In this document: positions 1-64,000 of the stretch, one piece after another
How positions within the stretch are numbered: position 1 is the first letter of the stretch
How the letters are laid out: every line of letters starts with the position of its first letter
Source of the DNA: a virus
Lineage: Duplodnaviria; Caudoviricetes
Reading direction: 5' to 3' (one strand)
IMG/VR virus record: IMGVR_UViG_3300025789_000018
Length of the DNA: 64,000 bases
The notes under the pieces: model-generated
Told to the model about the DNA's origin: nothing
Database searches by the model: none
What the model saw: the letters and a program-made list of their open reading frames with translations, nothing else
Translations under genes and position numbers: made by a program

Positions 1-113
1 AAAGAAGTTTTGCTCGCCCGTGTTTTTCCATTGTACAGAAAGTAATCGTATTTCGGTTTAGAAAAATGATTCTTTAAGGCAATGAAAAGTTTATATGCCT
101 CAACAGCTTCCAT
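1..113 (-). CDS. 59: Helicase loader gp59-like, 5' part (runs off the window start)
   Basis: Hand translation MEAVEAYKLFIALKNHFSKPKYDYFLYNGKTRA resembles the T4-like gp59 N-terminus; its ATG overlaps the gp33 stop (TAATG). Confidence 0.8.
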   Translation of the reverse strand, partial: MEAVEAYKLFIALKNHFSKPKYDYFLYNGKTRASKTS

Positions 114-352
114 TAGATCGGCAGCTTTGATGACTTAGGTAAGAAATTTAAAGATTCTGCTTCTTCTTGAATCTTGCTTCTCATAATCGCATTATTCTTA
201 ACCATTGACGCCACAGATTCTACTTCGATATTTCTTTTTTCGCAGTAGAAAACTATGGCGTCAAGGTAATCAAGATTATGTTTCTTCACAAGATCGTCGA
301 TTTCCCTCACAAAATCAGTAGAATTCTTAATAAACGGGACGACGTCTTTCAT
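113..352 (-). CDS. 33: Late transcription coactivator gp33-like
   Basis: YLDAIVFYCE..IEVESVA..KIQEEAESLNFL pattern; adjacent to gp59 as in T4-like phages. Confidence 0.85.
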   Translation of the reverse strand: MKDVVPFIKNSTDFVREIDDLVKKHNLDYLDAIVFYCEKRNIEVESVASMVKNNAIMRSKIQEEAESLNFLPKSSKLPI

Positions 353-355
353 ACT

Positions 356-904
356 TTATCCTTTGTTTACATAAAAATAGTGTTGTCCAATTTGGGCAAT
401 TCTAACATAGCCCAATAGATGCCAGTGCGGGTGAATATAGTTAGCATGATAGAATTGAGCGCCGCGTGTAATGTCAGCACAGATACCGTGATATACTTGA
501 TATGCAACAGTTTTACTGTCCTGATATGTAGTACTCGCATACATGATAGGTCTATTTCTCATACAAACCCAAGAGAACTGACAAACTCTACCACGCTTCT
601 GTCTTACGACTTTACATGGAGTATTACCAAATCTCTTATCGCCAACTCGATTCATAACAACCTGAGTTACGGCAATTTTACCCTTAATAGACTGATTTCC
701 TGCTTCATAATAAGCATTTTGTGCAAGACAATCAATCTGTTGTTTATCGTAGTTAGATTCATTAACGACTGGCTTTCCGAAAACTTCAGCTTTTGGTGTA
801 TTTGCTCGAGCTGTTTCTGAAAAACTCATTATTACAACACTCAAACAAACCAGTGCAATTATAACAATATGACCAAAAGACTTAATTTTATCGAATAGTA
901 ACAT
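356..904 (-). CDS. SleB/Hydrolase_2 cell-wall hydrolase with N-terminal TM/signal segment (paralog 1)
   Basis: CLAQNAYYEAGNQ...VVMNRV...CQFSW...FYHANY...IGQHYFY; start moved to ATG 904 because GAGGA SD precedes it and 905-1000 belongs to a conserved leader. Confidence 0.85.
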   Translation of the reverse strand: MLLFDKIKSFGHIVIIALVCLSVVIMSFSETARANTPKAEVFGKPVVNESNYDKQQIDCLAQNAYYEAGNQSIKGKIAVTQVVMNRVGDKRFGNTPCKVVRQKRGRVCQFSWVCMRNRPIMYASTTYQDSKTVAYQVYHGICADITRGAQFYHANYIHPHWHLLGYVRIAQIGQHYFYVNKG

Positions 905-1145
905 TCGTTCCTCTTTTAAATTAACGATTCTGGCGATTGCATGTGTCCTTATAGAGCGTCTCATCTCGTGACAGTGATACAATGCTAAAAGAAGATACAA
1001 ATAATGGATACTCTCGGGTATCTTCTAGTCCATCTCCCTCTTACTGGAGTTGCAAAATCATTATGCTTTTATGGCGGTAATCCGCTGCTTTCTTCTGAAA
1101 GCTATGTAAGAGCTCATGGAGGCCATGCCTCCGATTATATTTATA
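905..1145 (-). promoter_or_regulatory. Late promoter (TATAAATA 1138-1145) plus long structured leader of SleB paralog 1
   Basis: Block 1017-1055 matches 59698-59737 at 35/40 positions; CTCTTAC/GTAAGAG and AGAAGATAC/GTATCTTCT stems present in both copies. Confidence 0.7.
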
Positions 1146-1194
1146 TAAGTCTTAGAAATTATTTTATCGGTTGGACTTATTTTTGTAACGTTTG

Positions 1195-1302
1195 AACTTA
1201 GAAGAACACTGACTGATACCTGCACTTCTCACCGTGTGCTTTTCGAGTCGCGATCCCTAGATATCCGCGTGGCGTTATTCGTTGTCAGTGTTCATCAAAG
1301 TT
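1195..1302 (-). ncRNA. Putative small structured RNA A (GAUGAAC closing-helix family)
   Basis: Terminal inverted repeat AACTT-T-GA-T-GAACACTGAC / GTCAGTGTTC-T-TC-T-AAGTT enclosing two hairpins; no credible ORF. Confidence 0.5.
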
Positions 1303-1470
1303 TGCTGGGTACTATCGCTCCGTTTAAGGGCAATCGCTATACGTAGCCCCCCTAGAATAAACCTTTCATCGGTTGCGCCGAACATCCCACATAGTGGCGG
1401 TTATCAGCTAGGGTGATGATCTTCCTCGATAGTTAGGATCTTGCGCTCTTCTGCTCGGACCCAACAAAAC
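1300..1470 (-). ncRNA. Putative ~170-nt multibranch RNA D downstream of a late promoter (TATAAATA 1472-1479)
   Basis: Nested stems 1301-1310/1459-1468, 1311-1317/1427-1433, 1350-1355/1408-1413, 1328-1331/1346-1349. Confidence 0.5.
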
Positions 1471-1480
1471 TTATTTATAA

Positions 1481-1589
1481 ACTTAGAAGAACCTACGATA
1501 TGGAGCACCCTCTCCATGGCAGCCACCAACGTCTTCGTCAAGACTTATTTCGGTGGTAGAACCCGTCGGCAAAGTAGGTTCATCTAAGT
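1481..1589 (-). ncRNA. Putative small structured RNA B (GAUGAAC family)
   Basis: ACTTAGA-T-GAACCTAC / GTAGGTTC-T-TCTAAGT terminal stem; inner CCACC/GGTGG and ATGGAG/CTCCAT hairpins. Confidence 0.5.
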
Positions 1590-1631
1590 GGTGGTTATTC
1601 TGTTGCAAGGTCAACCACCAAACCCATATTT

Positions 1632-1698
1632 TATAAATAAGATGTGACTCGCGGTTTCGCACACCCAGTCACTCTAACGCTTACAAGGAGCAATCAGC
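1632..1698 (+). promoter_or_regulatory. Nuclease-cassette leader copy 1 (late promoter + two-stem hairpin + SD)
   Basis: TATAAATA, GTGACT/AGTCAC stem, TCTAACGCTTACAAGGAGCAATCAGC-ATG. Confidence 0.8.
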
Positions 1699-2469
1699 AT
1701 GACTATTTATACAGGATACGTATATCTTTGGTACGACACCAGAGCAAAATTCTTTTATCTTGGTGGCCACAAAGGTAAAGTAGAAGATTCTTATATCTGC
1801 TCTAACAAAATGATGCTGAGAGCATACAAGAAACGTCCAGAAACATTCAAATTTCGTGTGCTTGAATATGTTTACGGCGACAACAAAGCTTTGCGTGAAG
1901 CAGAACAACGTTGGCTAAACATGATCAAAGACGAAGAACTTTATTGGACACCAAACATTTACAACAAAACTGTTAGATATTACAACCAGAAGAAACATTC
2001 TGCTGGAGGTAATGGCACTGCCAATAAAGGCAAAAGTAGACCAAGTTGGAGCAAAGGATATACAAAAGATGAAATAAATCTAAGAAGAGACGGTCTGTTG
2101 TCTTTCTTTCCTTTAGATATTCCTAAGAAACTTCCAAAAAGGCGTCAACTAGACAAAAGTAAAACAAAAATAAAAGAAGCAAAACCAAAGTTTTGTAAAG
2201 TGTATTCGCATATATGCGAAAAGTGTGCTAAAAACTTCTATCATAAAAAAGATGATATTAGATTTTGCTCTCTATCATGCCGCGCAAGTAATGCAGCATC
2301 TTTAGTAAAGGTAAATGGCATGAAGAAAGAACAAACTAGAAAAAGTTTTTCTAATCTAACCACTGGAAGAAAAATGTCCACGAGAGAAGACGGCACAAGA
2401 TATTGGACATATCCAGATAATGAGGGTGTTTATTTCACAGAGTACACCCACAAACTCCGAACTACTTAG
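1699..2469 (+). CDS. Seg-like GIY-YIG homing endonuclease
   Basis: GYVY..FYLGGHKG..YICS N-terminal GIY-YIG-type motifs; C-terminal CxxC..CSxxC zinc motif; antisense to the flanking genes. Confidence 0.85.
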   Translation: MTIYTGYVYLWYDTRAKFFYLGGHKGKVEDSYICSNKMMLRAYKKRPETFKFRVLEYVYGDNKALREAEQRWLNMIKDEELYWTPNIYNKTVRYYNQKKHSAGGNGTANKGKSRPSWSKGYTKDEINLRRDGLLSFFPLDIPKKLPKRRQLDKSKTKIKEAKPKFCKVYSHICEKCAKNFYHKKDDIRFCSLSCRASNAASLVKVNGMKKEQTRKSFSNLTTGRKMSTREDGTRYWTYPDNEGVYFTEYTHKLRTT

Positions 2470-2470
2470 A

Positions 2471-2756
2471 TCAGGCAGACATTCTCACGGCTGCAAAATC
2501 GTTGTCGTTATGTGCAACTAGGTTGACATTTACAGTTTTAGCCACTCGGCCAGCGAATCAGTCTAGACTTTCCTATCCAATGCAAATCGATCCCAGGTCA
2601 TCCCCATCAACTACACTGTGCTATATAAGGATAGCGTTAGTCCTAAGTCTTTAGACAATACTATCTAGCAGATACTAAATGCACAGTATAGATGGTGGAG
2701 ATGGGGAGAATCGAACTCCCGTCTTTACATCTTTCAGTCCGCTTTCAAACAACTGA
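2471..2756 (-). ncRNA. ssrA: Circularly permuted (two-piece) tmRNA
   Basis: Acceptor piece ends GAC-GGGAG-TTCGATT-CTCCC-CATCTCC-ACCA (3' end 2693); coding piece starts GGGGATG at 2605, giving G3-U70; 87-nt intervening stem 2606-2692; TAGTT|GCA resume site and tag AHNDNDFAAVRMSA* at 2471-2515; late promoter 2762-2769. Confidence 0.92.
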
Positions 2757-2796
2757 TAACTTATTTATACGCGAAACGCATATAAATGTCAAGAGA

Positions 2797-3000
2797 TTAT
2801 TTTACCTTTTTGTTGACTTTGGCCTTTGGTGCAGGCGTTAGAGCAGCTTCTAGACGCTCTTCCAGATCCTTGATGTCTGCTTCAGCAGTGGCAAGCTTTT
2901 CCTTCAGTCGGGCACTTTCGATAGTATCTGCGCTTACAACCGTACCAGCCACAAATGCTACGAACAGCAATGCAATGAAAATTCCGTATACAATAAACAT
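2797..3000 (-). CDS. Small membrane protein with coiled-coil tail
   Basis: N-terminal hydrophobic helix; late promoter at 3038-3045. Confidence 0.6.
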   Translation of the reverse strand: MFIVYGIFIALLFVAFVAGTVVSADTIESARLKEKLATAEADIKDLEERLEAALTPAPKAKVNKKVK

Positions 3001-3032
3001 AATGTTCTCCTATTATAAAATGGCAATGATAC

Positions 3033-3173
3033 CTAGATATTTATATCGTTAGCCTCATCATTCCAGACGTCTTTGATCTGCCGACCTCGACCGACTGTCT
3101 TCTTCTTGCTCTCTATAATCTTGGGCTTGTTATAGCGCCAAGAGTTACCAGCAACAGGATTACGCGGCTTCAT
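3033..3173 (-). CDS. Small basic hypothetical protein (46 aa, not in ORF track)
   Basis: Hand translation MKPRNPVAGNSWRYNKPKIIESKKK...; fills the gap on the coding strand. Confidence 0.55.
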   Translation of the reverse strand: MKPRNPVAGNSWRYNKPKIIESKKKTVGRGRQIKDVWNDEANDINI

Positions 3174-3564
3174 TGACTTTCTCCAACCATTGCTTGATCG
3201 AACCAAACTTCAGATCAAAACACCATTCAAGACGTTCATAGCCGTAGAAGTTCAAATCATCAAGTTCATCTTCTGCATCCTCAAGGATTTCAATAGCATG
3301 TTCAACCGAAGTACCAGGAACAAGTTCCTGAATCTTCTCAATGCGGCCGACAAAAACCTTGAAGTTGTTTTCATGACGAATAGCTTCTTCTCGGTTTTGA
3401 AGATCAAGCATTTTAACCAGAAACTCAAAGTCCTTTTCAAAAGCTTCTAGAGAAAGGAAAGTGATCCCACGAGGGCGAAAGCCGTTAAGATCCTTGAAAA
3501 GATCCGAATAGATGTCACCATCATGCGAGTTGGTCAGGGCGTTGATGTCCGACAGGTTCAACAT
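3160..3564 (-). CDS. Hypothetical early protein
   Basis: ORF directly behind the early promoter element 3565-3625. Confidence 0.7.
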   Translation of the reverse strand: MLNLSDINALTNSHDGDIYSDLFKDLNGFRPRGITFLSLEAFEKDFEFLVKMLDLQNREEAIRHENNFKVFVGRIEKIQELVPGTSVEHAIEILEDAEDELDDLNFYGYERLEWCFDLKFGSIKQWLEKVNEAA

Positions 3565-3625
3565 TTCGAATCACTCCATCTCTCTGCTACATTCTCACAA
3601 TACGATGATTCGATAAAAATGTCAA
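3565..3625 (-). promoter_or_regulatory. Early sigma70-type promoter/leader element; first of ~22 dispersed copies
   Basis: TTGACA-N8-GANTC-N3-4-TATKRT followed by a GTAG-CAG-GAGA...GTGATTCG-ATG leader; copies have TTGACA at 3620, 8009, 8928, 9477, 13609, 14392, 15588, 16668, 17148, 17702, 46834, 50796, 51434, 52593, 61369, 61609 and others. Confidence 0.85.
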
Positions 3626-3652
3626 CCCAAAAGTTGTTTCAGTGCGTGAAAC

Positions 3653-3946
3653 TCAGAATGATGTCCACTCGTACTCGCTGTTACCTGTCTTGAAGCGAAC
3701 ATAGAGAAAGTTTGGATCCTCAGGATCAGTTCGCTCTTCCAGAATCTCAGTGATGTATGTGGTCTGCCACCAGTCGTATTCAGAGTACGACCGAGCATAG
3801 ATACTACCTACACGCATGACAACACCAACACGAGGTACTGCCGCATTTTCATACTGAATCTGATTATTATTGTCTTTCCATAGTGCCATGGACATGTTGC
3901 CCGAGTCACCAGCTTCATCTCTTGTTCTACGCAATGAATATGCCAT
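3653..3946 (-). CDS. Hypothetical protein
   Basis: ORF in a tightly packed minus-strand run. Confidence 0.6.
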   Translation of the reverse strand: MAYSLRRTRDEAGDSGNMSMALWKDNNNQIQYENAAVPRVGVVMRVGSIYARSYSEYDWWQTTYITEILEERTDPEDPNFLYVRFKTGNSEYEWTSF

Positions 3947-3947
3947 A

Positions 3948-4217
3948 TTACCACTCCGTTCCTACGGTGAAGTTAGTCTTTTCGTATGCTTGGAACCAGT
4001 CAACACCATATGCAGGGCAGATATAGATTGTATCAGGTAGACCGTTGGTATCCTTCTCACCACCTTCACCACAGATGAAGTAGCGATCACCAAGCTTCTC
4101 TGCTAAAATGGTGTGGTAAACTAGTCTATAGAACTTCCGAAGTTCTTCTAGTTCGCCTTCGAATGCTTCGGTCTTAAGATTACTATCAGAAAAATGCTCT
4201 TGCATTAGTTTACCCAC
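3948..4217 (-). CDS. Hypothetical protein
   Basis: ORF in a tightly packed minus-strand run. Confidence 0.6.
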   Translation of the reverse strand: MGKLMQEHFSDSNLKTEAFEGELEELRKFYRLVYHTILAEKLGDRYFICGEGGEKDTNGLPDTIYICPAYGVDWFQAYEKTNFTVGTEW

Positions 4218-4384
4218 ATCTTAAATAAAAGAGATGATAGATATATTGGCCAGATAGCCGCAGCAAATGCAGTGCCAATACACACAGGAACATCGTTTAA
4301 ACCGTCACGATATTCATCACCATGTTTTGCTTGATGATAACCACCCGACAATACTGCGATAATAATGTATAAGATAACAAACAT
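4205..4384 (-). CDS. Small membrane protein
   Basis: Two hydrophobic segments; start uncertain. Confidence 0.5.
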   Translation of the reverse strand: MFVILYIIIAVLSGGYHQAKHGDEYRDGLNDVPVCIGTAFAAAIWPIYLSSLLFKMWVN

Positions 4385-4595
4385 ATCATTGATTCCAAGC
4401 AAAGTCGCCATTAGTGGCATCGTAGTGTGCTGCATGATGCTTTATTACATCATTCTTCCAGGTGTTAGTAACAAGACCAAATGCGATAGCATATCCTACT
4501 AGTACACCGATTAAAAGATATACAACACAAATACCAAAGCCGCCATCATCCGTTTTCATTACACATTCTCCATCAATATACTTTAAGTTATCGGA

Positions 4596-4808
4596 TTACT
4601 CTCCTGGAATCCTGTACCAGTCAATGACTAGATCAAACGCATCAATGGCTTTCTGGATTTCAATATCATCTGCTTCTGAATCACCAAAGACAAACACGCT
4701 GTTATTTGCGCCTAGGTCTTGCGCAAGACTGTCTCGGGTCTCTTCAAGAGACTTCCATACAATCCGATCAAGTTGCTCATACGATAGTTCAACAGTCTTA
4801 TATGACAT
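4596..4808 (-). CDS. Hypothetical protein
   Basis: ORF coupled to its upstream neighbour. Confidence 0.55.
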   Translation of the reverse strand: MSYKTVELSYEQLDRIVWKSLEETRDSLAQDLGANNSVFVFGDSEADDIEIQKAIDAFDLVIDWYRIPGE

Positions 4809-5062
4809 TATACTTCAACCTTTCTATAGCGGGCATATGTACCATCGGTATGTTCTACCATGATTTCAACATGATTGTCAACAGTATTTTGACCAATAAT
4901 ATGCCCGATAGGGTTATTATTATCATGTGTCATACTAGCAGCATCAAAGCCTTCATTCCAAGCAGCATCCAACGTTAGATGTCGCTTAAAGATATACACG
5001 AACATGGCCAACATTAAAACGGCTGGTAGAGACACCAGCAAGTCTGGAACACTACAAGACAT
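4808..5062 (-). CDS. Hypothetical membrane protein
   Basis: N-terminal hydrophobic helix. Confidence 0.55.
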   Translation of the reverse strand: MSCSVPDLLVSLPAVLMLAMFVYIFKRHLTLDAAWNEGFDAASMTHDNNNPIGHIIGQNTVDNHVEIMVEHTDGTYARYRKVEV

Positions 5063-5065
5063 ACT

Positions 5066-5311
5066 TCAACCTTCCATATCTACAGTTGGTACAGTTTGCC
5101 ATTCCATAGAACTAACAACTTTATCGCCTACTACACTGTTAACGTGTACTTTGATTTGGATTTCAGTTCGACCTGTATACTCTTTTTGGTTCACAGCACC
5201 TTGAGTAGTTGACACGAATCGATTCTTATAGAAACGCACAACTCGCATATTATCAACCACGGCCAATCTCCTTCTTGTATTGGGCGAGGGCGGAATGCCA
5301 GTTTCCACCAC
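5066..5311 (-). CDS. Hypothetical protein
   Basis: ORF in the minus-strand run. Confidence 0.5.
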   Translation of the reverse strand: MVETGIPPSPNTRRRLAVVDNMRVVRFYKNRFVSTTQGAVNQKEYTGRTEIQIKVHVNSVVGDKVVSSMEWQTVPTVDMEG

Positions 5312-5519
5312 AGTGTTCTTTTACTACGCAGACAGTCTTAAGTATCCGCTTCAAAGCTTCCTCGTCAGGATCAACAGGTGGCTGCTCGTACTTCACGATC
5401 ATGCGGGCGAGGACAGTCACTGGGTCATCATATATGATGTACCAGTTGTTGCTAACCTGGTCGTTCAGCATTTTAACTGCTCGCTGGCGGGCCCACAATG
5501 GAATATTTTCATCAGTCAT
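5253..5519 (-). CDS. Hypothetical protein (start MTDENIP)
   Basis: Start trimmed so the gene does not overlap the nuclease-cassette leader. Confidence 0.55.
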   Translation of the reverse strand: MTDENIPLWARQRAVKMLNDQVSNNWYIIYDDPVTVLARMIVKYEQPPVDPDEEALKRILKTVCVVKEHCGGNWHSALAQYKKEIGRG

Positions 5520-5533
5520 TTTTATAAACTCCG

Positions 5534-5602
5534 TATAAATAGAAGTGTCTGTCGCGATACTCCAATATCCACAGACTCTAACGCTAAACAGGAGCATCAG
5601 CT
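5534..5602 (+). promoter_or_regulatory. Nuclease-cassette leader copy 2
   Basis: TATAAATA, GTCTGT/ACAGAC stem, TCTAACGCTAAACAGGAGCATCAGCT-ATG. Confidence 0.85.
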
Positions 5603-6124
5603 ATGAATATATATCTTTATATCAAACAATGTACACATTGTCAACTAAAATATTTTGGTAAAACATCACAATCAAATCCTTATGAATATAAAGGATCAGG
5701 AAAGAGATGGCGTAATCACCTAAAGAAACACAAAGCATCTGTTATAACACTTGAAGTTTTTTCATTTGATAATGAACAAGATGCTAAAGAGTTTGCTCTA
5801 GCGTTTTCTAGAGAACACTCAATAGTAGAATCTAAAGAGTGGGCAAATCTTATAGAAGAAGACGCACTCTGTGGTGGATCAAGACCATATAATAAAGAAG
5901 CAAACAAGAAAAACTCTAAACTGGGTGGATTTGCTAAAGCGGCAAAAGGATATCCAGTTTGGAACAAAGGTCTAAAGACTGGTCCAGATTCAGAAGAAAC
6001 TAAAAGAAAAAAGAGCGCCAGTAGAACTGGCAACCGACGCTCTTATAGAGAAGATGGAACTTGGTTTTGGATCAAACCAACTCTGCCATCTCCACAGCAA
6101 GATTCAACGCTTGGACTTTCTTAG
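5603..6124 (+). CDS. GIY-YIG family homing endonuclease
   Basis: IYLYIKQCTHCQLKYFGKT..Y.GSGKRW..H; paralogous to 12334 and 62769. Confidence 0.8.
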   Translation: MNIYLYIKQCTHCQLKYFGKTSQSNPYEYKGSGKRWRNHLKKHKASVITLEVFSFDNEQDAKEFALAFSREHSIVESKEWANLIEEDALCGGSRPYNKEANKKNSKLGGFAKAAKGYPVWNKGLKTGPDSEETKRKKSASRTGNRRSYREDGTWFWIKPTLPSPQQDSTLGLS

Positions 6125-7049
6125 TTTGGTTTACACCATACCAAGATGAGGCGAGTCGCGTATCTGCGCTTCGGCCGAGTACATGGTCAGTCAGATAAGT
6201 GACCGCGTTATAGGCTTGCCAGAAAGTGCCTTCTGCAAACTGTGCGCCAGGCTGTTCATGGAGTGCTTCCATCGCAAACTGTGCAGCACGGCTGTGCAAC
6301 TGACCAGCGTTCTCAATAGCAGAGTTCTTCTTATCAGAGGTCTTGGGGAAGATACGATTGAAGTATTCAACGATGTTTTCGTTGCTGTACTTCTTGGTGC
6401 CGAGAAAGGCTGCCATTTCCTTATACTTAGCAAGCTTATCACTAGCAATACCGAGAGTTTCCTTGACCATATCAGGATCAAACTCACGGCGGTGATTGAT
6501 CTTCACCATGTTAGAAGCCTTACCACCAAGGGCAAGTGTCAGAGTGTTATTGCAGACAACACGAATGGGAGTAAAACGAACGTCAATCGACTTACCATAC
6601 TGATGAGGATTGCTGAAGAGCAGGAAGCCTTCAACCTTGTCTCCACCAAACAGTTCAAATGAGTCGTTGATCTTTGCAAGACCCCAGACCATCTTGCCGT
6701 CCATCAGAGAACCAGCAGTGTGCATGGACATATCGCCAGCACCAACAAAATCATTGAAGAAGCGAAATGCTTCCACATTCTGAAGTGGATTCCAGTCATC
6801 CGTGATAACGTCAAGCACCTTGCTATCGCTGCTACGGATCAGAGCAGAGTGACCAGTGTTGATCTTCTGACCGTTATACATTGCAGGAAGAGGAACAGTG
6901 TCAACTGTCCAGTCAAGCCGAGCAGCTTCCATCATCTGTTCAGGAGTGAGGTCATTAGAGACCTTGAAGCCGAGACCGTGCCAGGGCAGATCGCCAGCGT
7001 ATGCATGACTAAAAGATCCATCAGAAAGTTGTTCAATCATATGTGCCAT
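6072..7049 (-). CDS. DUF932/DUF945-like phage/plasmid protein (TIGR03299-like)
   Basis: AYAGDLPWHGLG...PLQNVEAF.FF...TAGSL..GK.VW...FTPIRVVCNNTL. Confidence 0.8.
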   Translation of the reverse strand: MAHMIEQLSDGSFSHAYAGDLPWHGLGFKVSNDLTPEQMMEAARLDWTVDTVPLPAMYNGQKINTGHSALIRSSDSKVLDVITDDWNPLQNVEAFRFFNDFVGAGDMSMHTAGSLMDGKMVWGLAKINDSFELFGGDKVEGFLLFSNPHQYGKSIDVRFTPIRVVCNNTLTLALGGKASNMVKINHRREFDPDMVKETLGIASDKLAKYKEMAAFLGTKKYSNENIVEYFNRIFPKTSDKKNSAIENAGQLHSRAAQFAMEALHEQPGAQFAEGTFWQAYNAVTYLTDHVLGRSADTRLASSWYGVNQTKKVQALNLAVEMAELV

Positions 7050-7133
7050 AGTATATTTCCTTTCACAACATCATTGTTGATATATTCTTATTACAACATT
7101 TTAGAAAAAATGTCAACCAAAAAATCAATCTTA

Positions 7134-7200
7134 TATAAATAAAATGTCTGTCACGGTATCCCCATACCCACAGACTCTAACGCTAAACAGGAGCATCAGC
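7134..7200 (+). promoter_or_regulatory. Nuclease-cassette leader copy 3
   Basis: TATAAATA, GTCTGT/ACAGAC and GGTAT/ATACC stems, same 3' block. Confidence 0.85.
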
Positions 7201-7707
7201 ATGTCTATTTATCACACACATCACATTGTCCCTCGCCATATGGGAGGCACAGACGATCCTTCAAATCTTGTCAGATTGACGATTGAAGAACACGCGGAAG
7301 CGCATAAAAAGTTGTATGAGGAATACGGCAAAGAAGAGGATAGGATTGCTTGGTTAGCCTTGTCTGGCCAGATTACTCTCTCTGAGGCATCTAAAATGGC
7401 TCATATTCTAGGTTCTTACAAAGGTGGATATGCGAAGAAACCCAACAAAGTACCAGCGCACAATAAAATAGATTGTTATTGCGTTGGTTGTAGAAAAAGA
7501 ATGAAACCTTCAGAGAAGGGTCACAAACTTTGTTTTAAAAAAGCATATGGTTTAGAGAGAACGCCAAACTCTTCTTTTTTCACATCAGAAAACGGTAAAG
7601 ATATATCTAAAAGAAACAATGCCACCTCTACTTGTCCACACTGCAATAAACAAGGTCAATATAGAGCAATGAAAAGATGGCATTTTGATAAATGTAAAGC
7701 GAAATGA
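7201..7707 (+). CDS. HNH homing endonuclease (Mob-like) with C-terminal CPHC zinc finger
   Basis: HHIVPRHMGGTDDPSNLVRLTIEEHAEAH; start set at ATG 7201 after the AGGAG SD. Confidence 0.85.
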   Translation: MSIYHTHHIVPRHMGGTDDPSNLVRLTIEEHAEAHKKLYEEYGKEEDRIAWLALSGQITLSEASKMAHILGSYKGGYAKKPNKVPAHNKIDCYCVGCRKRMKPSEKGHKLCFKKAYGLERTPNSSFFTSENGKDISKRNNATSTCPHCNKQGQYRAMKRWHFDKCKAK

Positions 7708-7713
7708 TTCGCT

Positions 7714-7959
7714 TTAAAATGTCAATGAAAAGTTTTCGTCATTCAAAATAAATGCGTGATCGTCGGTGTCGCCAGGAAACTCTTCAAACCAAACGATAGG
7801 GATAAACTCGTATCCGTCATGTTCGACACCGATCTTGCGAATCGTTACCCTCTTATCAAGAGTAGGACCTGGAATATCATACCCAGTTTTCTCATCAACC
7901 CACTCATCAACGTTGCAAAGCAAAGTTTGACCAACTTCAATGTTCTTAATCATAATCAA
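7714..7959 (-). CDS. Hypothetical early protein
   Basis: Behind an early promoter (TTGACA 8009-8014). Confidence 0.6.
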   Translation of the reverse strand: MIMIKNIEVGQTLLCNVDEWVDEKTGYDIPGPTLDKRVTIRKIGVEHDGYEFIPIVWFEEFPGDTDDHAFILNDENFSLTF

Positions 7960-8017
7960 ATCACCTTTCTCACTGTCTATATTTTCATCATAACAGATTC
8001 GCGATAAATGTCAACCA

Positions 8018-8872
8018 CTATTTGCAGCAGGTGACTTTCGCCATCGACATCCACTTGGGGCTGTTCATGTTGCGGATTCCTGCAACCTTGAGAACCATAC
8101 GCAGCGAAAGTTCACGCATGGTGTTTTGATGCGTTTCAATGAAAGACACAACATCGACCTGTGCGGCCTTTGCGATACCTTCACGATCAAGCATACCCTT
8201 ATCAAGGACTTGCTTGATGCGGATCATATAGTCACGCTTAGTCTTCATCGTAAGATCGATATAATGCGAACGAGAAATCATAGCGTTCATATGAGGAGCC
8301 AACTTGTGGCCTTTGCCAATCATAGCATCAAAGTCAAGATTGGTAATGAAAATGATAGTACCTTCAAACTCAAAACTCTTGGGCATGACAGTCATATCGG
8401 TTTCATCGATCAGAGTACCTTCCGTCATGTAACTAATACGACGGACTTTATTGCTGTCACAAGCAGCTTTAAGAAGATTGAGTGAAATATCATCAAAGAA
8501 GATAGCATCGGCATCATCGAAAACCAAAACTTTGCCTTGATCTTTATGTTGAAAGAGCAAGCGATACAAAGATGGCGCTTTCAGATGACCCTTAACAATC
8601 GTATGATTTTCTTCGGAAGCATCCCATCCTTTGAGTGCTTCCTCTACGGTAAAAGACTTACCAAGACCAGCAGGACCAGATACGATCAAAGCGCGAATAT
8701 CACCCTTGATCGCAGCATGAGTCATTTCATCCAGAATATCAAAACGTTCGAGGATGCGTTCTGAAATCTCAGCATCAGTCTCGACAATCTTTTGAATGTT
8801 GACTTCGCTGATATCGCGAATCTTGACCTTAGAAGTTTTACGAAACCCAGCTTTAGGAACACCACGAGGCAT
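8018..8872 (-). CDS. P-loop (AAA-type) ATPase
   Basis: Walker A GPAGLGKS, Walker B LVFDD. Confidence 0.8.
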   Translation of the reverse strand: MPRGVPKAGFRKTSKVKIRDISEVNIQKIVETDAEISERILERFDILDEMTHAAIKGDIRALIVSGPAGLGKSFTVEEALKGWDASEENHTIVKGHLKAPSLYRLLFQHKDQGKVLVFDDADAIFFDDISLNLLKAACDSNKVRRISYMTEGTLIDETDMTVMPKSFEFEGTIIFITNLDFDAMIGKGHKLAPHMNAMISRSHYIDLTMKTKRDYMIRIKQVLDKGMLDREGIAKAAQVDVVSFIETHQNTMRELSLRMVLKVAGIRNMNSPKWMSMAKVTCCK

Positions 8873-9482
8873 AACGAATCACTTTCTCTCTCTGACTACT
8901 TTTTCATCATAGCTGATTCGATAAAAATGTCAACCTTTTATACCAAGCGCCTTGCGACCAGGAGACATGTAATCTTTTTCAACATTTGTTTTATATGCAT
9001 GACAGCACTTGCAAAGTGTCTGACAGTTATCTTCAGTGTTGTGTGATGGATTGCCATCTTTGTGATCGACATCAAGCATACCATCCCAGATGATCGTGGT
9101 CGTGCAAGTAAATCCCAATCGACCGTCGATGTTTTCACAATAAGTTTTACGAAACTTACGGTAAGGATGAAAAGAGTTCGTAAACTGAGTTACATTATCA
9201 AACCCTGCTTTCTTTGCCATAACCTGCAGGATATTATCGAGACCATGCTGACTTGCTGTGTGTTTACTATGACATTTAGCGCAACGTTTCCGAAAGATTG
9301 GATATCCATCTTTTCGATATCGACCACAGTGTTGGCCAGTTTTGTTGCAACCATCAACGACGCACTTTGGCCTTTCGCTAATGTGAATAATCTTCTTTAT
9401 GACACTAGAACTAGCATTCATAACGAATCACTTTCTCTCTCTGACTACTTTTTCATCATAGCTGATTCGATAAAAATGTCAA
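8870..9482. repeat. Perfect 64-bp direct repeats (8870-8933 and 9419-9482) flanking an HNH gene
   Basis: Both copies read CATAACGAATCACTTTCTCTCTCTGACTACTTTTTCATCATAGCTGATTCGATAAAAATGTCAA. Confidence 0.95.
8930..9421 (-). CDS. HNH endonuclease
   Basis: DVDHKDGNPSHNTEDNCQTLCKCCHAYKT; Cys-rich N-terminus. Confidence 0.8.
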   Translation of the reverse strand: MNASSSVIKKIIHISERPKCVVDGCNKTGQHCGRYRKDGYPIFRKRCAKCHSKHTASQHGLDNILQVMAKKAGFDNVTQFTNSFHPYRKFRKTYCENIDGRLGFTCTTTIIWDGMLDVDHKDGNPSHNTEDNCQTLCKCCHAYKTNVEKDYMSPGRKALGIKG

Positions 9483-9489
9483 GCTTGCA

Positions 9490-10353
9490 TCAAAAGTTTT
9501 TTATCAAACATTCGGTGACTTTCACCTTTTGACCATCTTTGGCTCCTCGGCCTGCGGTGTATGTCACATCAAAAAGCAAAGGAGAAAACGAATCGATCAG
9601 TTTTGATTCGAAAAAGTTGTCATAATGATACTTGTTAGCCATCGCAACAAAAGCGCCAGCATTCGCTGCATTGTTCATCATATTGCACAGACGTTCTTGA
9701 TCATAATCATCAAAAGCATTTTTTGTGTACTTCGTAAAGCAATCGCGATATGGAGGATCAAGAAACACATACGTGTCTTGATTGACATATTTGTCAAGGG
9801 TTTCGAAATCGTTTGAATGTAGATTCAGGTTCTGCGAAAAGATATGAAAGGCATTAATGACATCAACATCATAGATTTTTTCACGTTCGTTCAGTAGACC
9901 ACATGGAGTACCAAACTTGTTGTTAGTGTTCTTATTGATTTGCCATATGCCATTAAAAGATGTTTTTAGTAGTGAAAATAGCAATCCAGCCCGCTCGGCG
10001 TCGCTTAGATGATTATATGCATGAATGTTACGTTGTTCATAATAGAATGTTTTTCTGTCTTCTTTGTTCTTCGAAATGTACAAAGACTGATACTGATCAA
10101 CCACCTCAAGAAACTCTTTCTTGTTTGTTTTGATCTGTTTATAGATGTTAATGATATCTTCGTTATAATCGTTCACAAAGAACTCTGTGTTGGGATATCG
10201 ATCAAAGATCCACATACAGACTGCACCAGTACCAAAAAACGGATCGACAAACCTATCAAACTTACTTCCTGGCCAGAAGTCTGATCCATACTTCGATTTC
10301 ATTTTAGTCTTAGCACCAGCCCAACGAAAAAGTGGCTTCAAATCTTTCATCAT
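9490..10353 (-). CDS. Dam-like (D12 class) DNA adenine methyltransferase
   Basis: PLFRWAGAK, FVDPFFGTGAV, VNDYNEDIIN, FLDPPY. Confidence 0.9.
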   Translation of the reverse strand: MMKDLKPLFRWAGAKTKMKSKYGSDFWPGSKFDRFVDPFFGTGAVCMWIFDRYPNTEFFVNDYNEDIINIYKQIKTNKKEFLEVVDQYQSLYISKNKEDRKTFYYEQRNIHAYNHLSDAERAGLLFSLLKTSFNGIWQINKNTNNKFGTPCGLLNEREKIYDVDVINAFHIFSQNLNLHSNDFETLDKYVNQDTYVFLDPPYRDCFTKYTKNAFDDYDQERLCNMMNNAANAGAFVAMANKYHYDNFFESKLIDSFSPLLFDVTYTAGRGAKDGQKVKVTECLIKNF

Positions 10354-10850
10354 ATCTCCAATAGTGATAGTGTTTTATCCATAATAGAAACGATTTCATC
10401 TAAAGTAAAACCGTGCTCGGACATATGAAACTTAAAGTTTTTAGGATACATAATAGTATACTGAGAGGCCAATCTGCCTAATGGTCCATGTGGTACAACA
10501 CCAGAGCCAGAACAAAACGTTACGTATTTGACATTCTGAGATTGCCATTTCGCAAAGTCTGCGTTTTTAACCCATCGCTCTTGAGCGTTTCCTCGCATGT
10601 CTTGTTTCTTTGCTTCGAAGACTGCTACGAGTGTACCATCACTATTATACCAAGCACCACCATCTGGAGCAAAACCCATAACTTTATCTGTTTTGAATAT
10701 CTCTATCTTCTTTTGCTTGCTCATACGTTTCACACACTTCAGGTGTGGATGATTCTTGGCAACAATATCGATAGCAAGCTTACATGTATTGTCTAGAGAC
10801 TTAGACAGAGTATCAAAAGCTGTAGTACCAACTTGTATGCCTCGACTCAT
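10350..10850 (-). CDS. EcoRI-like type II restriction endonuclease
   Basis: PDGG...FEAKKQ...GNAQERWVKN..YVTFCSG parallels EcoRI PDGG..EAK.QG..GNAIER..KN; overlaps the MTase start (ATGA). Confidence 0.7.
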   Translation of the reverse strand: MSRGIQVGTTAFDTLSKSLDNTCKLAIDIVAKNHPHLKCVKRMSKQKKIEIFKTDKVMGFAPDGGAWYNSDGTLVAVFEAKKQDMRGNAQERWVKNADFAKWQSQNVKYVTFCSGSGVVPHGPLGRLASQYTIMYPKNFKFHMSEHGFTLDEIVSIMDKTLSLLEI

Positions 10851-10910
10851 ATCGAATCACCTTATATATCATTTACTACATTACTGATAATATAAGGATT
10901 AGAAAAAATG

Positions 10911-11597
10911 TCAAGTGGTTTTTTGAGGTACCTCGCCTGGTTGCTGAGATTTAATCCATTGCTGACCGACTCTATTTTTCACTGGACCTGTAGCGATCTT
11001 GCGAATCGTTTTGTGAACACCGTGGAGAAGATCCTCGCTGGCATTATTGTTATCAACAATATGCATGTTCTCATTACCGAAGTGATCCTGAAAGTGGCCG
11101 ATGTTGTCCTGGACTTGATTCCACATACGTTCAACGTGATGTGATGGCAATGATCGTTCACGCTCCATATTGCGCTGCTGAGCCACTGGAAGCGAGGTAT
11201 TGACGAACACCATATGTGTATCGTATCCCTGATTGCGTAGCGCCTCCGACTGCGCCTTGATCTTGGCCGCATCTTTCCCAGTACCATCGATTACCATACC
11301 TAGCTTACCTTGTTGATATAGCTTCTGGCGCTTGTTGGTGAGGTCTTTTGCTTTTGCTCTGACTACATCACGTTCTGCTGTTTCATGTTCAGGCATAGTT
11401 GGATCCAAGCCATGTTCTTTCATGCCCTTCTCAAACAGATCATCTGAGTTGACCATTTTGAAGCCTAAGCCGCCCATGGTTTTCTTTGTCACATAAGATT
11501 TGCCAGAACCAGGACCACCAGCAAGAAAGATTGCTTTTAGTTTTGCTGGATCATTAACGCCTTCTTCAAGGTCAACAAAGTCATTGAAACGTAGCAT
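10911..11597 (-). CDS. P-loop kinase (zeta-toxin/AAA_33-like); possible virion-internal protein
   Basis: FLAGGPGSGKS, VIDGTG, IVDNN; late promoter 11616-11623. Confidence 0.75.
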   Translation of the reverse strand: MLRFNDFVDLEEGVNDPAKLKAIFLAGGPGSGKSYVTKKTMGGLGFKMVNSDDLFEKGMKEHGLDPTMPEHETAERDVVRAKAKDLTNKRQKLYQQGKLGMVIDGTGKDAAKIKAQSEALRNQGYDTHMVFVNTSLPVAQQRNMERERSLPSHHVERMWNQVQDNIGHFQDHFGNENMHIVDNNNASEDLLHGVHKTIRKIATGPVKNRVGQQWIKSQQPGEVPQKTT

Positions 11598-11623
11598 GGA
11601 AACTCCTGTTTTTTATATTTATA

Positions 11624-12235
11624 TTATTTCTTATGCATGACAGCCATGGTCTGCTTCTGCTTCATTAGATCATCATAATCTTTTTCATAAGATTTTGATA
11701 CAGAATCAGGAGATGCTTTCCAGTCGTTTCTGAGATTATAAACATCACGATCAGTGACATAGTTCTCATCATCTTTAGGATCAAGATGAACTGCTTCATC
11801 AGACTTAGGATCATATGCATGAACGTTAATGCTAGGATGCTTGGATGCTTTGTCCCAAACACGTCTAGCGCCATGGGATTGATTCCCTGACGCTAGTATT
11901 TTATTGTGATTTAAGATTAGATGTTGATATAGATGTTCAGCACCTAAGGAGTCTTTGTTTGCATCTAGAAAGTCTACATGCTCTGCACCTTTGGTTCTAT
12001 ACTTTTTAGTAGATAGTGCTATGTTAACTTTGTTTGTTTTAGGGTCAGCGACATAGTATGTGTTTTCTTTTGTGGACAATGGTTTTTGATATACGTGATG
12101 GCCATTCTTAAGGATTCCAATATGTTTGGCCTTTTTAGGTACATCTTTACCAAGTTCATCATGAAAAACATCGCCTACATTGACGCCATTTTGCATGACT
12201 TCTTGTAGACTTCTAATGTCTTTAAACCGAATCAT
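11624..12235 (-). CDS. Hypothetical late protein with capsid-targeting-like N-terminus
   Basis: MIRFKDIRSLQE start; late promoter 12262-12269. Confidence 0.6.
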   Translation of the reverse strand: MIRFKDIRSLQEVMQNGVNVGDVFHDELGKDVPKKAKHIGILKNGHHVYQKPLSTKENTYYVADPKTNKVNIALSTKKYRTKGAEHVDFLDANKDSLGAEHLYQHLILNHNKILASGNQSHGARRVWDKASKHPSINVHAYDPKSDEAVHLDPKDDENYVTDRDVYNLRNDWKASPDSVSKSYEKDYDDLMKQKQTMAVMHKK

Positions 12236-12267
12236 GGAAACTCCTAAACATTGTTTAGAAGTATTTA

Positions 12268-12333
12268 TATAAATAGATGTGGTTCACGATGTTGACGCAT
12301 CTAACCACACTATCGCTAAACAGGAGCAACAGC
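12268..12333 (+). promoter_or_regulatory. Nuclease-cassette leader copy 4 (most diverged)
   Basis: TATAAATA, GTGGTT/AACCAC and GATG/CATC stems, CGCTAAACAGGAGCAACAGC-ATG. Confidence 0.8.
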
Positions 12334-13002
12334 ATGTCTATTTATCTCTATGTCAAACAATGTCCCCACTGTGGGCTAAAGTATTTTGGTAAAACAGAAC
12401 AAGATCCATATACTTACAACGGATCAGGAAAGATGTGGATTCCACACATCAAGAAACACAAAGTCACACCAAAAACAATAGAACTATATGAGTTTTCTGA
12501 TAAAGAGGAAGCAAAAAAGTTTGCTATAAACTTTTCTAAAGAAAACAGAATAGTAGAATCTAAAGAGTGGTTCAATCTTGTTATAGAACAGTGTGACGGT
12601 GGAGACACCTCGGCTTCTCCAGCATTTCAACGATGGATTGATCAGATAGACATGGCTGGTGAAAAAAATCCTATGTATGGTAGATCAGCAATAACTGAAC
12701 AAAATCTTCGTTGGTATACTAACGGTGAGAACAATCTATATCTTCCTGTCGGCACAGAGATGTTGGGTTATCGCCGAGGAAGAACTATAAAACATAGAAA
12801 ACCACATACACAAGAACATAAAGACAAGATATCTAAAGCAAATACGGGAAAGAAAAGTGTAAATCAAAAAACGTGCATATCACCTGATGGAAATATATAC
12901 GAATCTATCACACAAGCCGCAAACGCACATTCAATGACTGTATCGGCGTTCAGACATAAAATCGAACATAAAGAAAAACATTTGGGTTGGATTATTGTTT
13001 GA
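12334..13002 (+). CDS. GIY-YIG homing endonuclease with NUMOD3-like motif
   Basis: IYLYVKQCPHCGLKYFGKT..YNGSG; HTQEHKDKISKANTGK; start at ATG 12334. Confidence 0.82.
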   Translation: MSIYLYVKQCPHCGLKYFGKTEQDPYTYNGSGKMWIPHIKKHKVTPKTIELYEFSDKEEAKKFAINFSKENRIVESKEWFNLVIEQCDGGDTSASPAFQRWIDQIDMAGEKNPMYGRSAITEQNLRWYTNGENNLYLPVGTEMLGYRRGRTIKHRKPHTQEHKDKISKANTGKKSVNQKTCISPDGNIYESITQAANAHSMTVSAFRHKIEHKEKHLGWIIV

Positions 13003-13555
13003 CAATCTTATAAATGTCTTTCCAGTATTTTACCAAGACGGCTTTGCCTTTATAATCATGACTGTGTTCGTGTTCAACCAAAATACCTTTTAGACCAAGA
13101 CTATCGCACAAATCGACGTTCTCTGGTTTGTCCTCGATGAAGTATATTCCGCTGCCCTTATAGGGAGCAAGTGCTTCATCTTTATCTGCGCCACATTCCA
13201 GGCAGACGACACTTTCAATCGCTTCGCCGAAGTACCGCTTCAGGTTTTGTTCACGAAGCCGAGCAGCGGCAGGATCCAGACTCAAGCTGGTAATGACGCG
13301 AATCTGTACGCCATGTTCTTCATAGAGTTTGCGAACGTATTTCACAGCATCCCGAAGAGGAGGCAGAAAGCCACATGCCGCACTTTCGTTGAAATCACGA
13401 ACAAGTTGTTTGCTTACGACCTTTTCGATTCCATAGCGAAGATCAATGCCATAGGCATCGCTCCGAACCCGCTTGAACCCTTTGCGCTGCATCCACTGGT
13501 CGAAACCAAACTCCCAGTCTAGAAGAACGCCGTCGCAATCGCTCAAAATCAACAT
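12992..13555 (-). CDS. HAD-family 5'-nucleotidase-like phosphatase
   Basis: DCDGVLLDW, ITS, FIEDK motifs. Confidence 0.8.
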   Translation of the reverse strand: MLILSDCDGVLLDWEFGFDQWMQRKGFKRVRSDAYGIDLRYGIEKVVSKQLVRDFNESAACGFLPPLRDAVKYVRKLYEEHGVQIRVITSLSLDPAAARLREQNLKRYFGEAIESVVCLECGADKDEALAPYKGSGIYFIEDKPENVDLCDSLGLKGILVEHEHSHDYKGKAVLVKYWKDIYKIVKQ

Positions 13556-13610
13556 TTCATTCCCAATCTCACTCGCTACATTTCTTACTATATATGATTC
13601 GATTTAAATG

Positions 13611-14336
13611 TCAAGCAGCAATGCGCAAAACATTGCCGCCAGGACCATTGATCGGGCGAGAAAGATTGACACGATCACCAGCAGACTGACCGCTGCGATA
13701 TGCTGCACCATCACGAATGGTGGTAGTACCATATTTCTTCTTAAGACGCAAGCCAAGTTCACGATATGCCTGATTGACAACCTGATTCTTCAGAACAATC
13801 AAAGCATTGCTGCCGCCTCGTGCAGCTTTTTCTTCGCCGTTCATCTGAGCCTTCATTTCGTTCAGACGACGACCAATACGCATTGCCATACCAGTGGTAA
13901 ACGAACTGGTAGCACCTTTCTTGCTATATGCTCCCTTATATTCAGGAGTCTTCTTGAACTTTGCCAGTTCAGTTGCCATAGCCGACAGGATAATATCATA
14001 AAGATACTTCACCATCAGAAGATCGCTTTCTTGACCAAAGAAGCAATACTTCAGAGTAGCACCACGATTGGTCCACACCTTACAATCGGTAAAGCCAGCG
14101 ATATCCGAGAGAGCGTAATAGACGCCGTTGCGGACCTTGCTGCCAATATCAATCTTCAAAGTGTCACAAACTTCATCACGAAGTTCGACCTCGTTCATGG
14201 ACAGATTATATTGCGAGAGCAACTTACCCACCATGTTGATTGCGGTAAGTGCTTCTTCTTCCGAGCAGCCATTCTTGACGGTCTTAGCCGAGAGAGCGCG
14301 AATACGAGCCTTGATCTTGCTTTGGATATCAGTCAT
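13611..14336 (-). CDS. DUF2786-domain protein
   Basis: KIRALSAKTVKNGCSEEEALTA..KLLSQYNLS. Confidence 0.75.
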   Translation of the reverse strand: MTDIQSKIKARIRALSAKTVKNGCSEEEALTAINMVGKLLSQYNLSMNEVELRDEVCDTLKIDIGSKVRNGVYYALSDIAGFTDCKVWTNRGATLKYCFFGQESDLLMVKYLYDIILSAMATELAKFKKTPEYKGAYSKKGATSSFTTGMAMRIGRRLNEMKAQMNGEEKAARGGSNALIVLKNQVVNQAYRELGLRLKKKYGTTTIRDGAAYRSGQSAGDRVNLSRPINGPGGNVLRIAA

Positions 14337-14403
14337 AACGAATCATTCCTTCTCACTAGCTATATTTTCATCATAAACGAATCGGGATAAATGTCAAGCG
14401 ATC

Positions 14404-14616
14404 TTATCGCTCCAGAATGACATAATCACCAAAGTGACGATCAAAAACTTCCAGAAGGTTTTCAAAAACTTCCATCATTTCCGAAACAATAGCTTTACCA
14501 TCAAGCCCGAGTTGCTTTGCATACTGGCGGGCATAACCCATGAGGACAAATGCGTTACCTTCAGGACCACTCAGGTCGATAACGATTTCAGACTTGGGTT
14601 GCTTCTCACGAATCAT
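14404..14616 (-). CDS. Conserved phage hypothetical protein
   Basis: IDLSGPEGNAFVLMG motif. Confidence 0.65.
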   Translation of the reverse strand: MIREKQPKSEIVIDLSGPEGNAFVLMGYARQYAKQLGLDGKAIVSEMMEVFENLLEVFDRHFGDYVILER

Positions 14617-14750
14617 AACGTATCCTTTCGATTAATATTCAAGTTGTGCGCCAGGAGGTGGAAGTTCTGGATAATACCAATCGGGAACCAAAGCCCGCAC
14701 CCAGACGCAATCAGATAGACGCTTTATCCAAACAAAATGATAACCTTCCA

Positions 14751-14996
14751 TCATGAAGAAACTTTTTCGTGAACCATCGCGATGTGCTTACACTTACCAC
14801 GAAAGTTGAAACCAATGCAATCACATACCCAACCACGTTCGACCATGGTTGTGTTATATTGCTTGCCTTTAGAGTTTACGTATGGCCAGGTGAAGCCAAC
14901 CAGATGGTGTTTCTCACTGAAGTTAATACCATCAAGAGCAAGAGGTGTCCGATAGGGGCTAACACCAGGAACAAACATGATTAACGTTCCGCACAA
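14751..14996 (-). CDS. SWIM-type zinc-finger protein
   Basis: CDCIGFNFRGKCKH (CxC..CxH). Confidence 0.65.
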   Translation of the reverse strand: MCGTLIMFVPGVSPYRTPLALDGINFSEKHHLVGFTWPYVNSKGKQYNTTMVERGWVCDCIGFNFRGKCKHIAMVHEKVSS

Positions 14997-15169
14997 GCAA
15001 CAAAATCGTCCAAAAGATATTGGAGCCGATCAAGCTTGATCTGCAACCCGGCAATCCTTTCGCCAGTCAACTCTTCACGCTCTGCTGCTCGGAGAGTAGA
15101 TTCCATTCCAGCGACCAACTTGCGCATCGCACCAATCAGTATTTGTTCATCATCATAAAACATAATCAA
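14981..15169 (-). CDS. Hypothetical protein
   Basis: ORF in the minus-strand run. Confidence 0.5.
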   Translation of the reverse strand: MIMFYDDEQILIGAMRKLVAGMESTLRAAEREELTGERIAGLQIKLDRLQYLLDDFVACAER

Positions 15170-15175
15170 ATCTCC

Positions 15176-15532
15176 TTACGCAGCCAACTTGTAGGGTTGA
15201 TCCCACTTACCAGCATGAACATACGAGTACCAACCCACATCAAAGTAGTCGGTCATAATATCGCTGTTATCATGATTGCCGTCGTTCATAGCAACACGAA
15301 GTTCCTTCAAGAACTGAAGTTCCTTGCCCTGATAGTTGCTTTCCAGATGATAAAAGTGCATCTGACTATAACCGTTTTCGTTCTGAGCGAACTTCAGAGG
15401 ACCTTCTTTCAAGGTCAGAATCAGAGTGCTGTGATGGCGAACCGACAGACTACCCTTCATATTGTACTTCTTGAGGATCGCTTTGACCTTGGGAGCGATA
15501 GCAGCTTTCTTTTCCTGAGACATGTAAGCCAT
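15176..15532 (-). CDS. Conserved phage hypothetical early protein
   Basis: Behind an early promoter; DNSDIMTDYFDVGWY motif. Confidence 0.7.
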   Translation of the reverse strand: MAYMSQEKKAAIAPKVKAILKKYNMKGSLSVRHHSTLILTLKEGPLKFAQNENGYSQMHFYHLESNYQGKELQFLKELRVAMNDGNHDNSDIMTDYFDVGWYSYVHAGKWDQPYKLAA

Positions 15533-15597
15533 AACGAATCAACCCTTCTCTCTGTCTATATTCTTACCATACACGATTCGGGATAAATGTCAAGCGG

Positions 15598-15996
15598 TCA
15601 TCGCCTCATTTTAGAAATATCTTCCGCGTCTTCCTGACTGAAGACAGGTACCAGATTGCTCTTATGCATCGTGGCGATGCCGAGCAGCTTGTCGCCCGTA
15701 TATGTGTTAGGCGCTTTGGCAAACGTCACACCGATGCCATCACCAGTCTCATACTTGGGCGCATTGCGAACGTATGTGGAAGCTTCCATACCAGTCTTAA
15801 CGGTCTTTGTTTTGTATGCGGCATTGCCTTGTCGATATGCAACATACTCTTGGAACGTCTTGGTTTTTGATCCAAGCCGCTTCATCTGCTTGTTATAGTC
15901 TACCCAATCTTGAGCATACTTCGCCGTGTTTAGTTGCGGCTTGCGTTTCTTAGTTGAGTTTGTGGTATAAGCAGGACCTAGGAGATGCATTGTCAT
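15598..15996 (-). CDS. Conserved T4-like hypothetical protein
   Basis: GIATMHKSNLVP motif. Confidence 0.7.
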   Translation of the reverse strand: MTMHLLGPAYTTNSTKKRKPQLNTAKYAQDWVDYNKQMKRLGSKTKTFQEYVAYRQGNAAYKTKTVKTGMEASTYVRNAPKYETGDGIGVTFAKAPNTYTGDKLLGIATMHKSNLVPVFSQEDAEDISKMRR

Positions 15997-16228
15997 ATTA
16001 AGCAGCCATCAGAATGAAACAAGTTGCCAGAATGTAAAGATAGGATTTAGTAGTCATGGCGATCCCTGATAGACAACGTGATGTATGAAGCAATATATGC
16101 CATCATCGGGACAGCGATGTCGGCTCGGTCAAGTGTTCCCTTAACATAGTCAGGAATATAAAAACCAATTCCACAGAACAGTGCAATACCTAGTGCGAAC
16201 AGGATACGAGACAACATTTTAACTCTCC

Positions 16229-16435
16229 TTAAATTCCGAATTCAGCGGCATAATCTGCATCTAGCCGAATATTCCCATAACCACGTTGAATCAACCTATT
16301 TCGGACATTTTTTGCAGCGCATCGAAACTCGTCAACAGTGTAATGAATCCCCCACTTTGATCCGCGTCCAGTGATACGAGTGTCATTCACATAAACTGCG
16401 TTCTTGTCGGTTACGGTTACTTTTAGGATTTTCAT
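16229..16435 (-). CDS. Hypothetical protein
   Basis: ORF preceded by a GAGG SD. Confidence 0.55.
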   Translation of the reverse strand: MKILKVTVTDKNAVYVNDTRITGRGSKWGIHYTVDEFRCAAKNVRNRLIQRGYGNIRLDADYAAEFGI

Positions 16436-16669
16436 TTAACTTCTCCTCAGCGATAAATGTTGCGCTTGAGTTCAACTTCAAACTCTTCTCGGCCGACGGT
16501 GCACCGATTGCCAGTCACTTCTTCATAGATCATGACTTCTTCCATCAGATTTCCAAGGTCAACACCTTTAGCAATGAAAGTCCCATTGTGATTACGAGCA
16601 ACAAACATTTTCATGATTCGAATCTCTCTCACTGACTACTTTTTCATCATAACAGAATCAGGAATAATG

Positions 16670-17092
16670 TCAAGCAGCGATTTTTTCGTAAACACCTTCG
16701 CCGTTGCTGAAACTGCCGATCTTGGCATAGCAGTTGAAAGCCTTGTTCAACACCTTTTCAAAGTTGGGTGCAATCCGATTGACCCAAGCATGGGCAAGAT
16801 TCTGCAAAGAAATCTCATCGCTGTAGTAGCAATCGTACTCTTTGGCGACCAGAGAAATGCTGGCCAGCCCACAGTATTCCGAAACTACAACTTGAGCGAA
16901 CCTGTTTTCCAGAATGGCACGAAGTTCACGCCCAATCCACTTGTCTTCGTTGTCAAACGATTTGTAGGCATCCTTGACGATGCTCTGCACATCATCTACA
17001 AAGTCATCCCATTCCCAGGAGTCCTGAATGTACGAAACATCAACATAGACCACAGCGCCGGCGCCACTGGCATAATCAACTGAACGTCCCAT
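16670..17092 (-). CDS. Hypothetical early protein
   Basis: Single gene bounded by two early promoter elements. Confidence 0.65.
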   Translation of the reverse strand: MGRSVDYASGAGAVVYVDVSYIQDSWEWDDFVDDVQSIVKDAYKSFDNEDKWIGRELRAILENRFAQVVVSEYCGLASISLVAKEYDCYYSDEISLQNLAHAWVNRIAPNFEKVLNKAFNCYAKIGSFSNGEGVYEKIAA

Positions 17093-17149
17093 AGCGAATC
17101 AACCTTTCTCAATGACTACATTCTTACCATAGACGATTCTGGATAAATG

Positions 17150-17350
17150 TCAAGAGTGCATTTGGATATCTTTGAGGTGTGGCGCGATCTGCTTGGCAGA
17201 ATATTGCACCTCGTTGATTTCAAAGAACCAGCGACCAGACTCTTCTCGTTTCAGTTTCAGTGCTTCACCTTCACGAAATGGCGAGATACCCCAAGTCCAT
17301 GGGCGACCTGTTTGAAGTTCGAATGCACCACCTGAAAGCTTCGTGATCAT
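17150..17350 (-). CDS. Hypothetical protein
   Basis: ORF preceded by an AAGGAG SD. Confidence 0.55.
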   Translation of the reverse strand: MITKLSGGAFELQTGRPWTWGISPFREGEALKLKREESGRWFFEINEVQYSAKQIAPHLKDIQMHS

Positions 17351-17361
17351 AACAAATCTCC

Positions 17362-17646
17362 TTAACCGACAACTTCATCAATCACACTGACCAAATCTTC
17401 GACATAGATGCCTTCGAGTTTCTTGACATACTTTACATCAATGCCACGAATCTTGAAGAAGTCAATGTCGTAAAGGTCTTTGCCTTCGTTGTACTTGACG
17501 TAAACATAGCCCTTCCACTTGGCCATCCCGCTGGATTTGAACTTCAGCCCATCGCCCATGTTCACGAGGTCTTTAGCACCCCAAGCCCACAGTGCGCGAG
17601 GATCAATGGCTTTGATCTGGTCACGAATGATAACTGCGATGCTCAT
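17362..17646 (-). CDS. Hypothetical early protein
   Basis: Behind an early promoter (TTGACA 17702-17707). Confidence 0.65.
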   Translation of the reverse strand: MSIAVIIRDQIKAIDPRALWAWGAKDLVNMGDGLKFKSSGMAKWKGYVYVKYNEGKDLYDIDFFKIRGIDVKYVKKLEGIYVEDLVSVIDEVVG

Positions 17647-17711
17647 TGCGAATCACCTTTTCTCATTGACTACTTTCTCAATGTACACGATTCGCCAAAA
17701 ATGTCAACCAC

Positions 17712-17750
17712 AAAAAATGCCCCCGAAGCCGAAACTCCGAGGGCATTCTC
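17712..17750 (-). terminator. Intrinsic terminator after the OMP gene
   Basis: GAATGCCCTCGGAG-TTTC-GGCTTCGGGGGCATT followed by a T-run. Confidence 0.75.
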
Positions 17751-17774
17751 ACTGGGGTGTGGTACTTCTATTTA

Positions 17775-18248
17775 TCAGAAGCGGAAGGTCACCGTACCAG
17801 CCGCACCATTGTTCTTGACTGCGCCAAGATCGGTGTGGGTGTACTGAGCACCAACCGAAACATGACCAATGACGTTAACGTCAAGACCTGCGGTAGCGCG
17901 AAGACCCTGGAGATTGTGTGCTTCTAGATCACGGAGGTTGTCATAACCTAGACCAGCATACACTAGAGTATGTGGAGTTACTTCATAGCCAAGACGACCA
18001 CCAACGTTAACATCGGTGCGGTCAAATACGTTGTCTAGACCAGCTTCAACGCCTACGGTAACAGGACCAACAAGCTTGCTGTCATAACCAGCTTCAACAC
18101 CATAAGTGAATGAACGGTTTGATGGGATTGCAGTGATGTCCTGATAGCCGACAACGCCAGTTACACGAGGGCCGACAAAGCTGTCTGCCATTGCAGGAGT
18201 AGCAGCAACAGCGGTAAGAGCCGCGAGGGCAAACATAAGATTCTTCAT
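17775..18248 (-). CDS. Outer-membrane beta-barrel protein (8-strand opacity/Omp25-like)
   Basis: Signal peptide ending PAMA|D, alternating amphipathic strands, C-terminal FRF. Confidence 0.8.
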   Translation of the reverse strand: MKNLMFALAALTAVAATPAMADSFVGPRVTGVVGYQDITAIPSNRSFTYGVEAGYDSKLVGPVTVGVEAGLDNVFDRTDVNVGGRLGYEVTPHTLVYAGLGYDNLRDLEAHNLQGLRATAGLDVNVIGHVSVGAQYTHTDLGAVKNNGAAGTVTFRF

Positions 18249-18323
18249 TCAGTATTCTCCATTAAAATAAAACAATGTTATAACATTTGACAGTCGTTTA
18301 AGGTACAACTGACAGAACCTATC

Positions 18324-18743
18324 TCATTTATAGATTGCTTTCACATGCATCGATGAAATCTTTATAGTACACCAATCATTATAATACTCATCTGAGAGAA
18401 TCGCATCCACAGCAAACATCTCTTTCGCTTCATAATAACTGGCGGATGATCTATTGTCAACAACTTTTAGTATCTGGCGAGAAAAGTTTTCTTTGCCTAA
18501 GTCTTCAACATCTGCTTTCAGACTTGGAGAAGAACCATAATAGGTCTTCCAATCGCTAGGCTTGCGAATCTTCTTCTTCTTACCCTTTATAGTCTTATAG
18601 CCAGCCATTGTAAAGAGTTTTTTGCCAAGATATTTTCGACCAGTAACTTTGTTTGTTATCAAGTAAACAAATGCAAAATGACCATCAGCCTGTGCATCAG
18701 TAAAGGGTTCCCCATCGTAGATCCATGGATTTTCATAATCCAT
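18324..18743 (-). CDS. GIY-YIG nuclease, co-oriented and without the cassette leader
   Basis: FVYLITNKVTGRKYLGKK...WKTYYGSS. Confidence 0.8.
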   Translation of the reverse strand: MDYENPWIYDGEPFTDAQADGHFAFVYLITNKVTGRKYLGKKLFTMAGYKTIKGKKKKIRKPSDWKTYYGSSPSLKADVEDLGKENFSRQILKVVDNRSSASYYEAKEMFAVDAILSDEYYNDWCTIKISSMHVKAIYK

Positions 18744-18905
18744 TTAACTATCGAACTCTTCATCTTCGTCGTCTACTTCTTCTGGTGTGAACTGGCTATC
18801 AGCATCAACGCCACAAAATGGACAAAACTCAACTTGTATGCCTGGTTCTTTACTAATCAACTTGTATTCTGTTTCACAGACAGAACATTCGATCCAATCA
18901 ATCAT
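18744..18905 (-). CDS. Small zinc-ribbon protein (not in ORF track)
   Basis: Hand translation MIDWIECSVCETEY...FCPFCG with an acidic tail. Confidence 0.6.
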   Translation of the reverse strand: MIDWIECSVCETEYKLISKEPGIQVEFCPFCGVDADSQFTPEEVDDEDEEFDS

Positions 18906-19371
18906 TTTGTTTACTCCGTTTTTTCACGAACTTGGAGAAGTCCTTTTCGTCTTCGTAGGGCGTGAGGTCTAGATTTGGTGGTGATAACTTGAGGTTTTCA
19001 TGATCAAGTTTCTTGACGTATTTATCAACAAACTTATCGTATGCTCTCCAGTTTAGCCCATCCCCAACAACTGCATCATGCTCTACTGCTAACGCAATGT
19101 GATGGGCTTCTTGGTATCGAAGCCCAAACACATCTATCAAGGCCTTCTCCACTCTTTCGTGAACAAGGAGGTATTTTGTGATATCTGTACCATTAAAGTC
19201 AACGTTCATGTGTCTATCAATGTAGATGTCTTTACTGTCTTTGGAATAACCAGCAACATAAGGAACATCATACTTGTTAATGATCTTCACGGTCCTACCA
19301 ATCTCTTTTTGAAAGGCAGGATCGTGAAGCATTGTATGGACACGAAAACTATGAACTTTAGGTAGGGCCAT
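18898..19371 (-). CDS. Hypothetical protein with HExxE motif
   Basis: LLVHERVE..EAHHIA. Confidence 0.6.
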   Translation of the reverse strand: MALPKVHSFRVHTMLHDPAFQKEIGRTVKIINKYDVPYVAGYSKDSKDIYIDRHMNVDFNGTDITKYLLVHERVEKALIDVFGLRYQEAHHIALAVEHDAVVGDGLNWRAYDKFVDKYVKKLDHENLKLSPPNLDLTPYEDEKDFSKFVKKRSKQND

Positions 19372-20044
19372 TAATCAATCCAGATAAGTCTTGAAGGGTT
19401 TTGATGGAGTCATCTCTGTGGCAGACTTCGACATACTTATCAATGTCGGTAGACCACTGTTTTCCATCCCACCATTCAAAACCTTTGAACTGTGACTTGT
19501 AGATACCAATATTTCCATAGCCAGAACCAATGTAAAGATGATAATATCCCATCTTCTTGGCTAACTCTACTTCATATGCCACTAAGTGGCGTGAGATAGA
19601 AGCTTTTGGTTCTGAATAGTCCCATGCGGTAAACTGTGTTTCAAGCCCACCGTCATAAGTTGTCATCTTAGAAAATGCAACCAAGTCTCCTGCATTGTTA
19701 TGCACAAGAATCCATGTTGCACGATCTAGATCGATTTCTATTGTATAAATGTCATCGAGGTTACGTCTTGCTGTAAACATACCGAATACGGTACCAACGT
19801 CTGACATATCCTCAATCGATTCAACGTGGGTTACTTTATAACCCTTTAGTGGTTTAGTTTTCTTATCGAATAGATTGCAGTCGATGCGGACAGAACGTGA
19901 GTTATACCACTTTCTATCGTTAATCAACCAACCTTGTTCGAGGGCGTCCACTTCACGCGAGTTTTCCAGGTCTAGTTCTAAATCGTAAACTTGTAAATCG
20001 TATTGCGAAACATTACCAAAGATAGGGTGTATCTTGGTCTTCAT
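19358..20044 (-). CDS. ATE/Bpt-like aminoacyl-tRNA-protein transferase
   Basis: LEQGW..RSVRI in the N-part; LVAF...WDY...SI...E.E.AK..GY..LYIG.GY....YK..F...EWWDG..W matches the ATE_C pattern. Confidence 0.65.
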   Translation of the reverse strand: MKTKIHPIFGNVSQYDLQVYDLELDLENSREVDALEQGWLINDRKWYNSRSVRIDCNLFDKKTKPLKGYKVTHVESIEDMSDVGTVFGMFTARRNLDDIYTIEIDLDRATWILVHNNAGDLVAFSKMTTYDGGLETQFTAWDYSEPKASISRHLVAYEVELAKKMGYYHLYIGSGYGNIGIYKSQFKGFEWWDGKQWSTDIDKYVEVCHRDDSIKTLQDLSGLINGPT

Positions 20045-20053
20045 TTCTGGGTA

Positions 20054-20503
20054 TTAGCTCCTTACGAGTTTGTATGCATTACCTCCATCATCGTAAAAGC
20101 CAAGGACCAACTCAATAATAGTAAAACCGTATGCATTATATAAAGACAGAGCCACATCGTTCTCTACTCTACAGTGTAAAGTGAGAGGGGACCATGGTAT
20201 AGTCTTATTATCGATATAGTGTTGTAAAAGCAGTTTAGAGTATCCTTGCCCGCGGTATTGTGGGTCAATCTCTAAAGTTTCTAGATATTCAGATTGATCT
20301 TGATCGTCATCATAGACATAACTTATATAGAAGCCTGCTATATCATCATTGATCTGAAGAACATTGACATTACAACCAAATGATTGGTAGTCTTCAAGTT
20401 CATCAATCGTAATCGTGTCTGTTTCAAATGAGGCTTTCTCTATCTCTATCATTCTAGGATAGTCAACCTCGGTTGCTTCACGTATACTTATATAAGTTGT
20501 CAT
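20054..20503 (-). CDS. GNAT (RimI-like) acetyltransferase
   Basis: LEIDPQYRGQGYSKLLL...LHCRVENDVALSLY...GF. Confidence 0.85.
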   Translation of the reverse strand: MTTYISIREATEVDYPRMIEIEKASFETDTITIDELEDYQSFGCNVNVLQINDDIAGFYISYVYDDDQDQSEYLETLEIDPQYRGQGYSKLLLQHYIDNKTIPWSPLTLHCRVENDVALSLYNAYGFTIIELVLGFYDDGGNAYKLVRS

Positions 20504-21597
20504 AGGGTAAAGTTAGAAAATGTCGTGTCCGTGATATCTTTTTTCACGCCACCAGAAACATAACTGGTAATCTCTGTTTCCTGGGGTGCTACTTGTACAT
20601 CAGAACCACTAATCCATTTAGCAGTCCATGGTAGAGGATTAGGTCCTGACTTACCTGGAAGACCGATATTGCTCATACGCTTTGCTGCAATGTGATCTAC
20701 ATAGTCACACAGCAGTTGTTCATTTAGACCAATCATCGACCCCTGATGAAAGAGATAGCGTGCCCACCCCTTTTCTTGATCGATGACTCGGTGAAAGATA
20801 GCAGCACATTCATCCCGTGTCTCTTCCCGTATTCTCGCAAAGTCTTCATCCTCTTTCGGTAGTATCTTGAGGAGATTTTGAGTTGAGGCAAGATGAACGT
20901 TCTCGTCTCTGGCAATGAGTTTAATGATCTTAGCATTGCCTTCCATTTTCTTGACTTCAGCAAATGCCCAAGAGCAGGCGAATGATACATAGAATCTAAC
21001 TCCTTCTAGAGCATTGACAGCATTGAGACATAACCATAATGCTTTCTTGTGATCATATCGATACTTTGGCGTATAACCATATTCCGATTCTGGACAACCA
21101 AGTGTATTGTTTAGAGTAATCAAATCATCATAATACTTGCTGATATCCTCGGCACAGTCTAAGATTTCTGGGATGTCGAGCATCTCATCGAATACTCTAC
21201 TTGGATCACTGTATACATTGCGAATGATGTGAGTGTACGATCTACTATGAATCGTCTCACTGAAAGCCCAAGTTTGGATCCAGGTCTCCAACTCTGGTAG
21301 CGAACACACAGGGAGGAAAGCAAGCGAAGGAGCCCGACCTTGTACAGAATCAAGTAGAATCTGACGCTTAAGGTTCGAGGTAAAAATGTGTTTCTCATGG
21401 TCATTTAGTGCCTTGAAGTCTTTGCCATCGCGAGACAGATCAACTTCTTCTGGTCGCCAGAAGAAACCGAGTTGTTTATCAGTTAGTTTTTCAAAGATTG
21501 GATAGCGTTGTTTGTCATATCTAGCGATGTTTACATTCTCACCAAAGAAGCAAGTCTGTTGTGTTGCGTCAAATCTGTTGTTATTAAAAACTGACAT
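20500..21597 (-). CDS. nrdB: Ribonucleotide reductase class Ia beta subunit
   Basis: FFWRPEE, QILLDS, SETIHSRSY, LEGVRFYVSF, RDENVH, VAPQETEI; no intron. Confidence 0.97.
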   Translation of the reverse strand: MSVFNNNRFDATQQTCFFGENVNIARYDKQRYPIFEKLTDKQLGFFWRPEEVDLSRDGKDFKALNDHEKHIFTSNLKRQILLDSVQGRAPSLAFLPVCSLPELETWIQTWAFSETIHSRSYTHIIRNVYSDPSRVFDEMLDIPEILDCAEDISKYYDDLITLNNTLGCPESEYGYTPKYRYDHKKALWLCLNAVNALEGVRFYVSFACSWAFAEVKKMEGNAKIIKLIARDENVHLASTQNLLKILPKEDEDFARIREETRDECAAIFHRVIDQEKGWARYLFHQGSMIGLNEQLLCDYVDHIAAKRMSNIGLPGKSGPNPLPWTAKWISGSDVQVAPQETEITSYVSGGVKKDITDTTFSNFTL

Positions 21598-21772
21598 CGC
21601 TTTCGTCTATCCATTCTACTTGATTTGCAGGAAAAGTTTGTCGCCAAACATGAGTTTCATCTTTTAAAACAAAGTCAATCTTGGTGGAGTTTGAATAGTT
21701 CTTAGCTTCAACCACCTCGTAGACTTTGCCGTTCTCTTCCCATTTGTTATTATTTATTCGAATATATCGCAT
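21584..21772 (-). CDS. Hypothetical protein
   Basis: ORF overlapping the nrdB start. Confidence 0.5.
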   Translation of the reverse strand: MRYIRINNNKWEENGKVYEVVEAKNYSNSTKIDFVLKDETHVWRQTFPANQVEWIDESDVSF

Positions 21773-21774
21773 AA

Positions 21775-22227
21775 CTAGACACTTTCAAACATGTGCTTTA
21801 GTGCAGAAGCATCCCACCAAGCATTGTGTCGAATAGCACCAGGTAGTGTAGTTGGATAAGCATCAACGCGCACCATATCAAAGATGATCCTAGGAACGGC
21901 AATCATCTCACCTGGACCAGTAATCATTGCCTGACAAAGATACTTGATGTCATCTGGCCAATCTGTAGTAATCACAGGGCATGGATCATCACCGAAGAAC
22001 TCTTGGATCATATGTGCGCCGCGATTGTCCAATAGAGAAGCAACTTGCATCTTAACGCCTTTGGGTACATTAATAATGACGGGCATAACATTTATAGCAA
22101 CCCATGGATCAATCTCTTGGATTGTCTCATATTTGATATATAGGCTATGCCCGTCTTCACGTACCAAAGCTAGACTAAGTAGCTGCCCTCCGAAGCCGTT
22201 ATATTCACAATCCATGAAATACTTCAT
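21775..22227 (-). CDS. DEDDh-like 3'-5' exonuclease fold protein
   Basis: FMDCEYNG..LLSLALV...HNAWWDA. Confidence 0.55.
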   Translation of the reverse strand: MKYFMDCEYNGFGGQLLSLALVREDGHSLYIKYETIQEIDPWVAINVMPVIINVPKGVKMQVASLLDNRGAHMIQEFFGDDPCPVITTDWPDDIKYLCQAMITGPGEMIAVPRIIFDMVRVDAYPTTLPGAIRHNAWWDASALKHMFESV

Positions 22228-22242
22228 AACAAAACTCCTTTA

Positions 22243-22282
22243 TATAAATAAGATGTGACTCGCGATATTCCAGTATCCAACA
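22243..22282 (+). repeat. Orphan 5' half of the nuclease-cassette leader (no nuclease gene follows)
   Basis: TATAAATAAGATGTGACTCGCG is identical to 1632-1653 over 22 nt; inner GATA/TATC hairpin kept; 3' stem arm and SD missing; abuts the nrdA stop. Confidence 0.75.
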
Positions 22283-24550
22283 TCAGATTTTACAACTATC
22301 ACAATCTTCCTGATCAACTTCACCTGGTGCTAGTGTATCTTCAATCTCACCAGACTGATCATTGGTGTTGAAATAGTATAGGTTTTTGCCTCCGAGTTTA
22401 TAAAACATCAGCAAGTGCCCGATCATCTCTGATAGAGGAATCTTACCCTCTGGATAGTGGGCTGGATTGTAGGAGGTGTTCACGGAGATAGCTTGATCGA
22501 CAAACTTCTGTAGAACTGCCATGATCTTCAGATAACCCTCTGGTGACTTCTGGTCCCATAGCAACTCATACTTATTCTTTAGTTTCTTGATATCAGGAAC
22601 AACCTGCTTTAGAACACCATCTTTACTCTGCTTGATTGATACCAATGCACGAGGCGGTTCGATACCATTAGTAGAGTTGCTAATCTGTGCAGAAGTTTCA
22701 GCAGGCATAAGAGCCATCAAAGTTGAGTTGCGAATGCCATACATTTCGGATCTATCTTTTAGTAGATCCCAATCCATATTATAGCATGGTTCTACTAGAT
22801 CGTCAACATCTTTCTTGTATGTATCAACTGGCATAATGCCTAGACCATATTTTGTCTCATCCGACTTACCACACTTGCCAAACTCTTCTGCAAGATCGAC
22901 AGATGCCTTAATAAGATAGTAAGACCACGCTTCAGCGTAACTATGAATAAGACCAAGATTAGGGCTGGAATAAGTGCTATCATTACGAGCCAACCAATAA
23001 GCGAAATTGATGATGCCCACACCCAACGGCCTACGTGCCATAGTCCCCAAATAGGCAGCACGAACGGGATAAGACTGATAATCCAGAAGAGCGTCAAGGC
23101 ATCTAACAGCAATTGTACAAGGCTTCTCAAAATCGCTAGGCTTTTTGATTTTGCCCCAATTGATAGCCGCAAGAGTGCAGAGAGAAATCTCACCTTCTTC
23201 ATCATTGATGTCCTTTAGTGGTATTGTTGGCAAAGTAATCTCACAGCAGAGATTGCTCATTTTGATTGGTGCTTTTTCCTTGACAAACGAACCATGATCA
23301 TTGGCATGGTCAACGTTCATCAGATAGATTCGTCCTGTATCTTTTCGCTCTTGCATGAAGGACGAAAAAAGGTCAATTGCAGATACAGTTTTCTTTCTGA
23401 TTTTGGTGTTTCGTTCATACTTCTCATAGAGGGTTCGGAACTCGTCGGTGTTTGTGAAGAAACATTTGTAGAGATCCGGCACATCAGAAGGCGAGAAGAG
23501 GGTGATGTTACCACCAGATAGAAGTCTTTCATACATCACCTTGTTGAACTGGACACCATAGTCCATATGCCGAATGCGATTGTCTTCTGTGCCCTTGTTA
23601 TTTTTAAGAACTAAAAGGTCTTCTACTTCAAGATGCCAAAGAGGATAGTAGATGGTTGCTGCACCACCTCTTACGCCGCCTTGCGAACACGACTTAACAG
23701 CGCTTTGAAAATGCTTCCAAAATGACACAACGCCAGTATGAACAGCGTCGCCACCGCGAATGGGAGAGCCAATAGCCCTAATGAGGCCACCACCAATTCC
23801 GATTCCAGCCTTCTGAGAAACGTACTTAACGATTGCAGAGGAAGTAGCGTTGATAGAATCGAGAGAATCATCCGACTCAATAAGCACGCAAGAACTAAAC
23901 TGACGCTGAGGAGAACGAACTCCAGCCATAATAGGAGTAGGCAAGCTAATGTCAAATGTAGAGATAGCATCGTATAGTTCCTTTACCCACTTGATACGGT
24001 CTGTTTTATAGTTTTGAAACAATGTCATGGCGATCAACATGAATGCCATCTGAGGCGTTTCGTAGAACTTTCCTGTGACACGATTGCGAATCAGATACTT
24101 ACCACGAAACTGCTCCATTGCAGCATAGGTAAGCAGATTGTCACGGTCATGGTCGATATAATCACCAAGTTCTGCCCATTCATCCCAAGAATACACCTTT
24201 GAAAGATTTCTATCATAATAACCTAGACTTTCAACTCTATCATGATGTTGCAATAAAGGCTTGGGATCATATCGACCATAAACTTCCTTACGCAACTGAT
24301 AGTTGATTAGACGACCAGCAACGTATTGGTAGTTAGGTGTTTCTTCAGAGATAAGATCAGCCGCGGCTTTGATCAGCGTTTCTTGAATGTCCTTGGACGT
24401 GATGCCATTGTGAAACTGAATCTTTGTTTTGATTTCAAGTTCTGATACAGATACACCAGAAAGCCCTTCACACGCAAACTGACATACACGATGGAACTTG
24501 TTTAGGTCTAGAGGTTCTTTACTACCATCGCGTTTAGAAACATGGATCAT
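22283..24550 (-). CDS. nrdA: Ribonucleotide reductase class Ia alpha subunit with ATP cone
   Basis: VSKRDG ATP cone, PTPIMAG, QFSSC, SNLCCEI, LMPAETS; no intron. Confidence 0.97.
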   Translation of the reverse strand: MIHVSKRDGSKEPLDLNKFHRVCQFACEGLSGVSVSELEIKTKIQFHNGITSKDIQETLIKAAADLISEETPNYQYVAGRLINYQLRKEVYGRYDPKPLLQHHDRVESLGYYDRNLSKVYSWDEWAELGDYIDHDRDNLLTYAAMEQFRGKYLIRNRVTGKFYETPQMAFMLIAMTLFQNYKTDRIKWVKELYDAISTFDISLPTPIMAGVRSPQRQFSSCVLIESDDSLDSINATSSAIVKYVSQKAGIGIGGGLIRAIGSPIRGGDAVHTGVVSFWKHFQSAVKSCSQGGVRGGAATIYYPLWHLEVEDLLVLKNNKGTEDNRIRHMDYGVQFNKVMYERLLSGGNITLFSPSDVPDLYKCFFTNTDEFRTLYEKYERNTKIRKKTVSAIDLFSSFMQERKDTGRIYLMNVDHANDHGSFVKEKAPIKMSNLCCEITLPTIPLKDINDEEGEISLCTLAAINWGKIKKPSDFEKPCTIAVRCLDALLDYQSYPVRAAYLGTMARRPLGVGIINFAYWLARNDSTYSSPNLGLIHSYAEAWSYYLIKASVDLAEEFGKCGKSDETKYGLGIMPVDTYKKDVDDLVEPCYNMDWDLLKDRSEMYGIRNSTLMALMPAETSAQISNSTNGIEPPRALVSIKQSKDGVLKQVVPDIKKLKNKYELLWDQKSPEGYLKIMAVLQKFVDQAISVNTSYNPAHYPEGKIPLSEMIGHLLMFYKLGGKNLYYFNTNDQSGEIEDTLAPGEVDQEDCDSCKI

Positions 24551-24556
24551 GCATTA

Positions 24557-24769
24557 TTACCTATTAAATGAATATTGTTGACTGTTCGCTGTAATGTTCA
24601 AAGTGTCCCAGTTTTGTACTCCTAGAGTCGAAACTCCAAGAGTATTACCTCTGAAGTAGTTGGCAACATCATTCATTTCTTCTTGAATGTCAATGCCTGA
24701 TGTTTGACCTGTAGTAGTACCTATCTGTGTACCATTCGCTAGAAATACTGCTGAGTAACTTACTGACAT
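24557..24769 (-). CDS. Hypothetical protein
   Basis: ORF preceded by a GGAG SD. Confidence 0.5.
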   Translation of the reverse strand: MSVSYSAVFLANGTQIGTTTGQTSGIDIQEEMNDVANYFRGNTLGVSTLGVQNWDTLNITANSQQYSFNR

Positions 24770-24780
24770 TACTTATTCTC

Positions 24781-25251
24781 CTACATACGCTTGTATTCAG
24801 AATGTGAGTATTTCATCAACTCACGCTTTTCTTTTTCACTGAGTATGTATACTTCTTCCACCGCAGGTTGATCAAATGGAATACCAATCATATCAACACC
24901 AAACTTGGTTGTATACCTGAAACTATTAAAGTTTTTTGGATCAATCCTGAAGATTTTGCCGTTGTGTTTATAACTCGTATTGATCAATGCAGGTGATGTG
25001 ACAACATAGAGGTCATCAACAGAACTACATTTCTTTAACTGACTTGGTCGGAAAGAAACACAGTTGCGCATTACGTATGGCTGCTCTGTCTTAACTTCTA
25101 CTAGACGTTCACCATCGACTGTCATATCTTTTTGACGATCATAGTTGTCTAGAGACAACTCAACCACATGACCAGTACGACTCAACCAGTTAGAAACAAT
25201 ATTTTCACCAATCTTGCCTAGTATTACGATTCGTTCATTATGTGTCATCAT
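24781..25251 (-). CDS. PD-(D/E)XK-like nuclease
   Basis: GENIV..KDMTVDG..VEVKT. Confidence 0.55.
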   Translation of the reverse strand: MMTHNERIVILGKIGENIVSNWLSRTGHVVELSLDNYDRQKDMTVDGERLVEVKTEQPYVMRNCVSFRPSQLKKCSSVDDLYVVTSPALINTSYKHNGKIFRIDPKNFNSFRYTTKFGVDMIGIPFDQPAVEEVYILSEKEKRELMKYSHSEYKRM

Positions 25252-25306
25252 TCTTCCTTAGTATCACAGAACCGTCATCATGTAAATGGTATTCTAGTAA
25301 AGTTTC

Positions 25307-25561
25307 TTATTTAACATCTGGAAAGATAACAGGATCATCTGATCGCGTTTCACACCACATCTTGAAGTTATCTGGTAGATAATACCAAAAGAAAAAATAT
25401 CCATTATCTATATCATCAATGTGATGATCATCTCCATCTTGATCAACACAAACACTATCACAACGATAGAACATTTGCGATCCAGAACCATCAGAGTATA
25501 AAGCAATAAATCTGCGTCCATTTTCTGGGCGAGATTCTGCAAACGTGTTCCATTCAGTCAT
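25307..25561 (-). CDS. Hypothetical protein
   Basis: ORF overlapping the thyX stop. Confidence 0.55.
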   Translation of the reverse strand: MTEWNTFAESRPENGRRFIALYSDGSGSQMFYRCDSVCVDQDGDDHHIDDIDNGYFFFWYYLPDNFKMWCETRSDDPVIFPDVK

Positions 25562-26222
25562 CTTTCAATGCTTCCAAAATAGCAGGGAATCGCTCACCAA
25601 TGATTTCCCAGCACTGTTCTGCTAAGATACGATGTTCCTTCTGCGTTGCTTTGTCCATGCGAATCTGACAATAATGTACCCAGCTACGAAGGCTACCTTT
25701 CATAATGATTACAGATTCAGTTAGACCTTCTGGAAGAACGGCACGAGCCTGTTCTTTAGCGATGCCTTCCTCAATAGCAAAACGATATGCTCTTTTCGTA
25801 ACTTCCAATACTTCTGCTTGTAAATCCAACCAAGAATCATGTAAGTCTTCATCATCAACATCAACACTATTCTGACGGTTCTTTGGATCCTGCAAACGCG
25901 CTTCACGAGTAACGAACTTCAAGTCCTTAGTGGGATCAGCATAACGCTGACTGTATTCCTGAAATACAAACGAACGATGGCGAAGCATCTGACGGGCAAT
26001 ATCCCTAGTTGTGCGAATCTCTAGCGACACATCTACCATTTCGAGTGGGCTAAAGTGCTTATGTGTAATCAGATACTTCAACAACTTAGGTGCTGTTTGT
26101 GTGTTATTCTGATTGCTTGGGTTGCTGATTCTAGCACACCATGCCACCAGTTCTTGTGCATCAATGCAACCAGTGTATTCATAATCAGGCTGTGTGATTC
26201 CGATTAGATTTACGGTACTCAT
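25554..26222 (-). CDS. thyX: Flavin-dependent thymidylate synthase
   Basis: HFSPLEM, RQMLRHRSFVFQEYSQRY, ARAVLP, SLRSWVHY..R. Confidence 0.95.
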   Translation of the reverse strand: MSTVNLIGITQPDYEYTGCIDAQELVAWCARISNPSNQNNTQTAPKLLKYLITHKHFSPLEMVDVSLEIRTTRDIARQMLRHRSFVFQEYSQRYADPTKDLKFVTREARLQDPKNRQNSVDVDDEDLHDSWLDLQAEVLEVTKRAYRFAIEEGIAKEQARAVLPEGLTESVIIMKGSLRSWVHYCQIRMDKATQKEHRILAEQCWEIIGERFPAILEALKDD

Positions 26223-26740
26223 TCTTTATCCTTCAATAGATTTGGACCACTATGGATCTCATAAGTTTCAACTACCAAACTCTTGGCTAATGATTCTGCA
26301 TATGCATCACTTGTTGGTGTCGATTCGGAAAAAGTAACCTTTGTGTACTGGTATTCTTTACCACGATCCCAGAAAGAATGCTTAGATGTTTTTGGAACTA
26401 TTTCAGTCATTTGTAACACCGTGAATCTGTCGCTTAAAATGATAATGATTAGCAGCGGGAATGTGACGATTATCAGGTAGTATCAGCACAAGTTCCCATC
26501 CCTCCAAACCAAACACATTCAATTCTTTCGTGGTCATCGTTTGGCTGAACACGGTCTTGATATTATATTCAAACACCACTTTCAATCCTTTTCTTCATAT
26601 TGATCCTAGTTTCTTCAATAGCCTTCAAAGAGATAGCAGTGTCAAATATGGTATCAACATCTCTGGCAGCTACAGCTATGTGCATAATGCGCCAATAGGA
26701 ATCTGCTATACCTTCAATTGCTTCATCTAAAGCAGTAGAA

Positions 26741-26869
26741 TCAGTCATTTGAAACCCAATCCCATTCATTATTTTCTTCCTGAACGACTCGAACTAGTTC
26801 GGATGCATCTGTACAACCAGTATACTCATAATCAGGCTGAGTAATGCCTACAAGATTAACGCTGCTCAT
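26741..26869 (-). pseudogene. Duplicated, diverged thyX N-terminus (26 codons) fused to an unrelated 16-codon tail
   Basis: MSSVNLVGITQPDYEYTGCTDASELV versus thyX MSTVNLIGITQPDYEYTGCIDAQELV. Confidence 0.75.
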
Positions 26870-27133
26870 TTATAAATCCCATCCTTTAAAGCATACATCA
26901 TAATAGCGCCAAACACTGTAAAAAAACCCCCAATCATTCCGAGAGGAACACCAATAAGCCACATCAACCAAATAGGAATAGTAATAGTCATTCCTTATCA
27001 TCCTCCATAATGTTCTTGTAATATGCATCAGGCAATGAGTAGTATTCTACTACTGCTTCCATGCTTGCGAACGAAATGCGACCATTATCATCAACTATGA
27101 CTTTACCGTCATTGTAAAGTCCTGGATACACAC

Positions 27134-28171
27134 TCATACTTTCTTCCATTTCATAAGTTCAACACGAGCCTCTAGACCGCTAAATGTTCGCTTCTCTAGG
27201 ACGATTGTGATATGTTCAACATCTGCTCCATTCAGAATCATGTCATTGATATCTTTGCCCTTGAACGTATCGTCCCATATCATTACACTATAACCCTTAT
27301 CGATCATTTTGTCAAGACGTTTTACGATTTCTTTATTGCGAGGCTCATTATCAAGAACGTAAACAACGTCCACAAAGGATTGATCCAGAGTAACATCAGC
27401 ACCGCCCATAGCAAGACTATTTGCCACAAAAAGTGAGTCGAGTGGTCCTTCAAAGCAGTATACCCTTTTGTTTTTATCAACAGTGTCAAGACCAAAGATT
27501 TTTGGCCTGTCATCCAGCATGATAGTTATATAGCGTAGATTTGACTTTGGATTAAAACTTCTACCCTGATAGCCAAACATGTTTCCGTCTTCATCAAGAA
27601 ACGGAATGATCAGTCTAGGCTCATCTTGTTTCGTATCCAGCTTATCTGGAATCATGCTGTTAGTCCACTCCGCAAACTTGGTGCAGTAGAACAACTTTGC
27701 ATGATGTTTGTTTTCGATCTTCCTAGAGAGTATATACTTCTTAGCAGGATGATCGTATGTCAGTTGAGATATCTTCTTCAACTTACGTAGAGGTGAACCA
27801 GACTTTAGAAAAGCTGGTGGTGTAAACCTAGCGATATCTTGTTTTGGTGGTTCTTTAGGGCGCATCTTCGCGCTGTCTTTGAACTTCTCTACGACATACT
27901 CTTGGTGTAGAGTAGTATCGATTTGCTTTAGAAAGTTGGAGAAGCCATGGGCAAGACCACAGTTGTAACACTTGAAGTATGTCTTGCCCTTGTGCTGAAA
28001 CAGATATGCACGGGCTTTGTATTTGTTCTTCTGCGAATCACCACAGAATGGGCATCTAAAGTTAGATACGTATGGCGATGACTTCTTTACTTTGAATCGT
28101 TCTAGCCTGTTGGATAGAAGATTACAATACATAACATCTAGGTACAAGTCACTCATATTCATCCTATACAT
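27134..28171 (-). CDS. 61: DNA primase gp61
   Basis: CPFCGDS..CYNCG zinc finger, IIPF, GYQGR, EGPLDS, DNEPRN, KDINDM. Confidence 0.95.
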   Translation of the reverse strand: MYRMNMSDLYLDVMYCNLLSNRLERFKVKKSSPYVSNFRCPFCGDSQKNKYKARAYLFQHKGKTYFKCYNCGLAHGFSNFLKQIDTTLHQEYVVEKFKDSAKMRPKEPPKQDIARFTPPAFLKSGSPLRKLKKISQLTYDHPAKKYILSRKIENKHHAKLFYCTKFAEWTNSMIPDKLDTKQDEPRLIIPFLDEDGNMFGYQGRSFNPKSNLRYITIMLDDRPKIFGLDTVDKNKRVYCFEGPLDSLFVANSLAMGGADVTLDQSFVDVVYVLDNEPRNKEIVKRLDKMIDKGYSVMIWDDTFKGKDINDMILNGADVEHITIVLEKRTFSGLEARVELMKWKKV

Positions 28172-28223
28172 CTGAATCTACAGTTGTATAATACGCCAAC
28201 CGTAGACCAATGTCAAGGGTTTT

Positions 28224-28574
28224 TTAGAGAAAAGGTGCCATAAATGGAATGAGTCCCATTTTGAAAAGAATAAAGCAAGCTATAACGCCTGTGGCAGTAA
28301 AGTACCACTTGTGTAGGTCTTGCTTGGTCTTGATTCCGTTTAACTCAGAATGCAGAGTATCGATTCGTTTGTTGGTTTCTTGGTGAAGAGAATAAAGGTC
28401 TTCGTCTGCTAGTGCATGTTGACCAAGTTTATGTTCATGTACAGCAAGCATTTCTTTTAATGAAATAGAAATATCTGTGAGTTTTTCCATAGTAACATCG
28501 ATCTTATCGCAATAGCTTGACACTTGCGACACATCACGTTCTAGTATGGCAACTTTAGTTTCTAAGTCTGACAT
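28224..28574 (-). CDS. Coiled-coil protein with C-terminal TM helix (possible lysis-cassette member)
   Basis: Directly downstream of the spanin-like pair; C-terminal hydrophobic helix. Confidence 0.5.
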   Translation of the reverse strand: MSDLETKVAILERDVSQVSSYCDKIDVTMEKLTDISISLKEMLAVHEHKLGQHALADEDLYSLHQETNKRIDTLHSELNGIKTKQDLHKWYFTATGVIACFILFKMGLIPFMAPFL

Positions 28575-28584
28575 TGTATTCCTC

Positions 28585-28854
28585 TTATTTGCAGTGAGTC
28601 TGAACCCAGTCTATCAATGACGAATGATCAACATTAAGGTCATTATATGCTTGGATATCATCTAACCACAAATCGATCACTTGTTTTTCTGTTAACTTTG
28701 TTTGTGTTACCTTTGGCAAGTCACCGTGTTTTGCTGTGAAAGCAACAGGTGGATTGCAAGGATTAGTTACTATTACTGGTGGTCGTGCGGGCGCCGTTAA
28801 GCACGCCGATAACGGTAGCATCAACATCGCAGCTAGGAATGTCTTGTACTTCAT
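28585..28854 (-). CDS. Lipoprotein, o-spanin-like
   Basis: Lipobox LSAC followed by a Pro-rich linker; overlaps the 3' end of the i-spanin-like gene. Confidence 0.65.
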   Translation of the reverse strand: MKYKTFLAAMLMLPLSACLTAPARPPVIVTNPCNPPVAFTAKHGDLPKVTQTKLTEKQVIDLWLDDIQAYNDLNVDHSSLIDWVQTHCK

Positions 28855-29170
28855 GGTCGATCACCTGTTTTGCCTGTATAACTTTTTGAACGATAATCTG
28901 CTTCTTGGTCTGTGCGGCCGCTAAAGCAGTTTGTTCGTCTGAAAGTTGTTTCTTCAAGTTATTTATTTGTATCGTTTGAGCATCTACCGTCGATTGGATC
29001 ACAGCAGCATTGCATTGTGACTTAGCTGCATTGTAACCTTTATCATAAACATAGTTGTATCCAAGTACACCAATCAATAGTGCAATGCCATATGGGGCCA
29101 AAGACGTAAGAATACCAGAAGGTGAAAATCCCTTAACTGTACTCCAAAGATTTGACACAAAGTTAAGCAC
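28763..29170 (-). CDS. i-spanin-like protein
   Basis: Single N-terminal TM segment followed by a coiled coil. Confidence 0.6.
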   Translation of the reverse strand: MLNFVSNLWSTVKGFSPSGILTSLAPYGIALLIGVLGYNYVYDKGYNAAKSQCNAAVIQSTVDAQTIQINNLKKQLSDEQTALAAAQTKKQIIVQKVIQAKQVIDHEVQDIPSCDVDATVIGVLNGARTTTSNSN

Positions 29171-29414
29171 CGAATCCGCCCATATTTACGCCACCCATTA
29201 CACGTCTTTGCATCTGTGATGGACCTTTAGCGTATTCTTTCTGGCGATCAGCTTCTTTTTCTTGGTAGGTTTTTTGCTTTTTCCTGTACACTGGAGGCGA
29301 TGCTGGCTTTCCTGTGTTGGGATCTATCACACTAGCAAGACCTGCGTCCACCACCGCTGGTGCCGCACCAGAAGTCTCGTTTAGATCGCTTCTGAAATCT
29401 CTAAACTTTTTCAT
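29163..29414 (-). CDS. Hypothetical late protein with capsid-targeting-like N-terminus
   Basis: MKKFRDFRSDLNE start. Confidence 0.55.
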   Translation of the reverse strand: MKKFRDFRSDLNETSGAAPAVVDAGLASVIDPNTGKPASPPVYRKKQKTYQEKEADRQKEYAKGPSQMQRRVMGGVNMGGFGA

Positions 29415-29797
29415 TAGCAGTGCCACCTTCTTAGAGACATTGCTTTGCGTGTTGGGCGCCCCTTGTCGTCTTTCATAGGACCTGGATTGCCCTTCATTCT
29501 AGCACAAAATGATTTTCTGCGCTTGGCTGCTTTACCTTCTGGATTGAGTTCGCTAGGCTTCTTTGTAACAGCAGTATGAATGCCAAAATGTTTAGCGCCC
29601 TTTGCTGTCAATCCAGCACCAGATTCGGTAGAGCGATAGTATCCCTTAGAGTCTGCGCCGCGCTCTACAAGAACATCTTCCTTGACGGGGACACAGTTAG
29701 GAACTTCTTTGCCATTCTTTTTCTTTTTGCCCACCATCTGATAACCCTTCCAGCAAGGATCATCTTTCATTTCACAAAAAGAAGCAAAGCTTTCCAT
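29414..29797 (-). CDS. Conserved T4-like protein (PCWKGY and RRKSFCARM modules)
   Basis: DPCWKGYQMVG..VPNCVP; RRKSFCARM..SLRRWHC. Confidence 0.7.
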   Translation of the reverse strand: MESFASFCEMKDDPCWKGYQMVGKKKKNGKEVPNCVPVKEDVLVERGADSKGYYRSTESGAGLTAKGAKHFGIHTAVTKKPSELNPEGKAAKRRKSFCARMKGNPGPMKDDKGRPTRKAMSLRRWHC

Positions 29798-30081
29798 TAT
29801 TCGTCGCCTGTTTCTTTGCCTGACATCATATAGTCAGCAGCAGCGTCTAACATGCCAGAGCCTTTAGCAATCTTTGTTTGTACCCAAGCAGGAAGATCAC
29901 CTTCGCCTTTGAGCATCTTCAATAGATTTTCACAAGCGCGCTTTGCTGTTTCAAGTTCTGTACGAGCCATTTGGTACTCAACATCTTCCTTGACTTCTTT
30001 ACTGCAACCACACTTCATTTCTTGACATGCTTTGCATGGCTTCTTTTTGACTTCTTCTTGAAGTTCTCTTAAGCTTTTCAT
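29797..30081 (-). CDS. Conserved T4-like hypothetical protein
   Basis: MARTEL..LPAWVQTKI..DYM. Confidence 0.65.
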   Translation of the reverse strand: MKSLRELQEEVKKKPCKACQEMKCGCSKEVKEDVEYQMARTELETAKRACENLLKMLKGEGDLPAWVQTKIAKGSGMLDAAADYMMSGKETGDE

Positions 30082-30470
30082 ATTGACTCTAGCCTCTTCT
30101 TGATGTATATATCAGACTCAATGTCTGTGTTTTTAATGTTTATACCTTGTAGCCCGATATTCACAACATGATCTGGCATATAGTTTAGAAGTTCAAGGAA
30201 GGGCTTCAACATTTCTTTGTATTCGTATAACTTGAAGAACAACATACGAGTGGCTGGTACTAAACCGAACACATTATAGATGACGATAATATGATTCAGT
30301 ATCAGCCGCTCCCTCAAATCACCATTTTCAGAATAGATGTTGAATAGTCTTTTCAGATACTTGAATCTCTTCAAGTCATCATAAAACTCCACAGTGTCAT
30401 AACATTGTGCATTTTCATAATGTTTAGCTGAATATAATAAAAAGTTTGTTTCATCAAGTTTTTCATGCAT
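30078..30470 (-). CDS. Conserved T4-like hypothetical protein
   Basis: NFLLYSAKHY..EFYDDLKRFKYLKRLF..LILNHII. Confidence 0.75.
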   Translation of the reverse strand: MHEKLDETNFLLYSAKHYENAQCYDTVEFYDDLKRFKYLKRLFNIYSENGDLRERLILNHIIVIYNVFGLVPATRMLFFKLYEYKEMLKPFLELLNYMPDHVVNIGLQGINIKNTDIESDIYIKKRLESI

Positions 30471-30482
30471 TATAAAAAATCA

Positions 30483-31397
30483 TTAAGCCGAGGTAATCGT
30501 TTGCCAAGCTGCTCCAGTATACAGACATAGTTTTGATAATGTTGTATCAAAAACAATAGTACCCGCAGCAGGTGTTAGTGCAGTCTTTTGTGTTGTTGTC
30601 ATATTTGGGAAGCGAACGCCAGCAGTGGTTGATTGCACATCAAGAATAGTGCTTGTGCCTGGTGTTGTTGTTCCAATGGCAACTTTACCCGTCGATGTGA
30701 TACGCATACGTTCATTGGCGGCTAGAGTACCACCAGTAAAGAAGTTGATGTAGTTTGTGCCACCACCATAAGATGCTGTACCGATTGAAAGATTTGTATT
30801 GCCTGTATATAGATATCCATCAGATGGACCATTGATAGTCCAAAATGTATTTGAATAACCAGAAGAACTGATACCCATGTCAATAAAGTTGTTACCAACT
30901 AGACCGTTATTATCATAAGCAGCAAAGTCGGATGATGCATTGACACCATTGTTGGCATTGTTGATGACGATATCAACAGAACTATTAGAACTACCAAAAC
31001 CAGCAAGTGAGGATGGTGTACCAGCAACGTTTAGCCCACCGATCTGTACGTTTGCAGAAGTGTTGCCAATGTAAGTTGCGGTTGAGTTTGCTAAGAAGAA
31101 AGAACCAACAGTATAAGAGGATGCATTGACTACGCCAGCATATGTTGGTAGATATGATGCGATATTTGCACCAAGGGTGGAGTTTAGCTGATAAGAAGCA
31201 GCAGCAACTCCACCTAGATAGTTTGCGTTGTTTGCAGTATAGAAAGCAGTTTGTGCTAACAACACACTAGGAGTAATAGAATATGTCGTATTGGTACCGG
31301 CAGTATTCTGTACAATGATCATCAAGTCCTGTGTAGGATTTGTTGTCGTTGCAACAGGTAGTTGTGTAATCTTAATCGGACCATTTGACATATTCAA
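30483..31397 (-). CDS. Tail fibre/baseplate-like virion protein
   Basis: KITQLPVAT N-terminus; ERMRITSTGKVAIGTTTP fibre motif. Confidence 0.7.
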   Translation of the reverse strand: MNMSNGPIKITQLPVATTTNPTQDLMIIVQNTAGTNTTYSITPSVLLAQTAFYTANNANYLGGVAAASYQLNSTLGANIASYLPTYAGVVNASSYTVGSFFLANSTATYIGNTSANVQIGGLNVAGTPSSLAGFGSSNSSVDIVINNANNGVNASSDFAAYDNNGLVGNNFIDMGISSSGYSNTFWTINGPSDGYLYTGNTNLSIGTASYGGGTNYINFFTGGTLAANERMRITSTGKVAIGTTTPGTSTILDVQSTTAGVRFPNMTTTQKTALTPAAGTIVFDTTLSKLCLYTGAAWQTITSA

Positions 31398-31427
31398 AAC
31401 CCTAGTGTGTTGTTGTTATACTATTAC

Positions 31428-33470
31428 TTATGAGTTAGGGAATGTACCATTATCAGCAGCGTTTTCAGATACATATGGTGAAGTACCAGTTAGAGCAACT
31501 AGTGTTTCAACGTATGTACGACCAGAACGACCACCAAGTGTCACGTTGACTGGTGCACCTGAAGATGCTGCACCAAATGAACCAGCAAACGTAATGCCTG
31601 TACCTGTACCTGTACCACCGCTCGAATTTGAGTAAGTGAATACTAGGTTAGCAGTTGTTAGACCGTTTGTGAACAATCCTGGGTTTGTGATCGTGATGTT
31701 TGAGTTTGCAACTGAAGTTGATGTTAGGTTTGCAGTAGCAGCAACAATCTGACCAGATGATGCCATAGAAGCACTAGCAACGTTAACACTCTTAGTTACG
31801 ACATATGTTCCAGCACCACCAGCAGTACCTGATAGCTGTGCAAGGATCTGTGTACCTGTAGCAACGCCTGTACCAGTGATGATATTGCCGACTGTGATCG
31901 TACCTGTTACTGATGATGCAGTTAGGATACCATTAGCAATAACACCAGTGAATGATGCGAGAGCAAAAGTAGCAGTGACAGTAACAATATCACCAGCAAC
32001 ATAGCCTGAAGGCGTACCGGTTGCTGTAACGTTAGCAACGTGTAGCTGATGCTGATAGGTTAGTGAAGCAACTGAAGTGTTGGTGAAACCAGCACCTGGA
32101 TAAGCAAGTGCAACAGAAGCGATGTTAGCGCCTGAACCAGCAGCACCAGCGTTAGTTGTGATAATGCCGAGAGCATTAGCAGAACCACCAGATACGATGA
32201 CTGTTTCGCCGTTAGCATAACCTGAAGTTGAAGTTGAGTTAACAGTGAATGTAGCAACTGGACCTGAACCGTAACGAACTTCTGTCCAACCAGCATGTTG
32301 GCTGTGGCCAAATACTGTTTGTTCATATGTTGAGAAGTTTACAGTGTTGCCAGTAGAAGAACCAGTCGCATAAGCGTTTGATGATAGTGTAACTGTAGTA
32401 GCGTTGACTGCAACAACCTTAGGAAGAACAGTTGACATTGTAACAGTAGCACCAGAAGCGCCGTTTGAGATTGAGTTACCGCTTAGAACGTAGTTACCGA
32501 TACCGTTTGTGGCAGTTGATGAAACAACATAAGTGCCGTTTGCGATACCGAGAGTTGCGTTAGCAAGTAGTTCTTGACCAATGCAAAGAACTGGACCAGT
32601 AAATGATGTAACGTTTAGAATGTTACCATTTGAACCGATTGTACCATTTGAAATGGTGCCAGTGATTGTTGCGGTGTTTGTTGAAGTTGTACCATAAAGT
32701 GTTGGTAGTGTTGGTAAGTTATTACCAGAAGCAACCATACCTGGTGCAATCTTTGAGAAGAAGAATGTTGCTGATGCGTTTGTTAGTGGTGATACGCCAC
32801 TTAGTAGAACAGCCGATGAGTTGATTACGTTAGCAACAGCAGCGTATGCGCCAGTATTTGACCAAACGGGTGAACCGCCAGTCGTATTAGCAGCAGTACC
32901 ATAGATTGCCATACCAGGAGCGATGTTTGAGGTCGATGTTAGACCGGTCATGATCGCGTTACCCTGTGAAAGGGTGCCTGTCTGTGTATTTGCAAATGCT
33001 GGAGTTGGGTTGGTTAGAACGTTATTGCCAGCAATGGTGTTTGCAGTTACAGTAACATAGTTTGGAATATTCAACATATTGAATACGCCAAGTGCTTGAT
33101 TGTTCTGGAATGCATTTGGTGTAGTGTTGTTGTATAGGTTATAACCAGTTACGTGGTTATATTCAAAAGTAATATTTGCACTAGCAGCAGTTGTACCTGA
33201 AAATGTCTGTGACATTTGAACTGCGGTTGAGTTGATGATACCTGTAACGATAGCACCAGATGATAGGTTAGCCAGCACAGTGTTTGAAATGACTAGCTGA
33301 TTGACTGTAACACCTACAGTTGATGCCATTGAAGTGATGACATTACTACCTTGAGTAAATGTTCCAGTTGTAGTGACGTTAGCTTGCTGTGCATAAGCTT
33401 TATCTTTTGCAGTAATGCCATAAAACTTTGGTGCAGAGTTAGCTTGATCTGTTGATTTCCATAAAGACAT
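31428..33470 (-). CDS. Large T/G/N/A-rich virion structural protein with repeated beta-rich modules
   Basis: MSLW..D..NSAPK start and GR...ETLVA end typical of T4-like virion proteins; late promoter near 33502. Confidence 0.7.
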   Translation of the reverse strand: MSLWKSTDQANSAPKFYGITAKDKAYAQQANVTTTGTFTQGSNVITSMASTVGVTVNQLVISNTVLANLSSGAIVTGIINSTAVQMSQTFSGTTAASANITFEYNHVTGYNLYNNTTPNAFQNNQALGVFNMLNIPNYVTVTANTIAGNNVLTNPTPAFANTQTGTLSQGNAIMTGLTSTSNIAPGMAIYGTAANTTGGSPVWSNTGAYAAVANVINSSAVLLSGVSPLTNASATFFFSKIAPGMVASGNNLPTLPTLYGTTSTNTATITGTISNGTIGSNGNILNVTSFTGPVLCIGQELLANATLGIANGTYVVSSTATNGIGNYVLSGNSISNGASGATVTMSTVLPKVVAVNATTVTLSSNAYATGSSTGNTVNFSTYEQTVFGHSQHAGWTEVRYGSGPVATFTVNSTSTSGYANGETVIVSGGSANALGIITTNAGAAGSGANIASVALAYPGAGFTNTSVASLTYQHQLHVANVTATGTPSGYVAGDIVTVTATFALASFTGVIANGILTASSVTGTITVGNIITGTGVATGTQILAQLSGTAGGAGTYVVTKSVNVASASMASSGQIVAATANLTSTSVANSNITITNPGLFTNGLTTANLVFTYSNSSGGTGTGTGITFAGSFGAASSGAPVNVTLGGRSGRTYVETLVALTGTSPYVSENAADNGTFPNS

Positions 33471-33709
33471 TCGTATTCTCCTTGCGAGTTCTTTTTCTGA
33501 TTATTTATCTATTTATGCAAATGAAACATGCTTGAAACGTAGTCAGATGGCTTCTCAACAAAGTCTGGGATTTGCACCACAGCAACATTAGCCGTTACTT
33601 TCACAACAGGAGGAGCCGATACCTTCAGATGCACCTCTTCTTGGTGTTTGATCTGAGGTACGGCTTCCTGCTTATTCGTGATAATAATATTATGTGCTAT
33701 AATAGGCAC

Positions 33710-35335
33710 TTATTTATCCTTGAATAGACCTGGATTGTTTCTACGAAATGTTTCTTCTTCAGCGATCTTCTTTAGATTCTGATTTTGTGACATGATATCA
33801 CGAACAGCAGATTCGACAGCATGATAGCGCGAAGCAGCAGTATAAGGTGTTACTACTGATTCGCGGATGGCTTCTTCTTTACTGAAAGACTTATTCATTG
33901 CAACTTCGGCATCTTTGGCAAACTTCTTTGCACCGATTGGAGTTGCTGTTTTATCTTTAGCACGATCTTGTCCTGCACGATCAAACTTGGTTTCTGGAGA
34001 TTTGTCCATTTCTTCTAGTTCATTTTCAACTAGACGATCAATATCTGACTCGTCAAAGATACCTTCTTCAAGTGCATCTGCGAAATGATCCATCAACTCT
34101 TCTTTACGAAGCATCTTGAAGTCTTCAGCGTCTAGCTTATCATTGTGATTCTTGTCAAGCTTCTTCTGCTTGCCGATTAGCTTCTTTTCTTCTAGTTCGG
34201 CTTCTTCTTTGGCGGTAACTTTCTTTTTGAGTTTATTGCCAATCTCACCAATCTTGTTGATGCCTTTAGCAAGTGCAGTACCAGCAGTACCACCTGCAAC
34301 AGCGCCACCAGCAGCACCTAGAGTTGCTCCGCCTTTGATGGCCATTGGATCATGATGTACATGCGGCGCCGCAGCCATACCACCAGCAACTGCACCTAGT
34401 GCGCCGCCTGCTAGTGCGCCTTTAATGCCCCATTTTGTAGGATCCAACTTTTCATCAAGTGTACGGAACTTGTTTGATGAACTTACACCCCAAAGTGGCG
34501 CTTTTGTTTCTTCGGACATTACTTGTTCTCCTAGTGCTGATTTGTGTTCTTCATGTGATTTACGAATCTTGGCTTGAAATGCTTCTTTATCCGCAGGCTT
34601 TGGTAGACTATTATAGTGATCTAATGTCTTTGATGCCATAGAGCCTGAAACGTGATGTGTCTTACCATTCTCATACTTGATGTCTTGACCACCAGTCTGA
34701 TTGGTAGAAGCTTGTCTTAGTCTGTTGATGATGTGTTCTGATGGCGCATGTTGCTCTGGCGGTAGGACACCATTCTTGCGAAGTCTGCGAATGCGATCCA
34801 TATGCTCTGGATTGTCATGATACAACTTTTCTTTGTTGTTAGGATTGACAGTGTAGCCAAGATCCTTCTTTGGTCGACCACGTGCTTCGTCTAGTTCGGT
34901 TTCTTCTTTCTTGATGTTATTTTTAGAAGATTTCACTTTTGTGATATTTTCAATATCAGAGATTGTAAACTTTCCTGGACCATCAGTTCTGGCTGGAAAT
35001 AAAGACATGAAATCTTTCTTTGGCTTTTCTTCATCGACCTGCTCAATATCTTCTGAAATGCCAGCATGACGCATAGCAGAATCTTTAAACTCTGCACCAA
35101 ACGTCTTTACCTTACCGTGCTTGTTCATTGCATCCCAAGCATTTGGATTTGTCTTGCTCTTTCTCACATATGGTGTGTTGTTTGATTCTTCAACTTTTTC
35201 ACCATGAACCTTATAAGATGCAGCAACAGCCTGTTTCACTCGCTCGGCCTTACTCTTGCCCGCGAACTTTGGATTCTTTGATTTCACAAAGTCATGAATG
35301 ATTTCAGATGTTGGTGTATCTTTATTGATTGGCAT
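33710..35335 (-). CDS. Large charged putative internal head protein with glycine-zipper segment
   Basis: Many LEE/LDE/VEE sites; GALAGGALGAVAGG..GAAGGAVAGG; late promoter 35363-35370. Confidence 0.6.
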   Translation of the reverse strand: MPINKDTPTSEIIHDFVKSKNPKFAGKSKAERVKQAVAASYKVHGEKVEESNNTPYVRKSKTNPNAWDAMNKHGKVKTFGAEFKDSAMRHAGISEDIEQVDEEKPKKDFMSLFPARTDGPGKFTISDIENITKVKSSKNNIKKEETELDEARGRPKKDLGYTVNPNNKEKLYHDNPEHMDRIRRLRKNGVLPPEQHAPSEHIINRLRQASTNQTGGQDIKYENGKTHHVSGSMASKTLDHYNSLPKPADKEAFQAKIRKSHEEHKSALGEQVMSEETKAPLWGVSSSNKFRTLDEKLDPTKWGIKGALAGGALGAVAGGMAAAPHVHHDPMAIKGGATLGAAGGAVAGGTAGTALAKGINKIGEIGNKLKKKVTAKEEAELEEKKLIGKQKKLDKNHNDKLDAEDFKMLRKEELMDHFADALEEGIFDESDIDRLVENELEEMDKSPETKFDRAGQDRAKDKTATPIGAKKFAKDAEVAMNKSFSKEEAIRESVVTPYTAASRYHAVESAVRDIMSQNQNLKKIAEEETFRRNNPGLFKDK

Positions 35336-35390
35336 CGGGCGCTCCTACAGGATTCTTTTCTGTATTTATAAAAACTGATTACATCACTTA

Positions 35391-35459
35391 TATAAGTATT
35401 GATGTCTGTCACGATACTGGAAATATCCACAGACTCTAACGCTTATAAGGAGCATCAGC
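35391..35459 (+). promoter_or_regulatory. Nuclease-cassette leader copy 5
   Basis: TATAAGTA, GTCTGT/ACAGAC stem, TCTAACGCTTATAAGGAGCATCAGC-ATG. Confidence 0.85.
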
Positions 35460-36122
35460 ATGAATATTTATCGCAGAATCTGGACTCGTCATTTCGGTCC
35501 CATTCCTAAAGATGAGAATGGTAGATCATACGAGATTCATCATATAGACGGCAATCGTAAGAACAACGATATTTCCAACTTAGTTTGCATAACGATACAA
35601 GAACACTATAACATACATTATTCTCAAAACGATTGGGCAGCCTGTTTACGTATCTCACAGAGAATGTCCATTAGTGCAGAAGAAAAGTCTAACTTGGCCA
35701 AGCTTGTTCAAACAAAAAGGCTTGAAGATGGTACACATCCTTTTTTGGATAAAGAAAATCATAAAAGATGGAATAAAGAAAAGATTCAAAATGGAACACA
35801 CAACTTTTTAGGTGGTGAAGTTCAAAGAAAACGTATAGAAGAAGGAACTCACCACTTTCTAGGAAGCGATATAAACAACAAAAGAGTAGAAGAAGGCACA
35901 CATCCATTTCTAGGTGGTGAAATACAGAGACAATCTAATAAAAAAAGAGTAGAAAATGGAACACACCATTTATTGGGTGGTGAAATGAACCGTAAAAGAT
36001 TCAAAGATGGAACTCATCCGTTTCTGAAGAAAAAAGAATGTCCTCATTGTTTAAACTATCTCGATCCTGGTAACTTTGCAAAACATCATGGCGATAAGTG
36101 TAAAATGAAGATCAGATCGTAG
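35460..36122 (+). CDS. HNH homing endonuclease with tandem GTHxFL repeats and CPHC finger
   Basis: EIHHIDGNRKNNDISNLVCITIQEHYNIH. Confidence 0.85.
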   Translation: MNIYRRIWTRHFGPIPKDENGRSYEIHHIDGNRKNNDISNLVCITIQEHYNIHYSQNDWAACLRISQRMSISAEEKSNLAKLVQTKRLEDGTHPFLDKENHKRWNKEKIQNGTHNFLGGEVQRKRIEEGTHHFLGSDINNKRVEEGTHPFLGGEIQRQSNKKRVENGTHHLLGGEMNRKRFKDGTHPFLKKKECPHCLNYLDPGNFAKHHGDKCKMKIRS

Positions 36123-36552
36123 ATATGGTTGCCTTTAACATCCAAGATAGTTTATTGTGTTTGTCAACCAAATCTTGAAGGAAGTTGCTGATTCCTATTT
36201 CACCAGCAAGTTCAGCCGCATGATATGCAGTTTCTAGAGATTGTGTAAGTATTAGATTATCTTCGTGCAGTGTTTCAAACATTCTTTGGCTAGAAGGAAC
36301 AGTAAGTGCATCATCAATATTAGTTAACTCTATAAACCGAGTAAAGGATGCTGGTGTGTATTCGTTTAGTGTTCTGATCTTTTCACCGATAGAATCAAAC
36401 TCTTCGAATACTTGAGTGTATATCTTTTCTAGAAATGTGTGATATTCATAGAAGTTGTTTCCTATTACATTAAAGTGATAGTTGTGTGACTTTAAATAAA
36501 ACGCAAAAGCATCTGCTAATGCTACTTTCAAAGAATCTATCAGTGTTGTCAT
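36112..36552 (-). CDS. dps: Dps/ferritin-like DNA-protection protein
   Basis: LKSHNYHFNV.G.NFYEYH.FLE.IY...FD.IGEKIR. Confidence 0.85.
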   Translation of the reverse strand: MTTLIDSLKVALADAFAFYLKSHNYHFNVIGNNFYEYHTFLEKIYTQVFEEFDSIGEKIRTLNEYTPASFTRFIELTNIDDALTVPSSQRMFETLHEDNLILTQSLETAYHAAELAGEIGISNFLQDLVDKHNKLSWMLKATISTI

Positions 36553-36935
36553 TGTTGTTCCTTTACATATCTGCCGTCGGGTGTTTTGGTTACTTTACCA
36601 TCTTTGATAGAAACCCAACCGATAATCGAGTAGCCTCTTTCTTTCCAGTCGGGTGCTTGCGAAAGTAGGGTCTTATTATATATGACGACAAACTGTTTAA
36701 CGTGTGCTTGTTGGTAGTCTCTATAAGAGAGAACATATGCACGATCATCTGGATTGGTTTGCTCTGAAGCCATCTTCGAAGCCGCATTGAATGCGCCGTT
36801 TCTGTCATTGTACATAAGAGAAGGATTCTTTAACACATCCTGTTTAGGTTGTGGTTGCCCTTGCTGGCCTTGTGGACCAGCAGGAATAGAAGCAACTTCA
36901 CTTTCCTCGATGATGTATCCTAGATATGTTTTCAT
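36549..36935 (-). CDS. Hypothetical late protein with capsid-targeting-like N-terminus
   Basis: MKTYLGYIIEE; late promoter 36954-36961. Confidence 0.6.
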   Translation of the reverse strand: MKTYLGYIIEESEVASIPAGPQGQQGQPQPKQDVLKNPSLMYNDRNGAFNAASKMASEQTNPDDRAYVLSYRDYQQAHVKQFVVIYNKTLLSQAPDWKERGYSIIGWVSIKDGKVTKTPDGRYVKEQQ

Positions 36936-37052
36936 TACATTTCCTGTTTCTATTATTTATACTTCTAGTTAGGCATACTGAATACGTATAGCAGGAATAT
37001 ATACCGTATTTGCAAAATACTACTTTGGTCTTTGGGATTGATTATAGTTGGA

Positions 37053-39041
37053 TTAAACAATAGCAGTGACAAATGTGTTATATGTATTTCCATCTAAACA
37101 AAAGTACTTTACATACATTAAATTGTGTGTACATAAGTAAAATGACTGCCCACCAGTTGCTTGTGTTCCTGATCTTAGACTATGATTGAACTGTTGAGTA
37201 CCACCAATATTATTAAAAATGAATAATTCAATTGATCTACCAGCACCTGAACTTAGATTCTGAATGTTAGCAGTCAATGTTGCACCATTAGTATGCACAT
37301 AAATAATATTATCAGAAGCAAAGTCAATTAACACAGTATTCGATATAGCGGCATCAATTCGTACATTTGGTGCTTTGTATGCAGTACTTTGTGTGGTGTT
37401 ATCAGGGAAAGTAATGCCTGCATTTGCTTCAAGCGTAATATTGTTTGCTAACGTGTTTCCGTATATTGCCACGTTGCCTGAGAATGTAGCATTGTTAGAT
37501 GTTGTATTGCCTGTAACACTTAGATCGCCATATACATACGTATTATTTGCTGTAAATGCTCCATTTACTGTAGTTGCGTTTGATGTCATTAACATCGTTA
37601 CAGTAACTGTATTAGTTCCTAGTGGTGTTGTCCAAAATCTTAATGACGACCCTTGGTTTGCTACAGAGAAGTTTTCCGCTGTAACAAAGTCGATCCTTGC
37701 TGTTCCAGTAGAAGGAAATCCTGCGCCATCATATCCATTACCGCTAATACGTAAGATAACATCATTTGATGCTAAAGAAGTAGGTGCGCTGATTGTTCCT
37801 CTTGATGTTCTGCCAGCAATAGAGTTGTATACACCATTACCATAAGTGTCCATAACAAGACGATTGCTGACATTCGCAGAGTTGATAGCATACATCGTCA
37901 CACCAGGATCAGTAAATCCTTGTGGAGTTCCTAGCTGTGACTGAATGGTGAATGGTGCAGCGTTGGTTTGTGTGATAGGATTGATAATCTGTAGATTATT
38001 ACGGATTGTTGTTAATCCGTTGTTAGCCACTTCAAATGCAGATACAGCAGCATTTGCTACAGAGTTACCGATGTCTAGCGTTCTTTGGATTATGATTCTA
38101 CCGCCGTCACCAGGAGAACCGATAGTAAAGTCGTGTTGAGCATCAGCTAGTCTGATGGTATAGTTCTGTAGAATAACACCACCAGCATTGAAGCCAGCGT
38201 TTGCGTTAAATGTGGTGTTAGATCCTGAACCTTGTGTGATATAGAATACTTGATTCGCGAGAGACAGAACTTGGTCAGGTCCACCAAGAGTATCAGAGAA
38301 AGTGATAGAGTTAGAACCAACCCACAAAGATTCCCAACGATTGGTGTTGTTTCCTAGAGAATGGGCTAGTGAAACATCGGGATTTATACTTGAAGGTATG
38401 TGTAACCAATCAACCGCAGTTGTAACATTAGCGAACAAAAAGTTATTGGTACTTGAACTGTAACTTAGAAAATAGTTATTGACAAAAGTTGACTTGTCGA
38501 TGTCATCTAGATAGCGAAGATTGACTTCACCACCGCCTCCCATTTGTGACATGCGGGATGCAAATGAATGTAGATCAGTGATCGACTGTTTCATTTGCTG
38601 GATTTCAGCACGAACAGGATCAACCTTGACTACTTCTGGTCCTTCAGACTTCTTTGCAGTCTTAGTGATTGTGTCTGCCACTTTGTTTATGAAACTATCA
38701 GGCAATACAGGCTGTGGTTGTACTGGAGTAGCCTGAGAGTTAGGAACAGTGACTTCTCTAGAGTTAGCGTTCTTTATGTCAGCAAATGTATCTTCAACGA
38801 CAATAGGCTCCACAAACTCTTCCATGCTATCAACAAGAGAGTTGTGAAGTGTTTCGTTTTGCTTTTCCGTTGGTTTGATTTGGATGCCAAGTAGAGCATT
38901 CTCAAACTGTTCTAATAGTTTGCGCTCTTTCTCTTTCTTTGCAGCCGCTTCTTCAATCTGCTTAAATGCACTTTCTGAAACTTCTGGATTGCCCAGAAGT
39001 CTAGATAGATTATTCAGAAGTTTTTTCTCTTTCTCATTCAC
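37053..39041 (-). CDS. Virion structural protein (fibre-like C-terminal part)
   Basis: GGGGEVNLRYLDD motif; T/N/G/S-rich C-terminal half. Confidence 0.65.
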   Translation of the reverse strand: MNEKEKKLLNNLSRLLGNPEVSESAFKQIEEAAAKKEKERKLLEQFENALLGIQIKPTEKQNETLHNSLVDSMEEFVEPIVVEDTFADIKNANSREVTVPNSQATPVQPQPVLPDSFINKVADTITKTAKKSEGPEVVKVDPVRAEIQQMKQSITDLHSFASRMSQMGGGGEVNLRYLDDIDKSTFVNNYFLSYSSSTNNFLFANVTTAVDWLHIPSSINPDVSLAHSLGNNTNRWESLWVGSNSITFSDTLGGPDQVLSLANQVFYITQGSGSNTTFNANAGFNAGGVILQNYTIRLADAQHDFTIGSPGDGGRIIIQRTLDIGNSVANAAVSAFEVANNGLTTIRNNLQIINPITQTNAAPFTIQSQLGTPQGFTDPGVTMYAINSANVSNRLVMDTYGNGVYNSIAGRTSRGTISAPTSLASNDVILRISGNGYDGAGFPSTGTARIDFVTAENFSVANQGSSLRFWTTPLGTNTVTVTMLMTSNATTVNGAFTANNTYVYGDLSVTGNTTSNNATFSGNVAIYGNTLANNITLEANAGITFPDNTTQSTAYKAPNVRIDAAISNTVLIDFASDNIIYVHTNGATLTANIQNLSSGAGRSIELFIFNNIGGTQQFNHSLRSGTQATGGQSFYLCTHNLMYVKYFCLDGNTYNTFVTAIV

Positions 39042-39043
39042 TA

Positions 39044-40177
39044 TTAATGCCCTGAACTTCCACTTTTACCAGGTGGTAATGATTTAATAGAACCGTCTGC
39101 CATACGAATAGGAACTTTTGATGAAAACACTTTCTTGCGTTTCCCTGTGGTTCCAAGTGATACTTCGATTTCCTCTTTGACTGCCTTTTTCTTGGCTTTG
39201 CGCTTCTCATTGCTGATGGCTGAGTCAATCGTCAATGGCTGTCCGATAGTACCAGTATTTATTTCGTCTTGATTTGGGCTTGCATCAGTTGCACCAGAGA
39301 TGCCATCGAAACCCATTTCAGAAAAAAGCGATTCTTTCATCGCCTTGAATGTCTTGGCTTTCTTGTAGCCTTTAGAGTTTGCATTCTTTGCTAGTGTATA
39401 GTTCTGACCACCACTAGCAGAAGCACCTGGGTCACCAGCATTCTCTGCTCCCCAACCACCTGAAGTGCCTTCACCGCCAATGCCTTCTTCATCGACATAA
39501 GCTTTCACCAACTTCATGGCTTTGCGGCGCTTCAGTTGCTTTGTGGTGTCTTTTGATTCGAGGTCTTTGTCTAGACCAATAGGCTTATCGTCTGAGTCAG
39601 CACGATCAAAAGGAATGTTGTATCGGGCACTTTCGTATGGATTTGTAGTCACGCCTGTTGTATCTCCTTGACTCTGATTGTTACCACCAAAAGTGGCATT
39701 AAGCCCCATGATCTGCTTATCTTTGTAGTTTGGTGCTTTCTTGTACTTCTTTGGCTTTACTTCTTCAAATTGATTTCGTGAACCTGCATTCTGTGGATTT
39801 GCTGGTCGTGCAGGATTGGTTCTAGAAGCATTAGCATAACCAATAGAACGTTGATGTAGTTGTCCAGCTTGAACCTGTTGCTTGTCATGCATAGTTTCTG
39901 CTTTGGCACGTTTCGCGGCCGCTTCAGCAGCACGTTTTGCATTATCGACAACGATCTTTGCGCCAAGTTTTGCTACTTTTGCTCGATCTTTGTTGCCGCC
40001 AATGTCCTTGTGGATAGACTGATTCTGATATGTGACGGCCCTCGATAATGTATTGACCGCCGGTTTACTTTGAAATCCTGGATTGTTGCCAATAGATCCA
40101 GTCTTTAGCATTGGTTTGGCACGATTATCTAATGGCTTATTCACCCTTGTAGGTGGTTTGATCGGCATTTTGTCCAT
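39044..40177 (-). CDS. Hypothetical basic/acidic late protein
   Basis: Long ORF in the late cluster. Confidence 0.6.
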   Translation of the reverse strand: MDKMPIKPPTRVNKPLDNRAKPMLKTGSIGNNPGFQSKPAVNTLSRAVTYQNQSIHKDIGGNKDRAKVAKLGAKIVVDNAKRAAEAAAKRAKAETMHDKQQVQAGQLHQRSIGYANASRTNPARPANPQNAGSRNQFEEVKPKKYKKAPNYKDKQIMGLNATFGGNNQSQGDTTGVTTNPYESARYNIPFDRADSDDKPIGLDKDLESKDTTKQLKRRKAMKLVKAYVDEEGIGGEGTSGGWGAENAGDPGASASGGQNYTLAKNANSKGYKKAKTFKAMKESLFSEMGFDGISGATDASPNQDEINTGTIGQPLTIDSAISNEKRKAKKKAVKEEIEVSLGTTGKRKKVFSSKVPIRMADGSIKSLPPGKSGSSGH

Positions 40178-40182
40178 GATTA

Positions 40183-40998
40183 TTACTTTCTTCTATGAAC
40201 CAAGCATCCTGTTCTGCCGCAGATATCACAGTCTTCCATGCTTTCTTTCAGACCCTTCTTGCCCTTACCAGCAGCCATGCCAGCGCGAACGTCATTATAC
40301 ATCTTTGTTCTTTGTTCTGGCTTCATTGCAGATGGCGCACCAGCTTCAAACTCTTTCTGGCGACCAGCACCAGCGTGTGCGCGCATGACCGATGCAGAGA
40401 TACCAGCAACGCCTTCAGCGTCTGGATCGCGATCACCAGACGAATGGATATTGATTGTCTTGAAGTTGTAGTATCCATGATTGCCATGAACACCATTGTA
40501 TTGGCCAAGCAATCTCTGATATTCTGGAATACGATCAGAACCAGCAACTAGATGTAGATCAGTAACACCATTCTCGTGTAGTTTTGATAAGTGGTGCATT
40601 AGTGTAGGATGCTCTTTATCTGTTACAGAAGTATTCACATCAGGGAAAGCAGCCTTAGCATGTTCTTCCTTTTGTGCTGGTGTCAATGGGTTCTTCTTTG
40701 GATCTTGTGATCGTGTAAGAACCATCGATGATGTGCCACCATTCTTCTTTGCTGTTTTTTTGACAACATCATATGCTGCTTCATGCCCAGCATGTGGTGG
40801 ATTTGCACGACCCCAGAACAGTGTATGATGCTTGCGAAACATATCAGGATCAGCAGCTTCGGTACGAAGTTGAACGTCTGGATTGATTAGAATCTGATTT
40901 GGCTGAGAACCAGTCATAGTTGCACCAGCTTGAATAGCAGACTGTGTGCCCTTGGCAGCTTCGATTCTCTTTGTAATCTTATCGTAAAAATCGCCCAT
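40183..40998 (-). CDS. Cytidylyltransferase-like (HIGH-motif) nucleotidyltransferase
   Basis: WGRANPPHAGH, LVAGSDR, ISASVMR; start trimmed to MGDFYDK. Confidence 0.8.
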   Translation of the reverse strand: MGDFYDKITKRIEAAKGTQSAIQAGATMTGSQPNQILINPDVQLRTEAADPDMFRKHHTLFWGRANPPHAGHEAAYDVVKKTAKKNGGTSSMVLTRSQDPKKNPLTPAQKEEHAKAAFPDVNTSVTDKEHPTLMHHLSKLHENGVTDLHLVAGSDRIPEYQRLLGQYNGVHGNHGYYNFKTINIHSSGDRDPDAEGVAGISASVMRAHAGAGRQKEFEAGAPSAMKPEQRTKMYNDVRAGMAAGKGKKGLKESMEDCDICGRTGCLVHRRK

Positions 40999-40999
40999 G

Positions 41000-42163
41000 T
41001 TATGATACCATCTTTGAGAGTTTGGGGGAAGCCTTGAGGATGGCACTTCTTGCACGATTCGCTTGACTGAAGCCACCTTCACCACGATCAACGATCTTTA
41101 GCCCGTTTGAAACGAAACCTTCTGGTCCAGTTTCTTTGCCTTCAATCGCGTGCCCATATCCGCCATGTGCAGACTTGGCCAATGCTCTTGCTAGAATGTT
41201 GGTAGCATTTTGAACGTGCCCATGAATCTTTAGCGACTTACCAAAAGACTTTGCATTCTCTTCAACGTGTTTCATTGCAGCATCGCGTTCGGCTGTCTTA
41301 GCTTCTTTGGTCTTTTGCATCTTAACAGCATCGATTTTCTTTTGATGAGAACGACCAAGATGCTCTTTATATCCTTCAACCGTAGGCTCTTCACCAGACG
41401 ATACTGTTGAGTTGATATAAGTGCGAAGTGGAATCTCGTGACCAGCTAAATGATCATAGGTGTGGTTCTTCATTAGCTTTTCAGCGCGGTCTAGATGTGT
41501 CAATGCTTGACGCTTTGCAACAGGATCAATGCCATGTTGTTCATCGTGTGATACTAGATGACTCACCATGTGAACGTCTGGATTCTCTTTAAACTCAGAA
41601 AGGTCCGTAACAGGATGTGCTTCCCTGTTCGGACCTGTAAGTTCGCTGTGAATAACTGTAGAGACTTTAGAGTTGCGAAGCTTCTGCCCCTCTTTCGTGT
41701 CTGTTGGTACAGAATATTCGATTGTGTTTGGTTGATGTGAGATACGACCATTTGAGATTGTTCTCATTGATGGATCGCTCATATAACCACCCTGCCACTC
41801 GCCTGGGCGATCAGGTAGGACTTTTGGTAGATGCTCTAGTAATAGCTTCAGAGGATGAGCAAGATATGGCTTGTGCCCATGCTGTGTATCGACATCTTCG
41901 CTGGTGAAGTTGTAATGCGAACCTTTGCCCTTGTATTTTACACCAACGCGACCATCAGGAGTCTTGATGACATTGTATGACATCTTATCGTCAATCTTAC
42001 GTGAGATTGGAGCAGTTCCTGTTGCTGCACCACGTAGCGTGTCTACCGCATGTTTTGCTGCTTCTGGTCCATCGAAAGTTCTGTCTGACGGATGCTCAAT
42101 ATGTTGGATACCACCGATGTGTTCTACTGCTTCTGATAAGAATGATAGGAAGTTGATCATCAT
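41000..42163 (-). CDS. Conserved T4-like protein (DUF6267-like, ligase-fold-like motifs)
   Basis: IQHIEHPSD..KIDD..EGFV..KIVDR..FSQAN; late promoter 42190-42197. Confidence 0.65.
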   Translation of the reverse strand: MMINFLSFLSEAVEHIGGIQHIEHPSDRTFDGPEAAKHAVDTLRGAATGTAPISRKIDDKMSYNVIKTPDGRVGVKYKGKGSHYNFTSEDVDTQHGHKPYLAHPLKLLLEHLPKVLPDRPGEWQGGYMSDPSMRTISNGRISHQPNTIEYSVPTDTKEGQKLRNSKVSTVIHSELTGPNREAHPVTDLSEFKENPDVHMVSHLVSHDEQHGIDPVAKRQALTHLDRAEKLMKNHTYDHLAGHEIPLRTYINSTVSSGEEPTVEGYKEHLGRSHQKKIDAVKMQKTKEAKTAERDAAMKHVEENAKSFGKSLKIHGHVQNATNILARALAKSAHGGYGHAIEGKETGPEGFVSNGLKIVDRGEGGFSQANRARSAILKASPKLSKMVS

Positions 42164-42192
42164 TATGCCTTGATTGCTGGATTATGTTGTAT

Positions 42193-42936
42193 TTATATAA
42201 AGCAAGACAAGTTAAGTTTGTTCTCTTGTATCTTTACTGACTTACCATCAACAGGCGCAATGTTGTAAGTAGACTTTGATGATATAGAGAACTGCATTTC
42301 AAAAGTAAACTGATAGTTATCAGATCCCTTATATTGAACTCTTGCTCTATATGTTGCTTTTGCTGAAGAACCAAATCTTGGAACATCTTTTAGTCCTAAT
42401 GGATTTCTAGATCCCATCAGATAAAATCCGTGTGTTCCCACATTAACATAGTATGTGTTTTTCTTATTATAATACTGTTCGATTTTACTGGCAGGTATTT
42501 CGCCCCTTATATCTTTGAAGGTGTCGCGGTCTCTTTCGTATACTTGCTTCTTTGATAGTTTACCGGCAGTGGCCATCCAGAGAGCATCTTTGTCTCTTTT
42601 ATAAGGAACTTCTTTCCAATATTGTTTGATTAGATCGAAAAGTTTAATATCATTTGCTAGATTTTTTATGAAAATCTTTTCTTCATCTTGCTCAGATATA
42701 TCAGAAAAACCCCAAGGATTTGATTTATTGTTTGAGTTGTACTTTAAAACCAAAGAACCAGCCGATGCAGCAGAAATCTTCAACTCACATCCTGCTTCTT
42801 TACCTTTATAGAGAAGCATTAGATCGGGTTGATTGTGTCCGGCACCGGCTGGTCTGAAGTTACTAGGCACAAATCCATATTTTTTCAACAGATCACATGC
42901 ATTTATTTCGTATTGAAATCCCTGTTGGGCCACCAT
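42193..42936 (-). CDS. PD-(D/E)XK-like nuclease
   Basis: GFQYE..QPDLML..GCELK. Confidence 0.5.
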   Translation of the reverse strand: MVAQQGFQYEINACDLLKKYGFVPSNFRPAGAGHNQPDLMLLYKGKEAGCELKISAASAGSLVLKYNSNNKSNPWGFSDISEQDEEKIFIKNLANDIKLFDLIKQYWKEVPYKRDKDALWMATAGKLSKKQVYERDRDTFKDIRGEIPASKIEQYYNKKNTYYVNVGTHGFYLMGSRNPLGLKDVPRFGSSAKATYRARVQYKGSDNYQFTFEMQFSISSKSTYNIAPVDGKSVKIQENKLNLSCFI

Positions 42937-42958
42937 GTCATTCTCCTTTTAGGAGTAT

Positions 42959-43495
42959 TTATGACATCCAATCTGGTGCATCACGCTTAGTCCACTTGTG
43001 AAGATTTGCTTTACCAATCTTGTAGTATTCGCGATAGTTCAATACAGGATCATCTGACACTTTGTATTCGTCTGGCATACAGCAAGGCATTGGAGTCCAG
43101 TCCCATTCTTTCAACTTGTAAGGTGGAGACTGCAACTGATAACCAAGCTTTTCGATTGTCGAATGCTTCTTGCCGTAACGATAAGTGTACTCATCACCAA
43201 GAGCAAACATGTGGTCAACAAGCCAGTTGTAGTTTTCTACCGACTGTCGCACCCACACAGCAGAAGGGTGATTGATATGACTAGCAGAATACAAAACATC
43301 TTGACGACCATCATTTAATCGCCAACGCTTTGCTTTACGACCAGTTTTAGATTCACCAACATACTCATCACCGTCAAGAATGCGATGTGCAGTAGACAAC
43401 AGTTGTGCCGTCTCAACGATCATCTTGACGCAATGTTTATCAACAAGACATTGTGCAGCGATGATGGGATCTTGATCCACATAGAAGATATTCAC
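42959..43495 (-). CDS. Pyrimidine-dimer DNA glycosylase (DenV-like)
   Basis: MNIFYVD...DKHCVKMIVETAQLLSTAH..NHPSAVW. Confidence 0.8.
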   Translation of the reverse strand: MNIFYVDQDPIIAAQCLVDKHCVKMIVETAQLLSTAHRILDGDEYVGESKTGRKAKRWRLNDGRQDVLYSASHINHPSAVWVRQSVENYNWLVDHMFALGDEYTYRYGKKHSTIEKLGYQLQSPPYKLKEWDWTPMPCCMPDEYKVSDDPVLNYREYYKIGKANLHKWTKRDAPDWMS

Positions 43496-44012
43496 TTACA
43501 GAGACCTTTCGTACATCTTGTATACGCAATGTGTAACAAAAATAAACCAAACTGTCAAGAGAAAAGGCAGGGCGATATCAGGATATTTGAAGCACAATAA
43601 AAAAACAAGAACCATAGCAATGATGAACAACCAAAACTTTATGGTTGCAAGTGCTGCTTTCTTATTGATCTTCATCATACTTCCAGTCACCGTTCTCATC
43701 TGTGTAACCATACTGTTCAAGCAGAAATGCTGCGTCTTCAGGATCACCACCGGTGATTAAGCAATAGATAGCATAAGCCAGTTCGACAGCTTCTCCAGTT
43801 TTCGCAAGAGCGATATCTAGTGTTTTATCAGAAAAGTTATCAGGCATCTGGTGGTTCCTCGCCTACTTCTGCATTACGGGAACAATATTTGTGAACCTTC
43901 TCTTCATCGTATTCTGGGCACCAAGTTTTAAAGTATAGTCGCCAGCGATTATAAAGTGCCTTCTCTTGTGAGGTTGGCTTACGCACATGCAACATTTCTG
44001 ACCAGTCAATCA

Positions 44013-44630
44013 TTAGTTTGGTCCACTTCCATTACCCCAAGCCCTAGCAACAGGTGCATAACCAGTATCAGCCCAACGCTTCTGAATACGTGCTTCCACT
44101 TCTTCAAAAGACAGCGGTTCATAGTTGGTGTGTTCAACAGAGACACACAGGTAGCGAGGATCAGGTTCACGCGCCAGCGTATTCATGGCATTTAGTGGAC
44201 GCCACTGCACCTCATTCGCATGAAGGTGTCCATGCACATTGACACGGAATCGACCAGACACACAATCAGGATGCAGCGGAATATGGCTCAAAATGAACTG
44301 GTCCACAAACACCCGAACACCATACAGTGTATCAAAGCCAACATCACGGTAATCCTGATTCTTAAAGATATCATGATTGCCGAGAATCAAACGCTTCTTA
44401 CCGTTCAGGCGCTTGACATGATGCAACGACTTGCGATTGATAACAACATCGCCCAGATGATACACCGTGTCATTAGGACCGACCTTAGCGTTCCAACGCT
44501 CTACCATCGCTTCATCCATTTCCTCAGTGGAAGTGAACGAGCGCAGCGGATCGCCGTTTGGTAGCTTGAACTTTTCCCACGAGTTGGTGTGCCCAAAGTG
44601 AGTGTCAGAGATTACAAAACGATTGGACAT
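44013..44630 (-). CDS. Calcineurin-like metallophosphoesterase
   Basis: SDTHFGH, HLGD, GNHD, LSHIP, HGHLH. Confidence 0.9.
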   Translation of the reverse strand: MSNRFVISDTHFGHTNSWEKFKLPNGDPLRSFTSTEEMDEAMVERWNAKVGPNDTVYHLGDVVINRKSLHHVKRLNGKKRLILGNHDIFKNQDYRDVGFDTLYGVRVFVDQFILSHIPLHPDCVSGRFRVNVHGHLHANEVQWRPLNAMNTLAREPDPRYLCVSVEHTNYEPLSFEEVEARIQKRWADTGYAPVARAWGNGSGPN

Positions 44631-44850
44631 ATTTTATACTCAATGAATAAGGTGATAGTTGTTTATCACAACAAGTCCGCCAGAAACAGACAGAATCAGA
44701 AACAGAATCTTGAGGCTCAAGTTAAACAAATCTCCTCGACGCCAAATGATGAACATAAAAATATTGACGATAACTGAGGCGATAATATAGAAATCAAACA
44801 TTGTCAGTCTCCTTGTTACTCATTCCTTATAACTCAGATCCGAAAAAATG

Positions 44851-45336
44851 TCAAGAAGAAATATCGATTTTAGAAAATCCCTCAGACAATGTTGGCTGTT
44901 GCATAGATTGTACCATACTGTCAAGAACAGTTTGGGGAATGTTTTTGCCAGGGCGACTGTTCAACCTACGTTCCCATTCTTCTTTCTCAGGAGTAGGAAA
45001 CACAACCGCTTCAATCTCATAACCATGATTAGGATGAAAGTTCTTAAGACGATCAAAGAACTTCTTACGAACCTTAGCGTTCAGGTTGGTACGATCAATA
45101 ACAATGGGATACTGCTTTGTTTCCACAGCACGATCAAACTCTTCCCACATGATACGTTCAGCAGCTTTGATGCTGTTAGCCCAAACATCATTATAGGTCT
45201 TGCCTGCGGCTTCTGCGATTTCTTCAACAATGTTATCGGTAGAGATAACAACACATTCGCCTTGAAACTCTTTTTCAATCCAAGTGGACTTGCCAGAAGC
45301 AGGAACACCAACGAGCATGATAATACGCTTAGTCAT
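44851..45336 (-). CDS. Polynucleotide-kinase-like P-loop protein (AAA_33)
   Basis: GVPASGKST, STD, IDRTN..R. Confidence 0.8.
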   Translation of the reverse strand: MTKRIIMLVGVPASGKSTWIEKEFQGECVVISTDNIVEEIAEAAGKTYNDVWANSIKAAERIMWEEFDRAVETKQYPIVIDRTNLNAKVRKKFFDRLKNFHPNHGYEIEAVVFPTPEKEEWERRLNSRPGKNIPQTVLDSMVQSMQQPTLSEGFSKIDISS

Positions 45337-45392
45337 CTCGAATCACTCCATCTATCTGCTACATTTTCAATATAGCTGATTATGAAAAAATG

Positions 45393-45536
45393 TCAATCGT
45401 TATTTTCCAACCGCTGCTTGATGGCAGCAATCACATCATCAAGGCATTCGTGCGAATCGGTGCCGTCTAACTCAAGCATGGCCTTTGCCCAATCAAGGTC
45501 ATCAAGCGCCATTTCCAAAAGTTCACGATCAGTCAT
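45393..45536 (-). CDS. Small hypothetical protein (47 aa, not in ORF track)
   Basis: Hand translation MTDRELLEMALDDL...; coupled to the ligase stop. Confidence 0.5.
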   Translation of the reverse strand: MTDRELLEMALDDLDWAKAMLELDGTDSHECLDDVIAAIKQRLENND

Positions 45537-46782
45537 TGTACTTCACTCCCGGAAACCAAGCATCACGGATCGCTTCATACTTTGCCGTGCGACCAAGGTT
45601 ATTACGGATCGTTTTGCGAACGTCTTCGCCAATCTTCAGACCACTGATAATGTCGTTATCAAAGTTCTTGAAAATAATAGGACGAATGAAAGCATCAACA
45701 CCAACACTGTGCTTCGGATCGATTGCAAACGTTTTACGATCAATACCACGCTCACGGAGATATTCCAGCTTCATACCAATCAGCCTTACGCGACGGGCAA
45801 TATCAAAATGAATATTGCTCTCAAACTGAGTCAGCCGATCACGATCTTCGGCAGGCAGATGAGCCTTGATGTCATCCAGCTTTTCTTCCAGAATCAGTTC
45901 AACGATGTTGCGATCTTGCAGGATAGCTTCCTTCGCCTTGTGAATCTGGAGATACCAATGGCACTTCAACTTCAACATATGACCATCATCAAAACGAACC
46001 ACGAACCCTTCAAGGTCTTCCAGATCGTGGACGTATTCAAGGAAAGCCTTCATATCATTCTGTTCACCATAGTTAGTGAACTCAAATGCACGGACGACAG
46101 GGATATCCCAATCTTCAACATGCAATCGGTTGATACGACCATCACCGAACAGTTTGATATATTCGCCAGTATGCATATCGCGAAGAGCGGTGAGGATCAG
46201 TTGATCTTCCTTGTAGTCCAGAACAATGCGCTGCTTACGCGAACACCATTCAAAGATAGGAGTTACACCGTTGGCAATGCAGGAAGTAGCAAACTTCTCA
46301 TACTGAGGTTTGTTCTTGACGAACTCCTCAACAGGCTTTGCCACGTCGGTAGCACCCATCTTCGTGCCCCAGATCATTTGACCATTCACAATGAACGGAG
46401 CGATCATGGAACCATCCAGCTTCTCAAGGATAGCATGAGGGCGCGACAGATCAATGACATGATCCTGCGTCTCCTCACGCTCGTTCACATTGAAGAACTT
46501 ATGGAACGGGCGACGAATGATATAACCAGTTTCAGTATCAAAGATGATACCACGACATTCACGACGGATTGCTGCGGTGGGATCGTACTCACCAAAAGCA
46601 ATACGATTGAGAGGCTCCTGCCACTTCATATCAACTGGCACATCAGGAAACGTATCGGACATCATCACGTTGTAGTTGATGACCGTGTAGCCTTCCTTCT
46701 CAGCCACAACGAACTCGTAACGACCTTCAATAGCAGGCAGCACATCAGCGATGTTGGTGATGTGAGGAAACTCATAGTTCAT
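45529..46782 (-). CDS. rnlA: RNA ligase 1 (T4 RnlA-like)
   Basis: ECRGIIF..FHKFFN, EKLDGS, TPIFEW, EGFVV, KLK. Confidence 0.88.
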   Translation of the reverse strand: MNYEFPHITNIADVLPAIEGRYEFVVAEKEGYTVINYNVMMSDTFPDVPVDMKWQEPLNRIAFGEYDPTAAIRRECRGIIFDTETGYIIRRPFHKFFNVNEREETQDHVIDLSRPHAILEKLDGSMIAPFIVNGQMIWGTKMGATDVAKPVEEFVKNKPQYEKFATSCIANGVTPIFEWCSRKQRIVLDYKEDQLILTALRDMHTGEYIKLFGDGRINRLHVEDWDIPVVRAFEFTNYGEQNDMKAFLEYVHDLEDLEGFVVRFDDGHMLKLKCHWYLQIHKAKEAILQDRNIVELILEEKLDDIKAHLPAEDRDRLTQFESNIHFDIARRVRLIGMKLEYLRERGIDRKTFAIDPKHSVGVDAFIRPIIFKNFDNDIISGLKIGEDVRKTIRNNLGRTAKYEAIRDAWFPGVKYND

Positions 46783-46835
46783 TGTTCAATCTTTCACTCT
46801 GCTACATTCTCACCATACACGATTCGTATTAAATG

Positions 46836-47909
46836 TCAAGAGGCATTATACCGCTGGATATACCATGGGCGTGCTACATTCGCAATAGCAGATCCCAGCT
46901 TCTTGGTATCAATCTGATTCGCAACGATGGTATCAGCTTCTTCCTTGACGACATCATTGTAGACCCAACGGATAAAATCGCCGAGAGACTTCATATCAAA
47001 GGGCAGCAGTTGTTCGCGAACCAGATTGTCTAGACCCTGTTCAAGACGCGATTCAGTGACAACTGATTCGATGAAAGCCTTCATGTTCTCTACTGCTTCA
47101 ACATCAACAGCAGCAAGAGTCTTGACCTTCGAAGAAGAATGCTTTTCGCCCTTGACTTTAAACCAAGTGCCCGAGTCGTTATAACCAGGAGTGACGCAAG
47201 TCCACACAACACCTTCGCCAATGCCGCTAACACCAAAGTGCTTACCGACAGGGCATTCGGCTTCAACAGCTTCCGTGATTTCGATCATCTTGTTCTGAGC
47301 GATTTCAGGAAAGTTGAAGTCAATGTCGATTTCGTAGGTAGGAAACTCATTGATCCAGTAAATATTAGGGACAGCCCGTTGACTCACTTCAATGAAACTT
47401 GGCATGTTTGCCCAGACAGAATCATCATCTGCATACATTTCTTTATATGCAAACACAACAAACATCTTGTCCAGACCAGTAAGAGCAACACCCTTTTGGA
47501 TATTACCACCGCACCATTCACCAAACAAAACTAGTTTTGTTGGCATTTTATTGGTCTTGCGCGGAGCAAACTGTTCCATAAGACCGTTGTGGAAACATGC
47601 TTCAAAATACTGAATAAAGATTGATTCGTGACTCTTAGCCCAAAGCATGAAGCCAGCATTGTCAGAAGTCAGCGACAGTTCACGTTCACGCGACTGATAG
47701 CTAATAGTGTCGGTGGCAACGTCATACACGATACCCGCGTTGGTACCATGCAGCTTGACAGTACCACGAAACTTCAGCGTAGGAAGCGGGCGAGAATGAT
47801 CATACACAGCATTGCCATCAGCATCCTTGCCAGCATACCGCGTATGGTTCTTGACATGATGAATCGTGGAACGGAACTGTTCAATAGAGGGAAACCTAAT
47901 CAAGTGCAA
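46836..47909 (-). CDS. RNA ligase 2 (Rnl2 family)
   Basis: KLHGTN, QSR, FGEW, GEGVV, KVK; probable TTG start after AAGGAG. Confidence 0.85.
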   Translation of the reverse strand: MHLIRFPSIEQFRSTIHHVKNHTRYAGKDADGNAVYDHSRPLPTLKFRGTVKLHGTNAGIVYDVATDTISYQSRERELSLTSDNAGFMLWAKSHESIFIQYFEACFHNGLMEQFAPRKTNKMPTKLVLFGEWCGGNIQKGVALTGLDKMFVVFAYKEMYADDDSVWANMPSFIEVSQRAVPNIYWINEFPTYEIDIDFNFPEIAQNKMIEITEAVEAECPVGKHFGVSGIGEGVVWTCVTPGYNDSGTWFKVKGEKHSSSKVKTLAAVDVEAVENMKAFIESVVTESRLEQGLDNLVREQLLPFDMKSLGDFIRWVYNDVVKEEADTIVANQIDTKKLGSAIANVARPWYIQRYNAS

Positions 47910-48499
47910 TCTCCTTTTCTTTGCATGGCATATCTTCCGCACCAAAATCTACGATATAAGGAAAGGGAAGATAATCTTCCAGAACATCAACCACTGTTCC
48001 TACTTGATTTTCGTTAACAAGTCCAATATCTCGCGTGGCATACACCCTATCACCAATCTTAAACATAATCTTCTTCCTCATCTTCAATCAAGAAACCTTC
48101 ACCACCACAAACGACGCAAGTTTCACCATATTCTACACCACTGCCACCACAGACCATACAATCAATAGGATTGCAGCCACGACGACCATACGCATCTTCA
48201 TACACATCAGGATCAATCATAAAGACTCACTTATAAAGTTCAAGAGGATGAACGACCGTCAGTTCTTCTTTGACATATAGCCAGAAGGGTTCAGGAAAAG
48301 GCGGAGCATATTCACGCCCATAGAACACTTTGATCAACTTGCCATCGACATCGGCGACAACACCAACGCGATCCTTGTTGGGCCAAATGCACGAGCGGAC
48401 CGAATCACCAACTTTAATCATAAAAAATCTTCCTTTCGCTGTCTGATAACTCATCATATCAAAAGGGAGATAAATGTCAACCAGTTTTTTCAGAAAAAA

Positions 48500-48811
48500 T
48501 CAGATATCGTCCAGATCGATAGCCTTGATGCCTGGATACTCTACATGATTGATTTGTTGGAACTTTTGTTCATCTGGCCATGCAGATAGGTAATCGTTAT
48601 CCTCGTTGAAGACCTTAAGATATTCTTCAGGAGAAACTTCGCGTCCACTAGAGATAACCTCACCGATATGATATTGTGACATTTCACGCCAGTCATCATC
48701 ATAGATTTCTGTCTTTACCGCTACTTCATTCTTAGCATCTTCAAGAGTATGTGCTTCTACCGCATAACGCATACGATGTGAAGAAACAGTTTCAATAATA
48801 AAGATTGCCAT
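48500..48811 (-). CDS. Conserved phage hypothetical protein
   Basis: ORF in the minus-strand run. Confidence 0.6.
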   Translation of the reverse strand: MAIFIIETVSSHRMRYAVEAHTLEDAKNEVAVKTEIYDDDWREMSQYHIGEVISSGREVSPEEYLKVFNEDNDYLSAWPDEQKFQQINHVEYPGIKAIDLDDI

Positions 48812-49046
48812 GATTAATCCTTACTCCAATCTTTACTCACACTCGCACGAGTAACAAGAAGCGATACTAGAATGGAGATGCCCCAAGCTTGGATCCAACC
48901 AATAGGTCGCAAAATAGTCATAGCAGGAACAAGATCAGCATTCCATAGCCACATAACAGGCCATGACATCAACAGACCATAAGCACAACCGAGAACGATA
49001 GTGCCAAAAACAGTAAACAAACCAATAATAAACTTATCCATAATCA

Positions 49047-49589
49047 TTACCTTCCATAAAAAACAGTTTTAGCGTTTGTTGTATTTGTAAACAGATACCA
49101 AGCACAGTTGTCTTTCCCGCTTGTCTTGCTTCCCTCAATCCACTTTACACGACCCACAGATACAACCATTTCGCAGCGTTTCATCAGCGCGGATGATTGC
49201 TTGGTGTGCATCCAGTCTGCATCAAACAGCAGCCAAGTGGGAAGTTGATTGCTGAAGTGTTCGATCATGGGATGAAGAATCTTGCGATCCCAAGGTGGAT
49301 TGGTGATGATGTAATCTATATTCCATCCATAATATACTGGATTGAACTGAATATCAAGAGCATTTGACTGTAGAATCCACTGTTCTTGTGGTTCAATGTC
49401 CCATGCTTCAATACAAGTATGATTGTGATAATCAAGATGATCAATCAATCTGCCATCGCCAGCGCATGGTTCATAGAAGTTAGAATACTTCTTCAGATGT
49501 GGCAACAGAGGCAGAACGGCTTCCATCGGAGTAGGATAGAAGTCACGTTCTACTCTGTCAAAGTCACTTCGTTTACCCATTATAACCAC
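49047..49589 (-). CDS. Small DNA amino-methyltransferase
   Basis: DFYPTP, EPCAGDG, DI, ITNPPW. Confidence 0.85.
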   Translation of the reverse strand: MVIMGKRSDFDRVERDFYPTPMEAVLPLLPHLKKYSNFYEPCAGDGRLIDHLDYHNHTCIEAWDIEPQEQWILQSNALDIQFNPVYYGWNIDYIITNPPWDRKILHPMIEHFSNQLPTWLLFDADWMHTKQSSALMKRCEMVVSVGRVKWIEGSKTSGKDNCAWYLFTNTTNAKTVFYGR

Positions 49590-49990
49590 TCATAACCTTC
49601 GTCCTCTAATGTATAACAAACATGCTTGATATCAAACGCTGCAATAGCGCGCATACAGCCTTCACACGGCTTAGCCAATCCCTGAGTGATCATAGGTTTC
49701 TTGCTATGTGTCCACTTACACCGATAGATGTAGAGTTTGGATTTAGCCACGGTATCAGCATCATGCCTACGCAGTGCGTTAGCGATTGCATCTATTTCTG
49801 CATGGAGATATATAGCTTCTTCATGTTTTGCATATCTGCCTTGAAGTGGATGCGTTTTGTTCTTGTTAGTGCCAATCGCGATGATTTCGTTTTTGTAAAC
49901 GAGAGCAGCGGCTATCTTGGCCCTAGCAAACGGTTCCGAGGCTTCAGCAACCTTGCTGAGGACCTTCATAATCTTCATCGAAATCTTCAT
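49580..49990 (-). CDS. Cytidine/dCMP deaminase-fold zinc protein
   Basis: HAEIDAI...PCEGC. Confidence 0.85.
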   Translation of the reverse strand: MKISMKIMKVLSKVAEASEPFARAKIAAALVYKNEIIAIGTNKNKTHPLQGRYAKHEEAIYLHAEIDAIANALRRHDADTVAKSKLYIYRCKWTHSKKPMITQGLAKPCEGCMRAIAAFDIKHVCYTLEDEGYEWL

Positions 49991-50107
49991 CGAGAATCAA
50001 CACCCAACCGCGAATAGGATCATAATATGTAATATTGTCAAGTAGATCATATACTTCTGAGAAGTGTGTTAGTGCTTCAAAGGATGAGAATGATTTTTCC
50101 GTTTCCA

Positions 50108-50509
50108 TCAAGCAACACTCCAATCATAGTCATCTTGTGTCATGACAGTTTCATTACCATCATACTCATCAATACGATACAGAGTACCAGCAGGAAGTTC
50201 TTTGATCAGCAGCTTGGCGTAAATATCATTAGCAGCATCACCAAGTTCTTCTACAACCTGAACCAAAGCAGGATCGGTACGACTAATACTACGGTCGCTG
50301 AAAGTTAGTTCATCCGAACGGCGGTAGTCACGTTCTTTATGGCATTCCTCATAGATACGTTCCCATTCTTCCAAAGGAACAGTAGTATACGAATAACCCC
50401 AGCTACGATGATCGTACAGAGTGATTCCCTTGATTTCAGCATAACGCATAACAGCCTCATGCGATAGACCGAAACCACCATAGGAAGAGTTGTAAACAAT
50501 CTTAGTCAT
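50108..50509 (-). CDS. Conserved phage hypothetical protein
   Basis: KIVYNSSYGGFGLS..RTDPALVQVVEELG..IDEYDG.E. Confidence 0.7.
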   Translation of the reverse strand: MTKIVYNSSYGGFGLSHEAVMRYAEIKGITLYDHRSWGYSYTTVPLEEWERIYEECHKERDYRRSDELTFSDRSISRTDPALVQVVEELGDAANDIYAKLLIKELPAGTLYRIDEYDGNETVMTQDDYDWSVA

Positions 50510-50813
50510 TTCACTTAGCCTTTCGGATGAGACGCGCAACGTCTTTGTCAAGAAAATCACCAGTAGTGTACCAAACACGCGATGCAACGCAGTCAGTCAC
50601 GGCCAGAGCGCATATGTCAGCGTTCGGGCATGTATCGCAGGGAATATCGCGAACGTTCTCTGGAGTGTTTAGGATCATCTTGGAAGCAGTGCAGACACCG
50701 TTCATGAAAGATGTGTCTGTTGAAACTGAAAAATAATCTGCGTTCATGACAATCTCCGTTTTCTATTATGTATACCTAGCACGATTCGCGATTAATGTCA
50801 ACCGTATTTTCGA

Positions 50814-51014
50814 TCATCGAAAAGATTTTCGATCTGACTCACCATAAAAGCCAGCATCATATTCGTTAATCTGCTCTGGGGTCATATCAGACTTTTCCAC
50901 AAGAGGTGATGCATACGTAGCTTTTTCATAAAAGTGTGGCTTGTAGGGGCGACCATAATAGGCATCAGCACTACCACGATCATAAGGACCACCGTGACGA
51001 TGATTAAAAGACAT
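50814..51014 (-). CDS. Conserved phage hypothetical protein
   Basis: HGGPYDRGSADAYYGR motif. Confidence 0.65.
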   Translation of the reverse strand: MSFNHRHGGPYDRGSADAYYGRPYKPHFYEKATYASPLVEKSDMTPEQINEYDAGFYGESDRKSFR

Positions 51015-51379
51015 TATTCGCCCTCCACAAGCTTGAAGCCAAACGTATCAACCTCAAAAACTTCACCATCAATGATCATACGGTCACCGACCATAGACGA
51101 GCGATGACCCCACTTTTCGCCGGCGAAACAGTCAAGAGGCTTTACAACAATCACATGAGGATTGAAATCGGGATTCTCATAAAGTTCGCCCTTATAATCG
51201 ATCATTCGTTCCATCGACCAGGAACCACCGATGTTCTGAGTGTGACGATAGGCATATTCCAGAGCGTCTTGTACTCCCATATTATCAAACATGTAGCTTG
51301 ACAGATCAATCGTAGCCATATGCTCAAACCAACGATTGCCGAGACCGTCGCGATCAAAATGAAGAACTTGAACTTCCAT
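51014..51379 (-). CDS. Hypothetical early protein
   Basis: Behind an early promoter; RSSMVGD motif. Confidence 0.65.
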   Translation of the reverse strand: MEVQVLHFDRDGLGNRWFEHMATIDLSSYMFDNMGVQDALEYAYRHTQNIGGSWSMERMIDYKGELYENPDFNPHVIVVKPLDCFAGEKWGHRSSMVGDRMIIDGEVFEVDTFGFKLVEGE

Positions 51380-51690
51380 AACGAATCACCTTTTCTCTTT
51401 GCTACATTCTCACCATACACGATTCGTGAATAATGTCAAACGAAATCTTCGAGAGCCTTGACCTGAATCGGAGTGGCGATGCGAAGAAACTTCCGAATGG
51501 TTTCAGCGGCTAGCGTGTATTCTTGCATTTCTAGAAGTTCCATTTCTAGTAGAAGTTCATTAACGATTTCAGTAACAGTCATTTCAGTTTCCTGTATTAC
51601 ACATGGGTTTGCCGTCACGATCCAGACGAGGAAGCCCATAAAAGATTGTGAATAAAGCCAGAGGAATGCCGGCTGCATATAGAAAAGTTT

Positions 51691-52062
51691 TCATTTACTC
51701 ACCTGTGTAAAAGAAATAGAATCGTATTCGTCATCATTATACCTTTTCGCCCAATCGGACTTCACCTTTTTCCGAAACACAATCTGGTCTTTGTTTTCTT
51801 GATAAAACTTTCGGGCTGCGGCGTCAACACCATAACTGTCTACCGATCGAACTTCAAAGAAGTCCGACACCAGTTGACGGACGTATGTCACCCGAAATGT
51901 CTTCAGTTTCTTCTGCTTCTTGATATGTGCCTTCAGATTATCTTTGGCATCACGACCATTGATAATAGAACAAAAAGTCTTTTCATCAGTGTCAGCTAGT
52001 GGTCCCCATGATTCTGGGGAACGATTTCGTACTTCAACAGTCATATTAATGCAAAATCCCAT
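51691..52062 (-). CDS. Hypothetical protein
   Basis: ORF in the minus-strand run. Confidence 0.5.
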   Translation of the reverse strand: MGFCINMTVEVRNRSPESWGPLADTDEKTFCSIINGRDAKDNLKAHIKKQKKLKTFRVTYVRQLVSDFFEVRSVDSYGVDAAARKFYQENKDQIVFRKKVKSDWAKRYNDDEYDSISFTQVSK

Positions 52063-52251
52063 ACAAGAGAACTAGGTAGATAATAGCATTGACGGTAACC
52101 AAAGCATTATCTTTCAAATAAATGCCAACAAAAGTCCAGATAAAGGCACCGACCATTCCAAACATCATATCAGCATCGCGATATCCCAATGCTCGACATA
52201 AAACAGAAATTAACACGAACGCGGTACCCAACCACTTATAGAAATTTATCA

Positions 52252-52536
52252 TCAGATAACCTTTCCATCAAGAACAAAGTAGTTGTGAGCGCCATGCTCA
52301 CCGTAATGAAACGACAGAAGACCATCATCTTCAAAAATCTGAAGAGGAGCGCGACCAGCAGCAATCTTGGCAAAATATTCGTCAACGCTGTAGTGCTTCT
52401 TCAGAACCGCAACAAACTTAGCCTTGTTGACTGGACCACGATGCTTGAAGCGGGCGACAAACTTACGTTCGCCGTTGTGGTTGTAGTGAAGGTATCCACC
52501 GTGATATTCGAAGTTGGCTTTTTCAAACTTGACCAT
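52252..52536 (-). CDS. Hypothetical early protein
   Basis: Behind an early promoter (TTGACA 52593-52598). Confidence 0.65.
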   Translation of the reverse strand: MVKFEKANFEYHGGYLHYNHNGERKFVARFKHRGPVNKAKFVAVLKKHYSVDEYFAKIAAGRAPLQIFEDDGLLSFHYGEHGAHNYFVLDGKVI

Positions 52537-52599
52537 GACGAATCACTTTCTCTCTCTGTCTACTTTCTGACAATAGACGATTCGCGATAAAATGTCAAG

Positions 52600-53010
52600 C
52601 TAGATTCGTGTGGAAGTTGATCCGTCAGGATAAAAAATGATAAGATATTTTTGTTTTTTGACAGCATAATCATGTGTGTACCATGTGCCGCCATTAGGTT
52701 GCCACTCCATCTGATGTGGTACCACCATGAGAATATCACACTCATCAACGATGTTACGGTTTCGAGCAAAATAAGACAGTGGATTGCGATGCTGGTGCGA
52801 ATGATGATAAGCACGAAGATCATCTTTAATAGGCGGATGATTAACAATATAGTAACCAAGACTAGAGGCCAAGATTGCTACTTCAACGTCTACACCAACA
52901 CAATCGCCGTGATGAAGTTCTTTAGCATCTAGACTTTTTAACCAAAACTTAACGGCATCATATTGAGATTCGGTCATTCCTGAGCGAGTTCCCGTTACAC
53001 CAACTTTCAT
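52600..53010 (-). CDS. SLOG/DprA-like nucleotide-binding protein
   Basis: VGVTGTR..HHGDCVGVD..RNRNIV..GGTWYT. Confidence 0.7.
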   Translation of the reverse strand: MKVGVTGTRSGMTESQYDAVKFWLKSLDAKELHHGDCVGVDVEVAILASSLGYYIVNHPPIKDDLRAYHHSHQHRNPLSYFARNRNIVDECDILMVVPHQMEWQPNGGTWYTHDYAVKKQKYLIIFYPDGSTSTRI

Positions 53011-53177
53011 ATTAAATCTCCACGTTTTTGTAAACTATATGATTTGGTCCATGCTCACCATAGACACATCTAGCGATTCGTTTTGCGTCTTTGAATGACT
53101 TTGCGTTCAGCCCGATATAGTCGATATCGGTTTCACGACCCGATTCTTCTGTTATAAAAATCAGAAAATAGCGTTTC

Positions 53178-53891
53178 TTAAACTTTGGTGATTTGTCCAC
53201 GAGTTAATCCGTGATAATCGTAGTATGTGTTGATGACATTGACTGCTTTTCCAATCCACTGGTTTCTTCTTTGGATGAACAACTGAGGTTCGCTGTTCTC
53301 TACTGCAATGATAACAACAAGATTATTCACAGGTACACCAGTTAGTTCTTCATACATGACCGCATAGATGGCCATCTGCATGAAGTATGTATCAATCCAC
53401 TCCTCTTTCTTAGGTTTATCTGATGTCTTGAAGTCGATGATAGACCTACGGTCATCAAAGTCTGCAATAACGTCAGCAGTTCCAGCAACTCCAAGATGAT
53501 TGGAGTACATCTGCAACTCAACACCAAGAACATTGTCAATACGATCAATAAACTTTTGAATGGATGTAAACAAAAACAATGCAAACGGATCTACTTTGTC
53601 TTTGTCAATCTCTTTATTGTGTAGATAATCTTCACAGATAGCATGAACTTTGGTACCACGACTAGAAGTTCTTCTCAAAACCTTTTGAACTTCTTCTTCA
53701 CCTAGCCGCTTACGCCATTCTGCTAGTTGAGGCTTCTTATACCACCCTAGGACAGTGGTTACAGAAGGAACTTTAGAACCATCGGGGAGACGATAAAGTC
53801 TCCCCGTGTTCTCATCACCATCAATCCTGTCAATACTAGGCAGTGTTGTCGTGTTGTGTTTGAACTTTTTTTGTATCACGAAAATAACCAA
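53178..53891 (-). CDS. PD-(D/E)XK exonuclease (Cas4/RecB-like)
   Basis: PSVTTVL, RGTKVH, GTADVI, IIDFKTS, QMAIY. Confidence 0.85.
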   Translation of the reverse strand: MVIFVIQKKFKHNTTTLPSIDRIDGDENTGRLYRLPDGSKVPSVTTVLGWYKKPQLAEWRKRLGEEEVQKVLRRTSSRGTKVHAICEDYLHNKEIDKDKVDPFALFLFTSIQKFIDRIDNVLGVELQMYSNHLGVAGTADVIADFDDRRSIIDFKTSDKPKKEEWIDTYFMQMAIYAVMYEELTGVPVNNLVVIIAVENSEPQLFIQRRNQWIGKAVNVINTYYDYHGLTRGQITKV

Positions 53892-54624
53892 TCTGTTGTA
53901 GTTCTGCTAAAATAAACTCACGGACAAATCCAGAACGAACAATATCGTCCACATCAAACTCAACTTTTCGGATAGAAGGAATCTTATCTAAAACTCTCAT
54001 CATAGATTTTAAACCAGACTCTTCATTATAACGAGAACTTGTCAAGTCATCTTGATTGATGTCACCGCATACGATAACTTTAGCATTTTCGCCAATACGT
54101 GTCAAGACTGTTTTAAGTTCGTTATAACCTAGATTCTGACATTCATCTAGAATCACAATAGCGTTGTCGATGGTTGTACCACGAAGGAATGATGTTGATT
54201 CGAACTCAACAATGCCTTTTTGTTTTAGGATGCTGTATGCGTCTCCACGCTTGAATAACTTTGCACAGATGGAGATATATGGCGCCTCAAAGACTTCCAT
54301 CTTCTGAGCCGCGGTGCCAGGCAAGAAGCCGATGGACTTAGATGATTGTGCGCTTCTAATAATGACTACTTTACGAGGTTTGTTTAAGTCTTCCATTACC
54401 TCTTCAAGAGCAAGATAAAGACTGATGAATGATTTGCCAGAACCAGGAACTCCGTGGAGCAAAAGGTTCTTGCCATCATCATAGTATTCGAACGACCTGC
54501 GTTGATTGTCTGTAGCAGGTGTGATTTGAGATAAGTGCAGTTTCAGTTTATCTTCTGTGGTTCTCTCTTTGCTTTGTCTACTCTGTCTATTACGGTCTCG
54601 CTTTTCCGCTCTTGTCGTAGCCAT
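53836..54624 (-). CDS. phoH: PhoH-like ATPase
   Basis: GVPGSGKS, GFLPG, FLRGTT, DECQN, GD..Q.D, IVRS. Confidence 0.92.
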   Translation of the reverse strand: MATTRAEKRDRNRQSRQSKERTTEDKLKLHLSQITPATDNQRRSFEYYDDGKNLLLHGVPGSGKSFISLYLALEEVMEDLNKPRKVVIIRSAQSSKSIGFLPGTAAQKMEVFEAPYISICAKLFKRGDAYSILKQKGIVEFESTSFLRGTTIDNAIVILDECQNLGYNELKTVLTRIGENAKVIVCGDINQDDLTSSRYNEESGLKSMMRVLDKIPSIRKVEFDVDDIVRSGFVREFILAELQQIGYFRDTKKVQTQHDNTA

Positions 54625-54663
54625 AAGACTCCTTAATCGTTTTTACGTTAAGTCACCGGCACA

Positions 54664-54975
54664 TTATGTCAAAGCACCACCAAGCTTCTTTTTTACTTTG
54701 TTGACAGCTTCGCGGGTCTTTGTTTCTTTAACACTCTTAGAGCCATGTTTCTCTGCGAGGGGAGAAAATGGATTAGCAGCGGCGATTCGACTTAGAACAT
54801 CGTTCATTCCACTGTCTGTTTTTACACGATCACCAGTACCACCTACGAGCATAGGCATATGAAATACTTGCTGAATGTGTGGATTGTCTTGGAGAAACTG
54901 CTTGTGTGATGCATAAGACCACAACTCGTCCCACGTTTCTTGTGTTTCAGGAATGAGGTATTGGTACATTGGCAT
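54664..54975 (-). CDS. Conserved T4-like small protein (MPxY start)
   Basis: MPMYQY..FLQDNPHI. Confidence 0.6.
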   Translation of the reverse strand: MPMYQYLIPETQETWDELWSYASHKQFLQDNPHIQQVFHMPMLVGGTGDRVKTDSGMNDVLSRIAAANPFSPLAEKHGSKSVKETKTREAVNKVKKKLGGALT

Positions 54976-55004
54976 GTAGTTACTCCTTACGATTACTTAT
55001 AAAA

Positions 55005-55367
55005 TCAGTCTGCTTGCCGCGTGATAAAAGTCTTGCGGATTCTAGCTGGGCTGAAAAACTCATTGACAACATTGATAGCATCATCGATGTCATATTCACG
55101 GCAGGAGAAGATGTCAATATAACCTTCTCCTGTATGATCGTTGAAGTGTGCAATGATGTTGCTTGTCTCTATGAGTTGAATCACTGTCCATCCTTCTAGA
55201 TGGACTTCATTGTGACCGAAATGTAGAATCTGAGGCTCACCATAAGGAATCATGTCAATACGTTTGACAAGTTCCTTTACCCAATGCTCTAGTTTTTCTG
55301 GATTTGTGATTGAAGCGATATCACATCCGCCGCAATCCAAAAGTAGGTGATAACCCCAATAACTCAT
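55005..55367 (-). CDS. speD: S-adenosylmethionine decarboxylase proenzyme
   Basis: GYHLLLD, IETSNIIAH (E|S cleavage), DIFSC. Confidence 0.88.
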   Translation of the reverse strand: MSYWGYHLLLDCGGCDIASITNPEKLEHWVKELVKRIDMIPYGEPQILHFGHNEVHLEGWTVIQLIETSNIIAHFNDHTGEGYIDIFSCREYDIDDAINVVNEFFSPARIRKTFITRQAD

Positions 55368-55527
55368 TTACTCATCGTCTTCCATTTCTAATAGTTGGTC
55401 AATATCAAGTGTCCTGATCGCTCTATTTAGACGTTTTTGTTTCTTGTGTTCCCGATACTCTCGCAACTGAGAAGTATTGTTCACTTCGTCTTCTTCGTAC
55501 CAGTCCTTGAACTTCATGACCTTCTTC

Positions 55528-56028
55528 TTATGCATTTACCGTTTCTTTCTTAGGGCGCCCGCGACCTCGTTTGACTGGGGCTGGTTCTGCTACTGTTGTA
55601 TCTGCTTCCTGCTTAGGTGGAAGCAAAAGTGTGAATACACTACGAACGAGTTGTTCATCGATGTTTACATATGGAAGATTGCGATCCTTGACTGCCAAGA
55701 TAAGTTTAGCATCAGCAGGATCAAGTGCTTCCAAAAAGTTTACGAACAATGCTTCACGCTTTGCCTTCGAGATGTTTGGATTTTCTGGCCCAACCCAAAG
55801 ATACATCTTGCGGAAAGTGTTATAGAGCATTGCTTGCTGATCTAGAAACTGACATGGCTTGTATGGAGGTGCACCTTCTGGTAGAAGCCAGCGAACACCA
55901 GGATGATATGTCATCTTTAGGATTTCCATAAACGTAGGATTGTTTACGTTTGCGGCTAGCATACTACGACGCTTTTCGTAATCTGGTTCAGCGTCAATCT
56001 TATTCAAAATCTCTGAGATACCTAACAT
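55528..56028 (-). CDS. Conserved T4-like hypothetical protein
   Basis: KRE.LFV.FLE.LDP.DAKL. Confidence 0.7.
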   Translation of the reverse strand: MLGISEILNKIDAEPDYEKRRSMLAANVNNPTFMEILKMTYHPGVRWLLPEGAPPYKPCQFLDQQAMLYNTFRKMYLWVGPENPNISKAKREALFVNFLEALDPADAKLILAVKDRNLPYVNIDEQLVRSVFTLLLPPKQEADTTVAEPAPVKRGRGRPKKETVNA

Positions 56029-56183
56029 TGTTTATTCCCTATCATTTCTTTCTTCGAGGAGTCTTTCCACTCCAACCTGTATAGACCATTTACCGCTCAA
56101 ACTTTTTGTGTATGTGCGAGTTGAGCCGCTTTTTGTTGTTTTAACTTTACTGATCTTTGGTGGCCCAACTCTTTTTCTTACCA

Positions 56184-57029
56184 TTAAAAATCACCTACAC
56201 ATTCCAAAAGGTTCTTCAAACGATTTTCTACAAAATAGTTGAACAGTTTGCTACGATCTTTCTTCTGAGTATTGTACTGTTCCAGAACTTGCTCTGAGAT
56301 TTCAGTAGGAATACAATCAAGATCGATCAACTGTTGATTGCGCTTATAGTTACGCAGCATGGTTTCATTGCAGAACTGTTCAGGTTCTTGAAGAATCCAA
56401 GAAGACAGCTTCTTAGCAGACACAGGAGACTGCCGAATGCCCATAACGAACACATTATCAGCCGATAGAAAGTTGGGAATGCCATCAGATGCATCGCCCT
56501 TCATGATATGTTCTTTGAGGAACAAGTCAGGATTGGTACAAGTAATGTACTTCTTGAGGACAGGGCTATATTGCTTGACGTTAGGATACTTCTGCAACTG
56601 ACCAAAGTCTTTATCGCCAGACAGCACCAAAATGTTTTCACGCAAATGATACTCTTTGACAAGAGTAGCGATAACATCATCAGCTTCAGCGTGTTCTACC
56701 TGAATGACTTTGTAAGGAAAGAAGTCCTTGATTTCTTGACGAATCTTGTTGAGTGTTTCAAACACTGCATTCCAGTCAAGTTCAGAAGCATCGCGTTCCT
56801 TCTTGCGATTAGCTTTGTAATAAGGATAAACTTGCTTGCGCCAGTAGTTCTTGTCATCACAAGCAATGACCATCTCACCAAACTCGGCAGTAAACTTTAC
56901 CTTGTGTGCGCGTAGAGCGTTCAACACCATATGCCGAATGATATCTTCTTCGATCTTGACATTTTTATGGTTACCGATCTGGACCATAAGAGTCGAAATC
57001 ATGACTTGTGACAAATCTAGGATAATCAT
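56184..57029 (-). CDS. rnh: T4 RNase H (5'-3' exonuclease, FEN family)
   Basis: IILDLSQ, WRK..YP.YKANR, AEADDVIA, SGDKDF, GDASDGIPN. Confidence 0.95.
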   Translation of the reverse strand: MIILDLSQVMISTLMVQIGNHKNVKIEEDIIRHMVLNALRAHKVKFTAEFGEMVIACDDKNYWRKQVYPYYKANRKKERDASELDWNAVFETLNKIRQEIKDFFPYKVIQVEHAEADDVIATLVKEYHLRENILVLSGDKDFGQLQKYPNVKQYSPVLKKYITCTNPDLFLKEHIMKGDASDGIPNFLSADNVFVMGIRQSPVSAKKLSSWILQEPEQFCNETMLRNYKRNQQLIDLDCIPTEISEQVLEQYNTQKKDRSKLFNYFVENRLKNLLECVGDF

Positions 57030-57091
57030 GTTAGGTTGTTCTCACGTTGTTATGATCTATATATACAACATTTTTAGATCATTGTAAAGAG

Positions 57092-57460
57092 TTATTCGTC
57101 AAAATATTCTTCATCGATGTCTGGAAAGTCAATCAACTGTTCTGCTGCTTGTTGCAGCCCATGATTGACTCCCATACTCTTGAGGATCAATGACCGTAGG
57201 GATTCGATGACTAGTGCAACATCTTTGCTGAAGTCATCGTCATCAAAGTTGAACCCTAGCATACCAATCTTATAGAACAACTCTTCGGTCATCTCATCCG
57301 TCACGAAATGAACAAACTCTATTTTGTTTAGAAGAGCCTGCTCTCTCATCTCTTCAAGATGATCTTGGGTAAAGTTTGTTCTATTTTTCAACGGGAACTG
57401 AATGATGTTTGAACGTATCTCAACAGAAACATTAGTAGAAATAGCTGTGTTGGTATTCAC
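57092..57460 (-). CDS. Hypothetical protein
   Basis: NIIQFP motif; GGAG SD. Confidence 0.6.
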   Translation of the reverse strand: MNTNTAISTNVSVEIRSNIIQFPLKNRTNFTQDHLEEMREQALLNKIEFVHFVTDEMTEELFYKIGMLGFNFDDDDFSKDVALVIESLRSLILKSMGVNHGLQQAAEQLIDFPDIDEEYFDE

Positions 57461-57479
57461 ACAAGTCTCCTCTCTACCA

Positions 57480-58439
57480 TTACTTATTTTTTAGAGATTC
57501 TAGAAGACCCGACCATTCCATTGCTTTAGTGTTCCAGTTGTATGTACGATCTGCTTGGATTTTCTGTAGATAAAGATCCTGTGCAATCAAGTCTCTTTGA
57601 TTACGCATAACGTTGATACCCTGTGAAAGAACCTGATAGAATGAGTTTGCATGATGATTCTTATCTTCGCTCCACTGATACATCCATGTCAAGCCCATAG
57701 AAGTTTCTGGTAGTGCTGCTAGATTAGGATGAATGCAGAGTAGACCAGCAGACATAGCTTCGATCAAACAGAGACAGGAGGTTTCTTTCCAGATTGAAGG
57801 ATATGCAAAGATGTCTGCGTTCAACAATGCGCTGCGCAAATCTTCGTTGCTTACAGAGCCGTGATAGTTAATCTGTGGATGCTGGCGACAGACTTCAAAC
57901 AGGTCTTCATACTGTTGATCGCGTTGTTCCCAACCATACAACTTGAATGATGAATAGACATCCAATGTGATGTTAGGATCGTTCTCGGCTAGCTTGATGA
58001 AGACTGGTACCAGAATATCTAGACCACGATGTGGAGTAGGTGTGTAGATCAATCGGATCTTTTTATCATCTACAGTCTTTGCTGTAGTGTCGATAGGTTC
58101 AATAGAGTTTTTAATGACAACAGAATCGCTATATGGTACACCACGAACGTTGTTGTATTGTTCCATCTGCCAGTTTGAAACGAAAACAAACTTATCAAAC
58201 TTCTTACGGTACATGGGATCAGAAAGTCGCGACGACTCTGGATCTTCTGGTAGATCGTGACAGTAGTAAATCTTCGTCTTGGTTTCGTCTAGTTCACGAG
58301 CGCGTGAGAAAACAATCTGTGTGTCTTCTAGAAGTTCACGAGGAACACCACCCGCATATAGACGTTCTTGTAGTAGTTCTGTACCACCCTTTGAGTTCTT
58401 GTTTAACTCATTACGTTCCATTAGGTCATGATTGCTCAT
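57480..58439 (-). CDS. GT4 (group 1) glycosyltransferase
   Basis: GGTE, RGLDIL, YPSIWKETSCLCLIEAMSAG. Confidence 0.85.
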   Translation of the reverse strand: MSNHDLMERNELNKNSKGGTELLQERLYAGGVPRELLEDTQIVFSRARELDETKTKIYYCHDLPEDPESSRLSDPMYRKKFDKFVFVSNWQMEQYNNVRGVPYSDSVVIKNSIEPIDTTAKTVDDKKIRLIYTPTPHRGLDILVPVFIKLAENDPNITLDVYSSFKLYGWEQRDQQYEDLFEVCRQHPQINYHGSVSNEDLRSALLNADIFAYPSIWKETSCLCLIEAMSAGLLCIHPNLAALPETSMGLTWMYQWSEDKNHHANSFYQVLSQGINVMRNQRDLIAQDLYLQKIQADRTYNWNTKAMEWSGLLESLKNK

Positions 58440-58604
58440 TTGGTTCCACCGCTTCCATTTCTTCTGTTAGTTTTTGATGATAAAGTTCATAGGTTTCTAT
58501 CATCAGTGACGCCACTGCGAGGCTGCTAATACGTGCTGCAATGTTGATCACGATCCACTTAGCAATAAATGCTCGGATATATTCCCAGCGTGTTAGTTCG
58601 TTCA

Positions 58605-58940
58605 TTATACAAAAAACCCTACACTGAAATCAACAACAGAATCTTTGCGGAATGATCGCCAGCCACTGTTCTCTAGATCCCATACTGAAATGACATCTGG
58701 ATTTGATTTACGAGTTTGAGATTGTTCATCAAGATTCTGTTCTGGTAGAATCTCTGGAGAAAGAGTGCAAAGCATTTTACGTACTGTTCCGTCCTTCTTT
58801 GTGAAGTTGACTTGACAGATGTTATGCTTTAGATCATCCAAGAAGGACGTTGGTAGATTCGTTTTTGATTCGTTCATTGAGTTCATTATACCCTCCAATG
58901 TATGTTTCATTATAAAAAATCTGTGGTACTGTGCGCGCAT
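58605..58940 (-). CDS. WYL/SH3-like domain protein
   Basis: FTKKDGTVRKM.CTL..VWDLE..GWRSF. Confidence 0.75.
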   Translation of the reverse strand: MRAQYHRFFIMKHTLEGIMNSMNESKTNLPTSFLDDLKHNICQVNFTKKDGTVRKMLCTLSPEILPEQNLDEQSQTRKSNPDVISVWDLENSGWRSFRKDSVVDFSVGFFV

Positions 58941-59079
58941 GTGGCACTTCAGTTAGTAGACGATTCTTTGTTTCTTCGTCTGTGATATCCATTTCAACGA
59001 ATGGAATGGACTTTGATGTGAGAAGATTTTTGGCTGCTGTACAGTTTGAGCATCCTGGCTTTGAGTATACTTTATACAT
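58834..59079 (-). CDS. Glutaredoxin
   Basis: YSKPGCSNC, RTVPQIF, IGGY. Confidence 0.9.
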   Translation of the reverse strand: MYKVYSKPGCSNCTAAKNLLTSKSIPFVEMDITDEETKNRLLTEVPHARTVPQIFYNETYIGGYNELNERIKNESTNVLLG

Positions 59080-59108
59080 AGTCGATCCTGTATGTTTTGT
59101 CAAGAGAT

Positions 59109-59134
59109 AAAGGGGCAGCCGAAGCCACCCCTAA
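59109..59134 (-). terminator. Intrinsic terminator after SleB paralog 2
   Basis: AGGGGTGGC-TTCG-GCTGCCCCT followed by a short T-run. Confidence 0.7.
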
Positions 59135-59140
59135 ATCTAT

Positions 59141-59590
59141 TTATGCGATTTTATAGAATATGTGATGACCTATCGTCACAACTCTCTTGTACTTCCAATG
59201 TGGATTTACATAGTTTGCATGATAGAAGATTGCGCCATTAATGTTGTCTCCTACATGTCCGTAGTAAACAGAACGAGCAACTTGCTTATTCTTTTCATAT
59301 AGGTCTTGATATACAATCTTAGGATGGTGATGAATCCAGCTAAACTGGTGTTTCATAGCAATAACTTCACATGGAGTTTTAGCATAGCCTTGTTTTACAC
59401 GATTCATTATTACATTTGCAACTGCAACCTGACCATTTAGTGGCTCACCACGGGCTTCAAAATAGATTGTCTGTGCTACGCATTCTAGTTGCGCTTGATC
59501 GTGTTTTGGTGTTTGTGCCATTGCTTGTGGTATTACAACCAACAGTGCGAGAGTGGCAATCGCCTTGAAGATTTTATTTAGGTAAGACAT
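59141..59590 (-). CDS. SleB/Hydrolase_2 cell-wall hydrolase (paralog 2)
   Basis: CVAQTIYFEARGE..VIMNRV..QFSW..FYHANYVNPHW..IGHHIFY; signal-like N-terminus. Confidence 0.9.
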   Translation of the reverse strand: MSYLNKIFKAIATLALLVVIPQAMAQTPKHDQAQLECVAQTIYFEARGEPLNGQVAVANVIMNRVKQGYAKTPCEVIAMKHQFSWIHHHPKIVYQDLYEKNKQVARSVYYGHVGDNINGAIFYHANYVNPHWKYKRVVTIGHHIFYKIA

Positions 59591-59867
59591 TTCTTCCCTC
59601 TTAGGTTCGAAGACCTAGGCGACAACTGAAAGTCTTATAGGGTATCTCAACCCGTACAGACAGCTATGCTATGAGAAGATACAAAGTAAATGTATATGGT
59701 ATCTTCTACATCCATTTCCCTCTTACTGGAAATGCAAGATCGTCGTTGTTTCGTTTGAATCATATCGATAGTATAACGTGATACTGTAGATATAATGCTT
59801 ACTAGCCATCGCAGACTTGAAGCGTTGTAAGAGTACAATGGAAGTAGAACTTCCAATGGTATTTATA
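59591..59867 (-). promoter_or_regulatory. Late promoter (59860-59867) plus structured leader homologous to 905-1145
   Basis: Same ordered blocks: 5' GGAAG/CTTCC hairpin, CTCTTAC...GTAAGAG, AGAAGATAC...GTATCTTCT, TGAGA loop, CTATAAG, TCGCC. Confidence 0.7.
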
Positions 59868-59874
59868 TGAGACA

Positions 59875-60062
59875 TATTCTAGACCGTGCCTAGGTTGATC
59901 GCGAATACGTCTGCGCTTCCATCTCGGCGCAGATTGACACTTACTCCTCATCCCTGGAGCAGTTATCGGATAGTCCTCTTTGGTGCGCTTATGGTGGATT
60001 CCATCCAGAGGCGTAAGAGGCTCAGAAAACCCATACATATGTAACAGAGGTATGGGTCATAT
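59875..60062 (-). ncRNA. Putative ~190-nt multibranch RNA E behind TATAAGTA (60069-60076)
   Basis: Stems 60029-60036/60050-60057, 59940-59944/60013-60017, 59975-59979/60007-60011, 59910-59916/59927-59933. Confidence 0.4.
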
Positions 60063-60071
60063 TGTCTTTAC

Positions 60072-60377
60072 TTATACACTAGTTTTACGTGGTTGTCTAG
60101 TCTTTTTTGGAGCAGCAGGTGCAGATGGCTCTGGTGCTACCTTTGGTGCCCTAGGCTTACGCGGTGGCTTGGGCTTATCTGGCTGCTTGCTGCGATGTAG
60201 AATGATGATACCCTTAGATCGCAGTTCACGAATAATCTTACCATGATCCATTAGAAGCTTGTTAAGTGCTTCCTTATCAACAGGAGCATTAGGAGCCTTG
60301 CGCTTCAGATACTTGTCCACAGATTCGTGAATACCATGAAACTCTTCATCTGTGCAATCTAGATATATTGCGGCCAT
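60072..60377 (-). CDS. Hypothetical protein with Pro/Lys-rich tail
   Basis: ORF in the minus-strand run. Confidence 0.55.
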   Translation of the reverse strand: MAAIYLDCTDEEFHGIHESVDKYLKRKAPNAPVDKEALNKLLMDHGKIIRELRSKGIIILHRSKQPDKPKPPRKPRAPKVAPEPSAPAAPKKTRQPRKTSV

Positions 60378-60657
60378 GATTACAGCCTTCCACTGATATC
60401 AATGATGTCATAGCGATCATAATGGTGTGCCTCTTGCAGACACACATCAATATACTTTTGTGCCTCTTCCAAAGTCTCAAACGACTTAAGGAAGTTATCT
60501 TCTGCAGGATAATAACGATCCCAGCCTAGTACCCAAAATACTTTCATATTCATTCTCACCAAAACTTGGCAACAAAGTGCCAGATAACACCGATAATGAT
60601 GCCCCAGAATGCAACATTCGCGAGAAACGTAAACAGCACCATTTTATAAAACGTATT

Positions 60658-61126
60658 CATAATCAAAACTCCAAAACATTAGAGGTACGACGAGTGATTT
60701 CAGAGAGGACAGTAATCTTTCCTTTATGCCCTGCTATTTTGTAATGAGTGCGCTGTTCAAGTTCAAACAGAAGATCAGCATATTCTTCTTCATCATGCAC
60801 AACTCCATCAAACAGAAAATACGTGTCTCCATCATGATCAGGCACCGTACTAATAGTCACAACAGCAGTAAACATAATCAAAACTCCTTAAATACCTTTT
60901 CAATAGACTTAACACGCCAGGACCAAGCTTTTATGCAAGGACCAACATCAAGCGCTGCTTGATCTGCTTTTTTCCAAGAAGTTGCGGTCACTTTAACTTG
61001 GACATCTTTCTTGCCTTCAAAATAATCCAGATCATGATCGACAAGATAGGGATGACGACCGTTTACTTCCAGTGTCACAATATACTGATGCACACGATTT
61101 TTGCAGAAAAACATAATCAAAACTCC
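60658..61126. repeat. 15-bp gene-junction repeat x3 (GGAGTTTTGATTATG on the minus strand)
   Basis: Identical at 60658-60672, 60873-60887 and 61112-61126; encodes E-F-stop + SD + ATG. Confidence 0.85.
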
Positions 61127-61610
61127 CAAATCTTGACGCCACGACGAATCAGTTCCTTTGCGATCAACTTTTCCATTCGATCAACCTGTTTGACAAGGCG
61201 ATCACTCAGCTTGTCACGGTTGCATTCGGAGAGGAAAAAGAGAGCCGCTTCAAGATCATCCGATGACTGAAAACGAATCACGATGGGGGCAAAGAGTTGC
61301 TTAAGATTCATATTGATTGCTCCACAAACTCACTGACTACATTCTTACCATAACAGATTCGAGTTATATGTCAAGCAGCCTTTTGTGCTTTGCGATATTT
61401 TTGAATCTGGCGATCAAGATTCTTTTGGTCGATGTAACCATCTTTACGAACTTGACCTAGATCATCCAAAACATTGAGAATATCGCTCACACCGTCGATA
61501 TTGATACCGTAGCTACGAATCACAGAGATAGAAGCAGATAAACTAAACATAACGAATCACCTTATATCTCACTGACTACATTACTGATAATACACGACTC
61601 GGGAATAATG

Positions 61611-62285
61611 TCAAGAGGGAAATGTGTATCCCACCAAAGATTCTAACTCTGATAAAGATTTTTCTATCAGAGCAGATCCTTCAACGTTGTCAGCCATATA
61701 AACTTTGATAGAGCGATCTTTGAGATAGACAACTTTGTAATACGCCGATGGAACGGGAATCCTACGTTCTCCAATACAAGTAGATGGATCAGTATAGATT
61801 GCACCAGTCACCACGTATTGCGTCTCCATCCCTCTCACCATCGCTTCCAGTTCTTTCCAGATAATCCTGTTTACATCTGGTAGTTGTGGTGTCATGTTGG
61901 TCATTAGAAATGTGTCGCGCATCTGGACTTCGTTTCCAGCGTCAGCAGCGGGTGTTAGATGCCCGCGATCATATCCACTGTCTGTATAGTCATCTGGTGT
62001 TGGTGACCGTTTCAGGCGAGGATCAGAGCAGAATGCGTCGTCTCTTTCCACGTGGTCATGTGGTGGCTGTGTCACTTCAGCAGATAGAATCGTTCTCATA
62101 TTCTTTTCATCATAAAGAACGAGATAGAACGAGTTACAAAGCACTGTGGTACCAGGCACGACAATAGCCTGACCGTAAGGCCAGACTTGATTTGCAGGTA
62201 ACGATGGAGGCAGCTTCCGCTTTGCTAGAAAAGAAAATGCAGCGGAAGCTAACATCCTAGGGATAGATAGCAACCGCTGCATCAT
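61611..62285 (-). CDS. DNA/RNA non-specific endonuclease (NucA family)
   Basis: YDRGHLTPAAD..MTNMTPQ..VNR..WKELE..VPSAYYK. Confidence 0.9.
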   Translation of the reverse strand: MMQRLLSIPRMLASAAFSFLAKRKLPPSLPANQVWPYGQAIVVPGTTVLCNSFYLVLYDEKNMRTILSAEVTQPPHDHVERDDAFCSDPRLKRSPTPDDYTDSGYDRGHLTPAADAGNEVQMRDTFLMTNMTPQLPDVNRIIWKELEAMVRGMETQYVVTGAIYTDPSTCIGERRIPVPSAYYKVVYLKDRSIKVYMADNVEGSALIEKSLSELESLVGYTFPS

Positions 62286-62322
62286 TATTTCCTTGAGTGT
62301 TAGATTACACTCTATTTATTAT

Positions 62323-62592
62323 TTAGTCTTCTTGAGCCTGTGTTACGTTCGAACTACGCTTGTAGTTGCCCCAATATTCATTGGCACGAACACGGATATT
62401 CAGCATGTTTGTCTGGTTCTTATTAGGATTGACAATGGTAATCCAAGGATTACGACCAGCACGCCATGCTTTAACAAGATCAAGTTCATGTGTTAGTGTG
62501 CAACGATCACGCTTCACAAGCTTTGAAGTTGCTTTTGAAACGTTTGAGTGAATACCTTTTGAGACCTTAGTCTTACGTGTACTAACTGCCAT
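62323..62592 (-). CDS. Conserved basic hypothetical protein
   Basis: KAWRAGRNPWITIVNPNK. Confidence 0.65.
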   Translation of the reverse strand: MAVSTRKTKVSKGIHSNVSKATSKLVKRDRCTLTHELDLVKAWRAGRNPWITIVNPNKNQTNMLNIRVRANEYWGNYKRSSNVTQAQED

Positions 62593-62611
62593 TATTTACC
62601 TTTCATGATGT

Positions 62612-62685
62612 TGGAGCCTCATAACGGTACCTCCCCGTTTTCCTCTGGGTGGAAGCCAGATGCATTGATTCTATGCTAATGAGGC
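62612..62685 (-). tRNA. Atypical tRNA-Gly (UCC) lacking D-loop GG and T-loop UUC
   Basis: GCCTCAT/ATGAGGC-TCCA acceptor stem, GCAT/ATGC D stem, TCTGG-CTTCCAC-CCAGA anticodon arm, AACGG-GGAGGTA-CCGTT T arm. Confidence 0.75.
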
Positions 62686-62698
62686 AAAGGGTGTTTTA

Positions 62699-62768
62699 TA
62701 TAAGTAATATTGTCTGTCACGATACTACTAATATCCACAGACTCTAACGCTAAACAGGAGCATCAGCT
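62699..62768 (+). promoter_or_regulatory. Nuclease-cassette leader copy 6
   Basis: TATAAGTA, GTCTGT/ACAGAC stem, TCTAACGCTAAACAGGAGCATCAGCT-ATG. Confidence 0.85.
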
Positions 62769-63362
62769 ATGGTTATTTATCTATACGTGAAGCAATGTGG
62801 TCATTGTGATATGAAATATTTTGGTTACACTAAAACAAAAAATCCTTTCAGATATAAAGGATCTGGTCAGTATTGGATCAGACACATAAAATCGCATAAC
62901 ATAACACCTATAACTTTAGAAGTACACACCTTCTATAACCAAGAAGACGCTACGGCATATGCTATTTCGTTCTCACAAGAAAATGATATTGTCGAATCTA
63001 AATCTTGGGCAAATCTTGTACAGGAAGACGCTAAACCTGGAAATGTGGGATGTAAATATCACACAGGACCAAGATCGGGGTTAACTGAAGAATCGAGAAT
63101 CAAAATGGGACTTGCGAACAAGGGGAAGAAACGATCATCTGATACTATAAAAAAACTTTCAGATTCACACAAAAACAGAAACAAAACTCAACTAGAAATA
63201 GATCGTTTAACTAGTCTACACAAGAAAAATGTAGGTAAAAAAAGATCAACTGAAACAAAAGAAAAAATGAGACTTGCTCAACTTGGTAAAGTTCCAAGTG
63301 AAGAGACTAAGAAAAAAATAAGCGAAACATTAAAAAATAAACATCAAGGCAAAAGATCGTAG
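62769..63362 (+). CDS. GIY-YIG homing endonuclease with NUMOD3-like repeats
   Basis: IYLYVKQCGHCDMKYFGYT..YKGSG; SEETKKKISE-type repeats. Confidence 0.85.
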   Translation: MVIYLYVKQCGHCDMKYFGYTKTKNPFRYKGSGQYWIRHIKSHNITPITLEVHTFYNQEDATAYAISFSQENDIVESKSWANLVQEDAKPGNVGCKYHTGPRSGLTEESRIKMGLANKGKKRSSDTIKKLSDSHKNRNKTQLEIDRLTSLHKKNVGKKRSTETKEKMRLAQLGKVPSEETKKKISETLKNKHQGKRS

Positions 63363-63574
63363 AACCTGCCCGTTTTCTGTCCAACAGCACGAACTCGGTT
63401 CTTAGGATATCTCTTTTTGGTATACTCTAATGCACGAGCAATAGACTGCGCACGATTAGGAACACCGCCTTCAACTCTACGCCAGCTATCATCAACACCT
63501 AGAACTTCAATCTGAATGTTCTCTGGTGTCTCTGTTGTCGATTCTTTGAAAGCTTTGAATATTTTCATTTTCAT
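63344..63574 (-). CDS. Conserved hypothetical late protein
   Basis: MKIFKAFKE; late promoter 63580-63587. Confidence 0.6.
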   Translation of the reverse strand: MKMKIFKAFKESTTETPENIQIEVLGVDDSWRRVEGGVPNRAQSIARALEYTKKRYPKNRVRAVGQKTGRFYDLLP

Positions 63575-63592
63575 GCTCTTATTTATATGGAA

Positions 63593-63669
63593 TGGTCTAC
63601 CATGAGAGATTTGAACTCCCGATCTCCTGGCCCCAAACCAGGCGGATTACCAGACTTTCCTAATGGTAG
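63593..63669 (-). tRNA. tRNA-Pro (UGG)
   Basis: CTACCAT/ATGGTAG-ACCA acceptor stem, CCTGG-TTTGGGG-CCAGG, TTCAAAT T loop. Confidence 0.9.
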
Positions 63670-63677
63670 ACAATAAT

Positions 63678-63777
63678 CTATTTAGATGAACAATGAACGT
63701 TCAAGTTCTGGTCCTGATTTTCATACCATCTAGCGCCTTACGTCTAGTTCGTAATAGATCATTGTTCATCAAAATAG
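63678..63777 (-). ncRNA. Putative small structured RNA C (GAUGAAC family) between two tRNAs
   Basis: CTATTT-T-GATGAACAATGA / TCATTGTTCATC-T-AAATAG terminal stem; two inner hairpins. Confidence 0.55.
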
Positions 63778-63779
63778 TC

Positions 63780-63853
63780 TGGTGCCGATAAGAAGAATCG
63801 AACTCCTGTCAGAGGGTTACAAATCCACTGTATTACCACTATACTATATCGGC
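63780..63853 (-). tRNA. tRNA-Thr (UGU) with mismatched anticodon stem
   Basis: GCCGATA/TATCGGC-ACCA acceptor stem, TTCGATT T loop; anticodon stem GTGGA/CCCTC has U-U and A-C mismatches. Confidence 0.85.
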
Positions 63854-63855
63854 AT

Positions 63856-64000
63856 TAAACTTTCGTTGTGCGTACCGTAGTCTCACCAGTGTCATCGTTA
63901 TGACTTACGTGATGAGCATTGAAGTTAACACCAGGATGATGTTGCTTCAATGAAAGAAACTGTGCTAGATTGTCTTTAGAATCATCATAGAGATGGACGT
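63856..64000 (-). CDS. 3' end of a HAD-like protein (partial)
   Basis: Hand translation VHLYDDSKDNL...TTKV*; YDD resembles HAD motif IV. Confidence 0.5.

Follow-up and report, generated by a model that had tools for sequence, protein, structure and literature searches.

A candidate family of pseudoknotted RNA leaders ahead of SleB-type endolysin genes of T4-like phages from freshwater metagenomes

The two SleB-like cell-wall hydrolase genes of an uncultured freshwater phage are each preceded by a long structured leader, and both leaders are, as judged by sequence comparison, members of a real, widespread, and well-supported family of structured RNAs that occurs solely in association with a phage lysis enzyme. 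The window analyzed here is the whole 64,000-nucleotide stretch of a Caudoviricetes genome (IMG/VR record IMGVR_UViG_3300025789_000018). With slightly more confidence than doubt, the leaders are read as a new family of pseudoknotted domains of about 250 nt that are made from late promoters and act in cis on the translation of exported SleB-type endolysins in uncultured freshwater T4-like phages. The leader probably acts in cis on translation. A sequence-only reading of the window had proposed a conserved cis-regulatory RNA of unfamiliar class on a late murolytic gene. This proposal gained support from covariation, from a gene link that held at 203 of 203 loci, and from the lack of an Rfam match.

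The window phage is T4-like, and all public runs containing window DNA are freshwater metagenomes (DNA). Both hydrolase genes are located on the minus strand. Hydrolase A (356-904) has 182 aa with a predicted N-terminal hydrophobic export segment, and hydrolase B (59141-59590) has 149 aa with a signal-peptide-like N-terminus. Pfam assigned both to Hydrolase_2 (PF07486) with E-values of 1.2e-21 and 2.1e-23 and 77.7 and 83.3 bits, respectively, above the curated cut-off of 27 bits. The coordinates of the two paralogs, each described earlier as carrying a promoter and a long leader, were thereby confirmed. Protein identity between A and B is only 39%. In cultured phages, SleB-type homologs are mostly annotated as endolysins. 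Directly after SleB A follows a gene for a gp33-like late-transcription coactivator (113-352, minus; PF16805, E 1.3e-17). With TATAAATA at -10 and a late coactivator encoded in the genome, both elements of T4-type late transcription were found, and use of the promoter is predicted. The window also carries a permuted tmRNA (2471-2757, minus; RF04321, 72 bits; ARAGORN tag AHNDNDFAAVRMSA) as well as tRNA-Pro(UGG) and tRNA-Thr(UGU) (63593-63853, minus; Rfam gathering threshold). A 256-aa ORF on the plus strand (1699-2469) abuts the tmRNA gene and begins with a GIY-YIG-like motif. It had no Pfam match at E 1e-3, and homologs of it were present in 12 of the fetched leader loci.

A search of the window with a covariance model (CM) of the family, R1, returned exactly two copies, at 206 and 144 bits. 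Leader B (59591-59859, minus, 269 nt) matched at full length with 206.1 bits (E 6e-53), and leader A (905-1137, minus, 233 nt) matched at full length with 143.8 bits (E 2e-36). Both are free of ORFs, with the late promoter at one end and the Shine-Dalgarno sequence (SD) at the other, and their folding z-scores against shuffles were -3.1 for leader A and -2.4 for leader B.

All elements of copy A lie on the minus strand. The T4-type late promoter TATAAATA (1138-1145, read from the sequence) is followed by hairpin P1 (GGAGG/CCTCC, 1118-1132), the pseudoknot 5' strand CTCTTAC (1106-1112, partner 1038-1044), a shortened P2 (1088-1101), and P3 (1073-1086). The P4 5' strand (1055-1062) pairs with the P4 3' strand (923-930) and closes a three-way junction, which holds hairpin P5 (1031-1052), P6 (GAAGATAC ... 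GTATCTTC, 991-1025), and P7 (933-985). The P5 loop (1038-1044, GTAAGAG) is the pseudoknot 3' strand, while the P6 3' strand, at 991-998 and with flanks at 986-1001, is proposed to serve as the anti-SD. Within P7, positions 965-967 pair with 954-956 to form the inner hairpin P7a, with UGAGA in its loop. The SD AAGAGG (910-915), the spacer, and the ATG (902-904) were read from the sequence at 902-915.

Copy B, likewise on the minus strand, has its late promoter TATAAATA at 59860-59867 (read from the sequence), followed by P1 (GGAAG/CTTCC, 59840-59854), the pseudoknot 5' strand CTCTTAC (59827-59833), P2 (59798-59822), and an enlarged P3 (59759-59796). Its three-way junction domain (59609-59744) is closed by P4 (59737-59744 with 59609-59616) and contains P5 (59713-59734, with the pseudoknot 3' strand GTAAGAG in the loop at 59720-59726), P6 (59675-59706), and P7 (59619-59669, with P7a at 59640-59653). 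The SD AAGAGGG (59596-59602), the spacer, and the ATG (59588-59590) were again read from the sequence (59588-59602).

Most of the shared blocks that had been listed from the sequence alone stood up. The 5' hairpin was present in both versions, and the change from G-C to A-U in copy B is compensated (pair 16-34 of the CM alignment). The block at 1017-1055 and 59698-59737 was recounted as identical at 35 of 40 positions, and both the GAAGATAC/GTATCTTC stem with its variable loop and the hairpin with the UGAGA loop were found. For CTCTTAC and GTAAGAG, the blocks and their pairing were upheld, but their arrangement as a stem around a nested variable insert was not: since GTAAGAG lies inside the loop of the local hairpin P5, the pairing is a pseudoknot rather than a simple nested stem.

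Several features were also observed upstream of the two leaders. The approximately 550 nt upstream of leader A (1146-1698) contain no convincing ORF, and a sub-threshold, truncated alpha_tmRNA-like Rfam match occurs at 1587-1750. Ahead of leader B, a hairpin rich in G+C and a T run behind it (about 60030-60062) resemble an intrinsic terminator and come after the ORF at 60072-60377. Approximately 160 nt of further non-coding DNA separate this putative terminator from the late promoter of leader B (gap region 59868-60071).

In total, 212 leader loci were fetched from viral and metagenome contigs, recognized by nhmmer, and 104 of their sequences were distinct and full length. Viral contigs were scanned with two independent short patterns, one placed in P5 and the pseudoknot loop and one in P6, the latter letting the P5/pseudoknot region vary. 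Metagenome contigs were scanned with a third pattern. Two chance matches to the first pattern, one at a gene for a recombinase-like protein (L067) and one at a psbA-like gene (L077), were left out.

Every leader with a readable downstream frame (203 of 203) was located directly before a SleB-like ORF. These ORFs comprised 120 distinct proteins; 200 had BLAST matches at 35-100% identity, and three were truncated at contig ends. An N-terminal hydrophobic segment occurred in all 115 full-length proteins of the family. A gp33-like homolog followed the SleB gene in 165 of the 212 loci, as at copy A, and the context of copy B, with a glutaredoxin neighbour, was found again in 28 loci. Among 94 representatives, the promoter before the leader was a perfect TATAAATA in 70 and NNTAAATA in the rest, placed 5-14 nt before P1. 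The position of the leader between the late-promoter consensus and the SD was constant, from which its status as a 5' leader is predicted.

This arrangement bears on the idea that the element is an independent gene for a trans-acting small RNA that merely lies upstream of SleB. The permuted tmRNA at 2471-2757 shows that the same genome carries a stand-alone RNA gene, but no terminator was found between leader and SD, in every member the last helix ends at a steady distance of 6-10 nt from the SD, the leader was duplicated together with the gene in the window genome, and it was never found away from a SleB gene. Such a small RNA gene is considered highly improbable.

A protein-coding role was also rejected. 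Stop codons occur in every frame of every member, and leader lengths fall across all three residues modulo 3. The in-frame ORF of copy A that starts at TTG (356-1000) is not conserved in the family. Translation of the region as an N-terminal extension, which had been named earlier as a finding that would overturn the RNA reading, was excluded as no frame is open across the family.

The consensus fold begins with P1 (GGAGG/CCUCC), followed by the single strand CUCUUAC, the bulged hairpin P2, and P3, a hairpin that varies in length and sequence. The conserved joining strand ACCGACGAAAAC (J3/4) leads into P4, which closes the three-way junction of P5, P6, and P7, and P7 carries the inner hairpin P7a with a UGAGAU loop. 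The 5' strand CUCUUAC pairs with the P5 loop GUAAGAG in a pseudoknot of 7 bp. In all members, 6-10 nt separate the last helix of the leader from the SD (AAGAGG).

Covariation was assessed on three alignments. In a MAFFT alignment of 35 sequences, 97.4% of the cells were paired against 43-54% in slid controls, with 21 compensated pairs; in a MAFFT alignment of 60 sequences, these values were 94.5%, 42-52%, and 29, respectively. Neither MAFFT alignment had been fitted to a structure. The CM-based alignment of 94 sequences gave 96.4% against 42-51%, with 30 compensated pairs. None of 500 shuffles reached the score in any of the three. The check for covariation that had been called for was thus answered by compensatory change at 21-30 pairs. 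An unsupervised mutual-information scan placed all of its top 10 pairs inside the structure and had pseudoknot pairs among its top 20. A conserved structured domain, one mark of a riboswitch, is supported by covariation in the three alignments and by mutual information.

The covariance model R1 comprises 259 positions and 56 pairs. The pseudoknot was left out of it, so pseudoknot pairing in the CM-based alignment was not fitted. All 94 aligned sequences nevertheless have it paired, three of its positions covary, and it occurred as CUCUUAC/GUAAGAG, UCCUUAC/GUAAGGA, CCUUUAC/GUAAAGG, and CCAUUAC/GUAAUGG together with G-U intermediates. P1 was paired in 100% of the 94 sequences with one covarying pair, all six pairs of P3 covary in the family, and the P5 stem has four covarying pairs. 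P6 is the sole long helix without any covariation: both of its strands are invariant, whereas comparable helices all covary. The paired columns contained 295 G-U cells against 33 A-C cells, which identifies the SleB sense strand as the functional RNA strand.

Selection on RNA pairing was first indicated by a relative of copy B, with a protein identity of 72% and a leader identity of 94%. In this relative, CTCTTAC is changed to TCCTTAC and its partner GTAAGAG to GTAAGGA, a double compensatory change that, as read from the sequences, is the first sign of such selection. Across the family, leader identity is 67% over 246 well-occupied columns where protein identity is 40-50%. In three lake runs labelled as metatranscriptomic but probably made from DNA, the contigs were solely those of a relative at about 89% identity. 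Over 59100-59950, these runs (X25-X27) matched the leader and the gene ends at more than 85% identity, while the middle of the SleB coding sequence (59238-59510) fell below 85%; in the relative, this middle is replaced by 274 unlike letters. That the leader stays above 85% identity while the coding middle drops below it again suggests a tighter constraint on the leader than on the gene.

Leader A is the most diverged member, with a lower CM score than all other members but one. It has lost the inner hairpin of P2, leaving P2 as a simple hairpin, and another sequence stands in place of the conserved J3/4 strand. Lacking the conserved J3/4 and part of P2, leader A may work differently or may be decaying. 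As the phage has two SleB genes, leader A may evolve under relaxed or altered constraint.

The invariance of P6 is central to the mechanism that is proposed. The P6 5' strand GAAGAUAC resembles the SD and spacer, which read GAGGAUAC in many members. When 14-nt windows along the leader were compared in energy calculations, the P6 3' strand was the best partner for the SD window, with a mean of -10.2 kcal/mol where other windows gave -7.1 or weaker, and ranked as the top SD partner in 37 of 60 sequences. In many members, the duplex of the P6 3' strand with the SD has 10-12 contiguous pairs and -13 to -15 kcal/mol, extending from before the SD to the start codon. For copy A, a duplex of -13.4 to -14.7 kcal/mol was computed. 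A few lineages have a weak alternative duplex, with values of about -5 to -6 kcal/mol in L028, L076, and L054. When several members were folded without constraints, the minimum-energy structure had the P6-3':SD helix in place of P4 and P6, and the energies of this alternative fold were close to those of the native fold plus pseudoknot. As P6 is invariant, the P6-3':SD helix rests on energy calculations and not on covariation, and part of the complementarity is simply that of a purine-rich SD meeting a pyrimidine-rich strand. One column pair that fits the P6-3':spacer helix (274-394, in alignment A6) was considered as covariation and not counted, as it splits two clades and its register is ambiguous.

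A two-state translational switch is a plausible model for these features. With the domain folded, the invariant pyrimidine-rich P6 3' strand UUGUAUCUUCU would be held by the 5' strand GAAGAUAC, which would act as a mimic of the real SD and spacer GAGGAUAC. With the anti-SD strand locked in P6, the SD would be free and the enzyme would be made. Once P6 is open, its 3' strand would pair with the SD and spacer, up to the AUG in many members, and the ribosome would be blocked. RNAalifold chose CUCUUAC as the conserved anti-SD, a choice that was rejected as the primary pairing since changes in this strand are matched in the P5 loop and the SD does not change with them. In particular, the clade with CCAUUAC keeps the SD AAGAGG, so that pairing of the pseudoknot strand with the SD is not the conserved interaction. 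The CUCUUAC strand may still serve as a secondary anti-SD in most lineages, where it is able to pair with the SD, and the unfolded domain would then offer two anti-SD strands.

The folded state could be stabilized by a small ligand, making the leader a riboswitch of the 'on' type, by a protein bound to it as an operator, or only by the order of co-transcriptional folding, in which case it would act as a timer. Secreted and signal-anchored endolysins are a setting in which control of synthesis is relevant to lysis timing, and since the hydrolases of this family carry their own export signals, control of their synthesis could matter for when the cell is lysed. As a tentative possibility within the switch model, the domain could be a phage-only riboswitch class that binds a host-cell metabolite or second messenger and switches on translation of the exported endolysin.

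Alternatively, a phage or host protein could bind the folded domain as a translational operator and repress or activate SleB translation. T4 uses protein-RNA operators of this kind (gp32, gp43, and RegA) on other mRNAs, which gives T4-type phages a precedent. The long invariant single-stranded stretches J3/4, J5/6, and J6/7 would suit protein contacts, and restriction to one phage clade would fit a clade-specific protein partner. However, the known T4 operators are short elements lying over the SD or AUG, whereas the leader is about 250 nt long, has a pseudoknot, and stops 6-10 nt short of the SD. Among the loci examined, no gene co-varied with the leader as a candidate partner, and the usual neighbour is gp33-like, while gp33 is not known to bind RNA. 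An operator is regarded as unlikely.

The leader could also be purely structural and constitutive, shielding the late mRNA from nucleases at its 5' end, presenting the SD as a fixed enhancer of translation, or delaying it by slow folding. 5' hairpins stabilize bacterial and T4 mRNAs, P1 is a stable hairpin a few nt from the predicted 5' end, and the minimum-energy folds of both window copies keep P4 and P6. Yet a stabilizer needs neither a pseudoknotted domain of 250 nt with invariant junctions nor a sequence-frozen helix that mimics the SD and its complement, and the other late genes of the window have no such leader. This explanation, too, is regarded as unlikely. Very little weight is given to a self-cleaving ribozyme or RNA-processing signal that would trim the late transcript to a translatable SleB mRNA. 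The sequence-only reading had listed a ribozyme among its options, a pseudoknotted fold with highly conserved unpaired nucleotides would suit it, and catalytic leaders on cell-wall-related genes have a precedent in the glmS ribozyme, but none of the ribozyme families in Rfam matched at E up to 10, no candidate cleavage site stood out as conserved, and the anatomy requires no catalysis.

The leader was then placed against known RNA families and sequenced genomes. At the gathering threshold, Rfam returned only the tmRNA and the two tRNAs for the whole window and no match to the leaders. When both leaders and two other members were searched against Rfam 15 at E up to 10, only chance-level matches to snoRNAs and similar families appeared. 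The families covered include c-di-AMP/ydaO, c-di-GMP-I/II, glmS, manA, wcaG, and the known ribozymes, none of which reached its gathering score. A match to a described family, which would have removed the novelty claimed earlier, was thus absent for the four members.

Three leaders searched with blastn against 50,697 records of cultured phages gave no match, and the nearest of the virus records compared (G001) shared just a 16-nt chance match with the leader. A degenerate 31-nt core pattern run on 185,579 prokaryote species genomes (one each) produced 24 hits, approximately the number expected by chance, none of which was real by nhmmer. Distant SleB loci in other viral contigs (L002-L017) had short, unrelated upstream regions without nhmmer or CM matches. 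The loci of two cultured phages with SleB-type endolysins, the T4-like Stenotrophomonas phage IME-SM1 and the T5-like Klebsiella phage Sugarland, gave no CM match with filters off. At the T5-like locus, the gap before the gene is only 65 nt long. In the IME-SM1 locus (L306, 903-1390), a gap of 583 nt that is annotated as empty and precedes the endolysin gene reads by eye as an unannotated ORF with a terminator-like hairpin behind it instead of a structured leader. Given its absence from the cultured phages, the species genomes, and the distant SleB loci searched, the leader looks like an invention of one uncultured freshwater T4-like clade. Full-text searching of the literature turned up no account of such a leader ahead of SleB-type genes in phages.

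The usual account of when phages lyse their hosts invokes proteins, namely holins, antiholins, and signal-anchored endolysins. A large, strongly conserved RNA domain with a plausible SD-hiding switch, predicted to lie on the endolysin mRNA of an abundant uncultured freshwater phage clade, suggests that lysis is also controlled at the level of RNA. If the riboswitch reading is true, lysis timing would be set partly by an RNA sensor and not by holin proteins only. Should there be a ligand, the family would count as a rare virus-confined riboswitch class, reporting a cue that the phage reads before destroying its host. The leader family is a well-supported candidate for RNA family databases, and its 104 natural variants with a covarying pseudoknot form a ready target for structure probing. 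In T4-like metagenomic contigs, the leader can further serve as an annotation marker for a late lysis gene.

The manA and wcaG motifs, the bacterial leaders of cell-wall hydrolase genes, and the T4 lysozyme hairpin share neither sequence nor architecture with the leader family, although each resembles it in part. In early transcripts of T4 lysozyme (gene e), soc, and I-TevI, an mRNA hairpin hides the SD, and a late promoter inside the hairpin leaves the late mRNA open, so that hairpin formation depends on the promoter used. Gene e thus also belongs to a T4-type phage and controls translation of a wall-degrading enzyme by an RNA structure that occludes the ribosome-binding site, as is proposed for the leader. 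While the gene e structure is a simple hairpin, the leader is a pseudoknotted domain of 250 nt upstream of the SD on the predicted late transcript itself. The T4 operators, including the gp32 pseudoknot and the RegA and gp43 sites, differ in being short and in overlapping the SD or start codon, a form that the leader of about 250 nt does not have.

A 2023 catalogue of csRNAs from IMG/VR used the same data source and approach and reports 8,495 anonymous candidates, 879 of them no more than 25 nt from a gene start (PMC10690425). Its main text highlights leaders before GP20 and GP32, with a discussion of the structures upstream of gp32, and that main text mentions no hydrolase, endolysin, or lysis gene. 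The leader family, or part of it, could be listed as an undescribed number in the tables of this catalogue. Structured 5' leaders linked to peptidoglycan-degrading enzymes are also found in bacteria, where the c-di-AMP (ydaO) riboswitch and the lysM-* and M23 motifs lie upstream of cell-wall hydrolase genes (Weinberg et al. 2017, PMC5737381). These are bacterial elements with unrelated folds, whereas the leader is a phage element without an Rfam match, and a link to c-di-AMP is not part of the evidence for it. Closest in kind are the manA and wcaG motifs, orphan, covariation-supported candidate riboswitches from presumed 5' UTRs of T4-like cyanophages, for which aquatic metagenomes are the main source (Weinberg et al. 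2010, PMC2864571). The leader is similarly an orphan covarying motif in presumed 5' leaders of T4-like phages known from metagenomes. However, manA and wcaG are smaller and showed no sequence or structure match to it in the Rfam scans, and manA also occurs in bacteria, while the leader family was absent from the 185,579 species genomes searched with the core pattern. Finally, manA and wcaG precede metabolic or exopolysaccharide genes, whereas the leader precedes a lysis enzyme.

Follow-up and report, generated by a model that had tools for sequence, protein, structure and literature searches.

Results and discussion

The window, i.e. the whole 64,000-nt stretch of DNA analysed here, is part of a T4-like phage and carries on its minus strand three copies (E1, E2 and E3) of a large RNA family which is confined to phages and absent from the catalogues and literature searched. 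In this family, a nearly constant closing helix (the stalk) encloses a different interior (the cargo) each time. The three copies are probably genes for small stable RNAs of ~100 bases that are co-transcribed with the tRNA and tmRNA genes of the phage. None of the families in Rfam 15 reaches its gathering threshold for the elements, and no published description of the stalk family was found in the literature searched, mostly outside subscription journals.

The function of the stable RNAs in the tRNA clusters of phages T4 and T5 has been a loose end for decades. In the present case, one recognisable stalk tags dozens of RNA families that are interchanged in the manner of accessory genes, as is typical of host-phage conflict. 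Next to offering a simple way to enumerate such RNAs, the stalk predicts their exact ends, allows cargo-by-cargo tests against host defence systems, and could be used as a scaffold to express structured RNAs.

Stalk-closed RNAs in the window

Exactly three matches to the two-armed pattern TTAGAWGAAC-N65..95-GTTCATCWAA are present in the window, at 1198-1299 (E1), 1483-1587 (E2) and 63682-63773 (E3), as compared to none in 100 shuffles. This agrees with an earlier note on this DNA, which had described three elements with a common closing helix from the sequence alone. Its closing helix and inner stem extensions were also seen in the minus-strand folds (z of -2.6 for E1, -4.6 for E2 and -5.2 for E3), as were the U·U mismatches it had placed on this strand, two of which are present in E1 and one each in E2 and E3, that of E3 at a different position. 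Two inner hairpins, likewise ascribed to every element, are well predicted for E2 and E3 and weak in E1, where the centroid structure is mostly open. A fourth stalk copy above shuffle level was not detected in the window by a pair-profile scan.

E1 (1195-1302, minus strand), delimited by arm pattern, fold and pair profile, is composed of a 5' arm (1302-1290), a cargo including the inner stem (1289-1208, 82 nt) and a 3' arm (1207-1195). The corresponding parts of E2 (1481-1589, minus strand), delimited by arm pattern, fold and comparison with relatives, are located at 1589-1578, 1577-1493 (85 nt) and 1492-1481. E3 (63677-63778, minus strand) occupies the gap between the genes for tRNA-Thr and tRNA-Pro, possesses the complete outer half-site and harbours a cargo of 72 nt (63763-63692).

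The contexts of the three elements indicate that each copy starts where another structured RNA ends. E2 and E1 are located downstream of a permuted (two-piece) tmRNA gene of the alphaproteobacterial type (2471-2757, minus strand) and on the same strand. The tmRNA-adjacent position given in the earlier note can be sharpened for E2, which starts where the Rfam alpha_tmRNA model ends: the 3'-terminal hairpin of the permuted tmRNA coding piece (1587-1625, minus strand; a weak match to the 3' end of alpha_tmRNA) lies directly upstream of E2 and is parted from the remaining tmRNA by an inserted ORF. In contigs L337, L321 and L338, the tmRNA is contiguous and scores above the gathering threshold, and the model ends at stalk position -1. 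Taken together with the weak match in the window, this places E2 on the 3' hairpin of the tmRNA. Between E2 and E1 resides a structured RNA of ~165 nt belonging to a family other than the stalk RNAs (1300-1470, minus strand; four compensatory pairs in three sequences; no Rfam match), the 3' end of which overlaps the outer 5' arm of E1. A T4-type late promoter, TATAAATA, is found directly after E2 (1472-1479, minus strand) and would drive the 165-nt RNA together with E1; overall, 17 copies of this promoter are present in the window versus 2.8 expected. In the case of E3, the final CCA base of tRNA-Thr(UGU) (63780-63853, minus strand) is the first outer position of the stalk, and the 5' end of tRNA-Pro(UGG) (63593-63669, minus strand) follows 7 nt past the paired stalk.

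Size and distribution of the family

Relatives were collected by pattern scans of viral and metagenome contigs, followed by an inner-pairing filter and rescoring with a pair profile; about half of the raw pattern matches in viral contigs were attributable to chance (no inner pairing or tRNAs) and were discarded. In total, 162 elements (93 unique) were obtained from 101 phage loci and represent 55 cargo families. The presence of the element in related phages, proposed as a check in the earlier note, was thereby confirmed, and its proposal of a conserved stem that presents variable small RNAs is supported. All but two of the elements (160) come from loci that also contain tRNA or tmRNA genes, and 159 of these 160 are on the strand of the local tRNAs, a count that is partly circular as the profile was trained on same-strand copies. 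As for the spacing to the neighbouring genes, in about half of the families (24 of 46) the element ends 9-16 nt before a tRNA, and many elements start 7-18 nt after one.

Outside the phage contigs, a scan of bacterial and archaeal genomes yielded two matches, about the number expected by chance, neither with tRNAs nearby. Isolated phages provided no meaningful blastn match, and no convincing element was detected in those nearest by NrdA (DLP_6, XaC1, GAP32 and PA5oct), the window NrdA being ~60 % identical to its nearest isolates. Stalks around more than 260 nt were not found, and a sequence-free helix scan proved too noisy for use. A complete genome of 361 kb contains three intact copies, one copy without the 3' arm and one stalk sharing its outer part with another core. 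A second stalk class is represented in G019 (242896-243058) by a long and perfect stalk that shares the outer sequence, has a different core and closes a T-arm-bearing RNA.

Architecture of the stalk

The stalk comprises ~21 bp with the consensus AGACUWWU-UAGAUGAAY-RCW / WGY-RUUCUUCUA-AWWAGUUU, numbered from the U of UAGAUGAAY as +1 and usually containing U·U at +5. Part of the conservation of its core is built in by the search patterns themselves. Positions -8 to +13 are 80-100 % paired except for +5, which is U·U in 45 of 55 families and U-A in E3 and in relatives of E1; pairing falls to 40 % at +16. Compensatory changes occur at -3, -2, +2, +9, +10, +12 and +13. G·U pairs are frequent at -7, +9 and +13 (27, 14 and 19 of 55 families, respectively) and workable on the tRNA strand only, thus fixing the RNA strand independently of the profile; the few changes among the relatives of E1 and E2 fix it as well.

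Cargos and their exchange

Cargos range in length from 29 to 178 nt and seldom contain an ORF. Alone, they are no more stable than shuffles (median z of -0.24). Their structure covaries within families (11 two-sided changes versus 3.7 in shuffles, from six related sequences), and a tRNA T arm is present in 8 of the 55 cargo families, none of which is among the three of the window.

From one phage to another, cargos are replaced, relocated or lost, the breakpoints coinciding with the inner edge of the 10-bp core; the earlier note had overlooked this exchange and loss. The E2 slot of contig L337 encloses an unrelated cargo in flanks that match the window without a difference over 48 nt on the upstream and more than 60 nt on the downstream side. 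The switch occurs precisely at GAAC and, on the opposite side, at GUUC, i.e. at the inner core edges. Larger phages have the same L337 cargo in front of tRNA-Phe and tRNA-Met, combined there with a different outer stalk. Across relatives, four cargo types are found in the slot that follows the tmRNA, at least two cargo families occupy 8 of the 12 slots having two or more unique members, and members of the largest cargo family precede five different tRNAs. L347 has lost the E3 cargo, the fused arms forming a short hairpin, and tandem cassettes have outer arms in common. Single contigs such as L337 and L347 could be chimeric; seven other slots show the same swapping. The simplest reading would be exchange by recombination within the conserved 10-bp arms.

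The diversity, exchange and dispensability of the cargos, together with their tRNA mimicry, lead us to the tentative guess that they may act as mimics or decoys for host RNA-binding proteins and form an exchangeable accessory repertoire. More doubtful is a wider scheme in which the stalk would be a universal chassis, serving as a handle for release and stability or for protein docking and at the same time as a recombination hub. Large lytic phages would then trade more than 55 structured RNAs as decoys or mimics directed at host RNA-binding defence or regulatory proteins, in the manner of integron-like cassettes of non-coding RNA.

Comparison with known stalk-closed RNAs

By analogy, the stalk RNAs appear to work like the stalk-closed stable RNAs of phage T5, yet they constitute a separate sequence family. 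RNAIII, RNAIV and RNA2H of T5 (GenBank AY543070, annotated as "stable RNA with unknown functions") resemble the stalk family in their size of ~100-170 nt, their location in a tRNA array on the tRNA strand, their multibranch interior and their closing stalk of ~20 bp, in the middle of which the annotated ends are placed. These ends give 2-nt overhangs in RNAIII and RNA2H. C(-6)W(-5) is common to all three T5 stalk RNAs, and RNAIV has an outer stalk (ACUUAUU/AUAAGU) identical to the outer consensus of the stalk family. In contrast, the T5 stalks differ from each other and lack the GAUGAAY/RUUCUUC core (profile scores of at most 4 versus 32-68 for the family), and neither a common stalk nor an exchange of cargos is annotated for T5. 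Species 1 and 2 of T4 (rnaC and rnaD) are, as predicted for the stalk RNAs, small stable RNAs of a T4-like tRNA cluster and presumably differ in their tRNA-like 3' ends and in having no shared closing stalk.

The RNase III stalks of 16S and 23S rRNA and of T7 early RNA (PMC6212723, PMC8708148) likewise bracket a structured RNA with about two helical turns and carry A-U at D/D', as does the stalk family in the predicted outer register, and the stalk family resembles the E. coli 16S half-site. It differs from the rRNA and T7 stalks in its much stricter sequence conservation, its fixed U·U and its interchangeable cargos. The motif was absent from the rRNA stalks of four alphaproteobacteria and one betaproteobacterium (best profile score of 21).

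Y RNAs including YrlA (Rfam RF02553; PMC4201824) share with the family a terminal stem combined with a variable, sometimes tRNA-like domain. A Y RNA identity was nonetheless rejected. With respect to the Ro60-binding motif GNCGAAN0-1G, U replaces C in 51 of 55 families, including all three window copies, and C is found in 3; a phage gene for Ro60/TROVE was detected within ~4 kb in 0 of 17 and 0 of 5 records, among them G019 (100 % complete) and G020 (92 %), with a host-encoded Rsr still conceivable; and the best cargo attains 15 bits with RF02553, far below the cut-off of 69. This cargo (L035, 1457-1535) displays the YrlA-like order of T arm, closed acceptor-like stem and D-like arm.

Processing and alternative explanations

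Release of the stalk RNAs by RNase III is favoured with moderate confidence. The enzyme would cut in the outer stalk immediately 5' of the first A in AGAUGAAY (before +2) and leave a 2-nt 3' overhang. With the flanking tRNAs processed by RNase P/E, the cut would free the adjacent tRNA or tmRNA end and yield an RNA of 90-105 nt on a 12-bp nuclease-resistant handle, comparable to T5 RNAIII, RNAIV and RNA2H. The predicted products are 1297-1198 for E1, 1585-1483 for E2 and 63771-63682 for E3. Since no phage-encoded RNase III was found in the complete genomes searched, the enzyme would be that of the host.

Calibration of the cut register was based in part on E. coli rRNA stalks, the cut positions of which are assumed by us and were checked for 2-nt overhangs alone. 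A symmetric "+3G" register was dropped, because this calibration puts G at the fourth base after the cut. Further calibration relied on two studies (PMC6212723, PMC9291653); taken together, the calibrations call for A-U as the third base after the cut and G as the fourth. In the outer register, C-G is present at -6 in 42 of 55 families and A-U/U-A at -5 in 48 and at +3 in all 55, the A-U/U-A pairs agreeing with the D/D' preference of PMC6212723. Several registers fit the RNase III rules in the A-U-rich stalk helices, and the cut was placed before +2 because the ends of the T5 stalk RNAs serve as tie-breaker. A duplex of ~20 bp across the predicted cut is available in E3 and in the majority of the family. 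The core is kept in E1 and E2, yet these have only 2-3 bp beyond the predicted outer cut and miss the outer half-site, which argues that the core is conserved for a reason beyond this cut. Also against the outer cut are the A-U pairs of the overhang, where E. coli prefers G-C, the U·U mismatch at a position where RNase III prefers G, and an inner register like the E. coli 16S site in 32 of 55 families. The RNase III processing suggested in the earlier note is thus plausible from the helix length, C(-6)/W(-5) and the T5 precedent, and is weakened by the choice of registers and by the truncated stalks of E1 and E2.

The RNase P site coincides with the 5' end of the next tRNA, and the AGUUUA behind the 3' arm also usually follows the CCA of tRNAs in these arrays, so that a discrete RNA is expected even without RNase III. 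If RNase P and RNase E alone released the RNA, the stalk could be a sequence-specific protein-binding handle following the logic of Y RNAs, in which the uncut U·U helix binds a host or phage protein (Ro60/Rsr, or a non-cleaving RNase III) that stabilises or presents the cargo. Such a role would fit the tRNA-type trailer, a core sequence far more conserved than usual RNase III sites and the survival of this core in E1 and E2 despite the lost outer half-site. The unpaired U, moreover, sits where the GNCGAA of Y RNAs has C, the inner helix of the YrlA consensus also reads GAAC/GUUC, and one cargo has the T-AS-D order of YrlA. Though a serious rival, this explanation is considered the less likely one in view of the rarity of C at the Ro60 position (three families), the absence of TROVE genes from the records searched, near-complete and complete genomes included, the YrlA score of 15 bits versus the cut-off of 69, and the replacement of U·U by U-A in E3 and the relatives of E1.

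If RNase III cut at the base of the cargo instead, i.e. in the inner register, the stalk would be a disposable carrier and the bare cargo the mature RNA, possibly circularised by phage RNA ligases, homologues of Rnl1 and Rnl2 being encoded in the window. NNWGNNC fits the inner register best of all registers (the 32 families above), and half of the families have UGUGUUC or AGUGUUC in the 3' arm, similar to ^UGUGGGC of E. coli 16S; C-G at +11 (47 of 55) and W-W at +12 (54 of 55) are conserved even though the stalks carry unrelated cargos. This we judge improbable, as the second half-site would fall into the multibranch junction (pairing of 40 % at +16), many cargos would lose their closing stem, the motif is broken in E2, and the T5 precedents retain a 12-bp stem. 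Mobile or neutral inverted-repeat cassettes acting at the DNA level and devoid of RNA function would account for swapping, deletion through arm fusion, tandem arrays and the dispensable cargo of L347. They are very hard to reconcile with G·U pairs on one strand, with a constant orientation and spacing to the following tRNA, or with the T arms and the covariation of cargo structures, and we regard them as the least probable explanation by far; in addition, the arms are unlike integron attC core sites (RYYYAAC/GTTRRRY), and no inverted cargo was noticed.

Neighbouring genes and further structured RNAs

An ORF at 1699-2469 (plus strand) is GIY-YIG-like by eye and belongs to no Pfam or PHROG family. 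Together with its leader it occupies 1626-2470, antisense between the stop of the tmRNA tag and the 3'-terminal hairpin of the tmRNA; in L337 and L315, the tag piece and the 3' hairpin are contiguous. The intervening segment of the tmRNA (window, ~2615-2695, minus strand; L337, ~1137-1212, minus strand) has an unrelated stem and interior in the two otherwise near-identical tmRNA genes, suggesting that this segment is exchanged, too. In the window, it is closed by a helix different from the stalk.

Several relatives harbour an insert of ~240 nt after E2 (L008, 1656-1900, plus strand) without Rfam match, the start of which resembles a spacer after tRNA-Cys in the tRNA array of G019 (~247840); it probably represents another mobile family of non-coding RNA. 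L347 contains a complete tRNA-like gene ending in CCA between the E3 slot and tRNA-Pro; L006 has a truncated form, and the window lacks it. GOLLD RNAs are located immediately upstream of stalk cassettes in L035 (7545-8034) and L265 (4527-4989).

The neighbouring Rnl1-type and Rnl2-type RNA ligase genes of the window (45529-47945, minus strand) are ordinary T4-like genes, and the analysis yielded no support for the ligase-circularised RNAs or the antisense action envisaged in the earlier note. A structured leader (990-1140, minus strand; z of -3.3) with a late promoter precedes the gene for a cell-wall hydrolase (356-1000).

Follow-up and report, generated by a model that had tools for sequence, protein, structure and literature searches.

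The window analysed here is a 64,000-nt stretch of DNA from a Caudoviricetes virus (IMG/VR record IMGVR_UViG_3300025789_000018), and it holds six copies of a cassette of ~85 bp, each ahead of a small nuclease gene on the plus strand (Table 1). The 19-nt pattern CTAACGCTWWANAGGAGCA (at most 3 mismatches) matches at 1674, 5578, 7177, 12310, 35436 and 62744, in all six cases on the plus strand, against 0.10 matches expected from shuffles of the window. None of 100 shuffles reached six, which confirms the plus-strand motif described in an earlier note on this DNA. Every copy has a bulged hairpin and TATAA(A/G)TA on its 5' side and ATG nnT ATT TAT on its 3' side, so that two facing T4-type late-promoter cores (TAAATA) lie at the ends of the cassette. 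Two covariance models were searched against the window; R1 returned the six full copies and one weak partial match (22229-22302), and R2 returned the six full copies only. Neither gave a copy at the co-oriented nuclease genes at 8930 and 18324, which had been said to lack the motif.

Table 1. Cassettes and nuclease genes of the window. Promoters and antisense RNAs are predicted; hp1 and hp2 are the two helices of the cassette.
Feature	Positions	Strand	Parts or product	Scores, fold or matches
Cassette copy 1	1634-1716	-	+ promoter TATAAATA 1632-1639, overlapped by U-rich tail; hp2 1644-1672; hp1 1674-1697; minus-strand late promoter TATAAATA 1704-1711; antisense RNA ~1634-1698 (-)	R2 74.9 bits; R1 85.1 bits on +; fold -16.1 kcal/mol
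Nuclease gene 1	1699-2469	+	256 aa, probable GIY-YIG	language-model (Atlas) features 0.94 to GIY-YIG phage clusters
Cassette copy 2	5536-5620	-	+ promoter 5534-5541; hp2 5547-5576; hp1 5578-5600; minus promoter core, weaker variant TATATA, 5608-5613; antisense RNA ~5536-5601 (-)	R2 83.4 bits; fold -19.1 kcal/mol, z -2.3; MFE = hp1+hp2
Nuclease gene 2	5603-6124	+	173 aa, CxxC GIY-YIG-like; grouped with 12334 gene	
Cassette copy 3	7136-7218	-	+ promoter 7134-7141; hp2 7146-7175; hp1 7177-7199; minus promoter core within 7206-7212; antisense RNA ~7136-7200 (-)	R2 80.0 bits; fold -21.3 kcal/mol, z -2.9
Nuclease gene 3	7201-7707	+	168 aa, HNH	PF01844, phrog_655
Cassette copy 4	12268-12351	-	+ promoter 12268-12275; hp2 12279-12308; hp1 12310-12332; minus promoter core within 12339-12345; antisense RNA ~12270-12333 (-)	R2 81.1 bits; fold -19.9 kcal/mol, z -2.75
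Nuclease gene 4	12334-13002	+	222 aa, CxxC GIY-YIG-like with NUMOD3	PF07460, phrog_314 'homing endonuclease'
Cassette remnant	22229-22302	+	+ promoter TATAAATA 22243-22250 and 5' part of hp2 only	R1 16.5 bits, E 0.95 (weak alone)
Cassette copy 5	35393-35477	-	+ promoter TATAAGTA 35391-35398; hp2 35404-35434; hp1 35436-35458; minus promoter core within 35465-35471; antisense RNA ~35393-35459 (-)	R2 82.0 bits; fold -18.6 kcal/mol, z -2.5
Nuclease gene 5	35460-36122	+	220 aa, HNH_3	PF13392 (7e-15), phrog_12324 (1e-43)
Cassette copy 6	62701-62786	-	+ promoter TATAAGTA 62699-62706; hp2 62712-62742; hp1 62744-62766; minus promoter core within 62774-62780; antisense RNA ~62701-62767 (-)	R2 76.7 bits; fold -18.4 kcal/mol, z -2.1
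Nuclease gene 6	62769-63362	+	197 aa, CxxC GIY-YIG-like with NUMOD3	PF07460, phrog_314 'homing endonuclease'

The remaining long plus-strand ORFs of the window are shadows of minus-strand genes for RNA ligase 1, an AAA_33 kinase and a DUF7168 protein; the six nucleases are therefore its only credible plus-strand genes, as had been proposed. The gene at 1699 had no match in Pfam, PHROG, NCBIfam or PDB. Its earlier designation as a Seg-like GIY-YIG nuclease holds for the GIY-YIG likeness, which comes from language-model features only, and the Seg-like part is unproven for want of a profile match. The 3' end of this gene abuts or overlaps a permuted tmRNA gene. The gene at 5603 had no profile match of its own; over ~285 bp its DNA is ~73% identical to a stretch of the related genome G001 that is collinear with window position 12334. 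N-terminal clustering placed L003, the G001 equivalent of the 5603 gene, and L005, the equivalent of the 12334 gene, in one cluster.

Beyond the window, nhmmer identified 232 distinct cassette copies in IMG/VR viral contigs, and two independent pattern scans, the first with fixed hp1 arms and the second with a fixed outer stem of hp2, gave lower bounds of >118 and >120 IMG/VR stretches. The carriers are uncultured freshwater T4-like phages. Complete genes 3' of the cassettes encode 194 distinct proteins, and all 194 are homing-endonuclease-like, with GIY-YIG subtypes, HNH, HNH_3, TnsA-like, DUF559-like and NUMOD3-only families among them; this tally of genes downstream of the IMG/VR copies contained no cassette ahead of a non-nuclease gene. 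One portable, structure-conserved module thus precedes unrelated nuclease families, as the earlier note had supposed. No Rfam family matches any of the six window copies, the sole hit, SymR (11.3 bits, E 7.8; gathering score 61), being a chance match.

The cassette contains two covarying helices. hp2 is the hairpin recognized previously, although what was taken for a 3x1 internal loop in it is really a base pair between two single-nucleotide bulges. The segment CTAACGCT and the supposedly near-invariant SD block (GCATCAG) are not invariant but pair with each other as the arms of hp1, a covarying helix of 8 bp, in which copy 4 carries the compensatory variant CTATCGCT/AGCAACAG. In alignment A4 (127 cassette copies read in minus sense), 98.9% of cells were paired, compared with 85.8% after shuffling and 31-50% after sliding the partner, bearing in mind that many contigs are related and that pair-cell counts are not counts of independent events. 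Compensatory changes occur in 17 of the 19 pairs, and the covariation score was 0.400 against 0.144, a value of 0.400 being reached by none of 500 shuffles.

Both helices are selected on the minus strand. Pair cells of A4 in minus sense comprise 2128 Watson-Crick, 252 G·U and 10 A·C, and the 252 G·U cells become A·C mismatches when read in plus sense. Likewise, in plus sense, hp1 of a hairpin-anchored set shows 138 A·C against 6 G·U, while firm pairs in a set unbiased for hp2 show 18 A·C against no G·U, with the R:Y pair of that set distributed as GC 77, AU 9, AC 20 and GU 0. Consensus folding with alifold gave -20.3 kcal/mol for the minus strand and -13.7 kcal/mol for the plus strand. Folded singly in minus sense, the six window copies reach -16 to -21 kcal/mol (z -2.1 to -2.9 in five of six) with the two-hairpin fold as the MFE. 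Their plus-sense folds, at -11 to -14 kcal/mol (z -0.6 to -1.2), lack hp1 and leave most of the SD unpaired, with no more than 3-4 weak pairs involving it. Wobble asymmetry, alifold energies and single-sequence folds all point away from the original view of the structure as primarily a fold of the nuclease mRNA leader. Weak extra support comes from a YUNR motif in the minus-sense hp1 loop, which 82 of 127 copies carry, compared with 38 in shuffles.

Codons 2-4 of the nuclease genes contain a conserved TATTTA, the reverse complement of the late-promoter core, which had been overlooked. It is conserved in three reading frames, lying 2, 1 or 0 nt 3' of the start codon in 154, 35 and 21 copies, respectively, and in the alignments T precedes it regardless of the amino acid. 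Its variants match those of the plus promoters (TAAGTA; A, C or G before TAAATA). In A4 it mostly lies 5-6 nt from the G preceding hp1, and the start codon floats within that gap. Assignment of TAAATA as a late promoter is a prediction from T4 kinship and motif enrichment: TATAAATA occurs 17 times in the window against 2.8 expected, and in copy 1 it is present on both strands. In T4 late promoters a -10-like element suffices (PMC7892883). On the other side of the cassette, the minus-sense tail 3' of hp2 reads A-C-U-U-U-U-A-U-U-U-A (6.2 U per 11 nt, almost no G). Termination at this tail is uncertain, since it starts with A-C, is interrupted and received no call in a simple terminator scan.

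On balance, we think it probable that convergent late promoters produce an mRNA for the nuclease that bears a hairpin at its 5' end and leaves its SD open, together with a ~65-nt cis-antisense RNA over the whole leader. The plus-strand promoter would start the mRNA at or beside the base of hp2. In mRNA sense the segment CUAACGCU-N4-AGGAGCA-UCAG should be unable to close, because two of its eight would-be pairs are A·C, and the Shine-Dalgarno sequence would stay open. The minus-strand promoter inside codons 2-4 would start an RNA of ~65-70 nt consisting, in order, of hp1, one A, hp2 and the U-rich tail. Its hp1 is predicted to have 8 bp, including G·U pairs, and a loop, CCU-N4, that is the complement of the SD; its hp2 would have 11 pairs and two G bulges, and its tail would be the reverse complement of the plus promoter. 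We infer three things from the sequence: activity of the minus promoter, an RNA 3' end at the tail, and repression. Being fully complementary to the mRNA leader, the RNA would hold nuclease translation down in cis, with convergent transcription possibly adding interference. Because the cassette is common to them, the other nuclease mRNAs of the genome may be its targets in trans as well. Since hp2 folds in plus sense too, a role in stability at the mRNA 5' end may coexist with the antisense role.

The minus-sense hairpins might instead serve as a terminator or 3'-end stabiliser of antisense transcripts from neighbouring minus-strand genes, or as a 5' leader re-expressing a displaced phage gene, which we regard as unlikely. 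Upstream flanks are opposite to the nuclease gene in 57 cases (~60%), with 18 ambiguous, but the 20 that share its orientation leave about a fifth of cassettes co-oriented with their flanks. All window neighbours are minus-strand genes with sigma70-like promoters, and in T4, promoters for downstream genes are known to lie within nuclease genes (PMC2988022); however, the neighbours' own promoters sit between them and the cassette, just beyond it (TATAAATA on the minus strand at 12262 and 35363, plus sigma70-like sites), so the minus transcript is not needed as their leader, and the distance from cassette to next minus-strand gene ranges from 35 to >600 nt. hp2 with its U-rich tail is terminator-like, yet a terminator needs neither hp1 nor a conserved TAAATA at near-constant spacing upstream of hp1.

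Established precedents, namely 5' hairpins and T4 gp43- and RegA-type operators, exist for a leader that acts in the mRNA; here it would be a 5' stabiliser hairpin and a translational operator for a shared protein, with the opposite strand functionless. Plus-sense use of the SD and start codon is certain, and hp2, ~97% Watson-Crick, folds in that sense at the predicted mRNA 5' end. We nevertheless find this explanation improbable, as plus-sense hp1 is interrupted by one or two A·C mismatches in almost all copies, and G·U is missing where pairs vary, the reverse of the pattern expected from an mRNA fold; it also leaves the frame-independent TATTTA and the CTAACGCT/GCATCAG covariation unexplained.

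Comparison with G001 bears on mobility. There the leader and upstream flank of the 7201 cassette recur with just four codons before a stop, and this copy lies on the other side of a 255-bp segment. Opposite the window's cassette remnant, G001 has the cassette in full, with a nuclease gene of 233 aa beside nrdA; in pairwise alignment the two are identical through promoter and hairpin as far as ...GTATCC, where the match breaks off. Loci where relatives differ by nuclease presence are deletion remnants or complex rearrangements, and no target duplication or clean empty site was seen at them. Nothing points to the hairpin end of a non-autonomous transposon that the earlier note considered. Nor does anything point to an RNA cofactor of the nucleases, a role that looks unlikely because at least five unrelated nuclease folds use the same cassette. 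The rare outer stem GTCTGT stands in four of six window copies, ahead of three nuclease families, and the module has therefore been exchanged between loci. Single-stranded minus-strand DNA hairpins, acting as a recombination or replication-priming signal or as the ends of a very small mobile element with the 8-bp inverted repeat TATAAATA...TATTTATA at its borders, would fit this exchange, a strand asymmetry that suits G·T in DNA equally with G·U in RNA, and a conserved unit stopping exactly at the two inverted promoter cores, but are very improbable given the half-hairpin deletions or complex rearrangements that make up the differences from G001, inverted repeats fully explained as promoters, and a U-rich tail and SD-complementary loop without obvious use in DNA.

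The proposed antisense arrangement most resembles IS10/Tn10 RNA-IN/RNA-OUT and IS200 art200, in which a small antisense RNA covers the transposase ribosome-binding region (PMC5006887, PMC4513863). In both settings the 5' end of a mobile nuclease or transposase gene overlaps a convergent promoter, predicted in the cassette, for a small, stably folded antisense RNA, and copy-number-dependent action in trans is possible. The cassette genes, however, are homing endonucleases in a lytic T4-like phage, both promoters are predicted phage late promoters, the two-hairpin RNA predicted from sequence covers the whole leader, and one cassette serves many unrelated nuclease families. Type I toxin-antitoxin SymE/SymR similarly places a small cis-antisense RNA over the 5' end and SD of a potentially harmful nuclease-like gene, but there is no homology, the cassette targets DNA homing nucleases rather than membrane or RNA toxins, and it shows no sign of addiction.

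Among T4-like phages, CfrI of cyanophage S-PM2 (Millard et al. 2010) was, according to a later review, the first antisense RNA reported; it is ~225 nt long, spans an endonuclease gene and psbA at a single locus, has no known function and is co-expressed with the homing-endonuclease gene that it opposes (PMC2984593). The cassette RNA would likewise lie opposite a homing-endonuclease gene and is set apart from CfrI as described by its predicted ~65 nt, its predicted restriction to the 5' leader, its hundreds of copies and its covariation. In I-TevI, I-TevII, I-TevIII, segB and Aeh1 mobE, T4-type control combines a late promoter with an RBS-sequestering hairpin, that of seg43(25) being non-sequestering (PMC2988022); as in seg43(25), the cassette hairpin lies just upstream of an RBS that is not sequestered. 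The sequence of each T4 element is specific to its gene, and these elements act on early or middle read-through transcripts from their own strand, whereas the cassette forms one conserved family, more uniform than those hairpins, as had been anticipated; most of its genes are antisense to their neighbours, its SD is free in mRNA sense and its selected fold is on the other strand. If the antisense reading is true, the cassette would be an undescribed way to keep selfish nucleases in check.

An ~85-bp cassette is found six times in the window, in each case before a plus-strand nuclease gene. Its 19-nt pattern occurs six times against 0.1 expected, always on the plus strand as first described, and a covariance model run on the window returns exactly the same six copies plus one weak partial match (22229-22302). 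All six copies align with one layout: TATAA(A/G)TA, a hairpin, CTCTAACGCT, four variable bases, AGGAGCA(A)TCAGC, ATG and nnTATTTAT. The TATAA(A/G)TA resembles a late promoter and is treated here as a putative one; in every copy it precedes the ATG by 58-61 nt.

The window derives from an uncultured T4-like phage of 41% G+C whose DNA is present in many freshwater lake metagenomes; among the sequencing runs listed for this DNA, none was of RNA. It encodes NrdA, NrdB, a gp61-type primase (49% identity to that of cyanophage S-RIM8), two RNA ligases and a permuted tmRNA. G001, a 68-kb IMG/VR contig, is its nearest record and is collinear with it, mostly at ~90-99% identity. Nearly all genes of the window lie on the minus strand, several of them behind sigma70-like promoters; at 7987-10914 (-), successive genes each follow a near-consensus promoter of this type (TTGACA, 16 nt, TATGAT or TATTAT). 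The earlier note had named the six nucleases as the sole credible plus-strand genes, which is borne out, since the remaining long plus-strand ORFs shadow minus-strand genes. Three of the six (5603, 12334 and 62769) are related to one another. The 5603 protein has no direct profile match, and for the 1699 protein nothing significant was returned by Pfam, PHROGs, NCBIfam, PDB or BLASTP against a Seg-like protein. Two further nuclease-like genes, at 8930 and 18324, lack the motif in covariance-model searches of the window, as the earlier note had stated, and presumably depend for expression on the early units around them.

Features of the window, with positions, strands and the basis of each assignment
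Feature	Position	Strand	Assignment
Nuclease gene	1699 (start)	+	GIY-YIG-like by language-model features only
Nuclease gene	5603 (start)	+	CxxC GIY-YIG-like; grouped via DNA similarity and N-terminal clustering of G001 equivalents
Nuclease gene	7201 (start)	+	HNH
Nuclease genes	12334, 62769 (starts)	+	CxxC GIY-YIG-like; NUMOD3 and phrog_314 matches
Nuclease gene	35460 (start)	+	HNH_3
Permuted (two-piece) tmRNA	2380-2785	-	Rfam RF04321, 72 bits; ARAGORN tag AHNDNDFAAVRMSA
Weak HNH nuclease-like gene	8930-9421	-	phrog_333, 2e-5; co-oriented with phage genes, without cassette
SegE-type GIY-YIG nuclease-like gene	18324-18743	-	PF19835, 7e-35; co-oriented with phage genes, without cassette
AAA_33/zeta-toxin-like P-loop kinase	44851-45336	-	In RNA-repair-like set
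T4 Rnl1-type RNA ligase	45529-46782	-	In RNA-repair-like set
Second RNA ligase	46836-47945	-	phrog_548; in RNA-repair-like set

Other features of the window include an RNA-repair-like gene set at 44851-47945 (-) and the permuted tmRNA, which by its ARAGORN coordinates overlaps the 3' end of the nuclease gene at 1699-2469 and has TATAAATA just upstream on its own strand (2762-2769). The permuted tmRNA suggests an alphaproteobacterial or cyanobacterial host. Freshwater MAGs contain the cassette too, on contigs (L229-L233) from bins with the labels Bacteroidetes, Haliscomenobacter (148 kb and 43 kb) and Nitrosomonadales; these are probably phage contigs carried into bins, and the host signal from their labels is inconsistent.

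Searches of Rfam 15 matched no family to the element on either strand. At gathering thresholds the whole window gave only the permuted tmRNA and two tRNAs, and a permissive search with both strands of two copies reached at best 11-18 bits against gathering thresholds of 42-61 (E 2-8). BLAST of GenBank phages with two copies and a 3.9-kb stretch returned only two 21-nt chance matches (E 8), both in one Burkholderia phage represented by two records. Scanning IMG/VR with the core pattern yielded at least 118 stretches, with the complete layout in all but three of the matches listed, and a second scan, anchored solely on the commonest hairpin, yielded at least 120. A profile search over all the sequences collected gave at least 232 distinct copies; among the matches listed, 197 have an ORF of 140 aa or more behind them.

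We clustered the 194 distinct proteins encoded behind cassettes, checked the singletons and tallied Pfam and PHROG matches on 90 proteins. Among the matches listed, the 194 comprise a GIY-YIG 'YVYAY...PYYIGKG' group (53), an 'IYLYxK...LKYxGxT' type (42), HNH proteins with NKYT/HHIxP (37), HNH_3 (23), Seg-like (20) and classical GIY-YIG proteins (6), together with 13 singletons that include TnsA-like PD-(D/E)xK, DUF559/Vsr-like, zinc-finger-HNH and NUMOD3-only proteins. The downstream ORFs are small stand-alone genes with a recognised nuclease domain, with or without NUMOD-type modules, the exceptions being NUMOD3-only proteins or proteins without any profile match. No ordinary phage gene stands behind any copy among these 194 listed proteins, in agreement with the nuclease specificity originally proposed. 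Neither membership of Rfam nor a place before non-nuclease genes, two of the observations that the earlier note had set against its proposal, was found, so neither refutes it. Truncated nuclease genes follow about one-tenth of the first-scan copies listed, and a few copies are partial scars.

The hairpin originally described, hp2, covaries strongly: RNAalifold recovers ten pairs, every one of which covaries, and one-sided changes are absent. Two other parts of the original description had to be redrawn. The '3x1 internal loop' of CRC opposite Y is instead an R-Y base pair between two bulged C residues, read in the plus sense as GC in 77 copies, AU in 9, AC in 20 and never as GU. In place of a 'near-invariant SD block', CTAACGCT and (A)GCATCAG are the two arms of an 8-bp helix, hp1, whose loop consists of the four variable bases together with AGG from the SD. 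This helix was recognised from the hairpin-anchored scan, in which the rest of the motif was free to vary; among the matches listed, its arms occur as CTAATGTT/AACATCAG, CTATGATT/AATCACAG, CTATTACT/AGTAACAG, TTAATACT/AGTATCAA and CTAACGCC/GGCATCAG, and the window has its own variant at 12310, CTATCGCT/AGCAACAG. Because a rigid 8+8 parse of hp1 mis-registers copies with an extra A, the final helix counts were taken from A4, a MAFFT alignment of 127 copies.

Two other pairings were considered and set aside. A pseudoknot between the CRC bulge and CTAACGCT showed no covariation when the alignment was inspected. Long-range pairing of the plus-strand promoter with TATTTA in read-through transcripts, following the logic of I-TevI, would comprise just 6 A·U pairs and does not covary, CTAAATA or GTAAATA promoters being unmatched by TATTTAG or TATTTAC; moreover, most of the genes are antisense to their flanks.

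The mispairs indicate which strand carries the selected fold. Read in the plus sense, hp1 contains 138 A·C against 6 G·U cells (hairpin-anchored set, among the matches listed), and the firm pairs of hp2 contain 18 A·C and no G·U. Read in the minus sense, the two helices of A4 together give 2128 Watson-Crick, 252 G·U and only 10 A·C cells. Pairing in this sense extends to 98.9% of cells over 19 pairs, compared with 85.8% in shuffled alignments and 31-50% when partners are slid. Compensatory changes occur in 17 of the 19 pairs, and the covariation score is 0.400 against 0.144 in shuffles, none of 500 shuffles reaching the observed values. The same cells in the plus sense are 88.9% paired, with hp1 alone at ~77%.

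Folding energies follow the same pattern, the consensus reaching -20.3 kcal/mol in the minus sense versus -13.7 in the plus sense. The minus-sense minimum-free-energy structure of the six window copies is exactly hp1, an A and hp2, at -16 to -21 kcal/mol, with z of -2.1 to -2.9 in five of the six. Plus-sense folds of these copies contain hp2 only (z -0.6 to -1.2); the SD is mostly unpaired, AGGAG has at most 3-4 weak pairs and hp1 is not formed. Thus, hp2 folds in both senses and hp1 in the antisense only. Wobble asymmetry, pair statistics and fold energies together point to pairing selected on the minus-strand transcript; selection on pairing in the minus-strand DNA itself, and not in a transcript, is the less likely reading of the same evidence. 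We are confident that the selected fold is the minus-sense one. The portable, nuclease-specific module of the earlier note therefore stands, while its plus-sense leader fold gives way to an RNA structure selected on the opposite strand.

A candidate promoter for such a transcript lies at the far end of the cassette. On the minus strand TATTTA reads TAAATA, which is also the invariant core of the plus-strand promoters, and the minus-strand element shows the same variants as these do (TAAGTA; A, C or G before the core). TATTTA begins 2, 1 or 0 nt past the start codon in 154, 35 and 21 copies, respectively, so that it is conserved as nucleotides and not as Ile-Tyr codons. In the minus-sense alignment TAAATA is mostly 5-6 nt from the G preceding hp1, and the start codon floats in the gap. 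Copy 1 has the full promoter 8-mer on the minus strand (1704-1711). Late promoters of T4 consist of a -10-like element only (PMC7892883). In the window TATAAATA occurs 17 times against 2.8 expected, a six-fold enrichment; 12 of the 17 are on the minus strand, several before non-coding stretches (1138, 1472, 2762, 63580). At 12262-12275 a palindromic TATTTATATAAATA forms back-to-back TATAAATA cores on both strands, namely the plus-strand promoter of the cassette and a divergent minus-strand one before the gene at 11624-12235, which apparently has no obvious SD. In 33 of 106 copies elsewhere (among the matches listed), the 40-120 nt upstream of the CTAACGCT core, around and upstream of the plus-strand promoter, contain GTCAA, which on the minus strand reads as the TTGAC of a -35 box.

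The conserved unit runs exactly from promoter core to promoter core. In the minus sense hp2, a candidate intrinsic (Rho-independent) terminator, is an 11-pair stem with two bulges, followed by a U-rich tail (A-C-U-U-U-U-A-U-U-U-A; 6.2 U in 11 nt, with G almost absent) that is the reverse complement of the plus-strand promoter and its purine-rich spacer; a simple terminator scan did not call hp2. Flanking minus-strand genes have their own promoters just past the cassette, an argument for reading the minus transcript as a small RNA in its own right and not as the leader of those genes. The predicted RNA extends over the entire leader, and its hp1 loop and 5' arm complement AGGAGCA by construction. 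In the minus sense a YUNR motif is present in the hp1 loop in 82 of 127 copies against 38 expected, a weak indication of a recognition loop. On the other strand, T4 late transcription starts 6-7 nt past the promoter core, and with the same spacing the nuclease mRNA would begin at or beside the base of hp2.

As the earlier note had proposed, the module is portable: the outer stem GTCTGT/ACAGAC is common to four of the six window copies, which precede three different nuclease families. Among the 106 distinct first-scan copies listed, this stem otherwise occurs only in near-identical copies of this phage (G001 with its sister contigs) and once in the collected stretch L094, and cassette similarity ends at the two promoter cores. 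The sharing of a rare stem before different families, together with these limits, indicates that within a genome the cassettes undergo exchange or homogenisation separately from the ORFs. Among the matches listed, ~60% of copies are antisense and ~20% co-oriented to the upstream flank; antisense placement is thus common, not a rule.

Comparison of filled and empty sites, from which the earlier note expected the ends of an element, gave no clean pair, and no target duplications were seen at the sites compared with G001. At 22.2 kb there is a deletion remnant: next to nrdA (22229-22302) the window retains only the promoter and half of hp2, whereas the cassette of G001 is complete there and comes with a GIY-YIG-like gene of 233 aa. 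This is a presence/absence polymorphism between near-identical phages, and the last ~27 nrdA codons are not alignable between them at the DNA level. A second extra cassette-plus-nuclease unit of G001 falls at 44 kb, where the window is rearranged in a complex multi-indel region. At 7-8 kb (window 7004-8028) the DNA is rearranged: G001 (L002), L020, L058 and L072 have the copy-3 leader and its upstream flank, then ATG TCT ACG ATT TAA and no HNH gene, and TATTTA is also destroyed. This copy is shifted in position, to the opposite side of a 255-bp segment (window 7702-7956), and the difference is a local rearrangement or nuclease loss. Partial cassettes without a nuclease gene, with hp2 and its tail or with hp2 and hp1 without the SD, occur at L227:9464-9520, L219:1138-1179 and L215:2565-2610, and look like scars of lost nuclease genes, as at 22229 in the window.

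T4 homing endonucleases are controlled by late promoters and by gene-specific hairpins, which sequester the RBS in read-through transcripts of the same strand; the hairpin of seg43(25) lies upstream of the RBS and is non-sequestering (PMC2988022). The present element is similar in its predicted late promoter upstream of a nuclease ORF, but its leader folds do not sequester the SD, and it constitutes one conserved family whereas the T4 hairpins are gene-specific. As the window's nuclease genes are antisense to all their neighbours, early promoters would not be expected to feed read-through into them on the same strand. In T4-like phages a single antisense RNA has been reported opposite a gene for a homing endonuclease, namely CfrI of S-PM2, which is ~225 nt long, comes from one locus and has no known function (PMC2984593). 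For the proposed antisense RNA, the functionally nearest known systems are transposon antisense RNAs (IS10 RNA-OUT, IS200 art200). With the IS10 RNA-OUT type the element shares an evolutionarily maintained stable antisense fold (98.9% paired, 19 pairs) and, as predicted, complementarity to the ribosome-binding region of the target; the putative opposite-strand promoter inside the target's 5' end is here the frame-independent TAAATA.

We somewhat favor the reading that the element is an independently transcribed antisense repressor. Convergent late promoters ~66 bp apart would produce two RNAs: the nuclease mRNA, which would carry a hairpin at its 5' end and leave the SD open, and a fully complementary RNA of ~65 nt with two hairpins, whose hp1 loop and 5' arm are the SD complement. 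By analogy with IS10 RNA-OUT and IS200 art200 (PMC5006887, PMC4513863), antisense pairing would keep ribosomes from binding and open the duplex to attack by RNase III, possibly with promoter interference in addition. Conserved G·U pairs, which are A·C in the message, would let the same DNA fold in the regulator and stay open in the message. A broader proposal, which we hold to be rather unlikely, is a self-contained, exchangeable sense/antisense unit that moves between nuclease genes by recombination and whose small RNAs form a genome-wide trans network, any copy's RNA pairing with any nuclease mRNA via hp1 and the SD. Such a network would jointly cap the expression of homing nucleases in the phage, as a form of multicopy inhibition for homing endonucleases, and the G·U/A·C asymmetry would be a built-in device for folding the regulator and keeping the message open.

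To our knowledge, little has been learned outside T4 about how phages restrain their many homing nucleases. We have defined a widespread, predicted structured RNA element that recurs hundreds of times in freshwater viromes, covaries strongly and belongs to no Rfam family. Among the matches listed it accompanies homing-endonuclease genes and no others, and these represent at least five unrelated folds. The cassette is short and well delimited, and it could also be used as a marker for nuclease genes, and for the scars of lost ones, in metagenomes. If the antisense repressor model is true, the cassette would be the first case of family-wide control of homing endonucleases by RNA and a parallel to the antisense control of transposons, in which selfish genes share a portable regulatory cassette and wobble pairs let a helix form on one strand's transcript only.

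Follow-up and report, generated by a model that had tools for sequence, protein, structure and literature searches.

A permuted two-piece tmRNA gene of the Melnitz ssrA family, with a predicted early and late promoter, in a T4-like phage

The minus strand of the window (the whole 64,000-nucleotide stretch analysed) raises the question of whether a T4-like phage carries a working tmRNA of its own and, if so, when in infection it would be made and what would become of the proteins that it tags. Taken jointly, it is likely that the gene is a functional, phage-borne, permuted ssrA of the Melnitz ssrA family, with an early and late promoter and acting through the mechanism proposed below.

A circularly permuted tmRNA gene was found on the minus strand, with agreement between two detectors (ARAGORN and Rfam). 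ARAGORN, a comparison suggested together with the sequence-only reading, called a permuted tmRNA at 2380-2785 (-) with the tag AHNDNDFAAVRMSA followed by a stop. The Rfam model RF04321 (tmRNA_permuted) matched over its full length (1-213) at 2757..2471 (-) with 72.4 bits (gathering threshold 47; E = 5.8e-12). Reading by hand and by script gave the permuted order of acceptor piece, spacer and coding piece (Table 1). ARAGORN, RF04321 and script pairing therefore uphold the claim of a phage-encoded two-piece tmRNA in permuted order with an 87-nt hairpin spacer. At least eight independent viral or metagenome contigs carried a tmRNA gene with the identical tag, and the gene is therefore neither a sequencing nor a chance artefact. 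The span originally given, 2471-2769, has the stop codon and the late motif as its ends, but the whole unit is larger and extends at least from the post-stop pseudoknot, which reaches down to 2424, to the -35 hexamer, which ends at 2792.

Table 1. Positions of the features of the tmRNA gene and of its neighbours in the window
Feature	Position	Strand	Details
Convergent 256-aa ORF	1699..2469	+	own TATAAATA at 1632-1639 and leader
Coding piece (minimum extent)	2424..2605	-	Rfam alignment, script pairing
H-type pseudoknot directly after stop codon	2424..2459	-	loops of 4, 0 and 8 nt
Tag reading frame, GCA...UGA	2471..2515	-	AHNDNDFAAVRMSA + stop; ARAGORN; upstream context UAGUU before GCA
GUC, second in-frame candidate resume codon	2525..2527	-	aligned to relatives' resume position, GUAAAY before GCA AAC GAY
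PK1-region hairpin	2552-2539	-	upstream of tag
P2 5' strands in coding piece	2586-2580, 2569-2565, 2561-2557	-	
Acceptor 5' strand GGGGAUG	2605-2599	-	first bases of coding piece
Intervening spacer, exactly 87 nt	2606..2692	-	presumably excised; fold -25.1 kcal/mol
Acceptor piece, 65 nt	2693..2757	-	Rfam alignment and script pairing check
Acceptor 3' strand CAUCUCC	2703-2697	-	followed by A73 and encoded CCA, 2696-2693
T-arm GGGAG-UUCGAUU-CUCCC	2720-2704	-	tRNA-like loop GUUCGAUUC; consensus-aligned, script-checked
P2 3' strands in acceptor piece	AUCAG 2757-2753, GGACU 2740-2736, AUGUAAA 2730-2724	-	
TATAAATA	2762..2769	-	putative -10 element (TATAAA, 17-nt spacing) and T4-type late-promoter motif at once
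-35 hexamer TTGACA	2787..2792	-	within cTCTTGACATTT, motif common to phage early-promoter class; intergenic
Upstream 67-aa membrane/coiled-coil ORF	2797..3000	-	weak Rz-like spanin match (phrog_739, E 0.0022); stop 2797-2799

At the level of sequence, the gene has the features of a two-piece tmRNA. The acceptor stem GGGGAUG/CAUCUCC formed 7 of 7 base pairs by script, with G-U as the third pair (G3-U70) and with A73 and CCA encoded, as the claim of a perfect alanine acceptor stem had anticipated. The features of alanine identity (G3-U70, A73 and 3' CCA) are present, and charging itself is predicted. The D-loop analogue ACCUGGGAUCGA (GG..UCGA type; 2598-2587), aligned to the consensus, is together with the T-arm a predicted SmpB-binding feature. 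Between the two pieces, three P2 helices were paired by script: AUGUAAA/UUUGCAU (7 bp), GGACU/AGUCU (5 bp) and AUCAG/CUGAU (5 bp). A G/A population polymorphism at 2740 replaced a G-U pair with A-U in the GGACU/AGUCU helix, and pairing was kept. The Rfam alignment placed this middle helix wrongly and marked it as non-canonical. When the precursor was folded as a single strand, the minimum free energy structure (z-score only -2.28) contained the T-arm, acceptor stem and spacer hairpin, but the P2 helices were absent from it. The long hairpin of the spacer started 1 nt past CCA and stopped 5 nt short of G1.

In the coding piece, the PK1 region held only a 5-bp hairpin (UGGCC/GGCUA) and a candidate second stem of at most 3 bp. 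The pseudoknot after the stop codon was made up of stems S1 (CGGAGU/ACUCUG) and S2 (GGGUGU/ACACCC), the pairs of which were tabulated by script across five lineages. S2 was fully paired in all five (window, L016, Melnitz, L015 and L003b), with at least two pair types at 6 of 8 positions, and S1 showed compatible changes in Melnitz and in L015/L003b. Covariation thus gives this predicted pseudoknot good support. The stretch downstream of the coding piece showed no intrinsic terminator.

Promoter hexamers and all structural RNA were identical between the window and a sister lineage (L016/L025), whereas flanks and spacer had diverged. A single unpaired nucleotide set the acceptor piece apart from that of L016, and the coding piece was identical from G1 through the second tag codon. 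The spacer of the sister lineage (81 nt) was unalignable with that of the window, yet had the same fold (-25.7 kcal/mol) and the same position of the closing helix. Relative to L016, tag codons 1-9 had 5 synonymous changes at 5.0 sites and no non-synonymous change at 22 sites (P ~6.5e-5 under random mutation); tag codons 10-14 held four replacements, all of them conservative (V/M, R/K, M/I and S/A). This pattern of divergence, together with the covariation in the pseudoknot, shows purifying selection on the structural RNA, the spacer fold, the post-stop pseudoknot and the encoded peptide. Two lineages with saturated synonymous divergence make up a natural experiment on selection on the tag peptide, the spacer fold and the pseudoknot in a phage.

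Both ARAGORN and Infernal chose GCA (2515-2513), not GUC, as the resume codon, with TGA (2473-2471) as the stop. The start of the tag is expanded in frame by 15 nt, which leaves GUC as a second possible resume codon, and in-frame read-back from it would give the tag VNLVAHNDNDFAAVRMSA. A His insertion had been claimed from the sequence; there is an extra His relative to the canonical ANDN start, but it is part of this expansion. It is unlikely, though with sequence context in its favour, that the same RNA resumes translation at the ancestral position GUC and appends (A)VNLVAHNDNDFAAVRMSA, with Val first. The resume codon followed GUAAAY or similar in Melnitz, L012, L015, L003b and JWDelta, the window had GUAAAU before GUC AAC in frame, and the UAAAU upstream of GUC is the Rfam consensus. 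GCN, however, is the resume codon of nearly all tmRNAs, and UAGUU before GCA in the window fits the U-A-R-N-N resume context and resembles that of E. coli tmRNA, UAGUC before GCA. Between the window and L016, the 12 nt at 2527-2516 and the codons GCA CAU were invariant, and downstream synonymous sites were saturated. The 12 nt from GUC to GUU had 0 synonymous changes, against about 5 of the next 7 codons changed, which fits an untranslated, RNA-constrained sequence. Invariance of 2527-2516 despite saturation downstream favours a role at the RNA level and hence GCA as the resume codon.

The window is T4-like in context (gp61 primase, NrdA/B and enrichment of TATAAATA). TATAAATA occurred 17 times in the window versus 2.8 expected (6-fold enrichment). 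The start of the tmRNA is predicted at about 2757, and the exact TATAAATA upstream of it fits a T4-type late promoter, in which the motif lies about 6 nt before the start and a -35 is not required; gp55-type late promoters, as in T4, need none. Among the 17, the tmRNA copy alone was preceded by a perfect TTGACA at a spacing of exactly 17 nt, and this upstream part matched the stereotyped early-promoter class of the phage (about 25 copies; common element cTTGACATTTAT). The putative -10 element TATAAA misses the final, highly conserved T, although TTGACA is perfect and the spacing is 17 nt, and the scan for the sigma70 consensus therefore did not list the tmRNA promoter. The -35 hexamer was conserved in L016, Melnitz and L012 (TTGACC) despite diverged flanks, and TATAAATA was kept in the same three; L016 also retained the CGAATCGT box. 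The ssrA promoter of Melnitz was called early by its authors (PMC9004378). The early-class -35, its conservation in L016, the architecture common to Melnitz and L012 and the early call for Melnitz together point to dual activity, and the tmRNA promoter is probably active both early and late in infection. The gene had been placed under a late promoter from the sequence; the T4 late motif is exact and enriched, but with the early-class TTGACA 17 nt upstream the promoter is probably a hybrid. A conserved early/late hybrid promoter, as the comparison indicates for the gene family, would bring into agreement the early assignment published for Melnitz and the late one made from the sequence.

The tag ended in -MSA in the window and in 8 related contigs and had no hydrophobic Ala-Ala C-terminus, which bears out the claim of an -SA instead of an -AA ending. 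The tag of the sister lineage (L016/L025) ended in -IAA, and those of most relatives in -LAA or -VAA; by this distribution, the -SA ending is a derived state of one lineage. Among other T4-like phages, the tags of S-SSM7 (-TA) and S-CRM01 (-AL) also lacked -AA, and the Patescibacteria tags examined ended in -PA, -LA and -FA. An Ala-Ala ending is typical of tmRNAs, not universal. In E. coli, the two ClpX determinants of greatest importance include the penultimate Ala, and substitutions of this residue increase the KM for ClpXP and barely alter Vmax (PMC7652416). An effect on KM and not on Vmax predicts a weaker degron rather than a dead one, so that, by analogy with E. coli, ending in Ser-Ala most likely weakens the degron without abolishing it.

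The further proposal that the gene is expressed late only, with a tag re-engineered (extra His, -MSA end) to rescue ribosomes while tagged proteins evade degradation by SspB/ClpXP, is quite unlikely. It can draw on the reality and enrichment of the TATAAATA motif, on the rank of the penultimate Ala among the ClpX determinants of E. coli, on the confinement of all four amino-acid replacements versus the sister lineage to the last five tag codons, and on the two further T4-like phage tags without -AA. Late-only expression is, however, opposed by the conserved, perfect early-class -35 hexamer 17 nt upstream of TATAAATA. Re-engineering is opposed by the retention of -IAA in the sister lineage and of -LAA/-VAA in most relatives, and also by the conservative nature of the replacements, with the final Ala and the carboxylate retained. 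Escape from degradation accords poorly with penultimate-Ala substitutions that shift KM and not Vmax in E. coli. The N-terminal half of the tag was strictly conserved, which suggests that it is still read by something. The -SA/-IAA pair is a natural pair of alleles suited to a comparison of degradation.

For a tmRNA with a dual promoter and a tag resumed at GCA, the following mechanism is proposed from sequence features. A single precursor would start at about 2757 under a sigma70 early-class -35 and spacer combined with the T4 late TATAAATA, and would probably be produced throughout infection. Cleavage by host RNase P at G1 (2605) and host 3' trimming to the encoded CCA (2693) would together remove the 87-nt hairpin, and the three P2 helices would tie the coding piece to the 65-nt acceptor piece. 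Host AlaRS would charge the RNA through G3-U70 and A73, host SmpB and EF-Tu would bring the charged RNA to stalled ribosomes, and translation would resume at GCA (2515) and append (A)AHNDNDFAAVRMSA. The likely benefit would be that ribosomes are kept free during the destruction of host mRNA, when transcription of host ssrA has ceased. Transcription, its timing, two-piece processing, charging and tagging are all inferred from the sequence in this scheme.

It is very improbable that the RNA serves above all to titrate host SmpB, AlaRS or EF-Tu, as a competitor or decoy in trans-translation, rather than in productive tagging. A tmRNA of mycobacteriophage DS6A consisting of a tRNA-like domain only inhibits endogenous tmRNA in E. 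coli, as cited in PMC11915505, and a phage SmpB was not found in the DNA searched: SmpB (PF01668) had no match in the partial records G001, G404 and G405, nor did tblastn of two Burkholderiales SmpB proteins match the window. The tag frame, however, is under clear purifying selection at the protein level, and the resume context, the stop and the downstream pseudoknot are conserved; a decoy would need none of these, which argues against it. In a separate search, an ORF at 19358-20044 considered as ATE/Bpt-like had no Pfam support at E ≤ 0.01; the adjoining GNAT was confirmed by Pfam.

The convergent ORF downstream of the tmRNA gene is probably a free-standing homing endonuclease, with a GIY-YIG-like N-terminus by eye. 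Its stop lay 1 nt from the tag stop, and its last codons were antisense to the pseudoknot. The ORF at the equivalent place in L025 had an HNH-like N-terminus, also by eye, and shared with it a 65-aa block (81.5% identity). Pfam gave no confirmation of GIY-YIG or HNH in the ORFs convergent to the tmRNA (HNH E 0.37; NUMOD3 E 0.12). Putative homing-endonuclease genes lay beside or inside the tmRNA genes of phages in four cases (window, L025, the L003 type and JWDelta). On the upstream side, the 67-aa ORF had a late motif of its own at 3045-3038 (-), and late read-through from this ORF could reach the tmRNA. That the gene is a functionless passenger, whether taken up as a fragment from the attachment site of a host or prophage or carried as cargo of the adjacent homing-endonuclease cassette, is extremely improbable: tmRNA genes often serve as integration sites, fragments of them are found in phages and the four cases above would suit a passenger, but the gene is complete, a conserved promoter of its own precedes it, T4-like phages are not known to integrate, and the mosaic of conservation tracks function (structural RNA identical, spacer and flanks diverged, tag changes synonymous) in a way that one recent transfer could not produce.

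A survey of 18,146 phage genomes reported tmRNA in 402, of which 53 had the two-piece form (PMC9004378), and the 2025 tmRNA database holds 79 unique phage sequences (PMC11915505); Melnitz and related contigs are already published (PMC9004378). Two-piece tmRNAs of aquatic T4-like myophages being already catalogued, the existence of the gene in the window is not news. It adds a new, divergent member to a known phage gene family and does not overturn the current understanding of trans-translation.

A more speculative extension, which we regard as doubtful, is that tmRNA evolves in these phages as two modules, with a frozen N-terminal half of the tag and a drifting or retuned C-terminal end, and that together with the dual promoter this resets the fate of tagged proteins. 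In model bacteria, adaptors such as SspB read the N-terminal half of the tag, and the C-terminal ends differed between the window (-MSA), the sister lineage (-IAA), S-SSM7 (-VTA) and S-CRM01 (-AAL). The idea also draws on the predicted dual early/late promoter conserved from the phage of the window to the marine Melnitz. As its second strand, homing endonucleases may land on the invariant tmRNA gene and so spread it between phages. If true, T4-like phages would deliberately reset the fate of tagged proteins all through infection, beyond topping up rescue.

The RNA scored below threshold with all three subtype models. With the alphaproteobacterial model (RF01849; threshold 50), the window-type record G001 scored 39.0 bits and L016 38.8 bits, both below threshold, whereas Melnitz (106.7 bits) and HTVC008M (83.8 bits) passed. 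The betaproteobacterial model (RF01850) gave 49.4-51.4 bits, the best of the three subtype models but below its threshold of 84, and the cyanobacterial model (RF01851) gave a partial match only, with 27.7 bits against a threshold of 70. An alphaproteobacterial type is thus not shown by the RF01849 score, but the gene is homologous to the alpha-type gene of Melnitz. A 12-kb megablast query had no match in the phage collection, and distant blastn with the tmRNA matched only the T-arm of Achromobacter phages. Whole-tmRNA BLAST against 401 Pseudomonadota genomes returned only generic T-arms or ordinary tRNAs. A 28-mer comprising T-arm and acceptor strand occurred in genome contigs of Clostridia, Patescibacteria and two Burkholderiales, and is not lineage-diagnostic. 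The two Burkholderiales genes with the 28-mer had odd tags. Neither the 401 Pseudomonadota genomes nor the 28-mer scan yielded a close counterpart from bacteria.

The ssrA gene of Methylophilales phage Melnitz EXVC044M (MZ577097, ~45.97-46.39 kb; Buchholz et al. 2022, PMC9004378) is, like that of the window, a permuted gene in a T4-like (Kyanoviridae-type) myophage. The two had in common the promoter cTCTTGACATT-17 nt-TATAAATA, an architecture also present in L012, the P2 region (AAUAGGAAAGUUUAGA vs GAUAGGAAAGUCUAGA), a post-stop H-type pseudoknot and a 14-codon tag. Judged from the promoter architecture, the P2 region and the pseudoknot, the tmRNA of the window is homologous to Melnitz ssrA. 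Unlike the window, Melnitz had the tag ANDNYVPVDYALAA, with a canonical end and without the 15-nt expansion, and a spacer of ~140 nt (87 nt in the window); the T-arm sequences also differed. The tmRNA of Melnitz was followed by a glutamine riboswitch and a gp33-like coactivator gene, and that of the window by the probable antisense homing-endonuclease gene; no riboswitch was found at the tmRNA of the window.

Pelagibacter phage HTVC008M (NC_020484, ~145.1-145.4 kb) and pelagimyophage contigs likewise carried a permuted tmRNA in a T4-like myophage, and HTVC008M shared the post-stop pseudoknot (GCCUGU/ACAGGC). It differed from the window in its tag, ANFNEYALAA, and in passing RF01849. The TTGACA/TATAAATA pair was not found in the 70 nt upstream of its tmRNA.

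The two-piece tmRNA of Alphaproteobacteria (Caulobacter) was described by Keiler, Shapiro and Williams (2000), as cited in PMC9004378. The gene of the window shared with bacterial two-piece tmRNAs the acceptor-spacer-coding order, G3-U70, the encoded CCA, inter-piece P2 pairing and an ANDN-like tag core; unlike them, it is a gene of a lytic-type phage, with an -SA ending and an N-terminal expansion of the tag. Of the Rfam models for bacterial two-piece tmRNAs (RF01849, RF01850, RF01851 and RF04321), the window passed RF04321 alone. The T4-like cyanophages S-SSM7 (NC_015287) and S-CRM01 (NC_015569) also encode phage two-piece tmRNAs. These differed from the window in their cyano-type RNA, very short spacers, different tags and lack of the hybrid promoter, but their tags, with a host-type N-terminal half (ANNIV.F.R) and the ends -VTA and -AAL, parallel the -MSA ending of the window.

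A single permuted tmRNA was called in the window by ARAGORN (2380-2785, minus strand; tag AHNDNDFAAVRMSA*), and RF04321, the general permuted model of Rfam, matched full-length at 2757..2471 (72.4 bits, E 5.8e-12; gathering score 47). The permuted two-piece tmRNA proposed in the sequence-only reading was thereby upheld, and all elements it had named were found in place, including the 87-nt spacer and the G-U acceptor pair. The acceptor piece had a script-checked T-arm of 5 bp with the loop UUCGAUU, followed by CAUCUCC as the acceptor 3' strand, by A73 and by a CCA that is itself encoded. All seven acceptor-stem pairs were standard, pair 3 being G-U, and three helices joined the two pieces (AUGUAAA/UUUGCAU, GGACU/AGUCU and AUCAG/CUGAU). 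Alignment to the beta-type model and inspection placed two interleaved helices 3' of the stop codon, with loops of 4, 0 and 8 nt (H-type arrangement). S2 pairing was complete in the window, its diverged sister lineage (L016), Melnitz (Methylophilales phage EXVC044M, MZ577097) and the related lineages L015 and L003b, with at least two pair types at 6 of 8 positions; S1 substitutions were pairing-compatible across lineages, and the tmRNA of Pelagibacter phage HTVC008M (NC_020484) had the same post-stop structure. The conservation of this pseudoknot implies that the gene extends at least to 2424. Upstream of the tag, the PK1 region contained a 5-bp hairpin (2552-2539) and a second stem of 3 bp at best. 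No intrinsic terminator was found downstream of the coding piece.

Features of the tmRNA gene and of the associated open reading frames
Feature	Position	Strand	Remarks
-35 element TTGACA	2792-2787	minus	intergenic; exactly 17 nt from TATAAATA
T4-type late motif TATAAATA	2769-2762	minus	
Acceptor piece	2757-2693	minus	strand reading, script check
Spacer	2692-2606	minus	exactly 87 nt; strand reading, script check
Coding-piece start GGGGAUG	2605-2599	minus	strand reading, script check
Called resume codon GCA	2515-2513	minus	context UAGUU|GCA; strand reading, script
Stop codon UGA of tag	2473-2471	minus	strand reading, script
Pseudoknot stems	2459-2424	minus	S1 CGGAGU/ACUCUG; S2 GGGUGU/ACACCC
Convergent, leader-linked ORF	1699-2469	plus	ends 1 nt from tag stop
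Convergent ORF, sister lineage	L025:5643-6356	minus	ends 1 nt from tag stop
Leader-linked ORF	5603-6124	plus	weak homing-endonuclease match
Leader-linked ORF	7144-7707	plus	HNH homing endonuclease, E 3.7e-19
Leader-linked ORF	12277-13002	plus	GIY-YIG/NUMOD3-like by eye

Seven further viral contigs, found with the T-arm/acceptor 28-mer, carried this gene with an unchanged tag, as did a 141-kb contig recovered by scanning metagenomes for the tag. Between the window and the sister lineage (L016/L025), the upstream flank, spacer and downstream flank had all diverged; the -35 hexamer, the TATAAATAAGTT segment and the coding piece through the second tag codon were identical, and the acceptor piece differed once, within an unpaired stretch. 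A single recent transfer cannot account for this mosaic, since conservation tracks function. The spacers (87 vs. 81 nt) were unalignable, and both folded into a long closing helix running from 1 nt after CCA to 5 nt before G1 (-25.1 and -25.7 kcal/mol, respectively). Tag codons 1-9 carried five changes, all synonymous (5/5.0 synonymous and 0/22 non-synonymous sites changed; P ~6.5e-5 under random mutation), and codons 10-14 carried four conservative replacements (V/M, R/K, M/I and S/A). These comparisons show selection acting on the tmRNA, the spacer fold and the encoded tag peptide.

The late promoter assigned to the gene in the sequence-only reading held in part: the T4-type late motif is genuine, but TTGACA lies upstream of it and early-class features are shared. 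Only the tmRNA copy, among 17 copies of TATAAATA, had a perfect TTGACA exactly 17 nt upstream, and this element was conserved despite the diverged flanks. The early-promoter class of the phage comprised about 25 stereotyped copies, all on the minus strand (e.g., 3625, 8014, 8933, 9482, 10914 and 13614-17707; further sites at 45396-52598, 61374 and 61614), with the consensus cTTGACATTTaTc.CGAATCgt.TATGAT..GTAG.CAG.GA extending past both hexamers and ending in a conserved start region (GTAG.CAG.GA). Conservation of the CGAATC box in the spacer and of the leader points to either an additional recognition element or a shared 5' leader. The cTCTTGACATTTAT part was common to the tmRNA promoter and the early class, and the L016 promoter additionally kept the CGAATCGT box. 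The same design occurred in Melnitz (cTCTTGACATT-17-TATAAATA), whose ssrA promoter its authors classed as early (PMC9004378), and in the relative L012 (TTGACC-17-TATAAATA). Because either promoter reading predicts a start at ~2757, the first position of the RNA model match, we read the element as a putative hybrid, which would serve sigma70 early and the late machinery later. The TATAAA hexamer counts against this hybrid reading, as it lacks the final T found in the sigma70 -10 consensus. Late transcripts started at the motif at 3045-3038 may also read through to the tmRNA.

Read back in frame, relatives had ...K(T/N)(V/I)N|AND..., and the window and L016 ...KTVN|VNLV|AHNDND. The His insertion described earlier is present, but belongs to a 15-nt in-frame expansion. 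The ancestral resume position is occupied in the window by GUC (2527-2525; context UAAAU), and the called GCA lies in the new UAGUU context. Resumption at GUC, which would yield a longer, valine-first tag, is improbable: although GUC holds the ancestral position, the 12 inserted nt and the codons GCA CAU were unchanged between the window and L016 despite saturated synonymous sites downstream. This invariance favours GCA as the resume codon and an insert probably constrained as RNA. The tag C-terminus is identical with either codon.

The -SA ending to which attention had been drawn is present, but is a derived state: the sister lineage ends in -IAA and Melnitz, HTVC008M, L012, L015, L003b and JWDelta in -LAA or -VAA. 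Non-AA endings already existed in the permuted tmRNAs of T4-like cyanophages: the S-SSM7 tag (NC_015287 ~21.0-21.2 kb, L074) was read as ANNIVAFSRILTREFARTDELVTA, ending -VTA, and the S-CRM01 tag (NC_015569 ~88.4-88.5 kb, L073) as ANNVVKFRRTAVTSLVAAL, ending -AAL. Both retained the cyanobacterial N-terminal half ANNIV.F.R; for S-SSM7 the ARAGORN start was too early (AKSSDTA...). In E. coli, replacing the penultimate or last Ala makes the KM for ClpXP higher and leaves Vmax almost unchanged (PMC7652416). The -SA tag would therefore be expected to be a weaker degron, a loss that an adaptor could offset. That the N-terminal half of the tag is frozen fits an adaptor or other reader that may still be acting. 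Transcription timing, processing, charging, tagging and tagged-protein fate are all matters that we infer.

By score, the window tmRNA fits no bacterial subtype (alpha 39.0, beta 51.4 and cyano 27.7 bits; thresholds 50, 84 and 70). Melnitz (106.7) and HTVC008M (83.8), unlike the window type, passed the alpha model. The alphaproteobacterial type suggested earlier finds no backing in the score of the window type itself, although the window gene is homologous to the alpha-type Melnitz ssrA (promoter, P2 region and pseudoknot). A glutamine riboswitch follows Melnitz ssrA, whereas none was found after the window gene; searches of the phage DNA examined recovered no SmpB gene. Weak alpha_tmRNA-model matches lay just downstream of the tmRNA (window ~1587-1666, 17.4 bits, E 9.6e-5; ~1741-1809, 2.2 bits; located on the IMG/VR record G001 at 53052-53131 and 52909-52977), and could represent small structured RNAs or the remains of tRNA-like elements.

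Neither the 28-mer scan nor a search of 401 Pseudomonadota genomes recovered a close bacterial counterpart; this sample is limited, and a host may carry an identical copy. The 28-mer was exact in a Burkholderiales MAG (L032/L049) and in Noviherbaspirillum aerium (L043/L050), whose permuted tmRNA genes scored 128.9 and 96.6 bits; their ARAGORN tags were unusual (VNDDVYYAAAAA, and 31 residues ending -VANA, respectively). An unannotated permuted tmRNA was present in JWDelta (KF787094.1 19736-20120, L068; RF04321 95.8 bits) and likewise in Axy11 (MK962630/NC_054972), both N4-like Achromobacter phages; the tag was read as ANDDYIRLAA, miscalled by ARAGORN as a 27-residue peptide. The HNH endonuclease gene JJJA_0040 lies directly upstream of the JWDelta/Axy11 tmRNA.

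The ORFs convergent on the tmRNA shared a 65-aa central block (81.5% identity), and their N-termini differed: that of the window ORF was GIY-YIG-like (GYVYLWYD...FFYLGG), that of the L025 ORF HNH-like (HHIIPK...N...EH..H). Neither domain was confirmed by Pfam. The pattern resembles a homing endonuclease that is docked at the tmRNA gene and has exchanged its catalytic module. Copies of TATAAATA at 1632, 5534, 7134 and 12268 (plus strand; weaker copy at 22243) each preceded a conserved ~50-nt leader (aGATGTG...CTCTAACGCTAAACAGGAG) and a plus-strand ORF running against the surrounding minus-strand genes, and together form a putative cassette family of free-standing homing endonucleases that share a late promoter and leader. 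On other viral contigs (L003:2780-3230, minus strand; also L007, L008, L010 and L011), a tRNA-like-domain copy (acceptor piece, hairpin spacer and 5' half GGGGAUGGCCAGGUUUCGACAG) was directly followed by TATAAATA, a Shine-Dalgarno sequence and a GIY-YIG gene (MHYYIYKITN...KIYIG), and ~600 bp beyond by a complete permuted tmRNA with the tag ANDELFALAA. The arrangement suggests that a phage tmRNA gene was either invaded by a homing endonuclease or partly duplicated. The tag 'ESYALLHL' called by ARAGORN for the first L003 copy is spurious.

The window is T4-type phage DNA, with a gp61-type primase ~49% identical to Kyanoviridae cyanophage primases, NrdA, NrdB, an endolysin, several HNH or homing-endonuclease genes and 17 copies of TATAAATA (2.8 expected; 17 reached in 0 of 100 shuffles). 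The tmRNA region was 99% identical in G001, and no close genome was found in the phage collection. Downstream of nrdB lay a GNAT acetyltransferase gene (20054-20503, minus strand; PF00583, E 1.7e-9), adjoined by a 228-aa ORF (19358-20044, minus strand) with no Pfam match at E <= 0.01.

Phage tmRNAs have ample precedent: the Melnitz paper recorded tmRNA in 402 of 18,146 phage genomes (53 two-piece, mostly aquatic) and found 17 of 47 Melnitz-like contigs to carry permuted ones (PMC9004378), and 79 unique sequences from phages are listed in the 2025 tmRNA database (PMC11915505). The window gene is a divergent new member of this group. Modest points that may be new are the conserved promoter of this family, read here as a hybrid, the natural -SA/-IAA pair beside a frozen N-terminal tag half, and the recurrent association of phage tmRNA genes with homing endonucleases.
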